Part shown: positions 1 to 64,000 of the stretch, one piece after another | Position numbering within the stretch: position 1 is the stretch's first letter | Layout: each line of letters begins with the position of its first letter | Assembly (NCBI GenBank): GCA_964016885.1 | Contig: OZ024740.1 | Span: 100,502,001-100,566,000 of the forward strand | DNA length: 64,000 nucleotides | DNA from: Eledone cirrhosa | Lineage: Eukaryota | Reading direction: 5' to 3' | Notes under the pieces: generated by a model | Told to the model about the DNA's origin: nothing | Databases searched by the model: none | The model's input: the letters and a program-made list of their open reading frames with translations, nothing else | Translations under genes and position numbers: made by a program

Positions 1-341
1 GGTACCCGACCTCCCATGGGTACATGCTGAAGCATATAAACAATATGCCCCCCCCCCCCCCCCCCCCACCGCAAGGTGGTCGTGGAGGTGCCACGGCAAA
101 AAAGCACCCAGCCCACACTGTAAAGTGGACGTGTAGGCGCCACGAAAAAGCACCCAGCACTCACTGTAAATGAGGTTGGTGTTAGGAAGGGCATCCAGCT
201 GTAGAAATCAAGCCAGATCAGTTCCTGTATGAGCAAGGCATGGTCAGCCGACCAGACACTGCCCACAACAGGACAACCCGTCTAACCCATGCTAGCGTGG
301 AAGAACGGACGTAAAACGGTGATGATGATGATGATGATGAT
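1..341 (+). mobile_element. 3' end of young RTE-clade LINE (last codons, 3' UTR, (GAT)n tail); continues upstream of the window
   Basis: Nearly identical to 31437-31768 and 12474-12790; ends ...GGACGTAAAACGGT(GAT)n. Confidence 0.93.
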
Positions 342-660
342 TTTATGTATCCGTTGCTTAGAGGGATTACTTTTCAGATAATATTTCATTTTAATTTTAT
401 TCAATTCTTTTTTCCAGTTAGTTCTTGTCTCGTTGCCTCTTCCTCCAACAACAGTAGTAGTTGGATAAGGGCCAAATCCTTGCAACTGTGCCAGGGAACA
501 CTTCCAGCCTCCTTCATACTGTTATTTGAATAATTTTGGTTCGACTTTTAAATACTCATAAATAGGATTAGTGAGTTTAAGTTTGCACTACCACCAGTAG
601 TTTTATTGTGAAACCATTACTAGAGGATTGAGGTGGGTTATGCAGCTCTGGACACTATAG

Positions 661-3600
661 TATTATTATTATTACAGTTGCATTTATCTTGCTTTATGTT
701 CATACGAGTTATCACCAAGTCACAACCAGTGACCTCAAGAGACAACAAGGTCCGCCATGTTCAAGAAAGAACATACATATTCACACATGCATCTTTAGTG
801 TTTAGACTTGTGATGTACTTATATTGACAGAATCTTCCTTAGTATATGGACAGTTCCCATTAGTACTATCTTTTGTATTTCTCCTATACGCGGGTTTCCT
901 GGGATTTGCGATAAGTAATCATTAGACCCCTTAGGTATCATTCCCAGAGCGCCTACAACCACTGGTATTGTTTTAGTTCTCAATTTCCACATTTTTCCAA
1001 TTTCTATCTCCAGGTCCTTATACTTGCTCAATTTTTCAAATGTTTTTATAGATACATTCTTGTCTATTGGAACAGACATATCAATTAGCAGGCATACCCT
1101 CTTTTTAAAGTCCTTCAATATTATATCAGGTCTATTTGCATCTATTTTTCGGTCTGTTTGGATGCTAAAGTTCCACAAGATTGAGATGTGATCTTTTTCA
1201 AGTATGGGAGGTGGTTGATGCTCCCACCAATTCTTTTGATGGGGCAGGTCAAAATGCTTACACATTATCCAATGTATGTATTGTGCAGCTCTGTCATGCC
1301 TGTTTAGGTATTCGGTTGGAGCTATAGGACTGCACATTGAAATTATATGGTCAATGGTCTCTGGTTGTTTTTTGCATACACGGCATAATGGGCTGCATCC
1401 ATTTTTTATTATGTTGGCTTGGTAATTTTTTGTTGGCAGACACTGATCTTGTGCTGATATAATCAGTCCTTCAGTCTCCGATTTCAGTCCAGAGGATGCC
1501 AACCACTGATGGGTTAAAGGTTTGTCAACATCAGGATTGTTAGCTCGCTCTGGGTATTTTCCATACAGAGGCTCTTCTTGCCATTTCTTAGCCAGTTTCT
1601 GTAGCAGTTCTTTCTTTGCAGTTACTTTTACCTGCTTTGCTTTTTCTGTGTTTTCCATTTCAGCAGTAAATGGGACTTCTGAAATTTGTAGTCCATTACT
1701 GTATCTTTGTGCATCTTTTGTAATGGAATATGATCTTTTGATGCTTTCGTGTTTCAAAACGAGTTTGATCATCCAATCATGTGATTCCCTTAGATATGTA
1801 GATAATCCAATTGTTGCAGTTTTCAACGCAATGTCTAACTGGATTAACCCACGTCCTCCTTCTTTCCTAGGGAGATATATTCTATCTATATCTGCCTTAG
1901 GGTGGTGCATTCTGTGCATGGTTAAGAATTTTCTCATTTTTGTATCGAGCCTACGGATCTCTGTGCTTGACCAGTTGATGACATTGTAACTGTAGGTTAC
2001 TACTGGTATGGCAAGCGTGTTTATGGCATCGATCCTATTCCTTGCATTCAATTCCGTTCTTAAGATTGCTCTTACTCTGCGGTAACATTCCTTCCTTATC
2101 CTTTCCCTCATTGTCGAGTGCTTGATTCCGTCTCCTTCACAAACACCTAGATATTTGTAAGTTTTTTCTTGATCAAGTTCTCTTATCACGTTCCCCCGAT
2201 CAATATTAATGTCTGAACTCTTCAGCAGCTTTCCTCTGGTGAACGTTGCTTTGGCGCATTTATCTAGTCCAAACTCCATTTTAATGTCACCACTGAACTG
2301 CTCCACAGTGGATAATAGCCCTTGCAATTGTTCATCATTTTTTGCAAATAGTTTCAGGTCATCCATGTAGAACAGGTGATTAATGGTTTTGTCATAGACT
2401 TTATATCCATGTTTTGTTTCATTGAGCATTTTACTTAATGGTATAAGTGCGATGCAGAATAAAAGCGGTGATACAGAGTCACCCTGAAAAATTCCACAAT
2501 TAATATTAACTTCTCCAGCTTCCAGTGATTTTGTTTCACTATTCAAAAGGAGTGTCGTTTTCCATGTCTTCATACTGAATGACAAAAACCTCCTGACAAC
2601 GGGGGATATTTTGAAAATCTCTAAACATGTTTCAATCCAACTTGATGGCAAACTATCGAATGCTTTTTTATAATCTATCCAAGCAATCGATAGATTTTTG
2701 TGTCTATTATGACAATCTTCCAGTATCATTTTGTTAACCAGAAGCTGATCCTTACAGCCATATGAGCCTCGTTTACACCCCTTCTGCTCAATGGGAAATA
2801 GGTCATTTGTTATCAGGTGGTCATATGTGTATTCAGTTAGGACTGATGTTAAAATTTTATACATTGTGGTCAAGCAAGTTATCGGTCTGTAATTTTTTGG
2901 ATTGTTTGTCTCATCATTCTTCGGAAGCAGGAATGTAATGCCGTTAACTAGCCATGATGGTATCTTTTCTGGCTCCTTAACTATTTCATTGTAAAGTTGG
3001 GCTAACAGCTCATGAGACTCTGTGAAGGCATTTATCCAAAAGTTTTGTATTTTGTCTTTTCCTGGGGATTTCCTTTTGCTGGTTTTTCTTAGAGCCAAGC
3101 GCAACTGTTCAACTGTTATATTTTCCCATATTTGTTCCTCAAGGTGAGCTGTATCTTTCATTTGTCTGTCTATCCATGGGGCATGTATGTTATGAACTTT
3201 TTCTTCGGCCCAGATCTTTTCCCAGAATTCTTGCACTTCCTCCTTGGGTGGTATTGATTTAGCAGTTATTGTTGACTTACCAATTTTTCTGTAGAAGTTT
3301 CTTTGGTTGTTTTTGAACATATTATTGTCCTTATAGAATCTAGATCGTTTTTCAAAGCGCCTTATATGAGCAGCTTTGGCCAACACTTTTTGCTTGATTA
3401 TTTCTATCAGCATGTCTATGTCACATGTTGATTTTATACTGTACTTTTTTTTCAATTTTCTAAGTTTAGTTTGTTTAACATGTTCACCTACTTTATTGTT
3501 TGTTAAAATTTCTATGTCAGATCGGAGAAGGTTTATTTGGCGATTGATGTTCTCTTGCCAAGTAGATTTCTTGTGGGAATTCCTTTGTTTTTTCATCTTC

Positions 3601-4060
3601 ACTCCACATAAGTGAGTGGTGACTTTAGCCGATGCATAATAGAGATGATTTAAATCAGTAATGTTTAGTTTGTTTGTGATGATAATGTTTTTGAGAATTA
3701 TGTTAGTCTTGTGTATTATCTTTTGGTTCTGTTTGGAGTTCTGGATCTTAGGGAGGGTGACTAGTTTCCCCATGTCAGATTCTTTCATTTTCATCCATTC
3801 GATCATAATTTCATCCTTCAAGTTGGCAAGTTCATTCTCATTCATTTCTTTATCATTTACGATCTCATTATTTTCATTTGGAGTTTCATCCTGAGCATGC
3901 AATCCCTCCACTTTTTCGTTCCTTTCTTTAATTTGTTCTGTTGCCAGTGATTCCGCCCCAACCCTGGGATTCGAAGTGTTACAATTTACCTCGTTTTCAC
4001 TGACACATGTTTCATTTTCCCTTCGCTGACTTTGTGCTAATAGCTTGATCTGATCAATGT
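661..4060 (-). mobile_element. R4/Dong-clade non-LTR retrotransposon (RLE type), 5'-truncated, inserted in (TAA)n
   Basis: Single RT-CCHC-RLE ORF, ~145-nt 3' UTR (673-818), (TAA)n at the 3' end (661-672) and at the 5' junction (4060-4078). Dong elements are known to target TAA repeats. Confidence 0.88.
819..4058 (-). CDS. R4/Dong-like polyprotein: reverse transcriptase, CCHC zinc motif and PD-(D/E)xK restriction-like endonuclease (N-terminally truncated)
   Basis: Motifs NYRPITCL, WIDYKKAFDS, GIFQGDSVSPLLF, HLFYMDD, CRVC..ETIDHIISMC, RHD and RPDIIL..LIDMSVP..KLSKY. The frame stays open from the listed GTG at 3911 up to the microsatellite junction (IDQIKLLAQ...). Confidence 0.92.
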   Translation of the reverse strand: MDQIKLLAQSQRRENETCVSENEVNCNTSNPRVGAESLATEQIKERNEKVEGLHAQDETPNENNEIVNDKEMNENELANLKDEIMIEWMKMKESDMGKLVTLPKIQNSKQNQKIIHKTNIILKNIIITNKLNITDLNHLYYASAKVTTHLCGVKMKKQRNSHKKSTWQENINRQINLLRSDIEILTNNKVGEHVKQTKLRKLKKKYSIKSTCDIDMLIEIIKQKVLAKAAHIRRFEKRSRFYKDNNMFKNNQRNFYRKIGKSTITAKSIPPKEEVQEFWEKIWAEEKVHNIHAPWIDRQMKDTAHLEEQIWENITVEQLRLALRKTSKRKSPGKDKIQNFWINAFTESHELLAQLYNEIVKEPEKIPSWLVNGITFLLPKNDETNNPKNYRPITCLTTMYKILTSVLTEYTYDHLITNDLFPIEQKGCKRGSYGCKDQLLVNKMILEDCHNRHKNLSIAWIDYKKAFDSLPSSWIETCLEIFKISPVVRRFLSFSMKTWKTTLLLNSETKSLEAGEVNINCGIFQGDSVSPLLFCIALIPLSKMLNETKHGYKVYDKTINHLFYMDDLKLFAKNDEQLQGLLSTVEQFSGDIKMEFGLDKCAKATFTRGKLLKSSDINIDRGNVIRELDQEKTYKYLGVCEGDGIKHSTMRERIRKECYRRVRAILRTELNARNRIDAINTLAIPVVTYSYNVINWSSTEIRRLDTKMRKFLTMHRMHHPKADIDRIYLPRKEGGRGLIQLDIALKTATIGLSTYLRESHDWMIKLVLKHESIKRSYSITKDAQRYSNGLQISEVPFTAEMENTEKAKQVKVTAKKELLQKLAKKWQEEPLYGKYPERANNPDVDKPLTHQWLASSGLKSETEGLIISAQDQCLPTKNYQANIIKNGCSPLCRVCKKQPETIDHIISMCSPIAPTEYLNRHDRAAQYIHWIMCKHFDLPHQKNWWEHQPPPILEKDHISILWNFSIQTDRKIDANRPDIILKDFKKRVCLLIDMSVPIDKNVSIKTFEKLSKYKDLEIEIGKMWKLRTKTIPVVVGALGMIPKGSNDYLSQIPGNPRIGEIQKIVLMGTVHILRKILSI

Positions 4061-4078
4061 ATTATTATTATTATTATT
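4060..4078. repeat. (ATT)n microsatellite separating head-to-head Dong(-) and Tx1(+) elements
   Basis: Seen directly: tattattattattattatt. Confidence 0.95.
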
Positions 4079-4287
4079 GGCGACCTACGTAGGAAATCGT
4101 ATTATCGTGAGCTCCGCAAAGGTTTGTTATTTCCGTTTGTTTAAAAATTGCCATTTATGGAAAATTTTATTGTTAACTGTTTATAAGCACACATACATTG
4201 TTTTCCGAAAAGGACACCTAAAAAGATTGGGGCCTTGTGCCCAAAATTTTAACTTTTATTATTATCAAAAAATTTCTTTGAAAAATA

Positions 4288-6269
4288 ATGGCTACTTCAC
4301 CTCTGCACAAAGCAGGTGAAAGCCTTCTTCACAAAATAACACCTCACACCGAGACCACCATTGTAAATGTTACTACGTTTTCCAACACAAAAAAAAATAT
4401 AAGCAGTAGCAATATTTTAAATTTGTCTCAGGCAGACATTCATTTCCCGCCATTACCAATGACTGCAGGTGTTAAAGCCTCCACCACAACCACCACCGCG
4501 ACAACCACCACCACCACCGCGACAACAGAAACAAAAGAAGAAAAAAATAAATTAACTCGTGATGTCGAAATGAAATCAAGCAAAATGGACTCTTCCCCAC
4601 CAAAGACGACTGACGTCACCACCACCACAACTGAAACTAAAATTAATATTAACGATAGCAACAACAACAACAATGACATTATAACCCCCCCCCCCCCTCA
4701 GTTTCGCCAGAGTAACAAAACAATTCGAAGCATTTACCGTAACTCAAGAAGATTTAGAAAATGCCAAACAAATGGTAAAGAAAGATGCGTACAGGGTCAG
4801 CCTCACCCCCCACCTAATAAAATGGAGTATCGGCGCCTATGCACCGTGTCGTATAGAACAATAAATGTAAAATCGCGCCGAGTGGAACGGGCATCCGAGT
4901 CCCAAATCCAAAAAGCTTTGGGGCATGTGTGGGCAAGAAAAACCCACATCAGACGTGGGCAAAAGTATGGAACCGTGGATGTGTTCTTTGAAACACCAGA
5001 GGAGGCTAGAGAACACTCCATGGCCCCATTAAAAAGTGACGACTTCACACTCGTCCCAAGCTATTGTGGCCAGAGACTCGTAAAGATCAGGGTGACCCAC
5101 GTTCCACCGGCCATCGAAATTCCCTGGCTAATAGCGGCTGTCCTCGCCGGCATCGAGGCCAACACGAAAATAATAACAATAGCAAAAGAAAAGCAGGAAA
5201 ACTGGTCCGGATCTGGGATGGAGCTCCTGATCCAAGCGGACCAAAAAAGCATTGAGGAGATCCCAGAGGTAATAGACCTCACTGACGGCAGCCACCTCAC
5301 GGTAATTGTCGAGGGCAGAAGACCTAGGTGTGTCGTTGTGGTGAAGGAACCCACCTAAGGGCTTTCTGCCCTCAGGCTAAAAGGTTGAGGCCACCTCTCC
5401 TACCCACCCCAGTGACACAACCATCAACACCACCAGTAGCAGAGATGGCAGCAACAACTGTAGCAGCAACAACAGAAGCAACTATAACAGCAACAACCCC
5501 AGCAACATTAGCAAAATCAACACCACTACCACCACCAGCAAAACCAACACCACCACCACCCAACGCTTCAGAACTAGCACCAGCGCCTACACCATCCACC
5601 ACACCACAACCAAAACTAACGGCTGTGGAGGATTTTCCACTCCCCGGCCTATCACAACTGGAGACAGATTGTGATGACGAGGAGTGGGAAACGATATCCG
5701 GTAAAAAAAAAAGAAACCAAAAAAGAAAAAATTCTCTTCCTTCCCCCTCCAAAAACAAAATACAGAGGGAAACAAATAAATTAAGAAACAAAAAAGTTAG
5801 GACAGATATGCCACCATCCACACCAGCATCACCAACCCCATCAACCCAAACACCAACACCATCACCATCATTAACCCCAGCACCACCATCACCTACACCA
5901 CAAAAGTCACCAAAATGCGAAACAGAAACAAACCCACAACAAACGCAAACAAAACAAAACAACCAAAACGATACACACTACACAGCATTAAATTTGAACA
6001 ACAAGCAATTCTTACACTACATCCAACACAACACCAGCATCACAGAAAAAGACTACACAACAACCCCAAAATTCACACCACCTCCACACATACAAATCAC
6101 TCGCATCACACAGAAAACGTACATGACACTAAAACAAAAATTCCCCAAAGACATCGGAGACTTCCGACAAGCACTCTCCAGGAGGATTTATAAGGACATC
6201 CTTTCTGAGGAGGCCACAAGCAGTGAAAAGGATGGAAAAACCGTCCTTCCCCTACGAGAAGTAAGGTAA
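4288..6269 (+). pseudogene. Tx1-like ORF1 (RRM-like core, CX2CX4HX4C knuckle, Pro/Thr-rich region), split by frameshifts
   Basis: Homologous to ORF1 at 15087-16935. Frame changes at poly-C 4685-4697, poly-C 4806-4811 and 5331; RC-CRCGEGTHLRAFC is restored by a -1 shift. Confidence 0.82.
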
Positions 6270-6303
6270 GTGGTCTTTCCCATCTTTTCCACTCCTTTTC
6301 AAC

Positions 6304-9300
6304 ATGATCTCACTCAGAATAGGCAGCATAAATGCGCGTGGCTTGGGGTCGCCATGGAAGCAGGGCCACCTGCTAAACGACCTCAGGTCACTAAACATAG
6401 ATGTATTGGTCATCAGCGAGACCAGAATCTCCGAAGCACAGGCTTTCGCACCGATCTTCGGCGGCTACGATGTGTACGCATCTCCCAGCCGTCCGAGATC
6501 GGGGGGAGGAGTTGCTGTGCTTTTTCGGAGAGGTTTGGATCTTGCCATACGGGCCATCTTCCTGGACCCAGAAGGTAAGTTGGTGGTGCTGGACGTGACC
6601 AGCGGAGACGGGCAAGCTTTCAGGTTAGTGGCCGTCTATGCCCCGACAGGAGCAGGGCGGCCTGATTTCTTCCGGCGTCTGGAGACCTTTCTTGGAACGT
6701 CCCGCTCTTTAGTGTTAGTGGGCGACTGGAACGGGATCTTAGATGCACGCTGGGATTGTGTGGGATTAGTGGATAGGGAAGGAGGGTGCAAGAGTCTCAC
6801 CAACCTGGTCAGACGTTGTGAACTGTTTGACAGGTACCGAATGGATTTCCCGAATGTACCAATGTGGACTTGGACAAATCGCATAGGGTCATCCAGATTA
6901 TATCTAGATAGAGTATTTTGTAGGGAAATAGATAGGTCTAGCATAGGCTGTCCACAATTCAAGATAGTCAGCTACACGGACCACAAATTCGTGATCTGTG
7001 TGCTTGACTTAGATAGGCTTCATAGACGAGGACCCGGCTACTGGAAGCTAAACGCGTCCTTACCAGCGCGCAAGGCCTACAGAGACCGGATTAGCGAACT
7101 AGTTAAGCGGGCGTTGACGGGGGCCATCGTCAACAACAAGTGGTGGTTTGCTCTGAAAAGAGCAATTAGAATAGAGTCCATTAGGTTTCGTAAGACTTTA
7201 GCAATAGAGAAAAATAGAGCAGAGGGAGAATTAGTTAGAAAATTAGATGAGGCGCTTAGCAAAGGCATCGCGACCGACGTACTTGCGGAGAAATTGGCCC
7301 TTGACCAATTCTTCAATGCAAAGCACGAAGGCTGCGTTGTCAGAGCTAGGGTGCGTGCTCTCAGACACGAGGGGACGAAAGCCGTTCAATGGGCCCGAGT
7401 GGCGGAGGCGCGTCGTGGCAACAAAGCCACGATCCGGTCTTTGGTGGACCACGACGGGCGCATGCTACTCGATCCCGGGAAAATGTGTGAAGCTTTTCAG
7501 CGACACTTCGCTCAACTGTTCGGGGGCAGTGGCGGGCCGGATCGAGGGATGGACTTTAGTGTCTACCTCGACGGACTGCCGCGGCTTTCGGCCACTGAGG
7601 CGGAGTGTTGCGAAAAGCCGATAACAACCGCTGAAGTACGGGATGCAATGACTAGTTGCACAAGGGGTAAATCGCCTGGTTTGGATGGTCTGCCCTATGA
7701 ACTTTACGTACAAATGCCAAACTTGTTCGGAGGCCTCTTCGCGTACGTCTACTGCAACTGGCAACAGAACGGGAGAATTCCCAGCTCTGTGAGCCGAGGA
7801 GCGGTGGCGCTGCTGAGAAAGGATCCGAACAAGGGGGATAACATAGATAATTTTAGGCCCATAACTCTGCTAAACACAGAGTTCAAGATTTTGGCCAAGG
7901 TGCTAGCAAAGAGGTTGGCGCTTGTCGTTGGTGGTCTGGTGGGAGAAGCACAGACATGCGCCATTCCCGACAGATCCATCCACGACAACCTCCACCTCAT
8001 GCGATACATCGTAGAGAGGGTAGCTAGGGAACCTGGCACGGGTGGGTCTTTGATCAATTTAGATCAGTCGAAAGCCTTCGATAGGGTCGACCATCGTTAC
8101 CTAACGGCAGTCCTGAGGGCGGCTGGCTTTGGGCCCGTCTTCAGAGGCTGGATCGCTGCCATGCACAGCGACATCTGCTCTGTAGTGAGAGTGAACGGTC
8201 ACCTTTCGGAACCGTTCAACATCGTGCGCTCGGTCCGCCAAGGATGTCCCCTCTCGTCCCTATTGTACGTATTGACTCTCGAGCCATTACTGCACAAACT
8301 GGAGACGTTGAGGGGGGTCCCGCGCGAACTAGGATGCGGAAGATCCGTGTCAGCATATGCCGACGATGTCACCGTAGTGGTGTCGAACGCCAAACACATC
8401 GAGGCGATCGGCACTACACTAAGAGAATACGAAGCAGTGACAGGAGCAATGATCAACCAGGAAAAGTCAGTGGGCCTGCAGCTCGGCACCTGGAGAGGCA
8501 GGTCCATGCCGTCCAACAGCGTCGTCGGGCGCTGGACAGACGGACCGGTTAAATTGCTAGGGGCCTGGTTCGGTCCAGACCTCCAGATGGACAAAAACTG
8601 GGACGAGGTGACGAGCAGGGTGGCTTCTCTCACCCAGAAATGGGCCGAGAGGAAGCTATCCCTGAAAGGTCGAGCGGAGGTGGCGAATGCGTACATCGCA
8701 TCCGTCATCTACTACCGCCTGACCGTCGTACCTTGTCCTAAGCCCCGCCTGACTGCGCTGGAGCGTTTGCTCTTTCGCTTCTTGTGGAAGGGACGCGCTC
8801 CAATGGTCAGGCGGTCCATCTGCTGTCAACACCCGCTACGTGGAGGGCTGGGCATGCCGTGGCTGATGATGCGCAGACACGCGCTCAGGCTACGACATCT
8901 CCACCTCTTCCTCGACGGTGATCAGGTGTGGTCGCCGTTTGCTAGACGCATTTTTCCCCAGCTCGTCTCCTTGACGGAGCTGCAGTCCTGGGTCAAGCGA
9001 AGACCGAGAGGGAGCGCTTGGAGACTGGAATGTCTTCAGGCGCTCACAGCCCTCGACCAATCGGGCAATGTGATCGGTGGAAACTCCCCCTTGGCGTTCT
9101 ATAGTGTATTAGTGGAGGGGAAGAGCGACGACGTACTTGGAGAAACTCTAGGCGTCGACGAAAATCAACTAGCCAATCTCTTCGGAAGGACTTTCGGGCC
9201 GGGGCCTATGGACAACTTCCAGAAATCCCTGGCCTGGCAGTGCTACCGAGGAGCTTTGCCAGTTCGGGATAAACTCTACAGGCATGGAGGTGCCGTCAGC

Positions 9301-9723
9301 CGGGCATGTCCGAGATGCGCGCAGGGCGACGAAACCGTCCTGCACGCACTCGTCCAGTGTCCGAGCATTGCTGACTTGTGGGTTTATGTCGAACACCTGC
9401 TGTCACGTGTAGGACGGATCCAGCTATCAGCTGAGTCCATCGTGAGGATTGCCCCGCCCCCTTCCTTTAGCCGGGAAGGGCAGGCAGTTTTTATCTGTCT
9501 GGTGGCCATGGCGAAAGAGATAGAATGGTGGACACGTTTGAAAGGGCTGAAGACGAGCACTTACCTCTTCGGTGATGCCCTGATTAACTTTTTCAAATTT
9601 CATTTGAAAAGGAAAATCAGGGTAGAGAGGGAAGTGCTCTCTTCCCAGCATTTTGTTGAAAGATGGGTGAGAGAAGCAAGTATGGCCCGAATGAATGGGC
9701 CTTCTCTGAGCATGTGTCTGTAA
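6304..9723 (+). CDS. Tx1/L1-like ORF2: APE endonuclease, reverse transcriptase and C-terminal zinc-binding domain, intact 1139 aa
   Basis: SINARGL, SET, VYAP, GDWN, YLDRV, YTDHK, GYWKLN, KSPGLDGL, NFRPITLLN, LDQSKAFDRV, VRQGCPLS, AYADD, CPRC..ETVLHALVQC. Confidence 0.96.
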   Translation: MISLRIGSINARGLGSPWKQGHLLNDLRSLNIDVLVISETRISEAQAFAPIFGGYDVYASPSRPRSGGGVAVLFRRGLDLAIRAIFLDPEGKLVVLDVTSGDGQAFRLVAVYAPTGAGRPDFFRRLETFLGTSRSLVLVGDWNGILDARWDCVGLVDREGGCKSLTNLVRRCELFDRYRMDFPNVPMWTWTNRIGSSRLYLDRVFCREIDRSSIGCPQFKIVSYTDHKFVICVLDLDRLHRRGPGYWKLNASLPARKAYRDRISELVKRALTGAIVNNKWWFALKRAIRIESIRFRKTLAIEKNRAEGELVRKLDEALSKGIATDVLAEKLALDQFFNAKHEGCVVRARVRALRHEGTKAVQWARVAEARRGNKATIRSLVDHDGRMLLDPGKMCEAFQRHFAQLFGGSGGPDRGMDFSVYLDGLPRLSATEAECCEKPITTAEVRDAMTSCTRGKSPGLDGLPYELYVQMPNLFGGLFAYVYCNWQQNGRIPSSVSRGAVALLRKDPNKGDNIDNFRPITLLNTEFKILAKVLAKRLALVVGGLVGEAQTCAIPDRSIHDNLHLMRYIVERVAREPGTGGSLINLDQSKAFDRVDHRYLTAVLRAAGFGPVFRGWIAAMHSDICSVVRVNGHLSEPFNIVRSVRQGCPLSSLLYVLTLEPLLHKLETLRGVPRELGCGRSVSAYADDVTVVVSNAKHIEAIGTTLREYEAVTGAMINQEKSVGLQLGTWRGRSMPSNSVVGRWTDGPVKLLGAWFGPDLQMDKNWDEVTSRVASLTQKWAERKLSLKGRAEVANAYIASVIYYRLTVVPCPKPRLTALERLLFRFLWKGRAPMVRRSICCQHPLRGGLGMPWLMMRRHALRLRHLHLFLDGDQVWSPFARRIFPQLVSLTELQSWVKRRPRGSAWRLECLQALTALDQSGNVIGGNSPLAFYSVLVEGKSDDVLGETLGVDENQLANLFGRTFGPGPMDNFQKSLAWQCYRGALPVRDKLYRHGGAVSRACPRCAQGDETVLHALVQCPSIADLWVYVEHLLSRVGRIQLSAESIVRIAPPPSFSREGQAVFICLVAMAKEIEWWTRLKGLKTSTYLFGDALINFFKFHLKRKIRVEREVLSSQHFVERWVREASMARMNGPSLSMCL

Positions 9724-9968
9724 ATTAAAGGTGGAAAACTGGGAGAGGGCACTTGCCCTGGTGGTCAGGGCCACTGTGGTCTTTTAATGGGCTTTCTCCA
9801 CAAATGTCCCTCGGAAGTCTCCCCCCTATTGGGGAATTTTTCTTTGTTATTTTATTTCAAACTCTGTTTTTTTTTGCACGCAGAAATGCCCATTTGTACC
9901 GTCGTGTATTGTCCTGTACTGTCCTTAATGTCTACTTTATGTAAACCCTTGTGGTTAATAAAGAAAAC

Positions 9969-9969
<1 letters not shown>

Positions 9970-10011
<42 letters not shown>
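9970..10011. repeat. (ATT)n tail/target between Tx1 and RTE
   Basis: Seen directly. Confidence 0.95.
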
Positions 10012-10012
<1 letters not shown>

Positions 10013-12791
10013 GTAACACAAACTTTAAAAAACACGACAACCACCTGATCACCTATAAATCAGGGGAGCACTCCAGTCAGATAGATTTTATCCTCATCAG
10101 AGGACGTGATAGATGGACGGTCGTAAACACAAAAGCCTTCCCTAGTGAGGAATGTGCATCCCAACATAGCTTAGTTGTCAGCGACCTCACGGTCAGAACT
10201 AGGCGAACCTGGAAACAGAGGCCAACCTGGAGAAGAAAGATCTGGAAGCTGAAAGTCCCCTCAACCAGTAACAGATTTAAAGATATTTTACTCAACGCCT
10301 ACGACAGTAAAGAAGAACAGATATAGACATTTAATGTAGAAGAGAACTGGGAGTTCCTAAAAAATAATTTACTAGTGGTGACGGATGAGGTGTGTGGCTG
10401 GAGTAAGACCTCAAGCAGGAGGAGAGTGACTTGGTGGTGGAACAATAAGGTAGATGAAGCAGTTAAGGCAAAGAGACAGGCATGGAAAGAATGGAAGAAC
10501 GGGGGGAGCAGGGTACATTACATAGAGACCAAGAGGGAAGCTAGGCGACAAGTATACTTAGCTAGGAGGGAAGCAGAGGATAGAAAATTCAAGCATGTTT
10601 TGCAACGTGAGGACCAGAAACAGGAGGTATTCAAGATTGCGAGGCAGTGTGTCAGAGATAGTTGTGATGTCATTGGAGAGAAGTGTATCCGGAATGATAA
10701 AGGTGAGCTTGCCCTCACAAGTGCTGAGAAGAAAGATGCATGGAAGAGCCATTATGATAGATTACTAAATGAGGAGAATGCATGGGAAGAAGAGACCCTA
10801 CCCCAAGTAGATCCTATAGAGGGGCCAGCAGTACAAGTCAGCAGCAACGTAGTAAGTAAGGCAATCAAAGATATGAAGATGGGGAAGGCAACCGGTACAT
10901 CGGGTATAGCTGCCGAGATGCTGAAGGCATCTGGGTCTGTAGGTCACACTATAACCATACGTATTGTTAACCAGGTAATACTAGAAGGTGTCATACCAAA
11001 AGATTGGTGCAGTAGCATCATTGTCAACTGCTACAAAGGTAAAGGCGATGCACTAGATAGAGGAAATTATAGAGGTATAAAGTTGATGGACGAGGTCATG
11101 AAAGTAACAGAAAGAGTTATAGCACAGTTGATGAGGGACCGGGTGAAAATAGACGAGATGCAATTTGGGTTTGTACCAGGAAGAGGCACCACTGATGCCC
11201 TCTTCCTTGTGAGGCAATTACAGGAAAAGTACCTAGCTAAAAGTAAGCCACTCTACTTGGCATTTGTCGACCTTGAGAAAGCCTTTGACAGAGTTCCACG
11301 TGCTGTAATCTGGTGGGCTCTTAGAAAACTAGGAGTAGATGAATGGCTTGTGAAAGCGGTACAAGCCATGTATATGGGAGCAGTCAGAAAAGTTAGGATT
11401 AGCAATGAGTATAGCAAGGAATTTAGCGTACCGGTTGGGGTCCACCCGGGCTCTGTTCTTAGCCCCCTCCTGTTCATCATAGTCCTGCAGTCAATAACGG
11501 AGGAGTTTAAGACCGAATGCCCATGGGAACTCCTGTATGCTGATGACCTTGCACTCATAGCTGAATCTATGGTAGAACTAGAGAATAAATTCCAAACTTG
11601 GAAGCAGGGACTAGAAAGAAAGGGTCTCAAAGTCAACATGACAAAGACTAAGGTCCTTGTAAGTAGACGAGAAAACAGAACCCAGATACCCTCAGGGAAA
11701 TGGCCTTGCTCAGTATGTAGGAAAGGTGTAGGTAGGAACTCCATTCTCTGCCCCAAATGCAAACAATGGGTACACAGGAGATGTAGCGGGATCTCAGGAA
11801 GCTTAATTAAGAATGTAGGCTTCACATGCAGCAGCTGTGCTGAGTCAGCAAGCAGCAAACAGCCACAGCAAACAAGTACCACCAATCTCTGGGAGGGCTC
11901 TGAAGAAACAGTAGACAGCTTCTGCTACCTAGGCGACCGAATTAGCAGCGGAGGTGGGTGTTCAGAAAGTACAATAACTAGGGTAAGAACGGGATGGAAG
12001 AAGTTTAGGGAACTACAACCACTGCTAGCTGCAAAAGGCTTCTCCCTCAGAATGAAAGGCAGACTGTATGATGCCTGTATCCGAACAGCAATGTTGCATG
12101 GTAGTGAGACCTGGGCGCTGAAGGTGGAAGACTTACGTAGATTATAGAGAAACGAAGCCTGCATGCTCCGATGGATGTGTAACAGTAATATACGTGAACA
12201 ACAAAGCATAAATGAATTGAGAGAGAGACTGAGCATAAGAGGAATCAAATGCTGTGTGCAGGAGAGGCGGTTGCGCTGGTATGGACATGTGATGCGTATG
12301 AAGGATGACAGCTGCATAAAAAGGTGCAGAACACTAGAGGTTGATGGAAACCGCGGAGTGGGGAGACCCAAGATGACCTGGGATGAGGTGATAAAAGCCG
12401 ACCTTAACCAATTACACCTCTCAAAGGCAATGACACACGACCGTGACTTCTGGCGTCACACAGTAATACAGAGTACCCGACCTCCCATGGGTACAAGCTG
12501 AAGCATATAGACAATATGCCCCCACACCCCCCACCGCAAGGTGGTCGTGGAGGTGCCACGGCAAAAAAGCACCCAGCCCACACTGTAAAGTGGACGTGTA
12601 GGCGCCACGAAAAAGCACCCAGAACTCACTGTAAATGAGGTTGGTGTTAGGAAGGGCATCCAGCTGGAGAAATCAAGCCAAATCAGTTTCTGTATGAGCA
12701 AGGCATGGTCAGCCGACCAGACACTGCCCACAACAGGACAACCCGTCCAACCCATGCTAGCGTGGAAGAACGGACGTAAAACGGTGATGAT
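10012..12791 (+). mobile_element. RTE-clade LINE, 5'-truncated within the APE domain, with two premature stops (10324, 12145)
   Basis: One frame from QIDFIL/SQHSLV through RT (NYRGIKL, FVDLEKAFDRV, LLYADD, YLG) to RLRWYGHV and GRPKMTW; (GAT)n tail. TAG at 12145 is GAG in the 29688 copy. Confidence 0.93.
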
Positions 12792-12809
12792 GATTATTAT
12801 CATTATCAC

Positions 12810-13212
12810 TATTAAAGAACTTTTCATTTAAAAAGAAAATCAGGGTGGAGAGTGAAGTGCTCCCTTCCCAACAATTTGTTGAAAGATGGGTAAGAGAGGT
12901 GAGAATGGCCTGAGTCAATGGGCCTGCTCTGAGTATGCATTTGTAGATTGGAGGTGGAAAACTGGAAGAGGGCACTTGCCCTGGTGGTCAGGGTCATCAA
13001 GGCTTTTTGTGGGCTTTCTCCATGAGTGACCCTCGGAGGTCTCCCCCCCCCGCCGTATTGGGGAATTTTCTTTTGTTTCATTTTTTTTTTACTTCCTTTA
13101 TTATTGTTTTTTTTCTTTACATGCAGACATGCCCATTTGTATCGTCCTGTACCATCCTGTGCTGTCCTTAATGTTATACTTTATCTCAACCCCTGTGTTT
13201 AATAAAGAAAGC
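12810..13212 (+). mobile_element. 3' fragment of Tx1-like LINE (end of ORF2 plus 3' UTR)
   Basis: Similar to 9590-9969; ends AATAAAGAAAGC(ATT)n and is preceded by a degenerate ATT/ATC repeat. Confidence 0.88.
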
Positions 13213-13685
13213 ATTATTATTACTAAGGCAGTGGTGGTGCTGGTATCGGTTATTGTGCTGGTGGTGGTATTTTTCAAAATTATAACTTTTTTCAAATGCT
13301 TCTGTGGTTGTGTTAGTGGTGGTGGAATTGCTGGCGGAGGTAGCAAGAGTATCTGGGTAGAGGAGAGGCGACGTTCAAAGGGATTTTTTTTATGTTCTTG
13401 GCTACTCGTTTTTGTTTTTGCTCTTTTTTTTACTGGTTCAAGGTCAGCAGCATCAGTCTATAAATAGGTTGAGGTCTTCTCTTCCTTTGAAGTCACTAGG
13501 ATTGCTATTATTGTTGCTGTTATTATTATCAAAGAAATCATTATTATACTTTATTATTATTATTGCTGTAGATGTTATCTGTCATGGCATTAGTGGGATT
13601 AGTGGTGGTAGTGGTGGTGATAATGGTAGTGACATTGCCATTATTTTTGGCTGTTCTGTGAACATGGGTGGGTATGTTATTATTT

Positions 13686-13872
13686 GGATTGGCAGTATCA
13701 ATAGAGTGTTAGACACCATGCTTTACAGCATAGAGTTACAGTCCTTTACGGTCTGAGTTCAAATCCGCTGAGGTTAACTTTGCCTTTTATCCTTATGAGG
13801 TCGATAAAATAAAGTACCAGTAATGCACTGGCCTTGTGCCAAAAGTAGAAAGAATTATTATTATTATTATTA
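13686..13872 (+). mobile_element. tRNA-type SINE (ATT-tailed family)
   Basis: A-box-like TGGCAGTATC, B-box GAGTTCAAATCC, central TTTGCCTTTYATCCTTA..GGTCGATAAAATAAAGTACCAG block (resembles the Meta-SINE domain, from memory), ends GGCCTTGTGCCAAAAGTAGAAAGA(ATT)n. Confidence 0.85.
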
Positions 13873-13876
13873 TAGT

Positions 13877-14064
13877 GTGGTGGATTGGCAGTATCGGTAG
13901 AGCGTTGGACATCATGCTTTGCAGCATAGAGTTATGGCCCTTGACGTTCTGAGTTCAAATCCAGCCGAGGTTAGCTTTGCCTTTCATCCATACGGAGTCG
14001 ATAAAATAAAGCACCAGTAATGCACTGGGGTAATTGGTGGCCTTGTACCAAAAGTAGAAACAAT
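13877..14064 (+). mobile_element. tRNA-type SINE (ATT-tailed family), tandem second copy
   Basis: Same family; starts just after the ATT tail of the previous copy. Confidence 0.85.
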
Positions 14065-14094
14065 ACTTATGTTCTTAGTCTTTTTTATAAAATT

Positions 14095-14182
14095 TATTTT
14101 ACATAAAGAAAAACCTACACTGTATCGTCCTGTAGTGTCTTTAATGTTTCCTTAATGTGAGCCCTGTGTGGCTAATAAAGAC
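14095..14182 (+). mobile_element. Very short 3'-terminal fragment of a Tx1-like LINE
   Basis: TGTATCGTCCTGTAGTGTCTTTAATG...CCCTGTGTGGCTAATAAAGAC(ATT)n matches the Tx1 3' terminus. Confidence 0.7.
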
Positions 14183-14194
14183 ATTATTATTATT

Positions 14195-15037
14195 AGTGGA
14201 GGGGAAGAGCGACGACGTACTTGGGGAAACTCTAGGCGTCGAACTTTCGGGCTGGGGCCTATGGACAACTTCCAGAAATCCCTGGCATGGCAGTGCTAGA
14301 GAGGAGCTTTGCCAGTTCGGGATAAACTCTACAGGCATGGAGGTGCCGTCAGCCGGGCATGTCTGAGATGCATGCAGGGCGACGAAACCGTCCTGCACGC
14401 ACTCGTCCAGTGTCCGAGCATTGCTGATTTGTGGGTTTATGTCGAACATCTGCTGTCGCGTGTAGGACGGATCCAGCTATCAGCTGAGTCTATCGTGAGG
14501 ATTGCCCCACCCTCTTCCTTTAGCCGGGAAGCGCAGGCAGTTTTTATCTGTCTGGTGGCCATGGCGAAAGAGATAGTATGGTGGACACGTTTGAAAGGGC
14601 TGAAGATGAGCACTTACCTCTTCGGTGATGCCCTGATTAACTTTTTCAAATTTCATTTGAAAAGGAAAATCAGGGTAGAGAGGGAAGTGCTCTCTTCCCA
14701 GCATTTTGTTGAAAGATGGGTGAGAGAGGCAAGAATGGCCCGAGTGAAAGGGCCTACTCTGAGTATGTGTCTGTAAATTAAAGGTGGAAAACTGGGAGAG
14801 GGCACTTGCCCTGGTGGTCAAGGTCACTGTGGCTTTTTACTGGGCTTTCTCCACGAATGTCCCTCGGAAGTCTCCCCCCTATTGGGGAATTTTTTCATTG
14901 TTCTATTATTACATCCTCTGTTTCTTATTTTTTTTACATGCAGAAATGCCTTTTTGTACCGTTCTGTAATGTCCTGTATTGTCCTGTACTGTCCTTAATG
15001 TCTACTTTATGTAAACCCTTGTGGTTAATAAAGAAAG

Positions 15038-15038
<1 letters not shown>
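14195..15038 (+). mobile_element. 5'-truncated Tx1 subfamily A copy (zinc-binding C-terminus plus 3' UTR)
   Basis: Near-identical to 9110-9969 with a small internal deletion; (ATT)n on both sides (14183-14194 and 15039-15086). Confidence 0.93.
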
Positions 15039-15086
<48 letters not shown>

Positions 15087-15088
<2 letters not shown>

Positions 15089-18000
15089 AACACCATCAAT
15101 AACAACAGCGACAACAAAAATAACAGTAGTAAAGTCGAGAACGACAATAACAAAAATAACAGCAGTAGGGTCGAGAACGACAATAACAATGACAATAACA
15201 ACAGCCACAACAACAATAATAGTAGGAACAGTATCAACAAAAACAAAAATAATAACAACAGCCACAATAACAGTAACAACAGCAACAGTATCAACGAAAA
15301 CAACCACAACAACACCAACAACTGTACCAACGAAAACAACAACAATGACACCGATACCTGTAACAGCGACCTCAGCACCAGTAGCGGCAGCAATAGTGGT
15401 GCTGCTGAAAAAGGGACCACTTCTTTTGCAGGTGTCGCCCGAAATATCGAAACAGTGTTAGTCACAGAGGAGGAGATGGCAGTCGCAAGGGCCATGGTGA
15501 CAAGAAACGCCAATAGAGTCTCCCTGAAACCTCCACCCGATTTTTTCAAGGGCCAGCAGCTACGGACGGTGACTTACCGCAAATTCTCACATCGGGTGGA
15601 GAGAGCCACGGAGGCTCAAATCCAGAAGGCCTTGGGGTGCGTCTGGGCACGCAAAACCCACATCACCCGAGGCAGAAAGTACGCCACAGTTGACGTACTT
15701 TTCGCCACCCCCCAGGGAGCAAAGTCTCACTCTTTGGAAACCCTAAAGAGTGAGGAGATAGTCTTGGTGCCCTCCTACTGCGGGCAGAAAATTGTGAGGG
15801 CCAAAGTGACCCAGGTCCCATCCGACGTGCCCATACATTGGCTGGCCACGTCTGTCTTTGCTGGAATCAAGAACAGGATGACCATGCTGCAAGTAGAAAA
15901 AATAGGGAGAGAGAACTGGTCAGGTATAGGCATGCAAATGCTTATACAAACTGACCAGGAATGTATCGACGCTATCCCCGATATCATTGACATCGAGGAA
16001 GGACTCCAACTCCCTATAGTGTAGAAGGAAGACAGCCAAAATGTTATCTCTGTGGGTCGAAGTATCACCTCAGGGCCTTTTGCCCGCAGAAGACAACGAA
16101 GACAGCCCCTCTCCTCCCAATACCTGGTCCGCTGCTACCAAGAGCAGGGCAGGCAACAAACAAAGTAGCCCCTTCCACGGTGAGTAGGAGGGCAACGTCC
16201 GTAGCACCCGTACCAATGCCACGGACAACTAAAGCAGCAGTATCAGTGGCGGCAACACCATTAGCTACATTTGAAGTAGCTACACCAGCAACAAAATTGC
16301 AGAAGAGGGCTCCACTACCACCACCAACAGCCGTGGAGCACACCCCCCTCCCAGACGCCACAGAATCCGACATGGAGTTTGAGGCGGGAGTGAAGTGGCA
16401 AACGGTCTGCTACAAAAATACAAAAAAGAAAAACACCCTTAGATTCATCCTCCAAAAGCGAAGGCATACAAAGAAGGGTAAAGGCAGCAAGGAAACTTGC
16501 AGCAACACCACCACCATTACCACTGACAACAACAACCACACCACCATCAGCATCACCAAAAACACCAACAACGCAAACACAAGATACACACGCCAAACAG
16601 CATCAAGAAGAAAACAGCAACAAAATCACCCCTCCCCCAAAAAGTACACAACCATAAACATGGCAAAAAAAGAACTCATACAATATATAAAGCAGCACAC
16701 AGACATCACAGAAGAAAACTACTACACCCCACCAACACCAAGAACTCTCCCGACAAACAAGCATCATCGAAATCTCAATAGAACAGCACAAACCTTTAAA
16801 ACAAAAATTCCCCAACGCAGTTGGAGACTTCAGAGGGTCCGTTACCAAGAGGATATACACTGACATCCTCTTGGAAACACTCATGACCAGCGAAAGGGAC
16901 GGTTCTACTGTCCCTTCACCACACGATCAAGGTAAGTGGCCCTTTCTCACTTGCCCCGTTTCTCATCCAACATGGCCGTACTCAGAATAGGCAGTACAAA
17001 AGCACGTGGCCTGGGGTCATCTTGGAAGCAGGGTCACCTGCTCAACGTCCTCAGGTCACTAAACATAGATTGGGTGGCCATCAGTGAAACCAGAGTGTCC
17101 GAAGCACAAGCCTTCGCACCGATCTTCGGCGGCTACGATATATACGCATCTCCCAGCCGTCCAGGATCGGGGGGAGGGGTTGCCGTCCTTTTCAGAGAGG
17201 CTTGGATCTCGCGATACGGGCCATCTTCATAGAACAAGAAGGTAAGTCGGTGGTGCTGGACGTGACCGGCAGCGAAGGCAATGCTTTCAGGCTAGTAGCC
17301 GTCTACGCCCCAACAGGGGCAGGACGACCAGATTTCTTCAGACGTCTAGAGACCTTTCTTGGAACGTCCCGCTCTTTAGTGTTAGTGGGCGACTGGAACG
17401 GTATCTTGGATGCACGCTGGGATCGTGTGTGGCTAGTGGATAGGGGAGGAGGGTGCAAGAGCCTCACCAACCTGCTCAGACGTTTTGAACTGTCTGACAG
17501 GTATCGACTGGACCACCCGAATGTGCCAATGTGGACATGGACAAACCGCATCGGGTCATCCAGATTGTATCTCGATAGGGTATTGTGCAGAGAACTAGAT
17601 AAAGCTAGTATAAGTTGTCCACAATTTAAAATAGTCGACTACACAGACCACAAATTTGTGATCTGTGAGATCGACATAGACAGACTTCATAGATAAGGGC
17701 CTGGTTACTGGAAGCTGAACGCGTCTTGCCCGGCGCGCAAAGCCTACGGAGACCGGATTAGCGTATTAGTTAAGCGGGCGTTGAAGGGAGCGGTCGTCAA
17801 CGACAGGTGGTGGTTCGCCCTGAAAAGGGCAGTTAAAGTAGAGTCGATTAGGTTTAGCAAAGGAGTAGTGATAAAGGAAAATAGAGTAGAGGGAGAGCTT
17901 GTCAGAAAGCTAGAAGATGCGTTTAGGACAGGCATCGCAACCGACGTGCTTGCGGCGAGATTGACACTCGACCAATTCTTCAACGCAAAACACGAAGGCT

Positions 18001-20632
18001 GCGTTGTCAGAGCTAGAGCGCGTGCTCTGAAACACGAGGGGACAAAAGCCGTCCAACGGGCCCGGGTGGCAGAGTCGCGACGTGGCAACAAAGCCACAAT
18101 TCGGTCTTTGTCTGACCAAAACGGGTGCGTGATGTGCGAACCCGAGCGGATGTGTGAAGCTTTTCAGCAGCACTTTGCTGAACTGTTCGGGAGCGGCGGC
18201 GGCCCGGATCGGAGCATGGACTTCAGTGCATACCTCGACGGACTGCCTCGGCTCTCGACGATCGCAGCACAGTGTTGCGAAAAGCCAATAACAGCCGGTG
18301 AAATACGGGCAGCGATGGCCAGCTGCACAAGGGGTAAATCGCCAGGTTTGGATGGTCTTCCCTACGAGCTTTATGCATTTATGCCAGACATGTTCGGTGA
18401 CCACTTGGCAGACGTCTACTGCAACTGGCAGCAGAACGGGAGCATTCCCAGTTTCGTGAGCCGTGGAGCAGTGGCGCTGCTGAGAAATGACCCGAACAAG
18501 TGTGATGTTATCGATAATTTCAGGCCCATAACCCTGCTAAACGCAGAGTTCAAGATTTTGGGCAAGGTGTTAGCAACGAGGTTTGCGCTTGTCGTCAAGG
18601 GTCTGGTGGGAGGGGCGCAGAGATGCGCCATTCCAGACAGATCCATACACGACAACCTCCACCTCATGCGATACATCATAGAGAGGGTGGTTAAGGAACC
18701 TGGCACGGGTGGGGCCCTGATCAACTTGGACAAATCCAAAGCATTCGATAGGGTCAACCAACGGTACTTGGCGGCGTTCCTCGAGGCAGCCGGTTTCGGG
18801 CCCGTTTTCAGGGGTTGGATCGCATCAATGTACAGCGATATCTGCTCAGTTGTAAGGGTGAACGGTCACCTGTCGCAGCCGTTCAGCATCATGCGCTCAG
18901 TCCGCCAGGGTTGTCCCCTCTCGTCCCTCTTATACGTATTGGCTCTCGAGCCGTTACTGCACAAAATGGGGCCGATGAGGGGCGTCATACGCGAACTAGG
19001 ATGCGGGAAATACGAGTCGGCTTACGCTGACGACGTCACCGTGGTGGTGTCGAGCACCAGACACGTCCAGATGCTCGGCACCGCTCTCAAGGAAAACGAA
19101 GAGGTGACAGGATCAAAGATAAACCAGGAAAAGTTGGTGGGCTTGCAGCTCGGCACCTGGAGAGGCAAGTCCATGCCGTCCGACAGCGTCGTGGGGCGTT
19201 GGACGGACGGACCGGTTAAATTGCTCGGGGTCTGGTTTGGACCGGACCTCCAGATGGAGAAAAACTGGAACGAGGTGACGAGCAGGGTGGCCTCCCTCCC
19301 CCAGAAATGGGCCGAGAGGAAGCTGTCCCTGAAAGGCCGGGCGGTGGTGGCGAATGCGTACATCGCATCCGTCATCTGCTGTCGCCTCACCGTCGTCCCT
19401 TGCTCCAGCCCAACTCTCACCAAAATGGAGTGCCTCCTCTTCTGCTTTTTGTGGAAAGGACGCGCTCCCATGATCAGACGATCCATCTGCTGTCAACACC
19501 CATTGCGTGAAGGACTGGGCATGCCATGGCTGATGATGCGCAAACATGCGCTGAGGCTGTGACATCTCTGGTGCTTCCTTGATGGTGAACAGGTGTGGTC
19601 GCCGTTCGCCAGGCACGTTTTCCCACAGCTCGTTTCCTTGACGGAGCTGTAGTCCTGGGTCAGAAAAAGACAAGTATCAGTGGAACATCCATCTTGGCAT
19701 TCTATAGAGGACTAGTGGAGGGGAAGAGCGACGACATTCTCGGAGAGATCCTGGGCGTCGAAGAAGATCAGCTGTTTTCTCTCTTCCGGAGAACTTTCAG
19801 CCCGGGGCCTATGAATAACTTCCAAATATCCCTGGCCTGGCAGTGCTACCGGGGAGAGCTGCCAGTTTGAGATAAGCTCTACAGGCACGGAAGTGCCGTC
19901 AGCCGAGCCTGCGCGAGATGCGCGCAGAGCGACGAAACCGTCGTGCACGCACTCGTTCAGTGCCCGAGCATTGCTGACTTGTGGAGCTATGTCGAACAGT
20001 TGCTGTCGCGTGTAGGACTGATCCGGTTGTCGATGAGTCCATTGTGCAGATGGTCTTGCCGCCTTCCTTTGAGGAGGAAGGGCAGGCGGTTTCCATCTGC
20101 CTGGTGGCCATGGCAAAAGAGATTGTGTGGTGGACAAGGTTAAAAGTGGTAAAGACACACACTTTCTTCTTCGGCGAATCCCTAATTAACTTTTTCAAGT
20201 TTCACTTGAAGAGGAAAATCAGGGTGGAGAGGCAAGTGCTGCTTTCTAGCAAGTTTGTTGAAAGGTGGGTGAATGTAGCGAGAATGGTCCGAGTGAACGG
20301 GACCACTCTGAATATACGTCTGTAGTTTGAGAGATGGAAAAATTGAGAGAGGGCGCTTGCCCTGGTGGTCAGGGTGGCCGTGGTCTTTTGTGTGGTTTTC
20401 GCCACGAGTAACCCTCGGAGGTTTCCCCCCTATTGGGGAACTTTTCATTGTTTCAATTTTCATTTTTATTGTTTATATATATATATATGTTTCTATGTCC
20501 TTTTTTTTTCTTTTTTTATATAAATAATAAAAATATTTACACGCACAAAACCCACATCGTACCGTCCTGTACCGTCCAGTGCCGTCTGTAATGTTTTACT
20601 TGATGTCAGCCCTTGTGGCCAATAAAGAAATC
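15087..20632 (+). mobile_element. Tx1-like LINE subfamily B, near full length, decayed (ORF1 ~15087-16935, ORF2 16972-20325)
   Basis: ORF1 with CYLCGSKYHLRAFC knuckle. ORF2 is colinear with 6304-9723 but has frameshifts/stops (~17200, 17694, 19560, deletion ~19670). Ends AATAAAGAAATC followed by (ATT)n to ~20660. Confidence 0.92.
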
Positions 20633-21869
20633 ATCATTATTATTATTATTATTATTATTAAATTTTATCACTATTAATGTTGCTGTACTTGTTGTTTTTG
20701 GAAACTCCTGACATCTTTCCAAAAGGTTAAAAAAGACAAAATTTAGCAGTAGTGATTAAAATTACAGATGCAGTGATTTAGTATAATTTTTACACTATGT
20801 CAATTAGATATTTCTTCTTCTGCCATTATTAATGATTTCCATTTGTTTTTGTTATACATTTCTTCACTTTTTTTAAAAATTTATTTATTACTTTTCTAAC
20901 TTGTATTTTTCTACTAAGAAATTACTACGATCAATGTTTAGACAGTTGTCCATTTCTCAAATATTTAAACTACAACAAAATATTGCTACCGCTTTACATT
21001 GATACACACACAAATATATACATTTATAATTCATACACACCACACAAACACAACATGCATGCACACTGATACATATACATCATACATACCTGAATATATA
21101 TATATATATATTGTTATACTTTGGGAGGTCATGCTGCCAATGCAAGATGGTGTAGGATAGAACAAAGGAGAGACACAAAACGAAAATCCAGTCACTTAGG
21201 TCACAGATCTGTGATGAAAGAGCTTTGACAATATATAAACAACCATTTGGTTTTCGAAACAACCAACCAAACAACCTGAAATTTCTGATAAATTGAAGTG
21301 AAAACCAACAGATGCATATGTTTTTATTACCAACATGACACTCCCAAAGTATAACAATATCTGTTTCAACACATGTTTTCAGATAAGAAATCTTGCAAAA
21401 CAAATTAAAAAAGAAGTATAGATATGTGTGTGTGTGTGTGTGTGTGTGTGCGCGTGTGTGTGTGTATTGTATATATATATATGTATGTATTTTATTCCTT
21501 TATCATTCATTTATTTATTCAATTTAAACGTCCGTATAGAGCTAGTAAGCCATGACAGACTGGGGAAGTATTGAGTACCTAATACAAAAGAGCTAATGAG
21601 ACAATTAATATATAAAAAAAAATATAAATAAATAAATAAAATAAACATAAAAAAAGAGGAAAGGGAAAAAGATAAAATAACAAAAATAACATTTCAAATA
21701 TTGATTATGCCTAAGAAAACAAAACGGAAAAGAGTAAACAAGTTAAGCTGTAAAACATCTAGAAGTTCCTCTTGTTGAATCTTTTTGTAACTTCCATGCA
21801 CTCAACTATGCCAACCTATACATTTGCTATATTGAGGCATAAAGCTTTGCTCAATACACTGGCTCCATT

Positions 21870-22290
21870 TCTGAGTTATACTGACAACTGTGTTGGCACC
21901 ATCTCACTCACTTGAGAACAACTCAACTCTTTCCTCTCTTTCCTCTGCTCCTTCCACCCCATATTCGACCTCACCACCTCCATCTCCCCCACCTCTGTTC
22001 ACTTCTTGAACAGTTCCATCTCCACCAACCCTTCTGATTGCTCACTCACCCTCTCCACCTTCTTTCAACTTACTGACTCCCATTCCTACCTGGATTTTAC
22101 CTCATCCCACCCCACCCATTCCTAAAACACCATACCCTACACCAAAATTCCTCCGCCTCCATCAGTACCTATGACTTTGAAGCGGGAGCCCACTACATGG
22201 CAGGGCACTTCACTTGGCGAGGTTACCCCACCTCCCTGGTCCTCAGAAACTACCTCCACCTGCAGTTAGACCCATCCATCTCCCCTATAT
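21870..22290 (+). pseudogene. Penelope-like reverse transcriptase fragment
   Basis: Manual translation gives YTDNCVG (YIDD-like), HFLN, TDSHSYLDFTSSHP..NTIPY..FLRL, typical of the PLE RT C-terminus. Confidence 0.75.
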
Positions 22291-22348
22291 TGCCGTCAGG
22301 TTTTTACTTTCTTTTATACATATATACATTCATATATTATATATATAT

Positions 22349-25300
22349 ATCATCATCATCAAGGTTTAACGTCATCAAGGTTTAGCATGGGTTTAGACGG
22401 GAATTGTCCCACTTGAGGCAAGATTGGTCAGCTGCCCATGTCTCACTCGTATAGGACTGTCTGGCAGGTTTTCTACAGCTGGATGGACTTCCTAACACCA
22501 ACCACGTTTACAGTGTGGAACTGGGAGGTTTTTACCGTGTTACCTACATGGCCACATTACACCCTGCACTTTTTTTATACAGCTGTCGTCCTTCATGCGC
22601 ATCACGTGACCATACCAACGTAGTTGTCTTCTTTTGAGTAAACAGCATCTGATCTCTCTTATTCCTAATTTCTCACTTAGTTCATTTATGCTACGGAGCA
22701 TGGATGCTTCGTTCCACTCCAGTTTGCGCAAATCCTCTGCACACAAAGCCCATGTCTCACTGCCATGTAACATTGCTGTTCGTATACAGGTATCATACAA
22801 TCTGCCTTTCATTTTTAGAGAGAAACCTTTAGTGGTCAATAGTGGTCAAAGGTGTCCACTATTTATATAAAACCATCTGGGCAATGGAAGGAGCTAGTAT
22901 CCTGTGGCATCAGCCACATATAAAATCTACGTTCTTAGATAGCTTACATGTGATCCCACTACATCTTTTATGTACCCATAGTTTGCATTTGAGACATAAT
23001 ATGGAATTTCTGCCTACTCCTTTCTTACACACTGAGCATGGTCATTTTCTATTTGCCATACTAGAACTTTAGTCATAGACAAGTTAACTTTAAGGCCTTT
23101 TGATTCTAGGCCATGCTTCCATGTATGAAATTTCTTCTCTAGTTCAGCCATCGATTCAGCTATAAGAGTTAGATCATCTGCGTATAGAAGTTCCCAAAGG
23201 CAGCCGGTCTTGAACTCCTCTGTTATAGCCTGAAGGTCAATAATAAATAATAAAGACAGAGCCTTGATGAACACCAACTTTTACGCTAAATTCTTCACTA
23301 TATTCGTTGTTAATTCTAACCTTGCTGACTGTTTTTTATACATGGCTTGTATAGCTCTCACAACACATTCATCAACACCTAGTTTTCTAAGAGCTGACTA
23401 CATAATGGAGTGGGGGACTCTGTCAAAGGCTTTCTCCAAGTCAATAAAGGCTAAGTATAGGGTTTACTTTTAGCTAGGTACTTCTGTAGTTGTCGTACAA
23501 GAAAAAGAATGTCCGTGGTACTTTTACCTGACACAAACCCAAACTGCATTTCATCTATATCAATTCGCTCTCTGATTAGTTGCGCTATAACTCTTTCTAT
23601 GACCTTCATGACCTGGTCAATCAATTTAATGCCTCTATAGTTTCCCCTATCAAGGGCATCTCCTTTACCCTTGTAGCAGTTAATGATGATGCTGTATGCC
23701 AGTCATTGGGTATGACCCCATTCTGTATGACTTGGTTTACTATCCAGGTGACCATAGTGTGTCTGACCATTACAGATGCTTTCAGCATTTCAGCAACTAT
23801 CTCCGAAGGCCCAGTTACCTTGCCTGTCTTCATATCTTTGATTGCCTTACTTATTATACTATCTTCAACTTGCACTGCTGGTCCCTCTATTGGATCAATT
23901 TGGGGCAGACTATCTTTTTCCCATTTATTCTCCTCATTTGTAGCCTCTCGTAGTGGCACTTCCAAGCTACCTTCTTATCAGTATCAGTGAAGGCAAGTAC
24001 ACCATCATCACTACGGACACACTTCTCCCCAACAATATCAGGGTTTTCCTTGACACATTGTCTTGCAATACTGAACACCTCACGTGCTTCCCTTCTTGCA
24101 AAGTACACTTGACTGCTAGCTTCACTCCTGGCCACTTGATAGTGTTCTCTACATCCCCCATCCTGCCATACTTTCCAAGACTGCTTTTTGGCCTTGATTG
24201 ACTCCACCACCTTACTATTCCACCACCCAGTTACTCTCCTCCTGCCTATAGGTCTGCTCCAGCCACAGATTTCATCTGTTGCCTTCAGCAAGTTAACTTT
24301 CAGGAATTCCCACTGTTCCTCTATATTGTACGTCTCTAATTGCTCTTCCTTACTGTCAAAAGATTCAAGTAATATGCTTTTAAATTTGTTACTGGATGTG
24401 GAGTCCTTTAACTTCCATATTCTTCTCCTCAGGGTAGTTCTCCTCTGTTGTCGAGTACATCTAGTCCTGACTATGAGGTCGCTAACTATGAGGCCATGTT
24501 GGGAGGTGCATTCTTCATGGGGGAGGGATTTAGTGTTTACGACACACTCTATCACATCTTCTGGTAAGGATATAATCTATCTGACTGGCGTGTTCCCCTG
24601 ATCTATAGGTGATCAAGTGATTGTCTCTTTTTTTTTATGTTTGTATTACAGATATTAGGTTATTAGCATTACAGAATTCCAGGATTCTGAAGCCTTCCTC
24701 ATTTCTAGTACCAAACCCATAGCCTCCATGGATTCTGTCATAGTCGTCACAATGTTGTCCAACATGACCATTTAGTTCGGCAACAATAATTATGTAGTCA
24801 CTGTAGGTTATTTGGGAGGTAGTGAGCATTAGTGACTCATAGAATCTGTCTTTTATAACGCCAGGTAGTCCAGATTGTGGTGCATAAGCAGATATTATTG
24901 TCACAGTAGAACTACAGTGACAATAATATCTGCTTATGCACCACAATTTTAATTATTCTGTTGTTCACTCTATTTACAGAAATTGCCTTATCTACCTATT
25001 TTTCTGCTAACATGAGTCCTACGCCACCCAGCCCATTGTCATTTCCCACCCAGAAAAGTATATAGCATCGTTTTTTACCCACAATGAATCTAGCAGACCC
25101 ACCCCTCCACCTAGTCTCTTGAACACAACAAACTTCAACTTCCTTACATCCAAGCATCTTTACAACCTCATTTGAGTGACCTTTTAAAGTGTCTACATTC
25201 ATGGTACCAACTCTGAAGTTTTGGATTTCGTTGGGTGGGTGGAAGGGATGGGTTGGAGGTGGAGGGAGGTGTGAGGGGGACGGGGTTATGTTAACCATCT

Positions 25301-25400
25301 GTGTCTGAAATAAAGAGGAGTCCTTGCATTCTAGTCCGGCAACATGAGGTGAATTTATCTTTATCTTTGACATTGTCATTGAGTGTTCACATTCTTCAGA
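22349..25400 (-). mobile_element. Decayed near full-length RTE-clade LINE (APE plus RT)
   Basis: Fragments RVGTMNV..CCVQETRW, ISAYAPQ, NGHVG, ELLYADD, LRWYGHV; (GAT)n tail at 22349-22360; 3' UTR related to 60130-60450. Confidence 0.88.
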
Positions 25401-25874
25401 CTCTACAAATCCTGTAGTCCATCTAGCATATCGAGGAAGGACTACTAGCCGAGGCGGTGGTTTTGTGAAAGAAATTGGGGAGAGAAACATATTATAAGCC
25501 GCTGAATTATGGTTGGACCAAATAGTAATGGTGGCGGGTGGGGGCGTGGGGTAGGGAAATGGGAAGGTTAATGAGCAGAATAATTTTTCTGAGTGTCCTA
25601 CATATTTGACCCTAATTATGTATTCTACCATTATTCCATATATTATATATTCTACTATTTCAGCTTCCCACTTCGTTCTATTCCTCTGCAACTGCAAGAA
25701 AGCAGTATTGAATTATTTTTCACCTAATTATATTAACTAATTTTTCTTAACTTTAATAATATCTTAGATATTTGCTCATATATATATAAACTCATATTAC
25801 AGAAAGGTCACTATTTTGATGCTTCTTGTTTTCCTTAGGTAGCACCTTTGTTCTGTGTATGAACATAAATAAAT

Positions 25875-25923
<49 letters not shown>

Positions 25924-26059
25924 CTATGTGTGTGTGTATTGATATACACATTTTGTCATGTGTATTCAGTTTAGCTTATCCCTTTATGTAATAAGAAGAG
26001 ACTAAAACGTTTGCTGTCAGTAAGGGTATCACACTGTATAACACTGCCTCAAAATATGT

Positions 26060-26412
26060 TCAACCTATGCTAGCATGGAAATGTTGATGATTATGTAGGT
26101 GTCATGACAAAAAGCACCCAGTAAACAGAGTTGGGATTAGGTCATCCAGCAGTAGAAACCAAGCCAAAATCAGTTCTGTATGAGCAAGACAAGATCATCT
26201 GACCTGGCTTGCATCAAAGGGACAACTCATCTAACCCATGCTAGTGTGGGAAAATGGACATTAGATGGTGATGATGATGATGGTGATATATATATAAATT
26301 TGTGCCGGATGAGCTAAACATAGACTTCTGACTTGATTTTCTCCATAAGGGTCAACCCATCCTACCCATGCTAGTGTGGAAGACAGGCATTAAATGATGA
26401 TGATGATGATGT
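26060..26412 (+). mobile_element. Cluster of short RTE 3'-tail fragments
   Basis: Three CC(C/T)ATGCTAG..TGG(A/G)A...(GAT)n termini (~26065, ~26235, ~26365), plus the AAAAGCACCCAG block of the RTE 3' UTR. Confidence 0.65.
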
Positions 26413-27571
26413 TGATATATATATATAGTCCATTTTCCTTGCTAGCAAGGGTTGGAAGGGTCAGCACAGACTGTGTCAGTACTCAAGTAGAATTACTGAT
26501 CTCTCAGATGAACCAGCAATCTCGTTCACTCATATCCCTTAAAGTTCAGGGTGCTCAGTGGGCCAGGCGCTTGCATTTAGCTTACAAAATATTCCTATGA
26601 TCTACTGGGTGCATTTTACATGGTGTTAGTATCTGTGAGTCGTCATGTCTTTGACATAACTGAAGATTCCTCTTCGCCTTTTTCTAGGCAAGTTTCTATG
26701 GCTGGATGCGCTTCCTATCAACCACTTAAAAGTGTATACTGGGGGCATTTATTGCATAAATCACAAACACTATAGAGGCTATTGACACAACTGAAGAGCT
26801 CTCACTTATCAATGTAGGGTAGGATTATGAGTGATGAGTTAGTGTTTTGAGGGGTGTGGGATTGATCTTGAATAGAGAGTAGGTATTAGGATGTGGTGAC
26901 CTCCAGTAATGTGGGAGGTTCTGTGGTGATAATAGTTATTTAACAGTATTATACCTAGGGAGTTAGGATTTGGGGGCTGGGAGTGAGCATTAGTGGAGTC
27001 ATAAGGCTGGATAGTGTGGATGCTACGGTTATGAATGAGGATATTCCTGGATGAGGTAGAGATTGAGGTATATATGGGGTCTTGGAAGGTTGTAGGATAG
27101 GTATAAAAAAAGTGGGAGGGTCACATGAATGTGTCAGGTTTCATTTTATTGATGAATCTTCACCTGTACAGCAATCACCACACTTAATGGTCGTTTATTA
27201 TCGCTGTTGAAAGGCTCAGCTTTTGAATGTCAATCCTCCCAATTTCATCCCATGAATTTTGGGGTCTGAGATTTCTCTGCACTTCTTTATACAATTGTAA
27301 TCTTTGATATACATCACATGTCCATACCAATGCTGCCTTCTCTCTTACACATTACATTCAATTTCATTAAATTCCTCTTATTCCAAGTTTATCTATCAAC
27401 TTGTTTATACTATGTCACTCATGCACACTTATATTACACATCCATTGGATATATATAAATGATGCAAAACAAAGATACAATGTGTAAGCTATATTAATAC
27501 CAACTATGAAAGAATGTCTTCTTCTTGTTACCTATTCATGAGGTATGATGTGGTAGATAGAACCTTCTTAG

Positions 27572-27792
27572 GGTTGTGGTTTAACATTATTGATAGAACA
27601 TTGGACAACATGATTCATGACATATAGTTACATTCCTTTATGTTCTGTGGTTAAATCTCTCCAAGGTTAACTATGCCTTTCATCCTTATGGAGTTGAGAA
27701 AATAAAGTACCAATATTGCACTGTGATTGAATTAATCGACTTTCCCTTCAACAACAATTGCTGGCCTTGTGCCTAATGTAGAAATCATTATT
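27572..27792 (+). mobile_element. Older diverged copy of the ATT-tailed SINE
   Basis: GGTTAACTATGCCTTTCATCCTTATGGAG...GCTGGCCTTGTGCCTAATGTAGAAATCATTATT. Confidence 0.7.
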
Positions 27793-28380
27793 AGTATTAC
27801 TGTTGTTGCTGTTTCCCCACCCACATCATGTATCAAAAAATACATATAGTCATGTCTTTGACTGATGGCTGATAGTATAGGAGTTAGAACAAAAGGAAGG
27901 AAAAGAAGGAAAGAAACCTCGGCAATCTTAGAATTAAGGAAGCACTAATTATAGACAAAACACAACCACCAATCAATAATAGACTAGAACTCAACACCCA
28001 ATTTGTAACTTGATAGAGCATCTAGCCCCATACTTACCCCCCCCCCATACACACACATGCTTACACCTCCACTTATTCTCTCTTACACACACACATACAC
28101 ACACAAAGACCAGTTCTAACACGAGAGAACATCTATCCCCTACATTTACGTATAGACATATCTTCTCACACTGACATACACACACACATACTTACACATT
28201 CAGGCATTCTCCCACACACTTAAACAAACATGTACAAAAAAAAACCTTTTAAAGGGAGACTACTCTTTATCCACCTAACCTTAACTCTTTGACATTAGAG
28301 ATAGAACAGATACTCTATACCATTTCCTGTCAGCATGACTTGGCAAGCTATTTAGAACACTGGTTTAACCGCTTCACTTC

Positions 28381-28415
28381 CCTCTGAAGAAGAGATATTA
28401 TCTCGAAAATTAAGG
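28381..28415 (+). ncRNA. Minimal type I hammerhead-ribozyme-like motif (Penelope-associated)
   Basis: CCT-CTGAAGA-A-GAGATA(T)TATCTC-GAAA-ATTA-AGG: core boxes, stem II and a short stem I. Confidence 0.55.
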
Positions 28416-28887
28416 ACATTTAAATAAATCTAAGGTAAAAGACTAGTTGTCAACAATATCTTTTGCATTTGCATTTTTATTCTATGTCCATACCTGCATT
28501 GTTTGGCTTTACAAATTCAAACGTTTATACCTCATTACACAATGCTTCAAGTGAACTATAACTTCCTCCTAAAATGATATGTATTTTCTAACCAAAACAT
28601 CTATAATTAACAGAATTGAAAAACATCCCCTTCCTCCATAACTAAGTTTACTGAATGATATTTGTAGTATCTCATGTCAGTGTAATGCCAGTATCAAACA
28701 CTTATATGACCTACATATCCATTTAATTACATTTATTCAAAAATTATATTTCAAATAAAAATATGGTCTGTGATGTATCAAATGGATTATATTTAATTTG
28801 TAACATGATTACTTCTTTCATTACTGCAATGAAATACATGCTTAGTAATGAAAAGGAAGCAAGTGAATGTTTCCAACTATTGATATT

Positions 28888-29045
28888 ATATGGCTGTATG
28901 GTTTAGATGTCCATTTTGGAACCACAGGTTTGGGGTTTTGTTCTATGCTGTGGAATCTTATGCAAGTATCTGCTACTTTAGCTTTGGGTTGATAAAAGCA
29001 TTATGATTAAAGTTTAGGTATATGGAAACTGAATGGAAACCCATT
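28888..29045 (+). mobile_element. Degenerate tRNA-type SINE of a different family
   Basis: TGGCTGTATGGTT A-box-like start, ends GGAAACTGAATGGAAACCC before a (CA)/(TA) microsatellite. Confidence 0.45.
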
Positions 29046-29129
29046 ATACACACACACACATATATATATGCTACCAGTTCTTTGAGAAAATAACACCACA
29101 CTTCAGGACAGGGCATATCAAAGGACCGA

Positions 29130-29320
29130 AATAATTGTTTCTACATTTGGCACAAGGCCAGCAATTACCCAGTGCATGACTGGTAGTTTATTTTATTGAC
29201 CCAGTAAGGATAAAAGGAAAGTTGACCATGGCAGGAATTGAACTCAGACTATAAAGGGCCGTAACTCTATGCTGCAAAGCATGGTGTCCGAACCTCTACC
29301 GATACTGCCAATCCACCACC
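29130..29320 (-). mobile_element. ATT-tailed SINE, full length
   Basis: Reverse complement of the 35551-35741 family. Confidence 0.88.
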
Positions 29321-29672
29321 TTAGGTGGATTGGCATAATGGAAGTAAACATTGTTCCACCATTATGTTTTTCCATTGTTTCTGTTCAAGTTCTAGCTGTG
29401 TGATAAAGTCAGAGCTGTTGAATAATGGTTATCCCCGAAATATATATACAGCGAATATAAATAAAGAAAGTTAATTTTAACCTGTTAACTTACACTTCTT
29501 GTTTATATCTATCTATGAAAAGGGAGTAAGGTTCTATACAAAGCAGCGGTTATAGAGAAACAGTGGAATTGGCAACAGCACGGTAAATATATTTAAAGGA
29601 TCTGTTTTTCCTTTTTTCTTCTTTGATCCGTCAATGTGACATTATTGAAAAAATAAGAAAAGGAGTTTTATA

Positions 29673-31466
29673 ATGTATATGAAATATAGTGCTGAGAAGA
29701 AAGATGCATGGAAGAGTCATTATGATAGATTACTAAATGAGGAGAATGCATGGGAAGAAGAGACCCTACCCCACGTAGACCCTATAGAGGGACCAGCAGT
29801 ACAAGTCAGCGGCAGCATAGTAAGTAAGGCAATCAGAGATATGAAGATAGGGAAGGCAACCGGTCCATCGGGTATAGCTGCCGAGATGCTGAAGGCATCT
29901 GGGTCTGTAGGTCACACTATAACCACACGTATCGTTAACCAGGTAATACTAGAGGGGGCCATACCAAAAGATTGGTGCAGTAGCATCATTGTCAACTGCT
30001 ACAAAGGTAAAGGCGATGCACTAGATAGAGGAAACTATAGAGGTATAAAGTTGATGGACCAGGTCATGAAAGTAACAGAAAGAGTTATAGCACAGCTGAT
30101 TAGGGACCGGGTGAATATAGACGAGATGCAATTTGGGTTTGTACCAGGGAAAGGCACCACTGATGCCCTCTTCCTTGTGAGGCAATTACAGGAAAAGTAC
30201 CTAGCTAAAAGTAAGCCACTCTACTTGGCATTTGTCGACCTTGAGAAAGCCTTTGACAGAGTTCCACATGCAGTAATCTGGTGGGCTCTTAGAAAACTAG
30301 GAGTAGATGAATGGCTTGTGAAAGCGGTACAAGCCATGTATAGGGGAGCAGTCAGCAAAGTTAGGATTGGCAATGAGTATAGCGAGGAATTTAGCGTACA
30401 GGTTGGGGTCCACCAGGGCTCTGTTCTTAGCCCTCTCCTGTTCATCATAGTCCTGCAGGCAATAACGGAGGAGTTTAAGACCGGATGCCCATGGGAACTC
30501 CTGTATGCTGATGACCTCGCACTCATAGCTGAATCTATGGTAGAACTAGAGAATAAATTCCAAACCTGGAAGCAGGGACTAGAGAGAAAGGGCCTCAAAG
30601 TCAACATGACAAAGACTAAGGTCCTTGTAAGTAGACGAGAAAACAGAACCCAGATCCCCTCAGGGAAATGGCCTTGCTCAGTATGTAGGAAAGGTGTAGG
30701 TAGGAACTCCATTCTCTGCCCCAAATGCAAACAATGGGTACACAAGAGATGTAGCGGGATCTCAGGAAGCTTAATTAAGAATGTAGGATTCACATGCAGC
30801 AGCTGTGCTGAAACAGCAAGCAAACAGCCACAGGAAACAAGTACCACCAATCTCTGGGAGGGCCCTGTAGAAACAGTAGACAGCTTCTGCTACCTAGGTG
30901 ACCGAATTAGCAACGGAGGTGGGTGCTCAGAAAGTACAATAACTAGGGTAAGAACGGGATGGAAGAAGTTTAGGGAACTACTACCACTGCTAGCTGCAAA
31001 AGGCTTCTCCCTCAGAATGAAAGGCAGACTGTATGATGCGTGTATCCGAACAGCGATGTTGCATGGTAGTGAGACCTGGGCGCTGAAGGTGGAAGACTTA
31101 CGTAGATTAGAGAGAAACGAAGCCTGCATGCTCCGATGGATGTGTAACAGTAATATACGTGAACGACAAAGCATAAAGGAATTGAGAGAGAGACTGAGCA
31201 TAAGAGGAATCAAATGCTGCGTGCAGGAGAGGCGGTTACGCTGGTATGGACATGTGATGCGTATGAAGGATGACAGCTGCATAAAAAGGTGCAGAGCACT
31301 AGAAGTTGATGGAAACCGCGGAGTGGGGAGACCCAAGATGACTTGGGATGAGGTGATAAAAGCCGACCTTACCCAACTACACCTCTCAAAGTCAATGACA
31401 CACGACCGTGACTTCTGGCGTCACGCAGTAATACAGGGTACCCGACCTCCCATGGGTACATGCTGA
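29673..31466 (+). CDS. RTE reverse transcriptase ORF (uninterrupted; first 5 codons from flanking DNA; lacks endonuclease)
   Basis: NYRGIKL, QFGF, FVDLEKAFDRV, GVHQGSVLSPLLF, LLYADD, embedded C4HC3 finger, FCYLG, RLRWYGHV. Confidence 0.85.
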   Translation: MYMKYSAEKKDAWKSHYDRLLNEENAWEEETLPHVDPIEGPAVQVSGSIVSKAIRDMKIGKATGPSGIAAEMLKASGSVGHTITTRIVNQVILEGAIPKDWCSSIIVNCYKGKGDALDRGNYRGIKLMDQVMKVTERVIAQLIRDRVNIDEMQFGFVPGKGTTDALFLVRQLQEKYLAKSKPLYLAFVDLEKAFDRVPHAVIWWALRKLGVDEWLVKAVQAMYRGAVSKVRIGNEYSEEFSVQVGVHQGSVLSPLLFIIVLQAITEEFKTGCPWELLYADDLALIAESMVELENKFQTWKQGLERKGLKVNMTKTKVLVSRRENRTQIPSGKWPCSVCRKGVGRNSILCPKCKQWVHKRCSGISGSLIKNVGFTCSSCAETASKQPQETSTTNLWEGPVETVDSFCYLGDRISNGGGCSESTITRVRTGWKKFRELLPLLAAKGFSLRMKGRLYDACIRTAMLHGSETWALKVEDLRRLERNEACMLRWMCNSNIRERQSIKELRERLSIRGIKCCVQERRLRWYGHVMRMKDDSCIKRCRALEVDGNRGVGRPKMTWDEVIKADLTQLHLSKSMTHDRDFWRHAVIQGTRPPMGTC

Positions 31467-31768
31467 AGCATATAAACAATATGCCCCCCCCCCCCACCGC
31501 AAGGTGGCCGTGGAGGTGCCACGGCAAAAAAGCACCCAGCCCACACTGTAAAGTGGACGCGTAGGCGCCACGAAAAAGCACCCAGCACTCACTGTAAATG
31601 AGGTTGGTGTTAGGAAGGGCATCCAGCTGTAGAAATCAAGCCAGATCAGTTCCTGTATGAGCAAGGCATGGTCAGCCGACCAGACACTGCCCACAACAGG
31701 ACAACCCGTCTAACCCATGCTAGCGTGGAAGAACGGACGTAAAACGGTGATGATGATGATGATGATGA
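29688..31768 (+). mobile_element. Young RTE-clade LINE, 5'-truncated
   Basis: Highly similar to 10720-12790, with 3' UTR and (GAT)n tail; possible imperfect TSD (ATGAAATATA / ATGAATATA). Confidence 0.94.
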
Positions 31769-32268
31769 ATATATAACCAGTTTCGATATATCAGTGTAAT
31801 CCATCTTATCAAATGTTGAATATTACAATTAAAAAGAATTAAAAATAAAAATTAAGTATTGAAGAAGGTCTGTTCATCTTTCTTGTTGAGAAGAAGAATG
31901 GGTCTAAAATGGAACCATGTATATATAAAGAGAGAGGTAGTAATAGTAGTATTGGTGGTATTTGTGTCTTTTCACAGAACAAAATTATATTTAGGGAGAG
32001 GAATTTTGTGTATGTATGTGTGTATATCTCAATTGTGTTAAAAGACTGGTCAAGAGTTCAAATGGGGGTGGCAGAGAGGGGAAATGTAAGCCAGAGACAA
32101 TTGCTATAGGGGAGTGAGGTATATGGCATTGTCACTTGTATAGGATTATAAAAGAAATTGTATTTTAGGAATATGGTTTTAGAGGGTATGAGTGTCTATG
32201 TGGGAGTGTGTATATAAATATATATATATGTGTGTCTGTGTGTGTAGTTACATACACATATTTTTTTT

Positions 32269-32299
<31 letters not shown>

Positions 32300-32301
<2 letters not shown>

Positions 32302-34660
32302 CATCATCATCATCATTTTATATCCATTTTTCCATTATTTCATTGGTTGGATAGATCTTTTCTAGCACTGCTTCCCTTCATTTGTTGTGGGCCTTCAACA
32401 TCTCCTCCATGAGCTCTAACAATTTGAGATCTGCTCAGGTATTCCTTGGTCTTTCTCCATTGGGATCTCTTGGCACTTTTTCACCCAACAATCATTATCC
32501 ATATGAATCACCTGCTTATGCCAGTATAGTATTCTCTCCTGCACACTATAAATGATTCTTCTTATATCCAGCTTTTCTCTCTGTTCATTCACGCTTTATA
32601 ATTCATGCATTGTACATCCATTAAGGCATGCTCATCTCATTTCCCTCAAGCTTTTGTATATCCTCTGCATTCACTGTCCATGTCTCACTACCATGCAACA
32701 TCGCACACAACACATATACAGTCATAGCTCCTTGAACGACTTTTCCTCGAGCTACTATGTTCTCCAAGCTAACTTCTCCATTGCTAATTTGATTACCTAG
32801 GTATTAAAGTTATCAACCTCCTCTATGGATCCTTCCTGAGATTAGGAAAGGTGTATTTCACTGCTGTTCTTACTAGCAACTCTCCTTGTGCTTCTACTAC
32901 ATACAAAGTCTACATTTTCTATTAGCCTGCCTGCTATCTCCCTACAAGTCTTGTGTACCCAAATATAGATTTTCTACCTGTTCCTCAAGCAAGGTTACTT
33001 CTCAGATGGGATCAGTGTCTTGTATTTTTTTTCTACTTATTAATCATTTTTTTTTGCCAAATTTAAGATATTTTGATTCTGCTTCCTAAGTCAAACTTTT
33101 TTCTATGCTTATTCAGATTCAGCTATAAGAACTAGTGCATCAGCATGCAGTAGTTCCAATGGTCAACCTGTCTTCAATTCCCCTGTTACAGCCTGGAGAA
33201 CTATAATAAACATTGGTGAGCTCAGGACCGAGTACTAATGAACAACTACCTGCTCATTGAATTCCTCATTAAACCCCTTACCTACTCTCATTTATTGAGA
33301 GCTTGTCTGTACATAACTTGCTGAAGCAATTGTTTTACACCTTAAGGATTACCAGATGACAGATTGTGGTACTTTGTCAAAGGCCTTCTCCATATCACCG
33401 AAAGCTAGATATAGGGGCTTACTCGTAGCTAGGAACTTCTCTCAAAGTTGTCTCACTTAAGAAGGGGTCATCTGTGGTGCTCTTCCCTGACACACAACAA
33501 AGCTGCATCTCATCTAATTTGGGTCTTTTTCTAATTAGTTGAGCTAAAACTTTTTCTGTCACTTTCATAACTTGACACATCAGTTTTATTTGCCTGTATC
33601 TGCTCTTTTCTAGGGCATCACCTTTTCCTTTGTTGCAATTAATGAGTATGCTGCTACAGTAGTCAATGGGTGTGATGCCATCATGTTTTACCTGATTGAT
33701 TATGCAGGTGAGTAATTCAAATCCTACTTCCCCAGAAGATTTCAGCATCTCAGCAAATTATCTTCTCTCCATTGGACTGGTGGCATTCCCATTATTAACT
33801 CTGTCATTGTTTCTTTGACCCTATATTTCTCAATTTTGATTGCTAGTCCATCTGTTGAGTTAGCAAGGGGGAGTTTCTCTTCCTCCTACTCATTCTCCAC
33901 ATTCATCAACCACTCATAATAGCATTTCCTGGCATCCTTCTTTTGATCATCAATGACACTAAGTGCACCAGTGTCATTTTGAACATACAAGGGCTGGCTT
34001 AAAAGAACATAGGCTGACCAAGATACTATCATGGAATGACAAAATAAACTCTATTTTTAAACAGTCATTGGAGAAAAAAAGTGCAGTTATTAATAAAAAA
34101 GATTTGAAGTTAATGCATGCAAGATTCCATAGCTCTAGTATCATGCCTTCATTATCAATCTCTGAACTTTTCAACTGACCCTCATATGTTTCCCCAACAA
34201 TATCTTGGTTTTCACTGAAAAACTGCTTTGGGTGTGGAAACTTCACATCTGTGATCCTCATACTGTAAGACATAGGCAATATTACTTTTTTTCAGCTTCT
34301 ATATATGTTATGTATACTTGTTATCTAGCTCCTCCTTTAGCTACCTGGTACTGATTTTTGCTGTCCCCATTTTTCCAGTCTTTCTACATTTATCTCGTTT
34401 CTTTAATAGTTCTATTCATCATGCTGTTCCAACAACAGGTCACTCTCTGTTTGGCTGGTGCTTTGCTTCAGTTATAAACCTTGTTAGTAGTGTGTAGTAA
34501 GTTGTCTTGTAGAAACTTCCATTTGTCCCCTATATCATATGTATCTAACATTTCATCTTTCTTGTCATAAGCTTCCTGTAGAGCTTTTCTGAACCTATTT
34601 TTAACAGAGTTGTCTTTTAGCTTACAAGTAAAATGTCAATCTGATTTGTCTGTTCTCATG
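32300..34660 (-). mobile_element. Old, heavily decayed RTE-clade LINE
   Basis: ORF 33419-33748 (KGKGDALEKSRYRQIKLM..VMKVTEKV) and (GAT)n tail at 32300-32315; interrupted by a MITE. Confidence 0.8.
33986..34186. mobile_element. Tc1/mariner-type MITE (~200 bp)
   Basis: TA-CAAGGGCTGGCTTAAAAG...CTTTTCAACTGACCCTCA-TA imperfect TIRs; same family at 40188 and 60825. Confidence 0.75.
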
Positions 34661-34799
34661 AAGATTTATCTATATTCCAAAATTCTCAGGAATTGCTTAG
34701 GTTTTTCATGATCATTCCCTTCTCTTTGAAAAATCAATCTGTTAGTCATTTCAAATTTTCCTTCTAAGCGAGGACATTGTAAAATGTAAAATGTTTCAA

Positions 34800-35100
34800 A
34801 TCTATAAAGAAAAAGAATAAGAAATGGAGTGGTTGTGGCCACTATCAATGATGATTTACCTTTTACTAATCCAGAAGATATTATAGATGAAACTATTGCT
34901 TTAACATTATCACGAAATTGTAGAACTGTAACATTTTTCTCAATGCCATTGAATAATGCTGAAAAGAAATCTTATTATGTAGTTGTAAAAGAAGCCTCTG
35001 CAGTATTAGAAGCTGTGGGAAAATGAAAACATTTCCATCAAGAAACATTTTGATTTAGTGACAGATCAAAAGTTTATTTCATTCATGATCAGCAATAAAA
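34800..35100 (+). pseudogene. Ty3/gypsy RNase H fragment
   Basis: LPF..D..TIALTL....TVTFFS..LNNAEK..Y..VKEASAVLEAVGK*KH...LVTDQK. Confidence 0.75.
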
Positions 35101-35488
35101 AAAAAATGGATTTCTGTTTTTTTAACAGCATGATGAAATCAAACTTACATTTCTCTCATACATTATGATGGATATTCTTTTGGTTGTTTGATCAACTGAA
35201 TGTCCAACTTGTGAATTAACATATAAGTGGCTTCTATTCCACAGACCCGCAGTTAACATAATTCTCAAGCTGAATCAGTGTGACACAATATATAAGATGA
35301 TGGCAATGTTCATACAATTTCCATTTACAATTTCATTGACAAGGCTTGAATCAACTCAAAGCAATGGGAAATATATCTTAGATGCCAAAGAGTAGAATAA
35401 AACCTAAGACCTCATGACTACTTATAAATTATAGATCTAACTTGAAATATGTTTCAGCTGATCATCTGTCTTGTGTTTAGGGTACTAC

Positions 35489-36161
35489 TGTAGTGACCTA
35501 CATTCCGTGGGCTCATATACATTCTCTGTGCATTATTTGACTCAGCCTAAGGCGGTGGATTGGCAGTATCGGTAGAGGGTCGGACGCCATGCTTTGCAGC
35601 ACAGTTACGTCCCATTACGGACTGAGTTCAAATCCCGCCGAGGTTAACTTTGCCTTTCATCCTTACGGGGTCGATAAAATAAAGTACCAGTAATACACTG
35701 GAGTAATTGCTGGCCTTGTGCCAAATGTAGAAACAATTATTTGACTCAGCCCAGCCAATAACCGCCAGCAAAGGAGAATGTATTTCTACGCGCCCTGCAG
35801 GAAAAATTCCTGCGTCGATTCGAGAAATCTCTCTCTTGTTGCTTGAACGCCGAAGGATGAACACAAACAATATGTGACGGTGAGATTTACACTTTGGCCT
35901 GTTGGCCTCCCTTGGGCCTGGCACAATGCCACATTCCTTTTGTAACCCTTTTATGTTTAACTTCAACCATACAATTTAACAAACATTACTTTGTTCAACA
36001 ACAAAATAAACATACATTTCATCTCTTATTTCTGCTGTTGACACTCGTGGCACTATTATTATTATATATATATATCACTGCTAAAAAGGGGGTCATTGGC
36101 TGGGCTGAGCCAAATAACGCACGGAGAATGTATATGGGCCCGCGGAATGTAGATCACTACA
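35489..36161 (+). mobile_element. Solo LTR related to the 61414/63379 LTRs, with SINE insertion and inverted copy of its first 66 bp
   Basis: Starts TGTAGTGACCTACATTCC; colinear with the reverse complement of 61414-61981 up to CTGCTAAAA (~36086); 36096-36161 is an inverted repeat of the start. Confidence 0.78.
35551..35741 (+). mobile_element. ATT-tailed SINE with 16-bp TSD
   Basis: ATTATTTGACTCAGCC at 35532-35547 and 35736-35751. Confidence 0.92.
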
Positions 36162-36914
36162 CTACTTATACAATTATAAATCTGAATAAAGATTGGTTTA
36201 ATAAGAATGCTTGCTTTCTTTTAATAAAGTATGTAAGCTATTGTTTTCTACCAAGCAAGTACAGCAGGAGTATAAGAATTGCCAAGTATATCATAAAATT
36301 AAACCTAAACATATTGTCTAAAATATACTTTTCTTAGCTTCCTGTCCATTTCAATGCTTGTCATTATACTTTAAAGGACCTTGTTGACGTTTTAATATTT
36401 CAAATGTATGTTCATTATTGAAAGTTCATCATTGGAATTTCTTTTGTTCCATTCACCTCTTCATGTCATGTCACAAATATGTCTACTGTTCAATAGTGTC
36501 TTAATTCAACTCTTTTATTTAGGAATAACATCATTTACTAATCCAGATAAGGGTCCACCTTTGTCTACTAAGCTGAAATAAATCTTAACTAGCCATGATA
36601 TTTCTACAGGCTGATAGGAAACTTGTAGTGTGAAAAGTATTATAAGATTGTCAGCAACCACATAAAGTTGACCTTTGAAAGTAAAAACCAAATCAAGTAT
36701 TTCTCAACAGGAGACCATGCTCTACATGCTATATAATCATTGCTATCCATCCAGCCATTCACCAGCCCTTAATTCATAATGGAGCTATATATTTACTAGC
36801 ATTTGGTGTGTCTGGGTATTTTATACCTAGTGTAGCCCATCCCACACCAGATTTGAACACAGTCAATTTCTTTCAGAAACAGAGTAAGTGAGAATAGAGA
36901 TAGATAAAGATTTG

Positions 36915-37062
36915 ACCCACGCTTCCTCAGCATTAGACTGGTACCTCAAGAAGATGAAAGATAACGTTGACCTTGGTGGGATTTGAACTCAGATTAGAGA
37001 GGCTGAATGAATATTGCTTTGTGTTTTGTCCAATGTTCTAATGAATCTGCCAAATTTCCTGT
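36915..37062 (-). mobile_element. Diverged SINE (related central domain)
   Basis: GATGAAAGATAACGTTGACCTTGGTGGGATTTGAACTCAG; similar diverged copies at ~37750-37890(+), ~41205-41340(-) and ~49960-50100(-). Confidence 0.6.
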
Positions 37063-40000
37063 CTCAATTATTGCCTTTTACAAGAAGAACATTCCAACTT
37101 AGTTTTCTGAAACTGGCATGGTTTAGTTATGTCATCATGTATGTCATTTAAAATCCAAATTGCTAGTAGAAGTAATAAAACTCCTAGAGGTTAATCCCAA
37201 TTAGGTTTGTAAATGGCAGGGAAGTCATGGTTTCTACTAGAGATCTAGATTCCTGCATATGTGATGAACATCAAACTAAGACAGTTACACACAACATCTG
37301 GTCAACCCAAAGTAAAGTGGCAAATAGGCCAGTTGTTGTTGGAAAAAGCCATGAAATAAATTGAATCCTATTTATTCCATTTGATACATCTTCACCTACA
37401 TCTGATATAACCCTAATACTACTCTGGAGAATCCCAAATAGGGACATCACTGTAGCTCAAAAGGAACTTGTGAACCATTGAGTGTCTATATTTGTAAATT
37501 CTACTTTTAATAAGTTGTAATTAAATTTTTTTAATTGCTTGCATATCACTTTTATAATTAATAACCAAAATTGAATGTTTAATATTGTAATTTGTTAAAG
37601 TAAAAACAATGAAATAGGTTTAATATTTTAAGGAAATCAATAATTGATGATAAAGGATGTATAGTGTATGTATTAATTAACAGACTTACATACAAAAGGT
37701 GGTGAAGTGGAAGAATTATAGTGTCAGATAAAATGCCATTGTAGTATTTATTCTGGCTCATTACAGTGTAAATTCAAATTCTACCCAGGCCATCTTTGTC
37801 TTTCATCTTTGTGGGTCGATAAAATAAGGTTCAAGTCAAGTACTGAGGTTGGTTTAATTAACTTTACTGAACTGGCACTTAAATTAGAAATCGTTTACTA
37901 AACATTCATGGCATAATTTATTAAATCAGGAGGAAATGAATGGCTTAGCTTTAAAACAGTTATGTCTCTTATAACATTTTCCAACCAAACTAAGGAAGCT
38001 GTCAATATATGTATTTTTTAATTTATTAGATAATAATATCTAGAACATTCTTATCACAATGCATTGTATTTGAATGCCCTACACTAGTTCTGACAAAATA
38101 TATTTGAAGACAGTATTGTGACTTGTGGAACTTCATTAATACAATGATGAAAAGATGATAGATACTTCTCATGGTAACCAACATTATCATAAATAATTTC
38201 CAGTATACCTAGGGAAGAGTACTTCAGATCTTCCTTTCATTCTATGCTTGTTACTTTTATGTTGGTTCATGAAAATAAAGATAATCTGATTTCCAGTGTT
38301 GCATAGAGAGAAGGTGATGAGGTTCATATCTCATTGCTTGTTTACAAATGACTTTGCCAGCTTTCAAGGTTAGCTGCAGGCGTTTGTTGACTATGACTAT
38401 ACAAAAGGTAGCAAATGAAATATTACCACAGAACAAAATTCCCATTATGTGCTGATGAGGTAGCTTTTACATTGTTTTTCAAACTGCATGAAATAGCAGC
38501 CAAATTTCCCTCATATCATACCATACTGTAAGAGAGTAGGATGATTGAGTGAAATTTGGCTGATATCAAGGTTTCAAAAGCATTTACATTTACATTACTA
38601 ATATGCTTTGGAAAAGCATGAATGCCACAACACTTCTATTTCTCTCTCGTTTGCTGTTCAGGAATTGTTATAAGTATTGTGTTGTGTTTCGTCCACCTCA
38701 TTGTATTGTATTTATAACTAAGTTTAGTCCACTTCACTCTTAATGGGTAGTATGGATAACTACTGTAAACAGCTGCAGAACTATAGTTTATTGGTTTGAA
38801 GAATTAAGTTCAAGGCTCAGTGAATACTTATTGTCCATAAAGGATTAGCTTAAAAACCTTATGCTTTATGGCTAATTATATAAAGTAATGAGGACTCTGT
38901 CTAATTCAATGACTGAAATGAGTAAGGTTGATTTAACTTGGCAAACTAAATCTCAAGAAATAGTGATGCATTTGTTTTTAATGTAAAAAGAAAAGAATGT
39001 GACAAAATTGAGGCTGCTTAGTATGGTTTAAACCAGTAACAATATAACCAATTCTCTGTTGATCCAAGTGCATTAAATGTTTATTTATTGAATTTTCTAA
39101 CGACTAATATCCAGCTAAATTAACTCCTATTGAAAATCTAATAAATTTCAGCAAATTTAATTGGTTTACTGAGAAATTTTCAAAAACATGTCTGTGCAAA
39201 ACCTGTTGGGTATTTATATCAGTAGCATAAATTTCCTGACGAAACTTTGGATGTTTCTTGACACCTACATATATCTGTATAACATAGCATGTAACCTGAA
39301 ATCACATGCAAAGGAAATGTAAACAAATCTAGTTGTTTTGCTAGTTTTTCCTCTGTTTTGTTTATATAATTTACATTTATATATTTTTACATGCCATCAT
39401 GTATATATGAACTTGCAAATTGAATATTTGCACAAATTGTTAGAATAATATTTTATGGTATAATTCTCTTCCTAAAATGACTCACTCATTCAACTATAAA
39501 ATGACAGTGGCAACCAGTTTTAGATAGGTCATCCAGGATAATAGAGTAAGCAGGGATCAGTATCAGCAGCAAGGTTAAAATGGTTCAACTTTCAATTAAT
39601 GGCCCAGAACATTCAACTGTCTACTTTTGAAAAATCGTTATTTATTTATTAAATATGCCTTGGCATATACATTTATTCAGTTCGAATTTGTGGAAGAAAA
39701 TAGCAATTCTAGTGTCATTCATAGGAACTGGAAGCACAAGACCAGTTTGTTATTTTTCATAAGAGTTTCCCAAAACTTGACAGAGGTTAATGACTTATTT
39801 AATAAATGAATCCTGCTAGCTAGAATGTTATGTTCTGTAACCCCCTCTTCGTCTTACTGTCAGGAAGTCAACTTACCTTTATTAACATTCAGCTGAACTC
39901 TAAATTAAACATTTCTCTCCACAAATTAAGCTTCTAACAAGACAAATGGTTTTCTTCCTCTTCTTTCACATTAAATATTCTACAACATAAGGAATTAAGC

Positions 40001-40187
40001 TGAACTTCCTAATCAATATCTTTGATAGCAGCAGAAACTAATTTATCAACTGATAAAGAACAGCATATTTACCATTTTCTCTTGAACTCAGTGTGACTCA
40101 ACAGTAAACTATAAACAGTTGAGCATTACATTTCTGTGTTCAAATCCAGTTAAATTCTAAGTAAAGCTTCTATTCCGAAATGATGTT

Positions 40188-40401
40188 TACAAGGGTTGGC
40201 TGAAACGTTGATAGGCTGAAAAGTTCATAGGCTGACCAAGATACTCTCATGGAATGACCAAATTAGATTTATTTTTGAACATAGTGCCTGGAAAGAAACA
40301 ATGCAGTTATTAATAAGAATAGTTGAAATTAATGCATGCAACATTTCACAGCATTAGTATCACTCCTTCATAGTTAGCATATGAACATTTCAGCCTAACC
40401 T
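40188..40401. mobile_element. Tc1/mariner-type MITE
   Basis: TACAAGGGTTGGCTGAAA...ATGAACATTTCAGCCTAACCT; homologous to 33986-34186. Confidence 0.72.
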
Positions 40402-41585
40402 AAAAAAAAAATCACTGATAATATGTAGAAAGAATGATAATAAGGCAATAAATCTATGTCTGAACGAAAATGAAATGATTAACAGATATCTAAAGATTGT
40501 GACCTATTCAATAAAAGAAATATACCATTTGTTCTTCAATTTCCATTTTCCTCTTTGTTGATGAAATAATTAGTTATGTTATCAAGTATAGTATCTGGAA
40601 AGAAATCTTTCTGTAGACTGTATTAAAATGTATTGCAATAACTGTTGTCTCCTGATAATGATGATCTATAATATTTTAAATAGTGTTCTCATCATTGAGA
40701 TGGTACATCTACACTTGCAAATATTGGTTAGGAAACATTTATTAGACACAACCTTCTATGAGTGAATGTAGGAATCTCTATATGATCATCCAATCTGTTA
40801 GAAATAGCAGCTAAATTCCATCAAATACTACCCTAATATATTAATAACAATGTGGTAACACATTGGACAGTGTAATCTTGGTTACTATTTATTTAAATTT
40901 GGTTCAAAATATGTTATTACAACTCAGAGAAGCAACTCATCCTGATTCAACTTTGAATAAATATCATACTACTTTACACTCAACAGAATACCCTTTGTAA
41001 TGTGGTTGTTATTAGGAAAAGCTTCTAACTGTAGACCTATTAACAGAGTAGACCTATTCAAAAGAGTCATGTTTCTTCGATCCATCTAGGAGAGCACTAA
41101 ATTGGATGTAAAGAATCAACCAGTCATGAGCAAACATGGACGTCCACTTGATTTAGAAGAACATGCAAGATGTGACTACAAGAAATAGAGATAGCTGCAC
41201 CAGCACTGAGCTGCTACATTTTTATTGACTCCAAAAGGATGAAAAGCAAAGTAAACCTAGACAAAAGGTGAATGCAGAACACAAAGAGCTGGGGAAAATA
41301 TCACAAAGCAATATATTTGACACCATAAACTGCCAAATTGCCCATATCAACAACTATACATATGACTTGAATTCTGTTTTCTCTAATTCAATATCTATTA
41401 ATGGTGATGAGTTCCTTGGTAAACACCATGGCTAACAGTCTCTCTAATCAATGCTGATGGCTGGAATGTCTTTGGTCATAAGTCTGTTTAACCAGAGCTA
41501 CCTTGGGGCTACATAAACAACAATAGCACCAATATGACTACTTCTAAAATTTTAATTATATACAATTTGCACCCACTATCTAAAA

Positions 41586-41914
41586 CAGGGGCATGCAACA
41601 AGTGGCTTGCGGGCCACAATCCGGCCCATCAGACTAGTCAGAGTGGCCCGCGATGACCGCTTTTAATTTTTACCTTGAAGGCTTATTTCAAATTTTTAAC
41701 CGTATTACAATTTTCTTTTATACAATTTTCTAAAGGGCTTCACTGATAGGGTTATGTGTGTTATCATTTCTCAGTTCCATGTCATGGAAAGAAGTTGTGT
41801 TGTATCTTTGGAATAGTGGTTTTCATTAGATTACATATTTTTGACAGTGACTGGCCCTAATAGTTGTTCTAATGTTCAAAAGTTGCCTGCCAATGGAATA
41901 TGTTGCACACCCTG
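41586..41914. mobile_element. hAT (Charlie-like) non-autonomous DNA transposon
   Basis: CAGGGGCATGCAACA...TGTTGCACACCCTG termini, perfect 8-bp TSD ATCTAAAA (41578-41585, 41915-41922), GCGGGCCACAATCCGGCCC subterminal motif. Confidence 0.88.
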
Positions 41915-43841
41915 ATCTAAAATAATCCACATTTGCCTATATGTAATGCATGGAATGTATCATTTAACAATTGCTACCTCTTTTATTAAAGCATGACTAA
42001 TTTTTTGTCATTTTGGGAGCCTCCTTTTATATAGACACTTGGACTGATAGATATAACTGCTAGATCTTTCTCAAATCACTATCTTAAAGCAGTAAGAACT
42101 CAATGGAAAATTTAGATTGGATATACAAAAATACTAGAATGCATTTTATCAGGTGTTTCCTCAATAAGGGCTGACCTGAGGCTAAACAACAATAATAATA
42201 TAATTTTGTGAATGAAGAAGAATGATCTCAACAATGAAGCATGTAACCAACTCTTCTGTGTTGAGTTTGAAAATTTAACTTCTGGTAGTTGATAAAAATC
42301 CTGATAATTAATTTGATGATCATATGTCATCATTAATTATAATTTCAATTCAAAGCAATCGATGTGGAATTTAAAAAAATATTTTTAGATATTTATAATA
42401 ATGGCCAAGATTCTTGGATGGATATTTATCTAATCTAAAAGGTGTAAAGAAACCCTTGAATTTCTAAATATATCTACCAAATTCCAACAAAATCGATGGA
42501 TAGAAACATTTTTTCCTACTAGAATGGAACACCTTATTTTGTTTCTTTGTCTTTGTGTTTTTGTTTTCTTCAAAGTACTAAAGAAAAAATAGAAAGAATA
42601 TCTAGTTAAATTCATGCTGTTTATATTGGTTTTGAAATTATGTCTCAGAACAGTCTTCGAAGTATGAAAATAGCTTGCAGGTTTATTTTACGATAAGGTA
42701 GTTAGTGCTAGAGAAGACATCAAACCGTAAAATATCTGTTCTAAGCATTCATGCAAATATCTTAATTTTCAAACCTGCTATATCCTGCCGTTGGGATATC
42801 AAAATGATACCAAAAGAGAAAGGAAAAAGTTTAGAAGACAAAGAAAACCTTAGAATTTGTTTACTTATTGTTTTTTACTTTTTTCTTTAAAAGATCCCAA
42901 CCAAATAGCTTCTATTCTTTTAACAAATATAATAATTGTGATAAAAATAAATTTTTAGTTGAATGCATTTAGCTATGAAACAAATTTGAGTTGTATTATC
43001 CTTCAAGATTCTCAATATCAAATGGTAATAGACTAGAAAAAGAATGCAGTGGAGTGAAATAGTGTATGGAATAATAGTATTAAAACAAAGCCTTTAATGG
43101 AATATACCATGAACATGTTATAGATTATAGAGGCTCTATATATAATATTATTTTTTCAGTAACAAGATTATCATAATTTGTTTTTTTGTTTTTATTTTTT
43201 AAATCAGTTTGACCATATTTTCCTCAGACATATTAGTGACTTTGCAGATTTCTCTTCTATAATATCATAAAAATCAAACCTCCATATATGAGTTTTCACT
43301 CTTTTACAGTTCATTTGGTGATTCAGCCATTTTGTAGACAGTTTTTTCACACCATTAATTCCCAAGCCTGGACATTTCTATCATCTTTCAAGCATCAAGA
43401 AAGATTAAAGCTACTTCCTTTAGTTTTGTTCTCAATAAGTAGCATTTTCTTTTAGTTTTATTTTGTTTTTCTTTACTTTCTATTTAATCTAGTAAGAAGT
43501 TTTCTATGAAGCTCTGCAAAATTTAATGATTAAGTTATGGTAATACCATTTCTTCAATAAGCACTGATACTATATTATTCCAATCAAGGTCTTTTAGTAA
43601 ATTCATTTAGATAACTGCTCATAAAGTAATGGCAATGGCAGCAAATATTTGGTTCAAAATAATTAGGAAACAGTAAATTTTGAGCTAAATAATTGGGAAA
43701 GTTTTCTCTTTCATTTCTACAGGCTTCATAAAGTGAGTACAAGTAATATATCTGGGTCTTTACAAACAACCCTGAAACTATCCAACAAATGATAGCTTTA
43801 TTTATGTATTTTATTTCATGAATAGATATATATTTAGTCAA

Positions 43842-44092
43842 GGTGGATGGCATTGGCCTCATGGTTGTAATATCATGAGTTCGATTTCTGAACCAAACAG
43901 CATATTGTGTTCTTGATCAAAACACTCCATCTTCTCATTACTCCAGTCAACTCAACGGAATATGAGTACCAACTGCAACTGGGTGTTAACTGTGTGACAG
44001 ACTGGTGTCTCACCACCAAAGGAAGGGTTTTACACTCACAATCACTCCAATGTAACTGAGATATGCTCTGGTCTGATGAGCTTATGGGCATT
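43842..44092 (+). mobile_element. Degenerate tRNA-type SINE (CORE/V-like body)
   Basis: B-box GAGTTCGATTTC, then TTGTGTTCTTGATCAAAACACT..CTCCAGTCAACTCA as in the 46766 SINE. Confidence 0.55.
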
Positions 44093-46765
44093 GGAAAAAT
44101 ATGTAAATATGTGCCTTTTTACACATTTCTCTGTGGTGCAAAACAGAATACTAACACAGTTTGTTGCTCCATGGAGAAATACATAAAAACGACATATATA
44201 CATATGTCAGTTCATTTATTTCCACATTTAATCTGAAAGAAATTGACTCAACTAAGACAAGCCATTCAACCCATGCCAGTAGTGGACAGAAAATAATGAT
44301 GAAGTTGATAATGGTGGTAGTGATGATATATATAAGGTGCCGTTGTGCCTTGTCAAATGAAAACGATTTAGAAATTGTTTTATTGAGAATATTTTTTAGA
44401 GTTTCTAAATCTCTAACAATTTTGATAAATGAATTATTATTATATTTCGCAAAAATGTTAATTGTTTGGAAAAGATTTGTGAGGAATTATTTATAGATCT
44501 ATGTCTATGTGATGTAACATCTTTCAACCTCTCAAATGATTATGTATTGTATGTTGGTTAACATGTTTATAGGAGTGTAGGAGGAGGATATTCTCCATGG
44601 GTTTAGAGGAACAGAGATCATATAACAAAGATGGTATTTTTTATAGAGAAATTTATTTGAAATACATTTGTAATATAATTACGAACACAAACAAAACACA
44701 AAACAAAGGAAGGAGAAATAAGAGGAGTAACGACTATACCTCTGGTTGGATGGTACATCTCAACACAGTTGAGGATGGTAAATGCATTGCAACAGAGTAC
44801 AGCCAACAATATTCACTGCATCAGTTAGTCTACCTCATGCGGCACCTTTCTCAAATGTGATGCCTTTGTCTTGATTTTCCAAAGGAAAATGGCAGTCTGA
44901 GAACAAAGGACACTGAATGCCTGATCATCTTCTGCTCCTCTGAGTTTATGGGTGAAGAAATTAAGTTGGCCCTGGAAAATGTTTCACATGTGGCAGGTTG
45001 GCAGCCCAAATAGGAAAGGAATTATCCTGTCTGAATGTTTACCATCACTATGATAAAAGCCGACAGCTTTCAGTTGTGAGGGGAAATTCAGTGTGTCAAG
45101 GTTCTTCTTAATTATGTCATTTAAAGTGGCATAGAACTAATACGGTTAGACTTAGGTACTGACGCTACAATTATATTAGTCAGGAAAGGGCAACAAAGAT
45201 CCTCGTTATTGCTCGCCTCACCTCTTCCTGTCAACTAATTAATGGAAACCAAATTAGAAAACCAGAGATATTAAGTCATTCAAAAACATTTCTAGATTTT
45301 CATTTCATTTACTTTTGATTTTAATTCTGAGGAATTTTACTGATGCCATTTCATAGTTCGTTGTTGGAACTGTGTTATCCATAAATCTCTCACTACTCTG
45401 TAACTTAACAATCAATTCCTGTTTATTTAAAGAATTGTATATATATATATATTTTTTTTTTTATGAATCAAATTCTTGACAGAGAAATGATTATTTTACA
45501 AGAAGAATCTTAATGTGTTCTGATCGTATTCCACAAATTATTTTTTCCAGTAATAAGAAGGGATATAAATATTTTTCCAAATCCAGAATCAATGAATGTT
45601 TTGTCCATACAAATTAATCAGGAGAGGAAAATCAATATTTCATTTATTTTACTTTTTTGTTTTTGTTGTTTTCTTTTCAATCAATAAAAATCTAACAAAT
45701 CTGACTGAATTCATGTGCACCTTTTGGCATTTCAGTAAAGATAATAAACAAAGTAACACAAATCAATAACAATAAAGATGCTTGTCTAAAGTTATTTTAT
45801 TCCCCCTGTCACTTGAACAGTTTTCAACAATTTTCTCAAGATGCAAATAGTAAAAAGCCAATGGGTAATTGACTAAAAATTGATATAGTTGAAATAGTGG
45901 AAGGAAAGTGAATTGAATAGATGGATTTTAATTGTTAGAGAAAGTAACTGTTGATAGCTTAAATTGTTGCTTAAATTGTTCTATACACAGAGCGAGGTTT
46001 CGAACTACACTTGAAGTATGGTGCTATGAGGCAGAAAACAGGAAGATGTTTTTCTTTGTAGATGGTTAAGAGAAATTAAAAGTAAATTGATTCTGAAGTG
46101 ATATTTATTGTATGAAACATTAACATTTAAAATTAAAACTATGGGGAAATATATAAAGAAAGAGAATACTTTAAAAAATAGTATTCATAATGTCTTAACA
46201 TTTAACCATAACTTCAAAACATAAAAGTGGTATTGTGGTTGTTAAGTTGGCTATTAAAATTTATATGGCTTATTCTGTGACTTACAGGTAACTAATAGTA
46301 ATCTGTACTGTCTATATTGTGTTCAGGCCAGCCTGAAAACATGTTACACACTCTTTCTTGTAGTATTTCACTGTGTTTTGTTATGTGTATTTTCTTCTTT
46401 ATCTGAGGTAACAGCAATATTTCTTGAATATCTCTTCATTTAATTTTCTTTTTTTTTTTAATCCTATCTGCATTATTGGATAAAAATAACATTGCAGTAT
46501 GAAATATCCTAAATTTCTGGCATGAATCTTGTCACATAAAAATGTTGCCAGAAGCAGTGCTGTGTTGTATTTGCTAATTTATAGTGTGCATGATTGTTGA
46601 TAGATATAATTTATTAACTGAATCTAACTTGTAGACTCATGCACCTGAGCGATATGTATGTATCTTTCTAACATGTGTGTGCGCCCATCAAATATATACA
46701 CATTGACGATTAGCCACAGGAAACTATTTTAAATGTTTTTAAATTTTACATGTATAACTGTAACT

Positions 46766-47106
46766 GGAGGCACATGGCTTAGTGGTTAGGGCATTGGCCT
46801 TGCAATCGAAAGGTTGTGAGTTCAATTCTCAGACCGGGTGATGTGTTGTTTCCTTGAGCAAGACACTTTATTTCACATTGCTCCAGTTTACTCAGCTGTA
46901 GAAATGAGATGATAGGGACTGGGATCCCTATCATTCCACTGCAAAGTGGTCGTGGAGGTGCCACGGCAAAAAAGCACCCAGCACTCACTGTAAATGAGGT
47001 TGGTGTTAAATGAGCTGTAGAAATCAAGCCAGAACCAGTTCCTGTCCCACCCTTGCAAGCAGGGAAAAGCGGACATAAAATGATGATGATGATGATGATG
47101 ATGATG
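46766..47106 (+). mobile_element. tRNA-headed SINE with RTE-derived 3' tail
   Basis: A box TGGCTTAGTGG, B box GAGTTCAATTC; 46937-47040 matches the RTE 3' UTR; (GAT)n tail; candidate TSD AACTGG. Confidence 0.8.
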
Positions 47107-48039
47107 AACTGGCAGTGGCTTTTGGGCTGGTGTTGGTGGTGGGTATAGTGGGGGGGCATGGTAATGATGTTAGTGGTGTTGGTAGTGATGGTGGTGGTTA
47201 TGGTGGTGGTGGGGATGGGGGGGTGATGTTGGTAGAGATGGTGGTGGTGATGTTAGTGGTGTTGGTGTTGGGTGGTAGAGATGTTAATAATTATAGTGTT
47301 GGTAATGGTTGCAGGGGTGGTGGTGCTGGATCCACTATCATTGGGGCTAATAAGATTATATATCTTTTCCTTCATTGGCTTAAGCAAACTGTCCTTCCAT
47401 CTTTTTTGTTGGTGCTCCTCCTTCATTATGTTAACTTAACACTGTTACTCCTCCATTATGTTAACTAAACAATGCTGCTCCTCCCTTATTAGGGTTAAGT
47501 AAACAATTGTTCATCCCCACATTAAGGTTAACTAAACTATGTCTCCTTTACTTGTTCATTAGACTACATCTTTCCTCCCGTGTTAAAGTTAACTAAATTA
47601 TTTCCTTCCTCCCACATTTGAGTTAACTAGAGTGCTAAACATATTTTCAATCAATTAAATAGATTGTCCCTTTTCTCTTTAAACAGCTAAACAGCTGTTT
47701 CTTCTTCTTTGTTAGCACTGGTTAAATAATGTCACTTCTCCTATTTAGGAGTTTAAAAAACAATGACATTTCTTCTTTATTAGCTAACTAGTCCCATCAT
47801 CTTTATTAAGGTAAATTAATCTATGTCCCATCCCTTCATATTAAGATTAACTGTATTATGACCTTTCTCACTTGTTGCCCTGTAGAAAAATAAAATTTCT
47901 TTTTTTATGTGACAATTATCAGTCAGGGTCTATATCTATGTCTTGCCATATGGAAGATACCAATGGAGTCTGTTCTTTATAAAAATATTTCATATATCAA
48001 TAAGTACATATGACACCTCAATCCTTTTGTTTCTAGAAA

Positions 48040-48660
48040 GAGTCAAATTACACGAGATGAAATTTGGTTATGAGAGCTAACAAAAGAATTTCTTAGAGTG
48101 CGTTTGACAAAGTACCATGATATGTCATGTGGTGATCCTCAAGGAAACTAGGTGTAGAAGAATGGCTTGTGAGATGTGAGCAATCCATGTATAGAGGAGC
48201 TGTCAGTAAAGTGAGAGTAGGTATACAGTTCAGTGAGAAATTCAATGTGCAAATAGGTGTTTCACAGGGCTCAATTCTCTGACAACTCCTGCTCATTATT
48301 GTTCTCCAGGCCATAAGTTTAAGACAGACTGTCCATAGGTAATTCTATATGCTGATGACATAGTTCTTATAGTTTTGGAAACACATTTTAGAATAAACTT
48401 GGAAAAAACTGAAGTTTTGGTAAACATGAAAGAAGACAAAATCCTGGTACCATCAATGAAATGGCCTTGTTTGATATATTGAAAAGGATAGAAACTCTAT
48501 GTACACAATGTAAATCTTAGGTACGCAAGAAGCATAGTGGGATAGCAAGCAGACTACCAGAAAAGTTAAACTTTGTATGTAGGTGTACAATGGAAGAGGA
48601 AGATCTAAGAAAACATGGGATGAAGTGGTAAAGGCAGTTCTCAAAATGTTGACCCACCCC
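48040..48660 (+). mobile_element. Decayed RTE RT fragment
   Basis: AFDKVP..MWW..RKLGVEEWLV, GVSQGS, LYADD recognisable at DNA level versus 30230-30520. Confidence 0.75.
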
Positions 48661-49636
48661 CCAGGGAAGATGACACATTGTCGAGTTGACAGGCAATATA
48701 CTATACTAGGGAAGACTCACATCTCTACACCTATTAGATGAGACAAGCATGGAGAGGGTGTCTGTAAAAGCATATCTAGGCTGCCCCTCCTCACTATTTG
48801 TTCCTCCACACCTCATCCTCCTATGTGGACACTTGAGCTCCTCCATTCCACCGTAGTCATTCCTCCACCCCTCTAGTCCGACCCTTTCCCCAGCCAAAAA
48901 CAGATGTACCATCACTGTACTCCCAGATGCTGCATTCTCACTCATTCTCTCTCTCTCAACATGACTCTCTCTGCAAGACCACCCTATGATCTGACACTTA
49001 ATCTCTCTTTCTCCTGTCTCCTATAACACATGCTGCCAAATTTATCCCTGAATTTCCCCTCCTTTTCTAACCATGCCACCATGGAAAGCCTAGTGCACCC
49101 CACAATATCAGCAGACATTACACAAGGGCAAGAAATAGGCAGCCTAAACCATGCTCTCATGCCACTTGCTCTCTATTACAGTCCTCCCAACATGGCCAAG
49201 GATACATGCACTCTAGTGTTGAAATGCGGTAATATTAGCTTCACAATAAAATGCAGTCAGCATTCAACCCACACTGTAAAGTGGAAGTGGAAGTGTTTGT
49301 GTTTTGATAAAATGCACCCAACCCATTCTGTAAATTAATTGCACTGGTACCTTGAGAAAATCAGCCATTATAACCTATCAAGTGGAAATTAGGGTACTGC
49401 AAAAAGCAAACCCGGTACATGCCATGAAGTATTTTATATTAGAATGTGTCTCAAACCATAGGAATCATGCTAAAATGGAACATTTGAGAACAACAGTCGT
49501 TTGACCTGCATGACTAGCCTCATACCTGTACAACACATGCAAGCACGGAAAATAGACATCAAACAATTATATATATATGTGTGTGTGTGGCTGCTGGCTG
49601 AGAGAAAGGAGTAGTTAATACTGAATTAGAGTTTTA

Positions 49637-49739
49637 ATATTCATTTATATTAAAGCTAAAAAGCAAGTCTTGTTACTCTGAAGTTTCACCCGTTTATCAG
49701 AGTAAGAAGACACATTTTAGCCTTAATATAAATGAATAT
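49637..49739. repeat. ~100-bp imperfect inverted repeat with hammerhead-like core on the minus strand
   Basis: ATATTCATTTATATTAA.GCTAAAA...GTCTT.TTACTCTGA / TCAGAGTAA.AAGAC...TTTTAGC.TTAATATAAATGAATAT. Confidence 0.8.
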
Positions 49740-50124
49740 ATATACACACACAGACATACACACACATATATATGTATATATATATTATACTATAACTGCT
49801 GATGGAGCCATCGGGGCATTGACATACAGTGTTTCTTGAGCATTGTAAAGCCTGGTGGAGCCCATCTCCTCTCCAGGTCTAAACACAGCAGATTTCTTTC
49901 AGAGAAGGATAGAAAGTGAGAGAGAGAGAAAGAGACATAGAAGAAGAATCCACCCTTGCACTAGGCCAGTACTTATTTTATCAACCTCGAAAGGATAAAA
50001 GTCAAAGTGACCTCAGAGGGATTTGAACCGAGAGAGCTGAGAGCCAGAACAACTTCAGCAAAACATTCTATTCAATGTTCTAATGACTCTGACAATTTGC
50101 CACACACACACATATATATATATA

Positions 50125-50440
50125 AACTGTAAAACTAGAAATGTAGTCTATAGCATAAAATGTACAGAGCGTAGTTGCAGAAACATGAAAACGACATACA
50201 TAGGTGAGACAGCTCGAATCATATGAGAAAGAATAGACCAACACTGGGGGGAACTAAAAGGACAAAAAATGGTTCAGTACTATACGAACACGCCAGACAA
50301 AGACATAACGGTAATATAGACAACATAGAAATTAAAATAATATCTAAACATAGAAATGATTCAACAGGTAGGCAAATCACAGAAGCTACTGAGATTGAGC
50401 TTAGAAGACCAAAGTTAAACAGAAAAAATGAATGGAATAA
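50125..50440 (+). pseudogene. Penelope-like GIY-YIG endonuclease fragment
   Basis: NCKTRNVVYSIKC...TYIGETAR, then (frameshifted) SVLYEHARQRH...RQITEATEIELRRPKLN. Confidence 0.85.
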
Positions 50441-50736
50441 CAACAACAACTATACCCAAACAAACAATACTGACTTAAGGGAAATATAAATAAATAAATA
50501 AATAAATGAATAAATATATACACAGGTACAATAACAACAAACATATTAACACACACTAGTAAACAAAGATAGAATACAAAAACAAAAACACATATATTCA
50601 AACGCAAACACACACACCAAACATTATAAACACATGCAAACGCATATGCAGAGACAAGAATAAATAAATAAAAAATAAATAAATAGAATAAAATGAAAAT
50701 GGTGTAGATATTACAATACAACAGGAGGAAACATAA

Positions 50737-50790
50737 TAGTACCACTGATGATGCTGCAGATGTGCAACGAAAGAAATTTGATAGACTATA
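50737..50790 (+). ncRNA. Degenerate hammerhead-like motif downstream of the Penelope fragment
   Basis: ACCA-CTGATGA-TGC-TGCA(GATG)TGCA-AC-GAAA; stems I and III imperfect. Confidence 0.5.
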
Positions 50791-51192
50791 TATATATATA
50801 TTTATATCTGTATTTTTAACCGTTGGTCAATCAATGGTAAACGTTGATTGCCAAATAAATTAACTATGGAGATATAAAAGATACAGAAGCGAAAACCAAC
50901 TAAACAGTGAGTGTGTTCTGTTATTATTTCTGGCAATATTATTACAACAATATGACCCTCCCTTATATATATATATATATGTATGTGTTTATTTATTTTC
51001 TTCTTGCATTTCCTCATATTAACCCCCTCCATATACCCATATCTCGCTCCACGTCCTCTTCTTCTTTAAATTTAAGTTTATCATGTTATTATTTGTGGTA
51101 TATAAATGTTGAGATTTGTTGTAATAAATCACTGCCAATACTAGAATTGAACTTTCAAGACCGTTGAGATATGTCATACATCAATTCATGTA

Positions 51193-51254
51193 TTTTATCT
51201 GACGAGGACGTACTGAAAAAACAGCACAGTACCTTTGAAATATATATAATAAAA
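51193..51254 (+). ncRNA. Type I hammerhead-ribozyme-like motif
   Basis: Stem I TTTTAT/ATAAAA, CTGACGA, stem II GTACTG/CAGTAC, GAAA, palindromic TATATA stem III, UA cleavage-site dinucleotide; base of stem II decayed. Confidence 0.6.
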
Positions 51255-51304
51255 CATATATTTTGATTATGTGAATGTCTTCATTTATTATTATTATGAA
51301 TAAA

Positions 51305-51305
<1 letters not shown>

Positions 51306-51366
<61 letters not shown>
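51306..51366. repeat. (TA)n microsatellite
   Basis: Seen directly; further (TA)/(TG) tract at 52150-52358 and (ATC/ACC) tract at 52370-52760. Confidence 0.95.
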
Positions 51367-51370
<4 letters not shown>

Positions 51371-52227
51371 ACTATTTTCTTTTCCTTTACCAGTTACAGT
51401 CATTTGACTGAAGCACCACCTTCAAGAGTTTAGTTCACCAAATTATTCCCACCACTTATTTTTAATCCCTTTGATACTACCAAACCTCAAACTGCCCTTC
51501 TTTTCATGATAGATAACTATTTACTGTAAAGTGTATATATTTATCAAAAAATTTTCCATCATAATTTTATGTAAAAAACTTTGTTAATATGGCTTCAAAA
51601 TACTAGCTAAATAATGAGAAAGTTAGTTATGCCACTAAGTTCATATAAATGTTTAACTAATTTCAAAATTATTTGAAAATCTTATGCATTGTCTTTCATC
51701 AAATATATGGTAACAAAGTGTTATGTCTGGTTCTTGCACAACTGAAAAAAAATATGTGATAGTGGTGGTGTTGAAGTTGCTAGGATATTAGTAGCACTGG
51801 TGAGGATAGTGGTGTAGATAGTGGTGGATGGTTCTCCTTCAACAAATGCATATACAAATAGATGCGTACACACATACATACTCATATATACACATATACA
51901 GGCTTGCATAAATACATTCATACATTCATACAGACTTGCACATATATACACACATATACAAAATAAGTGCATACACATTACATACATACATGCTTATATA
52001 AATATAGTGTCATACATACTCAAAAATACACATAAACACACGCATACACACAAATAAGGTGACCAATAGAACTGTTTGGAATATATAAAGTTGAAATATT
52101 TGATGTTTGTTCATTGACATGTGAAGATAAAATGTAATGAATAATTAGTATACATGTGAGTGTATGTGTATGTATGTGTTATGTATGTATACATGTATGT
52201 AAGTATATGTGTATATGTATATATATA

Positions 52228-52290
<63 letters not shown>

Positions 52291-52313
52291 ATATATATAT
52301 ACATATATATATG

Positions 52314-52346
<33 letters not shown>

Positions 52347-52818
52347 ATACATATATACGTAGGAAACAGCCATCATCTTGATTATCATCATCATAATCTG
52401 CATAGTTGTGTGTATACCTTTCCGCCTCATTCTCCACCTTATCATCATTACTTTCAAACCCTCCAGGACTACCAATAAAACTGTTACCTTCTCATTATTA
52501 TCACCTATAATTACCAATACTATCACCAACCCCACCATCACCATCATCATGACCACCATCACATTACAATGACCAGCATCACCAACATCCTCATCATCAC
52601 CTTCATCTCAGCGATCACCATCATCATCCCCAACAATATCACCATAACCATAACCATCACCAACACATCATCATTGACAACACTATTGACATCACCATCA
52701 CCATTACCATTGAAATTACCATCACCATCACCATCGACATCAACATCACTTTCAATATCTCCATCCCTCTCTCCCTCTTCTCTTTTTTGATGAAGGTCTA
52801 TTTATATTTCTGTCCTTC

Positions 52819-53206
52819 TGGCAGTATTGGTAGAGGGTCGGACGTCATGCTTTAACGCATAGAGTTACGGCCCTTGCCATTCTGAGTTCAAATCCTGTCA
52901 AGGTTAACTTTGCCTTTCATCCTTACGGGGTCGATAAAATAAAGTACCAGTAATGTACTGAGTAATTGCTGGCCTTGTGCCTAACATAGAAACAATTATT
53001 ATTTGTACAACTTATTGGCGGTGGATTGGCAGTATCGGTGGATGGTCGGACGCAATGCTTACCAGCATAGTTACGTCCCTTTACGATCTGAGTTCAAATC
53101 CCGCCGAGGTTGACTTTGCCTTTCATCCTTACGGGGTCGATAAAATAAAGTACCAGTAATGCACTGGGTAATTTCTGGCCTTGTGCCTAATGTAGAAACA
53201 ATTATC
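52819..53206 (+). mobile_element. Two tandem ATT-tailed SINEs (52819-53000, 53017-53206)
   Basis: Second copy is flanked by a degenerate TSD ATTATTATTTGTACAACTT / ATTATCATTTGTTCAACTT that starts in the first copy's tail. Confidence 0.88.
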
Positions 53207-53640
53207 ATTTGTTCAACTTGTCTGCACCATACCTTGTGGTTAGACTTTTTATTATTTCTTTACGTATAATTTTGCTCTCCTAGTTGAAAGACATTTACTT
53301 GTTTTTCTCATGTCTTTCTGATGGCTTGTTTTAATCCATTATGCAACCTGGGCTCAGTATTTTGCAATACCACCCTTGTGCATGAAATTACATTGCCCAT
53401 GGGGTGGCTGATGAGTACAATAGATGCTTTTGTTCATTTTCCCCAATAACTTACAGGCATTAAATGATGAATGATGATATGCATCTAGTGCTCAAGTTGG
53501 TGAACCAACAGTAACATAAGTTTACAACACATTAAGCTATATATATATATGGCAACATGAATGGACCTGTTATTTTTCTCTAAAAACATTTTTTCCCATT
53601 CCACCCCTCCCGTCCCTTCAATCTTTCTAATTTCTCATTC

Positions 53641-53682
53641 CCTATTCTGATGAAGGACTAGTGTCCAAAATGTTAAGACCCC
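53641..53682 (+). ncRNA. Decayed hammerhead-like motif
   Basis: CTGATGA-A-GGAC(TAGT)GTCC-AAAA-TGTTAAG; GAAA appears mutated to AAAA at a CpG. Confidence 0.4.
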
Positions 53683-54584
53683 CTTCATGTTATTTCAAGC
53701 ATTAACCTAATATATTCCTTCCATATACTATACCAATTGTGTTGTTATTTCTGTTTACTTTTTACATACATATATATATATGTGTGTTTCATCGTTTAAC
53801 ATCTGTTTTCTCTACTTACTCCCTCAGAAAATAATGTGTAGAACACACATATACCTTTTAAATTATGTCTAATTGACAAATTCTTCTATTAAATCTTTCT
53901 CTATTTGGATATTCTCGTCTTCAACAAGAATACCCATTGAAATATTTCAGCAAGGCTGTTTCAATGCTTCTGTCCATTTAAATTGATTGTCTCTTCTGAT
54001 AATGTTTTTCTTAGTAATGTAGAATATAATTATGAGATACAATTATTATGCTGTGCATAATACTGCTTAATTTGAAAATGCAAACTGTTGGTGTGTATTT
54101 AGAAAACAATACAGATATTCCTGTATGAAACTTTGGTCAGATAGTTTACATAGTGAAAATTAATTTTTAATTCTTAATTATATGAAGGAAACACGAAACA
54201 CAGAATAGAATCAAATAGAACTCAAACAGAAAAGGATATTATACAATAGAAAAGTTGTCTAGTTTCTTCAATAGAACTCAAGATTAGTCATTTATTAGTA
54301 AGCCTCTCAGTCTTATAAGTTCTTCCATTTTCTCTCACCCACTCTCTCTCTCTCCTTCCCTCTCTCTCCCTCTCACTCATAAACATGTGTTGCTATCATC
54401 ATCATTTTATATCATTTATTATCACCATTATCATCATCATTTTCCAATCACTTTCCCTGCTGGCATAGGTTAAGGAGTTTATGACCAGCAGTTCACTGGA
54501 ACACTTATATGCCTATGACCTAGTTTTAGATGGAATATCTGAAGTAAATTTAGAGGAGAAATTTCAGAAACAGAAAAGCAAAAC

Positions 54585-55440
54585 TTTTAATCAAAATGCC
54601 TTAATCTAAACTTAATGAAATTTAAAGTTTTAGGAAGTAGAAAAGAAAACAGGACCCTCATACCCTCAGGGAAATGACTATGCTTGATAAGTATAAATGC
54701 ATATGGTGTTCCCAGTGTAAAATATGGATGCACAAGGGATCTAGTGAGATCACAGATATGCTTACAGGGAAGGTTGACTTTGTATGTGTAAAACATAAAA
54801 TTGGTGTAAGCACTAGAAGCACACATGAAATAGATTGGTTCAAATTCTCCAACGACTTTCTAAAAGTAGTTGATAGCTTTTGTTACCTCGAGATTTAATT
54901 TGCAATGGAGATGAAAGCATAGTACCTACAGTTGCTATAGTAGTTACAGTAAAAAGGGAATGAAAACTTCAGGGAAATATTATTGTTGTTGGAAACAAAT
55001 ATTTTTCTCTCTCAGAACAAAGGGCAACTTGTAAAATTGGAATTTTTATGAAATTCAATGTTTTATGATAGCAGCACATTACACAGAAATGCTGAGAATG
55101 TACAAATATGGGAAAGGAATGTCCCACTGGACATAAACACTGGAGTATAAATGAGCTGAGAGAAAAAAGGATATAAGAGAAATCAGATATAGTGTGTGGA
55201 AGATGAGAGTGCACTAGTAGAGGCTTATGATACATATGGGTGATGACAGTTGTATATAGATGATCAAGGCACTTAAATTAGATGAAGCCTCTGAAAGAAG
55301 GAAACATGGGAAGATATGGTGTGAAGTGGTGAAGACTGATCTCAGGATTCTGCTTCTCACACAGTACATGACAAAAGAGCATAGTGATTGGTGATGTGTA
55401 AGTGCTGGAGAACACCCACTCTCCACTGCATGCAAGGTGA
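54585..55440 (+). mobile_element. Old decayed RTE 3' part
   Basis: RKENRTLIPSGK, CSQCKIWMHK, VVDSFCYL homologous to the young RTE. Confidence 0.7.
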
Positions 55441-56261
55441 AACAAATGTTAGAAAGCTGAATGAAAGTGATGGGCACTGGAAGTTATAATATATCTTTAC
55501 ACATTCATATATACTTACCTACATACACACATACATGATGGCTGCAAACTCTGCTAAGAGTACTACAATCACTTGTCAGATTATAGAGTTTGGTGCACTT
55601 TTAGGCTACGGCCAGTCACACAAAACTGTAATATATCCTGAACAAGCAATGCCTGTGCTTTGAAAGGTTTTTTAAGTGGGGAAAGGCCTTACACTCGACC
55701 AATCCCACTCTCTGAGCATCGAAAACACTACCCGAAAAGGAAAACTGGTCAACATCATCGGATGCTGCCGAAGCCGCAGGGTTTTTTCAGAGTTTCCCTC
55801 TCCTAGAAAGGTGTTGACAACAACTAGGGAGGGGCCTTTCACTCCCAGGTGGAAAAAAAAAGTACTATTTGGATGGCCATTGACTCTACGGACTTCTTTC
55901 GCCCTTTGCCATGTATTGTATTTCATCCCGCAGGGTGTCCAAATATCACCCCCCCCCTCACCAAGCAAGCTTGATGGGGTTGCCAGTTTAGTCGCTGACA
56001 CCCGTTCATGAAACAGGTTGTATTAGGTTACATGTTACCAGTAGTACTCAAGAGTGACCTGACATACATACATGCATGCAAACATACATACATGCATACA
56101 TTGTTTAGCGTTCGTCGTGAGCAATTGCACATAACCCTTCCACTTCACCCCTCCTCTCTGTTCTGTGACACCAGAATTCTTAACATCCCCTCCCCTCACC
56201 ATTCTTTTCCTATTCATTTTTCTTTTGTTTCCTTTTCTTCTTTATTATTGTTATTATTATT

Positions 56262-57190
56262 TGAATGTCTTCAGGCGCTCACAGCCTTCGACCAGTCGGG
56301 TAATGTGATCGGTGGAAACTCCACCTTGGCGTACTATAGAGGATTAGTGGAGGGGAAGAGTGACGACATACTAGGCATCAACGAAAATCAACTAGCCAAT
56401 CTCTTCGGAAGATCTTTCGGGCTGGGGCCTATGGACAATTTCCAGAAATCTCTGGCCTGGCAGTGCTACCGAGGAGCTTTGCCAGTTCGGGATAAACTCT
56501 ACAGGCATGGAAGTGCTGTCAGCCGGGCATGTCTGACATGCATGCAGGGTGACAAAACCGTCCTGCATGCACTCGTCCAGTGTCCGAGCATTGCTGACTT
56601 GTGGGTTTATGTCGAACACCTGCTGTTGCGTGTAGAACGGATCCAGCTATCAGCTGAGTCCATCATGAGGATTGCCCTGCCCTCTTCCTAGAGCCAGGAA
56701 GGGCAGGTAGTTTTTATCTGTCTGGTGGCCATGGCGAAAGAGATAGTATGGTGGACGCATCTGAAAGGGCTGAAGAAAAGCACTTACCTCTTCGGTGATG
56801 CCCTGATTAACTTTTTCAAATTTCATTTGAAAAGGAAAATCAGGCTAGAGAGGGAAGTGCTCTCTTCCCAGCATTTTGTTGAAAGATGAGTGAGAGAGGC
56901 AAGAATGGCCTGAGTAAATGGGCCTACTCTGAGTATGTGCCTGTATATTAAAGGTGGAAAACTGGGAGAGGGCACTTGCCTTGGTGGTAAGGGTCACCGT
57001 GGCTTTTTTAATGGGCTTTCTCCACGATGGCCCTTGGAAGTCTCCCCCCTATTGGGGAATTTTTCATTGTTCTTTTTTTGTTACATCCTCTGTTTCTGTT
57101 TTTTTTACATGCAGAAATGCCCATTTGTACCGTCCTGTATTGTCCTTAATGTCTTAATTTGTGTAAACCCTTGTGGTTAATAAAGAAAGC
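56262..57190 (+). mobile_element. 5'-truncated Tx1 subfamily A copy, outside the main cluster, again in (ATT)n
   Basis: Matches 9028-9969; TTATTATTGTTATTATTATT upstream and (ATT)n 57191-57226 downstream. Confidence 0.93.
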
Positions 57191-57198
57191 ATTATAAC

Positions 57199-57229
<31 letters not shown>

Positions 57230-57230
<1 letters not shown>

Positions 57231-57629
57231 GCGGTGGATTGGCAGTATCGGTAGAGGGTTGGACGCCATGCTTTCCAGCATAGTTATGTCCCTTTACGAT
57301 CTGAGTTCAAATCCTGCCGAGATTGACTTTGCCTTTCATCCTTACGGGGTCGATAAAATAAAGTACCAGTAATGCACTGGGTAATTGCTGGCCTTGTGCC
57401 TAAAGTAGAAACAATTATTATTATTATTATCGGCGGGGTATTGGCAGTATCGGTAGAGGGTCGGACGCCATGCTTTGACACACAGAGTTACGACCCTTGC
57501 CATTCTGAGTTCAAATCCCGCCAAAGTTAACTTTGCCTTTCATCCTTACGGGGTCGATAAAATAAAGTACCAGTAATACACTGGGTAATTGCTGGCCTTG
57601 TGCCAAAAGTAGAAACAATTATTATTATT
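57230..57629 (+). mobile_element. Two tandem ATT-tailed SINEs (57230-57430, 57432-57629) in the Tx1 ATT tail
   Basis: Each begins GGCGG just after ATT repeats and ends AGAAACA(ATT)n. Confidence 0.92.
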
Positions 57630-57779
57630 GTTGTTGTAATTAAAGCCTATATTATTTGATGAATACTATCTCCCACGTGTTGAATAACTGGATATTCTTC
57701 TTGATGACACCTTTTATTCAAAATTGTAGAGATATGCATCTAAATGATGATGGCAGCTACCTCATGTTGAAGTAGAGAT

Positions 57780-58475
57780 ATTGCTTAACATTTTCAAACA
57801 CACTTTTGCATGTGTGTAGCATGGAAGTGATTATTTAGGCCAGGAAGAGTCATACATTCTCTGGCACAATGTTACAGACATGGTCTTTGATAACAAGAGT
57901 CAATGGCTGGTTACTGTGTAATTGTATGTGCTGTCTCAAGCCTCCTACTGATTGGCAGACTTTACTACATTGATGGCAGATACCATATGCAACAACGAAA
58001 TCTGCATCAGCCCTTTTTACATGGCTCCTTTTGTGAGTCTTTAATTCAGCTTTGCTGAGGCAGACTCTCCCACACTCATTGCATGCCAGCTCTCCTTGGT
58101 CTCTCAAGCATCCTGGCAATTACACTTTCAAGCCCTTCTTCACATCCTCTTTAACTTTTCAAAATTTCTTGGGGCTGTTTCAATGTGTTCTTGCCCTTCA
58201 CATACAGCTTCTCTCCACAGAGTTCAATCGCTGGCAGTTTGTTCCCATCGAATATACTAGCTCTCATCAGAGATGTCTTTACAGTCCTTGAACCTCATTG
58301 TAGATTTATGGGGTGGACGTTTGCCATCCCTCAGGTGACCATAAAGGAATTTTGGGGGTAATCTACAATCCTACATTCTCACCACATGTCTTACCCATCG
58401 AAGACAATGATGCAAGATAATTGACTCAATACTCTGACAGTGACATCTTTCGAAGACCTCAACATCACTCACATT
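57780..58475 (-). mobile_element. Decayed RTE/BovB-like LINE 3' region with C2H2 zinc fingers
   Basis: SIESIILHHCLRWVRHVVRM, LYG..DGKRP, CNECGRVCLSKAELKTHKRSH, CHQCSKVC..LRQHIQLH. Confidence 0.65.
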
Positions 58476-58589
58476 ACATCCTCCAGTGTAGAAATTCATA
58501 CATACATGCATCAGGGGTGAAGGGTGCATGTATGCAACGCATGCAGTGCATGCGTTATAGAAGCTTGAGTTGATCAATTGCATCGGTTG

Positions 58590-58742
58590 AAGCAAGCAGA
58601 ATTTTGGCTGCTTACTAAAACGTATAGACACAAAAAAAGATAACACACACACACATACACACAAACACACGACAGCTTTGGGGCAAGCAGAATTTTGACT
58701 GCTTACTAAATCGTAGACATAAAAAGATAACACACACACTCA
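58590..58742. repeat. Tandem direct repeat of ~60-bp unit ending in (CA)n
   Basis: GCAAGCAGAATTTTGRCTGCTTACTAAA..CGTA..GACA..AAAAGATAACACAC at ~58592 and ~58683. Confidence 0.8.
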
Positions 58743-59145
58743 CACTAGATAACACTACATGCGGCTTTGGCCGGGAGCGTCATTTAGAGGGAATTAGGGG
58801 GGTGGGGTGGCTGCACAGCCCCACTTTCGGCCATGGCGATTGGACTGCATGCCCTGTTTGCCAGGTTACCCTTCACCACTGACAAGCATGTATATGTGTG
58901 TCTGTGTCTATGGGTGCATATATAATTCCTTGTTTTTATCATTACTAGTTCTCTTAAGCTTCTCAGATCAATCCATTTTATTAATGATTATCAATTTCCT
59001 CATGTCTCTAACAAAAGTCTATATAAAGTTAAAATGAAAACCCGTATAGCTTAATCTCCTTTTCTATGAAGCTCATCTCACCTTCTCTCTCTCTCGCTCT
59101 CTCTCTCTCTGTATGTATATATATATATATATATATGTATGTATA

Positions 59146-60450
59146 TCAAGACCGGCTGCCCATGGGAACTTCTACACGCAGATGATCTAACACTCATAGC
59201 TGAATCAATGGCTGAACTAGAGAAGAAATTCCAAACATGGAAGCATGGCCTAGAATCAAAAGGCCTTAAAATTAACCTGTCTAAGACTAAAGTTCTAGTT
59301 TGTAGGAAGGAAAATAGGGCGCCGGTCCCATCTGGGAAATGGCCATGCTCAGTGTGTAGGAAGGAGTAGGTAGAAACTCCATTTTATGTCCCAAATGCAA
59401 AGTATGGGTGCATAAATGGTGTAGTGGGATCACAGGTAAGCTAACTAAGAATATAGATTTTATATGTGGCCAGTGCTCAGGTGCAATAAGTAGCAGCAAG
59501 TGCCCACTAAATACTAGCTCATTCCATTGCACAGATGGTTCTATAGAAATAGCGGACACCTTCCATTACCTGGGTGACAAAATCAGCAGTGGGGGAGGGT
59601 GCTCTTAAAGTACAGTAGCTAGAGTCAGAACGGGATGGAAAAAGTTCAGAGAGCTTATATCACTATTGGCCGCTAAAGGTTTCTCTCTAAAAATGAAAGG
59701 CAGGCTGTATGATGCCTGCATACGGACAGCAATGTTACATGGCAGTGAGATTTGGGCATTGTGTGCACAGGATATACGCATACTGGAGAGGAAGGAAGCT
59801 TGCATTCTCCGCTGGATGTGTAATAGTAATATACGTGAACAGCAAAGCATAAATGAACTAAGGGAGAAATTAGGAATAAGAGGAATCAGATGTTGTTTAC
59901 TCGAGAGAAGACTACGTTGGTATGGTCACGTGATGATCATGAAAGACGACAGCTGTATAAAAAAGTGCAGGGCGATAAAAATAGACGGTAGCCACGGAGT
60001 AGGCAGACCCAGAAAAACCTGGGACGACTTGATAAATTCCGACCTCACACACTTAGACCTCTCCAAGACAATGTCACTGGACTGAGATCTTTGGCGCTAC
60101 ACAGTAATACAGAAGACCCGCCTTGCCTAAGTACAAAGCGAAACCTACAGTCAGTAGGCACCTCTTAACAAAAATACACCCCCGTCCCACTACCCCAACC
60201 CCTTTAGATGTAAAGTTATGTTGGTACCACAACATCCAGTCCAAAATAAATGAGGTCGTGTAGGTGTCACGACAAAAAAATACACAGTCCACGCTGTAAA
60301 CGTGGTTGGTGTTAGGAAGGTCATCCAGCCTTAGAAAACCCGCCAGACAGTCCTATACGAGCAAGACAACCAAACTTGCCTGAAGTGGGAACATTCCTGT
60401 CCAAACCCATGCAAACGTGGAAGATGGACGTTAAACGACGATGATGATTA
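59146..60450 (+). mobile_element. 5'-truncated RTE LINE, sister subfamily, mildly decayed
   Basis: KTGCPWELLHADD, PHD-like finger, FHYLG, RLRWYGHV, 3' UTR and (GAT)n tail. Confidence 0.9.
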
Positions 60451-60824
60451 TATATCCTCATTTCATTTAAAGTCTATTTTTCTATGCTTGCATGGGTTAA
60501 ACAGGCTGTTACATTATGAAACATGTCAGATCCAGAGAGTATGCCATGCTCATACTGATCTGTATATTGGCTTGGTTTCTAAGGCTGGATACCCTTCCTA
60601 AAAACAACCTCGTTACAGTGTGGCTGGATGCTTTGTATCATGACACCAAAACGACCATTCACAGAGTGGACTGGGAGCTTTTTATCATGTCACCAGCATG
60701 ACCACCTTACAGCAAAATGATAACAGAGGTAATAGTGAAACCTTCCTACAAGTTTCAGCACATTTAATGTTTCTCTCCTCCATTATGAAGCTCATTAAAT
60801 GTATATAAGATTAAAATGGAAATA

Positions 60825-61026
60825 TACGAAGGTGGGATGAAAAGTTCATAGGCTGACTTTGAAGCGATGATGGTAGAGCTGTGAAATCTTGCATGCAATA
60901 ATTTCAACACTTCTTATTAATAACTGTTTTGTTTCTTTCCAGGGACTATATTGAAAAATAGACATAATTTGGTCATTCCATGGGGGTATCTTGGCCAGCC
61001 AATGAACATTTCAGCCACCTCTCATA
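60825..61026. mobile_element. Tc1/mariner-type MITE
   Basis: TA-CGAAGGTGGGATGAAAAGTTCATAGGCTG...CAGCCAATGAACATTTCAGCCACCTCTCA-TA. Confidence 0.8.
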
Positions 61027-61515
61027 GATGTATAAATGAAACCTTGTTGAAGGTGTTTAGTACATCTATTGCTTATCTTTTCTGCTATGAAGCTCATCAA
61101 ATGTATATTAGTGTGAAATAAAAACCTTGATAAATATTGCAGTAATACTTATCTAGGTTTTCATTTCGCACAAATGTATTTAGTGATCATCTAAATCTGC
61201 CAGCTTATCAAATGAATATTTGCCACACAATAAATAAATAAATAAATAAATAAATAAAACTCAGCACTTAAAATACTTCTTCAATTCAAAAGATTTATGT
61301 TTTTAAAATCCAATTACATTCATTTGTATTGAATATTAGTTAAACAACTACAAATGATCATATTCAGTTTCTACTGTTGTAATGAATTTTATTTTGTTTA
61401 TTTTGAAAACATCTTTAGCAGCATAGTATATACATGCTATTGAGACACGAGTAACATAATGATGTCAACAGCAGAAATTAGAGATGAAATGTATGTTTAT
61501 TTTTGTTGTAGCACA

Positions 61516-61634
61516 AATAATTGTTTCTACGTTTGGCACAAGGCCAGTAATTACCCAGTGCATTACTGGTACTTTATTTTATCGACCCCGTAAGGTTGAA
61601 AGGCAAAGTTAACCTCGGCGGGATTTGAACTCAG
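61516..61634 (-). mobile_element. 5'-truncated ATT-tailed SINE inside LTR, flanked by ~53-bp direct repeat
   Basis: 61469-61521 is repeated at 61632-61684. Confidence 0.88.
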
Positions 61635-61983
61635 CAGAAATTAGAGGTGAAATGTATGTTTATTTTTGTTGTAGCACAAATAATGTTTGTTAACTTGTAT
61701 GGTTGAAGTTACAAATAAAATGAGGTTACAAAAGGGAATGTGCCATTGTGCCAGGCCCAAGGAAAGCCGGCAGGCCAAAGTGCAAAATCTCACCGTCACA
61801 TGTTGTACGTGTTGCTGGATAGAAGTTCAGGGTGCGAGAGAGAGATTCTTCAAATCTTCTCGGGGAATTTCTTCCTCGGGGCGCGTAGGGATACATCCTC
61901 TTCTACTGGCGCTGATTGGCTGAGCTGAGCCAAATCACGCACAGAGAATGTATGTGAGCCCGCGGAATGTAGGTCACTACAAT

Positions 61984-61994
61984 ACTCCCCCTCT
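61984..61994 (-). promoter_or_regulatory. Polypurine tract
   Basis: Minus strand AGAGGGGGAGT, 2 nt before the TGTAGTG LTR start. Confidence 0.8.
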
Positions 61995-63362
61995 AGACGT
62001 AAGACGATACAGATTATTGAATCAGCAGGAAAAATTGCTGAAAGAGCACATCAGTGAAAAAATAATTGAGCAGAAGGATGCATGCAAGAAAAAAAATGAG
62101 GCGCTAAGTGCCGTGTTGAGCCGCTGTGTCAAATGACTAGCTGTTTTGTAGTTTATACGTGACCACCAAAGGTCTAACAGAAAACGGATAAAGTCTCACA
62201 TGGGCGAAGTTGCTGTTCTTGCATTAAATGTTAATGGTAAGTGTTGTACCAGTAGCTGTGGATGAAGCTATTATGGTAGTTTACCAGTGCTGGCAAGAAG
62301 ATGATGGGTAGGCGAGAAAATGTCGGCCTTCCAGATGTATTGCCGAAAGTGCTAGGCAGCCAGGAAAAAATGGCTGGTTGCTTTGAAAAGAAAAAAGCAA
62401 GTTTAATCTGTAGGTGGGTAGTAGTTGCAGTGTAAATTCCATAATTCCGGCGAATCCACAGAAGTGGTGGAAATGCTGACAAGTCCAGTTCTATTTGTTG
62501 TTTTCCCAGTGAGTCGGGTAAGGTAACAAGATGGAGGTTGTTATGGGCGATAAGTGTGCAACGAGATGCGAAACTGTTTGAGTTCAGCTGCAATTAGCAT
62601 TCTCGTGTTGCGGTGCCTGTTTGAATCCAGGTGAATTAAGCTCTATGAGTCGCTAGCATGTGACGGCACCTCAACCAGGTGAAAAGGGATCTCGCAGAAT
62701 ATTACGTTTGAAGAACATATACTAAGAACAACAACATGTTGGTGGGTGACAAAGAAATGTGTGCATATGCAGGCGTGTAATACAGCAAAGAAAATGTGTG
62801 GGTGCAGTCATATATACAATGATAGAAAAAAATGAATTTCCATATAATACAGTTTAAAAAAAATAAATGTCCAAAATAAATGCCTGAAAAAAAAAGGAAG
62901 AAAGAAAGAATTGTTTCTTTTCTTTTAACAAAAAGTTCGCTTTTCTTTTCTTTGGGATCGCTCTTACTAGGGAGCTAGTAGAGTTGTTGTTGTTGTTAAA
63001 GCAAAGTCACAATGAATATTCTGTAGAATCGAAGTCGAGCGCTGAAGAGCCTAGAGTCACCAATATGGCAGTCACGTCTGACGCCATAGTGGTGAGAAGA
63101 CTGATGTCTTAATTTCTCGAGTCCCTGTGGTAACGAGACAGATAGTATGGTGGTTGCGTCGGTAAAGTTACAAGCTGCCACATCGCCATTCCCTGGTGTT
63201 GGTTAGTAGTTAGCCATGTGTTGCTGCTGATGGCTGGTCGTAGAGAAGTACTTGGTGGTAGCCGTTTTGAAATTTCCTCGTGGCGTAAATTCTTATTTCT
63301 TTTATACATACACTGCCAATTTTAATCTCATTTCAAAAGGAATATTTTGAACTGAAAATATT

Positions 63363-63376
63363 CGTCGGGGTCACCA
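63363..63376 (-). promoter_or_regulatory. Primer-binding site complementary to tRNA-Trp
   Basis: Minus strand TGGTGACCCCGACG; plus strand CGTCGGGGTCACCA equals the 3' end of metazoan tRNA-Trp(CCA); sits next to the LTR. Confidence 0.85.
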
Positions 63377-63483
63377 CTTTTAGCAGCATAGTATATAAAT
63401 GTTATTGAGACACGAGTAACATAATAATGATGTCAACAGCAGAAATTAGAGATGAAATGTATGTTTATTTTTGTTGTAGCACA

Positions 63484-63598
63484 AATAATTGTTTCTACTT
63501 TAGGCACAAGGCCAGCAATTATCCAGTGCATTACTGGTACTTTATTTTATCGACCCCGTAAGGATGAAAGGCAAAGTCAACCTCGGCGGGATTTGAAC
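63484..63598 (-). mobile_element. 5'-truncated ATT-tailed SINE inside LTR, flanked by 10-bp direct repeat
   Basis: CACAAATAAT at 63480-63489 and 63599-63608. Confidence 0.88.
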
Positions 63599-64000
63599 CA
63601 CAAATAATGTTTGTTAACTTGTATGGTTGAAGTTACACATAAAATGAGGTTACAAAAGGGAATGTGCCATTGTGCCAGGCCCAAGGAAAGCCGGCAGGCC
63701 AAAGTGCAAAATCTCACCGTCACATGTTGTACGTGTTGCTGGTTAGAAGTTCAGGGTGCGAGAGAGAGATTTTTCAAATCTTCGCGGGGAATTTCTTCCT
63801 CAGGGCGCGTAAGGATACATCCTCTTCTACTGGCGCTGATTGGCTGAGCTGAGCCAAATCACGCACGTGAGCCCGCGGAATGTAGGTCACTACATCACCT
63901 CCGAGCAGATTTTCAGCCGAAAATCGTTAATGATGAAGCCGAGGACCCACAGATTATTGAATCAGCAAGAACAAATGCTGAAAGAGTATGTGAGGCCGCG

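Follow-up and report, generated by a model that had tools for sequence, protein, structure and literature searches.

A nested chain of non-LTR retrotransposons in Eledone cirrhosa, probably built by elements that share (ATT)n arrays in fixed, opposite orientations

The locus described here, a 64-kb window of the Eledone cirrhosa genome (the whole stretch of DNA analysed), raises the question of why non-LTR retrotransposons should stand end to end with ATT runs at their joints. The first-pass annotation had answered that a single ATT microsatellite between 660 and 20660 received all the pieces. The order and strands it gave were borne out: the Tx1 and SINE pieces all lie on the plus strand and Dong on the minus strand. 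Its statement that nearly every junction is an ATT repeat held for 8 of the 11 junctions, which carry perfect runs of 3–16 ATT units; at two others (RTE/Tx1 fragment and old element/first SINE) the ATT is degenerate, and the joint between the second SINE and the following Tx1 tail is the only one without ATT.

The single microsatellite itself did not survive comparison with other copies. The left flank of the chain (342–661, minus strand, ∼70–73% identity to family copies), which is an N-terminal coding piece, and the segment at 13222–13684 (minus strand), which had been taken for a separate insert of unknown nature, belong, in collinear order, to one and the same older R4-clade element, and other copies show this order too; the second segment is the 5′ part. 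As these are two parts of one element, 662–13221 is a nest inside the old R4 copy: 12.5 kb within an AAT tract of the host element. The empty site of this first block is therefore 661 joined to 13222, and not 661 joined to 20660 as had been proposed. A second stack, of ∼7 kb (13685–20659), is found at the 5′ end of the old element. The right flank, past 20659, was considered as a continuation of the old R4 copy, but the profile search and pairwise alignments gave background scores only; this DNA is single-copy and lies outside the element. The joints 661 to 13222 and 13684 to 20660 are not among the read and contig matches listed, which are mostly repeat-derived, and this is not evidence of absence; the matches of one run (X11) are confined to low-complexity sequence, and another run (X9) gave none. 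At the other end, the chain extends upstream past the window start (L313:8111-9524), and an RTE copy, of which the 3′ end and its (GAT)n tail lie in the window (1–341, plus strand; start at L313:9522), is inserted in the old R4 element.

Reading arrays on the plus strand, the nest opens with (ATT)4 (662–673), the TAA tail or target of a young, 5′-truncated Dong-like R4-clade element (674–4059, minus strand) that retains an open frame of 1080 aa and is 99% identical to its nearest copies. An (ATT)6 run (4061–4078) then separates, head to head, the 5′ break of Dong from the 5′ end of a full-length Tx1-A (4079–9968, plus strand, 98.9% identical to its nearest copy). The Tx1-A tail, 13 ATT units with one interruption (9969–10010), has received a 5′-truncated RTE with a (GAT)n tail (10011–12792, plus strand) as an opportunistic insertion. 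A degenerate ATT tract precedes a 3′-terminal piece of an older Tx1 subfamily (12813–13212, plus strand, 82% to the nearest copy compared), and (ATT)3 (13213–13221) forms the right edge. The second stack, entirely on the plus strand, comprises a first SINE (13685–13853) with an (ATT)6 tail (13854–13871); a second SINE (13872–14063), the ATT tail of which is gone; a short piece from the 3′ tail of an old Tx1 subfamily (14067–14182) followed by (ATT)4 (14183–14194); a 5′-truncated Tx1-A-like fragment (14195–15038, 93% to the nearest copy compared) with an (ATT)16 tail (15039–15086); and Tx1-B (15087–20632), truncated inside ORF1, its ORF2 broken by 4 stops, frameshifts and a deletion near 19670, with an (ATT)8 tail (20636–20659).

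The coding capacity of the young elements separates two endonuclease types. ORF2 of Tx1-A (6265–9723) is open and encodes APE, RT and zf-RVT domains (Pfam Exo_endo_phos, RVT_1, zf-RVT) with the catalytic motifs present, and its closest solved structure is human L1 ORF2p (E 5e-52); ORF1 of this copy is split by one frameshift near 5335. Young copies with an open ORF2 were also found at 6 of 40 loci. The sole named homolog is labelled 'Transposon TX1' (32%). In an RT tree of 90 sequences built with FastTree, which holds no named L1-clade or Tx1 references, Tx1-A and Tx1-B fall inside a radiation of U2-inserted (L391, the insertion being read from its own sequence) and (CT)n-flanked (L352) elements, which points indirectly to a Tx1-clade placement; the grouping of the window Tx1 with (CT)n-flanked metagenome elements has a support of 0.51 in this tree, which contains no named Kibi or Koshi. 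Among 80 distant metagenome relatives (24–41% identity), an AAT run is near the element in two (L365 and L372), in opposite polarity and away from any defined element end, which is uninformative as to conservation of ATT targeting in other animals. An HDV-like ribozyme was not evident at the Tx1-A 5′ end in a single fold, which is a weak test. In the frame of the young Dong we located RT, CCHC finger and PD-(D/E)xK endonuclease motifs; the protein aligns with R2 proteins from RT through RLE (E 2e-25), and no APE domain matched in this 5′-truncated frame. From these domains and the target, the elements are putatively assigned to the R4/Dong clade. The RTE of the window contains RVT_1 and, following the first-pass label, is presumably of the RTE clade.

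To what extent ATT marks the insertion sites of each family can be read from the element ends across the genome. The first-pass annotation had stated in advance that copies mostly lacking ATT on the 5′ flank would count against it. Instead, full-length Tx1-A yielded 49 distinct 5′ flanks, every one of which ends exactly in an ATT run (background ∼0.1%). In two further Tx1 families, whose 5′ ends are unrelated, the flank finishes in ATT in 13 of 14 cases for one and 3 of 4 for the other. Truncated Tx1 5′ ends have at least 3 ATT units within 8 nt in 9 of 29 copies, >200-fold over the background (0.13% of random positions have at least 3 units no more than 8 nt upstream), and 17 of the 29 lack even two units. 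Truncated Dong 5′ ends have at least 3 AAT units within 8 nt, on the strand opposite to Tx1, in 14 of 25 copies, and 9 lack even two. All 30 R4 3′ ends inspected lie at, or a few bases from, a TAA run, and full-length R4 5′ ends are preceded by TAA at L273, L075, L060 and L094. RTE, used as a control, behaved differently: RTE copies carry (GAT)n tails and occupy TA-rich sites, and only 1 of 25 truncated 5′ ends has at least 3 ATT units within 8 nt, compared to 9 of 25 with TA runs. The excess over RTE was significant for both truncated Tx1 (Fisher p=0.014) and truncated Dong (p=1e-4). RTE as an ATT specialist was rejected on these counts; RTE is a visitor, probably with a loose AT-rich preference.

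The SINE provides target duplications that can be read. Because both flanks are pure repeat, duplications are unreadable for Tx1 and Dong; for the SINE, 31 of 171 copies have duplications anchored on unique DNA, compared to 7 of 1700 shuffled pairs. These measure 13–20 nt (median 16 nt), the upstream copy opens with ATTAT in 25 of 31, and C or T stands at −1 in 27 of 31. Duplications of 16 nt at random places in short arrays predict some spill into unique DNA, which was seen for 0 of 49 Tx1 copies, and the 5′ joining of Tx1 may thus differ from that of the SINE. Four Tx1 3′ ends resemble that of the SINE (shuffle p 0.0015–0.02), in contrast to R4 or RTE ends (p 0.16–0.43, no match); the match is modest, 19 of 30 nt, and a second SINE tail gave a weaker one (p 0.03–0.42). 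These similarities make it likely that the SINE is mobilised by Tx1-clade LINEs. ARAGORN and Rfam gave no match for a tRNA-like head in the SINE, where A- and B-box-like words are seen by eye only.

The families (hereafter the guild) are oriented with respect to the repeat: the sense strand reads ATT in Tx1-clade LINEs and the SINE and TAA in R4/Dong, which lies in the opposite orientation. The element neighbours of 293 distinct arrays, counted on pooled and search-biased loci, were 181 plus to 1 minus for Tx1, 71 to 1 for the SINE and 156 minus to 5 plus for R4. At 5′ ends alone the ratios were 69∶0 for Tx1, 57∶2 for R4 and 34∶1 for the SINE. Many loci bear out the earlier suggestion that RLE (R4/Dong) and APE (Tx1) elements have a common target, with polarities that are opposite and fixed. 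On the far side of the ATT array, a guild member faces Tx1-A at 21 of the 37 5′ flanks and at 34 of the 40 3′ flanks scored, never in the wrong polarity; R4 neighbours are head to head in 14 of 37 and tail to tail in 22 of 40. Over arbitrary stretches totalling 590 kb, ATT arrays adjoin the guild in 19 of 25 cases versus 5 of 67 for other trinucleotide arrays (p=2e-10).

We consider it quite probable that the chain is a nested pile made by a non-LTR guild that inserts in (ATT/AAT)n with fixed polarity, each insertion likely leaving two ATT arrays in place of one. In the predicted mechanism, target-primed reverse transcription, the AAT strand would be nicked by the Tx1 APE (5′-AATAAT^purine) and the ATT strand by the R4 RLE, and the primer so released would anneal to the repeat tail of the element's RNA. 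The array would grow both by the duplication (∼5 units) and by the newly copied tail, and Tx1, R4/Dong and SINE could all insert into any tail so formed. At the present locus the old R4 copy would have come first. Old SINE and Tx1 pieces would then have stacked on its 5′ TAA array, while its AAT tract would have taken the older Tx1 fragment and subsequently the young Dong and Tx1-A, with RTE landing in a Tx1 tail. The self-amplifying niche proposed by the first-pass annotation gains indirect support: amplification of ATT is what we infer from the tails, the duplications and the array lengths. For 37 full-length Tx1-A copies, the arrays on both sides sum to a median of 29 units, versus 9 for arbitrary arrays. 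The 5′ and 3′ lengths are uncorrelated (rho −0.22, p 0.19), and the two are therefore not simple copies of one array. Against amplification, young insertions could prefer long arrays, or their tails could simply have not yet decayed.

The alternative that fares best, which we nevertheless judge unlikely, is that the ATT run at Tx1 5′ ends is carried in the RNA by transcription starting in the upstream repeat, that head-to-tail chains arise by template jumping between one RNA and the tail of its successor, and that targeting is loose and due to RNA-DNA pairing rather than to the endonuclease. It would account for the exactness of the 49 full-length junctions compared to the 9 of 29 truncated ends with ATT, for the lack of Tx1 duplications running into unique DNA and, through template jumping, for several truncated copies that directly follow another Tx1 3′ end (L178, L155, L299). 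It leaves unexplained the head-to-head and tail-to-tail R4 neighbours and the SINE duplications with pre-existing ATTAT in unique DNA, and even the truncated Tx1 ends remain far above background. RNA-carried ATT and insertion by the guild are partly compatible, and ATT would be amplified under both.

The literal model of one ATT microsatellite at 660–20660 that took ten pieces, RTE included, is very improbable: despite the ATT at 8 of 11 junctions, and although a one-array origin is possible for L313:8111 to 20659 if the old R4 inserted first, the left flank and the 'unknown' segment are one interrupted element and RTE copies are not ATT-flanked (1 of 25, with TA runs in 9 of 25). Passive accumulation, in which ATT runs are mere 3′ tails and elements gather in a repeat-rich region poor in genes without choosing a target, has in its favour that the region is repeat-dense and that all Tx1, SINE and R4 3′ ends bear such tails anyway; we hold it for highly improbable, as it cannot yield 49 exact 5′ junctions of 49, the strict 5′-end polarity or duplications opening with ATTAT, and RTE, the control from this genome, has no such bias. 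Mis-assembly of unrelated repeats through ATT runs seems hardly credible: no aligned read or contig spans the whole chain and most junctions have no independent bridge, but the chain exits the old element and comes back into it in register, the window contains no N, polarised chains of the same kind recur at many loci among 40 others, and short-read contigs of one sample cover 13196–13720 and, with a single mismatch listed, bridge the joint of the old element with the first SINE, although they extend only 26–28 letters left of the 13222 junction where the rule is 31.

SART and TRAS are both R1-clade elements; R1 is of the APE type and R2 of the RLE type. The best functional analogue of the Eledone guild is the SART1/TRAS1 pair of Bombyx, which uses one repeat, (TTAGG)n, in opposite directions and on opposite strands, with specificities that move with endonuclease swaps (as described in PMC7265360); both are, however, APE elements in a telomeric repeat, whereas the Eledone guild combines RLE and APE elements in a dispersed repeat matching their own tails. 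R1 (PMC1919474) and R2 (PMC5035012) are described from one multicopy target, the 28S rDNA, but each occupies its own site within a host gene and, unlike the Eledone guild, does not create its target. Dong, an RLE element of the R4 clade known from Bombyx, Anopheles and Biomphalaria, targets TAA microsatellites (PMC3812793), and the Eledone R4/Dong polarity is that reported for Bombyx Dong, with TAA upstream on the sense strand (PMC3774820). Dong-R4 elements are described as abundant and recently active in octopus (PMC13282606). In contrast to Dong, to which they are likened by domains and target, several R4 families in Eledone share arrays with Tx1 and SINE elements of opposite polarity. Among APE elements, Kibi, Koshi and crocodilian Tx1 families are reported in (TC)n, (TTC)n, (TTCC)n or (TTTC)n; the Eledone Tx1 target is (ATT)n and not pyrimidine-rich, and (ATT)n is not listed as a Tx1 target in the text consulted (PMC4494074). 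The same source describes a crocodilian SINEU with a target common with Tx1-Mar and tandem arrays around the duplication; the SINEU target is a Mariner transposon, whereas that of the Eledone SINE is ATTAT/(ATT)n, with a Tx1-like 3′ end in addition. Taken singly, the ingredients all have precedents (Dong, Kibi/Koshi, SART/TRAS, SINEU); in the literature searched, we found no ATT-specific Tx1 lineage with a dispersed, self-made target common to an RLE element.

A wider reading, to which we give an even chance, is that RLE and APE lineages split the two strands of one microsatellite and make it for each other, that the guild made ∼3/4 of the (ATT)n arrays (∼10^5 by extrapolation to a 3-Gb genome), that the major SINE rides ATT-specific Tx1 machinery, and that the elements have in this way built themselves a genome-wide safe-harbour niche, which steers new insertions into old ones. 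(ATT)n is an added target for the Tx1 clade, and the guild is probably a natural case of two endonuclease folds acting on opposite strands of one trinucleotide repeat, whose specificity is directly testable with the young copies retaining an open ORF2. Insertion callers and microsatellite markers are expected to show bias at ATT arrays. For Eledone cirrhosa, the guild would be a candidate origin of the ATT microsatellites of the genome and would offer a concrete mechanism by which LINEs and SINEs may expand in a large animal genome mostly onto each other.

The 660-20660 chain lies in a window without N of the 3.0-Gb assembly, and re-annotation bore out the order and strands of its pieces given by the first-pass annotation. 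The Dong element (674-4059, minus strand) is 5'-truncated; its open 1080-aa frame carries RT, a CCHC finger and PD-(D/E)xK motifs, and its protein aligns to R2 proteins. Tx1-A (4079-9968, plus strand) is full length with two ORFs: ORF2 is open and encodes APE-RT-zinc finger, and ORF1 has one frameshift, with the extra base at the same point in many contigs of other runs. Next come a truncated RTE and the 3' fragment of an older Tx1, followed by a segment first labelled unknown (13222-13684), a pair of SINEs, a piece of Tx1 tail, a fragment resembling Tx1-A and, last, Tx1-B in a decayed state. ATT had been described at nearly every junction; 8 of 11 have 3-16 perfect units, two are degenerate and one has none. 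Identities to the nearest copy suggest a rough order of age: old R4 element (see below) 73%, Tx1 fragment 82%, Tx1 tail 84%, SINEs 89-92%, Tx1-A fragment 93%, Tx1-B 97%, RTE 98%, and Tx1-A and Dong 99%. The window also holds a second small chain of the same polarity at 56253-57629, reading (ATT)3, Tx1-A fragment, (ATT)9, SINE, (ATT)5, SINE, (ATT)4, and further RTE copies at 29688-31766, 22927-25712 and 59148-60472, with (GAT)n tails and flanks without ATT; at 24996-25712 a frame resembles an RTE-type endonuclease.

The chain had been read as occupying a single microsatellite, with 13222-13684 as a separate insert. A genome search with this segment found copies in which the left flank of the chain (342-661) is matched too, in the same order and on the same strand. 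Locus L413 contains four pieces in collinear order, the first matching the sequence that continues to the left of the window and the others 342-661, 13222-13534 and 13535-13690; of the six longer loci of the family that include the left piece or the one next to it, four (L421, L423, L424 and L426) have three pieces and two (L422 and L425) have two clear ones. Left flank and segment are thus parts of one element, and neither earlier reading could be kept. Because family copies encode, downstream of the homology, an R4-like protein with 33-41% identity to young Dong, and because the 5' region of the young Dong family is of similarly low complexity, the host is identified by sequence comparison as an old R4 element with the polarity of Dong. 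Positions 662-13221 are a nest in an AAT tract inside this element, and 13685-20659 a second stack at its 5' end. The nest position is also occupied in other old R4 copies, by a SINE-containing insert in L183 and by a common short Tx1 tail piece in L190, L195, L197 and L199. Upstream of the window (L313:8111-9524), the old R4 runs past the RTE insertion to an R4 3' end, with four more ATT-joined pieces (SINE, SINE, Tx1 tail, SINE fragment). The right flank of the chain is single-copy, and comparison with the old R4 element ruled it out as part of that element.

The nest exits and re-enters one old R4 element in register, which argues against a mis-join through repeats, as this would not restore the register. 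Short-read contigs of one sample (X5-X7), perhaps from an individual other than the one assembled, cover 13196-13720 with one listed mismatch and bridge the junction between the old element and the first SINE; at 13222 they are a few letters too short on the left for the bridging threshold. None of the contigs compared spans the whole chain. The feature is real and wider than the window.

Genome-wide, all of the 30 sequences that best match the 5' end of Tx1-A (window copy included) have 18-77 nt of ATT upstream on the sense strand, and the distinct flanks of full-length Tx1-A at all loci collected from this genome end exactly in ATT in 49/49 cases, an outcome in favour of the first-pass annotation. 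At least two further families of Tx1, whose 5' ends are unrelated (e.g., at loci L025 and L166), start right after ATT arrays, in 13/14 and 3/4 cases. At these and similar loci, at least three additional R4-like families end at ATT arrays. Among copies truncated at the 5' end but complete at the 3' end, 42 Tx1, 27 Dong and 25 RTE junctions were collected; removing 13 Tx1 rows that arose from a deletion in Tx1-B, the window copy used as reference, and two Dong rows that extended beyond the reference left 29 Tx1 and 25 Dong. At least three units lay within 8 nt of the truncated end in 9/29 Tx1, 14/25 Dong (AAT on its sense strand) and 1/25 RTE, against a background of 0.13%. The ends that fall short of this count (20/29 Tx1, 11/25 Dong) may reflect later breakage or deletion of target sequence. 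RTE, whose truncated ends show TA runs in 9/25, is a visitor rather than a member of the ATT-targeting set. At some Dong 5' junctions (loci L070, L247, L312 and L088), (GAA)n stands in place of or beside (TAA)n, possibly because the target is less strict or because this is the 5' repeat of a different family.

The common orientation of Tx1 and SINE and the opposite one of Dong extend beyond the window: at 293 distinct arrays of at least five units from the pooled, search-biased loci, neighbours on the plus and minus strands numbered 181:1 for Tx1, 71:1 for SINE and 5:156 for R4. Counting element 5' sides only, expected and reversed polarities were 69:0, 34:1 and 57:2, respectively. The same kind of chain recurs in forty 10-kb loci around Tx1-A, where a Tx1, R4/Dong or SINE neighbour (the guild) lies across the array in 21/37 5' flanks and 34/40 3' flanks, none reversed.

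SINE copies lie mostly outside long arrays (at least three units upstream in 19/97 full-length copies). Target duplications, anchored on 8 unique bases, were found for 31/171 copies versus 7/1700 shuffled pairs; they measure 13-20 nt (median 16), and the upstream copy begins with ATTAT in 25/31 and is preceded by C or T in 27/31. By shuffling, the last 34 nt of the SINE are similar to four Tx1 3' ends (p 0.0015-0.02) and show no resemblance to the Dong, second R4 family or RTE 3' ends; a second SINE tail scored more weakly. We infer mobilisation of the SINE by Tx1, with pyrimidine|ATTAT(T) as the signal that both probably share. Since Tx1 3' ends close with C followed by ATT repeats, every Tx1 insertion would recreate this signal. 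In a full-length young Dong (L273:381-1987), the 5' region, about 1.1 kb long, contains a SINE 3' relic and an apparent antisense Tx1 tail relic, so that fragments captured earlier at internal ATT sites seem to be carried along when source elements spread.

In an arbitrary sample of 59 stretches of 10 kb (round coordinates, mostly large chromosomes), 19/25 ATT arrays adjoin a Tx1, R4 or SINE end versus 5/67 arrays of five other trinucleotides (p 2e-10); the 19 is a lower bound, as the element library comprised only the window and five extra ends. In parallel, 6/17 ATG arrays adjoin RTE. Full-length Tx1-A has a median of 14 ATT units upstream and 13 downstream (29 summed), and arbitrary arrays a median of 9. 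These lengths fit a net gain of ATT per insertion, but they would also fit if insertions favoured long arrays or if young arrays decayed more slowly. No empty allele of the chain was found among the contigs compared, which were dominated by repeat-derived contigs and give no evidence of absence.

In the RT tree, Tx1-A and Tx1-B group firmly with the Tx1 protein homologs P0005-P0007, within a set of elements that have known Tx1 targets at their flanks; their link to (CT)n-flanked elements is weak. Among metagenome Tx1 relatives, L391 lies in a U2 snRNA gene, as read from its sequence, L352 has (CT)n at both ends, and L338 and L341 lie within U1/U2/5S gene clusters. In the sections of the literature consulted, RTE, Dong-R4, L1-Tx1 and abundant SINEs are reported in octopus, resembling the mix here (PMC13282606, PMC8967140), and those octopus genome sections list Dong-R4 or L1-Tx1 without mention of a shared ATT target. 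The review sections give TAA as the target of Dong and TC and TTC as those of Kibi and Koshi (PMC3812793); they place Dong in the APE-type, whereas the element here carries RLE motifs. In the portion consulted of a paper that may list further targets, TTCC/TTTC is given as the target of crocodilian Tx1 families, and SINEU shares its target with Tx1-Mar (PMC4494074). For RTE, the tail is described as correlated with target choice (PMC6007223). The literature searched, with most subscription papers and Repbase outside it, described neither an ATT-specific Tx1 nor a Dong-Tx1-SINE guild, and prior naming is possible. As far as the excerpted account goes, SART and TRAS insert into a single telomeric repeat with opposing orientations (PMC7265360). 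The guild works like SART/TRAS, but it combines two endonuclease types, carries a SINE as passenger and uses a dispersed ATT target that is likely made by the elements themselves.

What the first reader, a model, noticed from the sequence alone, without database searches (positions are those of the whole stretch)
4079..9969. Tx1-clade LINE with apparent (ATT)n target specificity and an intact ORF2
Seen: five of six Tx1 pieces have ATT-type repeats on BOTH sides, including 5'-truncated copies (14183, 15039, 56242). That points to target choice rather than just a templated tail. ORF2 is uninterrupted and visibly GC/CpG-rich relative to the host, suggesting recent activity. I do not recall an ATT-specific Tx1 family, but cannot search Repbase/Dfam.
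Basis: partly seen in the sequence, partly recalled or inferred. Interest (0 to 1): 0.75.

Follow-up and report, generated by a model that had tools for sequence, protein, structure and literature searches.

The report
LINE that homes to ATT repeats
This is a young, very abundant jumping gene of the LINE-1/Tx1 type that always sits in one orientation inside ATT repeats, most likely because the cut AAT strand of the repeat pairs with the end of its RNA to start copying; it is a new example of a known habit, not a new kind of element.

Summary
Window 4079-10012 is a full-length LINE. Its ORF2 is uninterrupted (1139 aa: APE, RT, zf-RVT) and is flanked by (ATT)6 on the 5' side and an (ATT)n tail on the 3' side. 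Five other pieces lie in the window.

Across the genome, 30 of 30 sampled full-length 5' ends are preceded directly by 6-25 perfect ATT units. Such runs cover about 0.2% of random sequence. Of 21 5'-truncated copies, 12-13 also start at an ATT run. One copy has a 17-bp target-site duplication that begins ATTATTATT. So this is target choice, not only a templated tail.

A very abundant ~190-bp SINE shares the LINE's 3' end, and its duplications begin with ATTATT. Two families of restriction-like-endonuclease LINEs use the same repeat on the opposite strand ((AAT)n, as Dong does). A sister LINE family with the same 3' UTR end is (TATC)n-specific.

Copies are 97-98% alike. ORF2 is intact in 6 of 21 copies and is GC/CpG-rich. 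The window copy's ORF1 is frameshifted.

Placement in the Tx1 clade against named references could not be tested, and Repbase/Dfam could not be searched. Verdict: real, and a new member of a known kind (microsatellite-specific L1/Tx1-type LINEs). Interest is moderate.

The parts
4061..4078 (+). 5' flanking (ATT)6, the target repeat. On the minus strand it is also the (AAT)6 next to the apparent 5' end of the neighbouring RLE-type LINE.
4079..4287 (+). 5' UTR. It starts GGCGACCTACGTAGG, the same first bases as in 30 of 30 sampled copies.
4288..6269 (+). ORF1 region, broken in this copy into ORFs 4288-5358 and 5445-6269. Five of 20 other full-length copies (L062, L066, L072, L076, L078) have one 494-500-aa ORF1; L066's was read and carries a CCHC knuckle (CVVCGEGTHLRAFC). 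Here the frame breaks near 5335, at the knuckle.
   Evidence: table 4 (most word depth carries one more T behind 5335)
6304..9723 (+). ORF2, 1139 aa, uninterrupted. APE domain about 6364-6933, RT about 7834-8481 (YADD present), zf-RVT about 9223-9381.
9724..9968 (+). 3' UTR with AATAAA at 9957-9962. Its last ~25 nt (CCCTTGTGGTTAATAAAGAAAAC) are shared with related LINE subfamilies and resemble the SINE's 3' end.
9969..10012 (+). (ATT)n tail, which cannot be told apart from the remainder of the target repeat.
12822..13225 (+). 5'-truncated older copy (80% identical) with an imperfect ATT-type run on the 5' side and (ATT)3 on the 3' side.
14121..14197 (+). Short 3'-end fragment (83% identical) ending in (ATT)4. 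Its 5' limit is uncertain and may reach to about 14064.
14197..15087 (+). 5'-truncated copy (90% identical) inserted in the ATT tail of the previous fragment. The 5' junction has TATTA microhomology; the tail is (ATT)16.
15088..20660 (+). Second, diverged subfamily copy (75-80% identical, ORF2 frameshifted) lying between (ATT)16 and (ATT)8.
56263..57227 (+). 5'-truncated copy (89% identical) with an ATT-type run on the 5' side and (ATT)9 on the 3' side, followed by two SINE copies.
676..4059 (-). Restriction-like-endonuclease LINE (ORF 819-3845, 1008 aa). Its sense strand is flanked by (AAT)n on both sides. It lies head to head with the Tx1-type element across the shared repeat.
13685..14063 (+). 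Two tandem copies of the ~190-bp SINE (13685-13854 and 13876-14063). Each ends ...GTAGAAA(C/G)A followed by ATT repeats.
57233..57618 (+). Two more tandem SINE copies, inserted in the LINE's ATT tail and then in each other's tail.

Best explanation
This is a young, high-copy LINE of the L1/Tx1 type that lies in one fixed orientation inside (ATT)n repeats. It most likely gets there by target-primed reverse transcription, in which its APE nuclease nicks the AAT strand and the freed ...AATAAT-3' end pairs with AUU repeats at the 3' end of the element's RNA.

Shown directly:
- The element's anatomy.
- The ATT repeat on both sides, in one orientation.
- Target-site duplications that begin with ATTATT.
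- The youth and abundance of the family.
- The same behaviour in a SINE that shares the LINE's 3' end.

Inferred:
- The nick lies just 5' of ATTATT on the top strand (C|ATTATT), so the duplication starts with the repeat and merges with the 'tail'.
- The AATAAA 7 nt before the repeat (its last A at 9962, the repeat from 9969) would place RNA 3'-end formation inside the repeat, so each transcript carries a few AUU units.
- 5' ends are joined either precisely (always ...ATT|GGCGACC) or at a truncation point, in some cases with ATT-like microhomology.
- Most long ATT repeats used by the youngest family were laid down earlier, as tails or flanks of other elements: its own relatives, the SINE, and (AAT)n-specific RLE LINEs on the other strand. 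The elements would thus build and re-use a common landing pad.

Whether the nuclease, the RNA-primer pairing, or both set the specificity cannot be told from sequence alone. I take both to contribute.
For: Anatomy:
- Pfam finds APE, RT and zf-RVT.
- The best solved relative is human L1 ORF2p, E 6e-52 over residues 6-855.
- Catalytic positions are conserved in a 30-sequence alignment.

Targeting:
- 30 of 30 loci found with the 5' 300 bp have 6-25 perfect ATT units (median 14) directly before GGCGACC. One locus is the window's own copy, and L014 and L015 share flanks. What lies upstream of the repeat differs among them: 4 LINE tails, 2 SINE tails, 24 other.
- Background: (ATT)>=3 covers 0.2% of bases in a random 400 kb.
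- 12 of 21 5'-truncated copies start at an ATT run or an ATT-led duplication, plus 1 ambiguous.
- L126 has the duplication ATTATTATTGCAAGAAC, from a target with only three units.
- 14 of 15 (ATT)>=6 runs in the window plus the random 400 kb touch an end of one of these element families.

SINE:
- 52 hits in the random 400 kb.
- Of 38 copies with a complete 3' end, 18 have a duplication of 10 nt or more. Permuted flanks give a mean of 2.5, with a maximum of 6 in 200 permutations.
- 16 of those 18 have ATTA within the first 7 nt.
- The SINE's 3' ~30 nt align with the 3' ends of three LINE subfamilies, with CCTTGTG..AA..GAAA invariant.

Youth:
- 97-98% identity among copies.
- ORF2 is 1139 aa in 5 of 20 other full-length copies.
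- ORF2 CpG o/e is 0.90.
- Word depth rises from about 200,000 at the 5' end to 0.7-1.1 million at the 3' end in run X1, as 5' truncation would give.

Sister family: it has the same 3' UTR end but (TATC)n tails, and (TATC)-type repeats at 18 of 25 informative 5' junctions.
Against: - 8 of 21 5'-truncated copies have no ATT at the 5' junction; one of them has (TTC)n. Target deletion at truncated insertions could explain this, but that is an assumption.
- For copies inside long repeats no duplication can be read, so 'tail' and 'target' cannot be separated there.
- The constant ...ATT|GGCGACC phase could also mean that the transcript starts within the repeat.
- No RNA run was available, so the RNA 3' end is unobserved.
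- The sampled copies are the search tool's best-scoring matches, not a random draw. The unbiased 400 kb held only three young copies.
- The SINE mostly used targets of two units, whereas the young LINE copies lie in long repeats. I do not explain this difference.
- No biochemical data exist for this nuclease.
Confidence: 0.75

Rival explanations
1. The specificity lies wholly in the APE nuclease, as is usually assumed for target-specific Tx1- and R1-clade elements. On this view the ATT 'tail' is just the downstream half of the cut repeat, and pairing with the RNA plays no part.
For: - Kojima 2015 (PMC4494074, passages read) states that target choice is mainly set by the encoded endonuclease.
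- The APE domain is the most diverged part between the ATT family and the TATC family: 56% identity against 73% in RT.
- The 5' junction phase is constant in 30 of 30 copies, as a sequence-specific second-strand cut would give.
Against: - APE domains generally evolve faster than RT, so 56% against 73% is not diagnostic.
- The element's unique sequence always ends just before a full ATT unit.
- The poly(A) signal sits where cleavage would fall inside the repeat, which fits a role for AUU at the RNA end.
- In L1, primer-template pairing is known to matter (PMC3649969; I saw only the search listing and the start of the abstract).
Confidence: 0.2
2. The specificity is carried by the RNA tail alone. 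The nuclease is relaxed. Transcripts read a few units into whatever repeat follows the donor copy, and those units choose the next site by pairing. A family's target would then be inherited through its flank and could switch without any protein change.
For: - The ATT family and the TATC family share the same last UTR bases (..GTGGCTAATAAAGAAA) and differ only in the repeat that follows.
- AATAAA lies 7 nt before the repeat.
- The SINE needs only ATTATT.
Against: - Families breed true. No ATT-family body with a TATC tail, or the reverse, appeared in what I sampled.
- With a relaxed nuclease, more insertions at non-repeat sites with untemplated junctions would be expected.
- Not testable from sequence.
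Confidence: 0.15
3. There is no targeting at all. ATT on both sides would come from a templated tail plus later microsatellite growth, tandem duplication or gene conversion, or from random insertion followed by survival only in harmless repeats.
For: - Arrays of elements separated by ATT exist (window 14121-20660).
- L014 and L015 are a local duplicate.
- Microsatellites do expand.
Against: - Duplications made of ATTATT plus unique sequence in the SINE and in L126 show that the repeat was present in the empty site.
- 30 of 30 young copies (97-98% identical) with 24 differing upstream contexts leave little time for selection or expansion.
- Orientation is strictly one-way.
Confidence: 0.04

Closest known systems
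Kibi, Koshi and crocodilian Tx1 families (Tx1 clade; microsatellite-specific)
   Same: These are APE-type LINEs of the L1/Tx1 group, found with the same microsatellite on both sides in one orientation. Closely related families use different repeats. Passages of PMC4494074 and PMC3812793 were read.
   Different: Their targets are pyrimidine-rich: (TC)n, (TTC)n, (TTCC)n and (TTTC)n. Here the targets are (ATT)n and, in a sister family, (TATC)n. Relatedness to them was not tested, because no named sequences were available. They are described from vertebrates; the host here is unnamed and AT-rich.
Dong (R4 clade, restriction-like endonuclease), specific for (TAA)n
   Same: It uses the same microsatellite (PMC3812793). 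The RLE LINEs next to and around this element behave like Dong, with (AAT)n on both sides.
   Different: Dong has a different enzyme (RLE, single ORF) and takes the opposite strand sense. The element under study reads (ATT)n on its sense strand and has an APE nuclease. I did not test whether the local RLE LINEs belong to the R4/Dong clade.
TRAS and SART of Bombyx mori (telomeric-repeat LINEs)
   Same: Two LINE families share one simple repeat in opposite orientations. SART1Bm needs a minimum of three repeat units and a defined start site for reverse transcription (abstract of PMC7265360).
   Different: Both are R1-clade APE elements and target telomeres. That TRAS takes the opposite orientation is my recollection; I read it in no call. 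Here the two partners are an APE LINE and RLE LINEs, at interstitial repeats.
Mammalian L1 (TTTT/AA nick, poly(A) pairing, A-rich start of the duplication) and its Alu/SINE passengers
   Same: It is the best solved relative of ORF2. Duplications are 10-20 bp, and their first bases merge with the tail. 5' truncation is frequent. A SINE uses the same sites.
   Different: The tail and target are ATT repeats rather than A/T tracts. ORF1 carries a CCHC knuckle, and in other copies perhaps RRMs, instead of the coiled-coil Transposase_22 type. The SINE shares the LINE's 3' end.
RandI/Dualen LINEs and SINEX SINEs of Chlamydomonas with (ATT)n 3' repeats
   Same: A LINE and SINE pair that both end in (ATT)n (Tables 2 and 3 of PMC3747384, passages read).
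   Different: They belong to a different clade and kingdom. The passages I read list the tail, not target specificity.

Membership tests
L1 group (L1/Tx1) non-LTR retrotransposon | ORF2 with an N-terminal APE nuclease, a central RT, and a C-terminal Cys/His zinc domain | tested here: met
   Pfam finds Exo_endo_phos (E 6.5e-13), RVT_1 (E 2e-28) and zf-RVT (E 9.4e-8). Human L1 ORF2p is the best PDB match at E 6e-52 over residues 6-855; R2 proteins match the RT only, at 1e-20.
Tx1 clade | RT-domain phylogeny places the element with Tx1, Keno, Kibi and Koshi rather than with L1 proper | not testable with these tools
   No named Tx1 or L1 reference sequences could be obtained. Two protein-database searches, a cluster look-up and the Atlas returned no clade-informative names; the few named rows were hypothetical or generic RT proteins. 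Repbase and Dfam are not available.
Tx1 clade | ORF1 of the RRM plus CCHC kind, which Ivancevic et al. 2016 (PMC5203782, passages read) describe as consistent with Tx1 in non-mammalian animals | tested here: inconclusive
   A CCHC knuckle is present in L066's 500-aa ORF1, one of five such 494-500-aa ORFs among 20 copies. Pfam finds no RRM or zf-CCHC. A single-sequence AlphaFold model (pLDDT 57.7) has two beta-alpha-beta-beta-alpha-beta units, and its top Foldseek hits are all tandem-RRM proteins, but only at E 3.5e-3 to 3e-2.
Target-specific LINE by Kojima's 2015 working criterion | [quoted passage not shown] | tested here: met
   30 of 30 5' flanks are (ATT)6-25. 12-13 of 21 truncated copies also qualify. 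Background is 0.2%.
Stringent LINE-SINE partnership | The SINE's 3' end is derived from the LINE's 3' end, with the same tail and the same target-site signature | tested here: met
   The last ~30 nt align across three LINE subfamilies and three SINE copies, with an invariant CCTTGTG..AA..GAAA block. Both end in ATT units. SINE duplications start with ATTATT. The shared block is short, so partnership is inferred, not shown.
Dong/R4-type (TAA)n-specific LINE (the neighbouring minus-strand element) | A single ORF with RT followed by a CCHC motif and a restriction-like endonuclease, with (TAA)n on both sides | tested here: inconclusive
   A 1008-aa ORF with RVT_1. It matches R2 proteins from the RT through the C-terminal nuclease region, residues 241-954. 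6 of 6 copies in unbiased sequence have (AAT)n tails, and all 4 informative 5' junctions have (AAT)n. Clade placement against named Dong/R4 sequences was not possible.

The most novel reading that the evidence does not exclude
One LINE lineage in this genome has switched its landing site between different microsatellites: (ATT)n in at least three subfamilies, (TATC)n in a sister family, and perhaps (TAG)n in another. All keep the same last bases of the 3' UTR. The identity of the target may therefore be carried by the few repeat units that each transcript reads from its own flank, not by the nuclease. That would make targeting heritable and switchable through the RNA tail. The ATT/AAT repeat is also shared, strand against strand, with unrelated restriction-like-endonuclease LINEs and with a very abundant SINE. 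Together these elements would create almost all long ATT repeats in the genome and then re-use them.
Probability: 0.25. Interest if true: 0.65.

Novelty: new member of a known kind. Interest (0 to 1): 0.42.

Why it matters
Microsatellite-specific APE LINEs are few, and how they pick their repeat is unsettled. This genome holds, side by side, young and abundant sister families with intact ORF2s. They differ in target, (ATT)n against (TATC)n, but share their 3' UTR end. A SINE passenger and unrelated RLE LINEs use the same repeat on the other strand. That is a natural swap experiment for asking whether the nuclease or the RNA-primer pairing sets target choice, a question that bears on designing site-directed LINE-based insertion tools. 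It also shows that nearly all long ATT repeats in the sampled sequence are made or occupied by these elements, which matters for repeat annotation and for using such microsatellites as markers.

Tried and rejected
- Named references for an RT/APE phylogeny. Two searches of the 5.8-billion-protein collection (single sequence, 30-sequence profile), a cluster look-up and the protein Atlas gave relatives without clade-informative names. 'tRNA-like' rests only on a B-box-like GAGTTCAAATCC, a consensus I recall, and is not claimed.\n- Expression: no RNA holder was listed.\n- Empty sites and polymorphism: contigs of four runs laid on 3600-10500 were too fragmented to bridge the insertion.\n- The unbiased 400 kb held only three young copies, too few for truncation statistics. 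A 70-bp 3'-end query returned only 23 candidates, because common words are skipped. The 2767 against 213 'candidates' for the 5' and 3' queries are not copy numbers and were not used.\n- Pfam on the two ORF1-region ORFs of the window gave nothing. A weak MBD hit on L066 ORF1 (16.8 bits, cut-off 21) was disregarded.\n- I first took the recurrent 3' flanks X and Y for unknown repeats. They proved to be reverse-complemented 3' ends of RLE LINEs.\n- I first took flank Z for a third such LINE. It is the 5' end of another ATT-family subfamily.\n- I first took L098:2883 for the 5' end of the TATC family. It is an internal truncation point, and the true 5' end lies about 715 bp further upstream.
Full report
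WHAT IS THERE

Window 4079-10012 (+) is one full-length non-LTR retrotransposon. Its parts are:
- a 209-bp 5' UTR starting GGCGACCTACG;
- an ORF1 region at 4288-6269;
- ORF2 at 6304-9723;
- a 245-bp 3' UTR with AATAAA at 9957-9962;
- a tail reading ATTATTATTAGT(ATT)10AT, which ends at 10012.

ORF2 is a single 1139-aa frame. Pfam finds Exo_endo_phos (residues 21-210), RVT_1 (511-726) and zf-RVT (974-1026). Its best solved relative is human L1 ORF2p (8sxt, E 6e-52, residues 6-855). R2 proteins match only the RT, at about 1e-20. Positions that are invariant or nearly so in an alignment with 29 database relatives include the APE and RT catalytic residues, YADD among them.

The 18 bases before the element are (ATT)6.

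Self-BLAST finds five further pieces. Four have ATT-type repeats on both sides. The 77-bp piece at 14121 has (ATT)4 on its 3' side and an ambiguous 5' limit next to a degenerate SINE tail.

IS IT MORE THAN CHANCE, AND MORE THAN A TAIL?

I searched the window's own genome (3.0 Gb) with the first 300 bp. This gave 40 scored matches at 97-98% identity. In all 30 loci returned, 6-25 perfect ATT units (median 14) stand directly before GGCGACC, always in the phase ...ATT|GGCGACC. One of the 30 is the window's own copy, and L014 and L015 are a local duplicate.

What lies upstream of the repeat differs among the loci: four are tails of related LINEs, two are SINE tails and 24 are other sequence.

In 400 kb taken at round coordinates on ten chromosomes, (ATT)>=3 covers 0.2% of bases, both strands together.

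The repeat is not simply the element's own 5' end. I could define 21 5'-truncated copies: 3 in the window and 18 in loci.
- 12 start at an ATT run or carry an ATT-led duplication.
- 1 is ambiguous.
- 8 have no ATT; one of these has (TTC)n.
- Several junctions show ATT-like microhomology with the element at the truncation point. Examples are TATTA at window 14197 and ATT at position 9650 in two independent copies.

Copy L126 is the clearest case. It is a 74-bp 3' fragment flanked by the 17-bp duplication ATTATTATTGCAAGAAC. The target there had three units, and the 'tail' is the start of the duplication.

THE PASSENGER

A ~190-bp SINE (reference copy at window 13876-14063) ends ...CCTTGTGCC(A/T)AAAGTAGAAACA followed by ATT units.
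- It gives 52 BLAST hits in the random 400 kb and 11 in the window. This implies a copy number in the hundred-thousands, which is a rough extrapolation.
- It often stands in head-to-tail pairs or runs.
- Of 38 copies with a complete 3' end in this unbiased sequence, 18 have a duplication of 10 nt or more. Permuted flanks give a mean of 2.5, with a maximum of 6 in 200 permutations.
- 16 of those 18 have ATTA within their first 7 nt, typically ATTATT followed by unique sequence. ATTATT occurs at 0.08% of positions.
- Its last ~30 nt align with the 3' ends of three LINE subfamilies, with an invariant CCTTGTG..AA..GAAA block.

I infer that the SINE is moved by this LINE lineage. I also infer that the minimal site is about C|ATTATT on the top strand.

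THE NEIGHBOURS

Many LINE tails are followed by the same sequences: of the 26 valid 3' flanks, 12 are type X and 1 is type Y. X and Y are the reverse-complemented 3' ends of two families of restriction-like-endonuclease LINEs.
- Y' is the minus-strand element at window 676-4059. Its ORF at 819-3845 matches R2 proteins from the RT through the nuclease region, E 1.7e-25.
- The sense strands of these families end in (AAT)n in 6 of 6 copies in the unbiased sequence.
- The three 5'-truncated X' copies and the full Y' copy also have (AAT)n on the 5' side.

This is the behaviour described for Dong, which targets (TAA)n (PMC3812793, passage read).

So an APE LINE with its SINE, and RLE LINEs, use the same repeat on opposite strands. 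In the window, the element under study and the RLE LINE lie head to head across (ATT)6. Of the 15 (ATT)>=6 runs in the window plus the random 400 kb, 14 touch an end of one of these families.

A SISTER FAMILY WITH ANOTHER TARGET

More diverged relatives in the same genome end in the same 3' UTR bases (CCCTTGTGGCTAATAAAGAAA) but are followed by (TATC)n. Their ORF2 is 65% identical over 751 aa: APE 56%, RT 73%.
- 5 of 6 (TATC)>=4 runs in the unbiased sequence follow that 3' end; these are four distinct tails.
- 18 of 25 informative copies found with a 5' probe have (TATC)-type repeats at the 5' junction.
- These copies are 97-99% alike.

A further relative in L091 appears to end in (TAG)n. I did not follow this up. 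Another ATT-family subfamily has a different 5' module (flank 'Z', L106 3929-9999) and an ORF2 that aligns in one piece over all 1139 residues.

AGE AND STATE

- Twenty full-length copies are 97-98% identical to the window copy. I took these as 20 of the 40 matches, leaving out the local duplicate pair.
- 5 of those 20 have the 1139-aa ORF2.
- In five of them (L062, L066, L072, L076, L078) ORF1 is one frame of 494-500 aa; L066's, the one I read, has a CCHC knuckle. In the window the frame breaks at the knuckle.
- Contigs of public runs show that most copies carry one more T behind 5335 (table 4). This copy is therefore probably not autonomous, although its ORF2 is whole.
- ORF2 has GC 54% and CpG o/e 0.90, against 36% and 0.59 in random sequence.
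- The last kilobase shares many exact 31-mers with runs labelled as 16 different (coded) organisms from 15 studies, with shares from 0.75 to 0.14. I did not interpret this further.

MECHANISM

What is shown: orientation-specific presence in ATT repeats, duplications that begin with ATTATT, 5' truncation, and a SINE with the same signature.

What is inferred, by analogy with L1 and other APE LINEs:
- A bottom-strand nick leaves ...AATAAT-3'.
- That end pairs with AUU units at the RNA 3' end.
- The AATAAA 7 nt upstream of the repeat would place RNA 3'-end formation inside it.
- The second cut falls 10-20 bp downstream.
- The 5' end is joined precisely, or at microhomology.

Whether the nuclease or the pairing sets the specificity cannot be decided here. 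The shared UTR end with different repeats in sister families keeps a tail-guided model open. The more diverged APE domain and the families breeding true keep a nuclease-guided model open.

COMPARISON AND NOVELTY

The kind is known: microsatellite-specific LINEs of the L1/Tx1 group.
- Kibi uses (TC)n, Koshi uses (TTC)n, and crocodilian Tx1 families use (TTCC)n or (TTTC)n (PMC4494074, passages read).
- (TAA)n is a known target of Dong, in another clade.
- (ATT)n tails are listed for RandI/Dualen and SINEX in Chlamydomonas (PMC3747384, tables read).

Seven full-text searches found no paper describing an ATT- or TATC-specific Tx1-type family. The library does not hold Repbase Reports, and I could not query Repbase or Dfam. 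The supplementary figures of PMC4494074, which list Tx1 targets, were not seen.

Clade membership was not tested against named sequences. What I can say is that the element belongs to the L1 group. Its ORF1 is consistent with the RRM+CCHC type that PMC5203782 associates with Tx1 in non-mammalian animals, but the RRM evidence is weak: a single-sequence model with pLDDT 57.7, and tandem-RRM Foldseek hits at E of 3.5e-3 or weaker.

VERDICT

This is a real, well-supported, target-specific LINE and a new member of a known kind. Its added interest comes from three things: the co-resident (TATC)n sister family, the SINE partner, and the strand-against-strand sharing of the repeat with RLE LINEs.

Noticed in passing
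window 676-4059 (-); loci L033, L089, L111: Two families of restriction-like-endonuclease LINEs have sense strands ending in (AAT)n and flanked by (AAT)n on the 5' side as well, which is Dong-like behaviour. They lie tail to tail or head to head with the ATT-specific LINE across the shared repeat.
   Followed up: partly
window 13685-14063, 52819-53201, 57233-57618 and others; 52 hits in L081-L120: A very abundant ~190-bp SINE ends in ATT units, often stands in tandem, and has target-site duplications starting ATTATT. Neither ARAGORN nor Rfam recognises its head.
   Followed up: partly
L098 1-9998; L106 1-690; L144-L173: A sister LINE family (ORF2 65% identical) has the same 3' UTR end but (TATC)n tails and (TATC)n on the 5' side. 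Three copies stand in a row in L098.
   Followed up: partly
L091 about 5250-5760 (-); L056 3' flank: A more distant relative seems to end in (TAG)n/(AGT)n. One ATT-family copy is followed by (AGT)n.
   Followed up: no
window 10013-12795 (+) and window 1-341: Another LINE, 5'-truncated, starts exactly after the ATT tail. It has RVT_1 plus a PHD-finger Pfam hit after the RT (27.7 bits, cut-off 24) and a (TGA)n/(GAT)n tail.
   Followed up: partly
L106 3929-9999; 3' flanks of L041 and L044: One ATT-family subfamily has a different 5' UTR/ORF1 module (starting GAATGCCATGGTTGACGG) joined to a 96%-identical ORF2. This means the 5' modules have been exchanged among subfamilies.
   Followed up: partly
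(runs X1-X20): Exact 31-mers of the element's last kilobase occur in public runs labelled as 16 different coded organisms from 15 studies. In run X4 the ORF2 part is at very high depth, while this subfamily's 5' part is rare.
   Followed up: partly
L035 3' end: One copy has an A-rich insert (AAAACAAAAAAAAAACAAAAAAAAAC) between the 3' UTR end and the ATT tail. It may be a trace of a polyadenylated template.
   Followed up: no
L014 and L015 (contig C2, 9.6 kb apart): Two full-length copies have identical 5' flanks, so this is a local duplication that includes the element.
   Followed up: no
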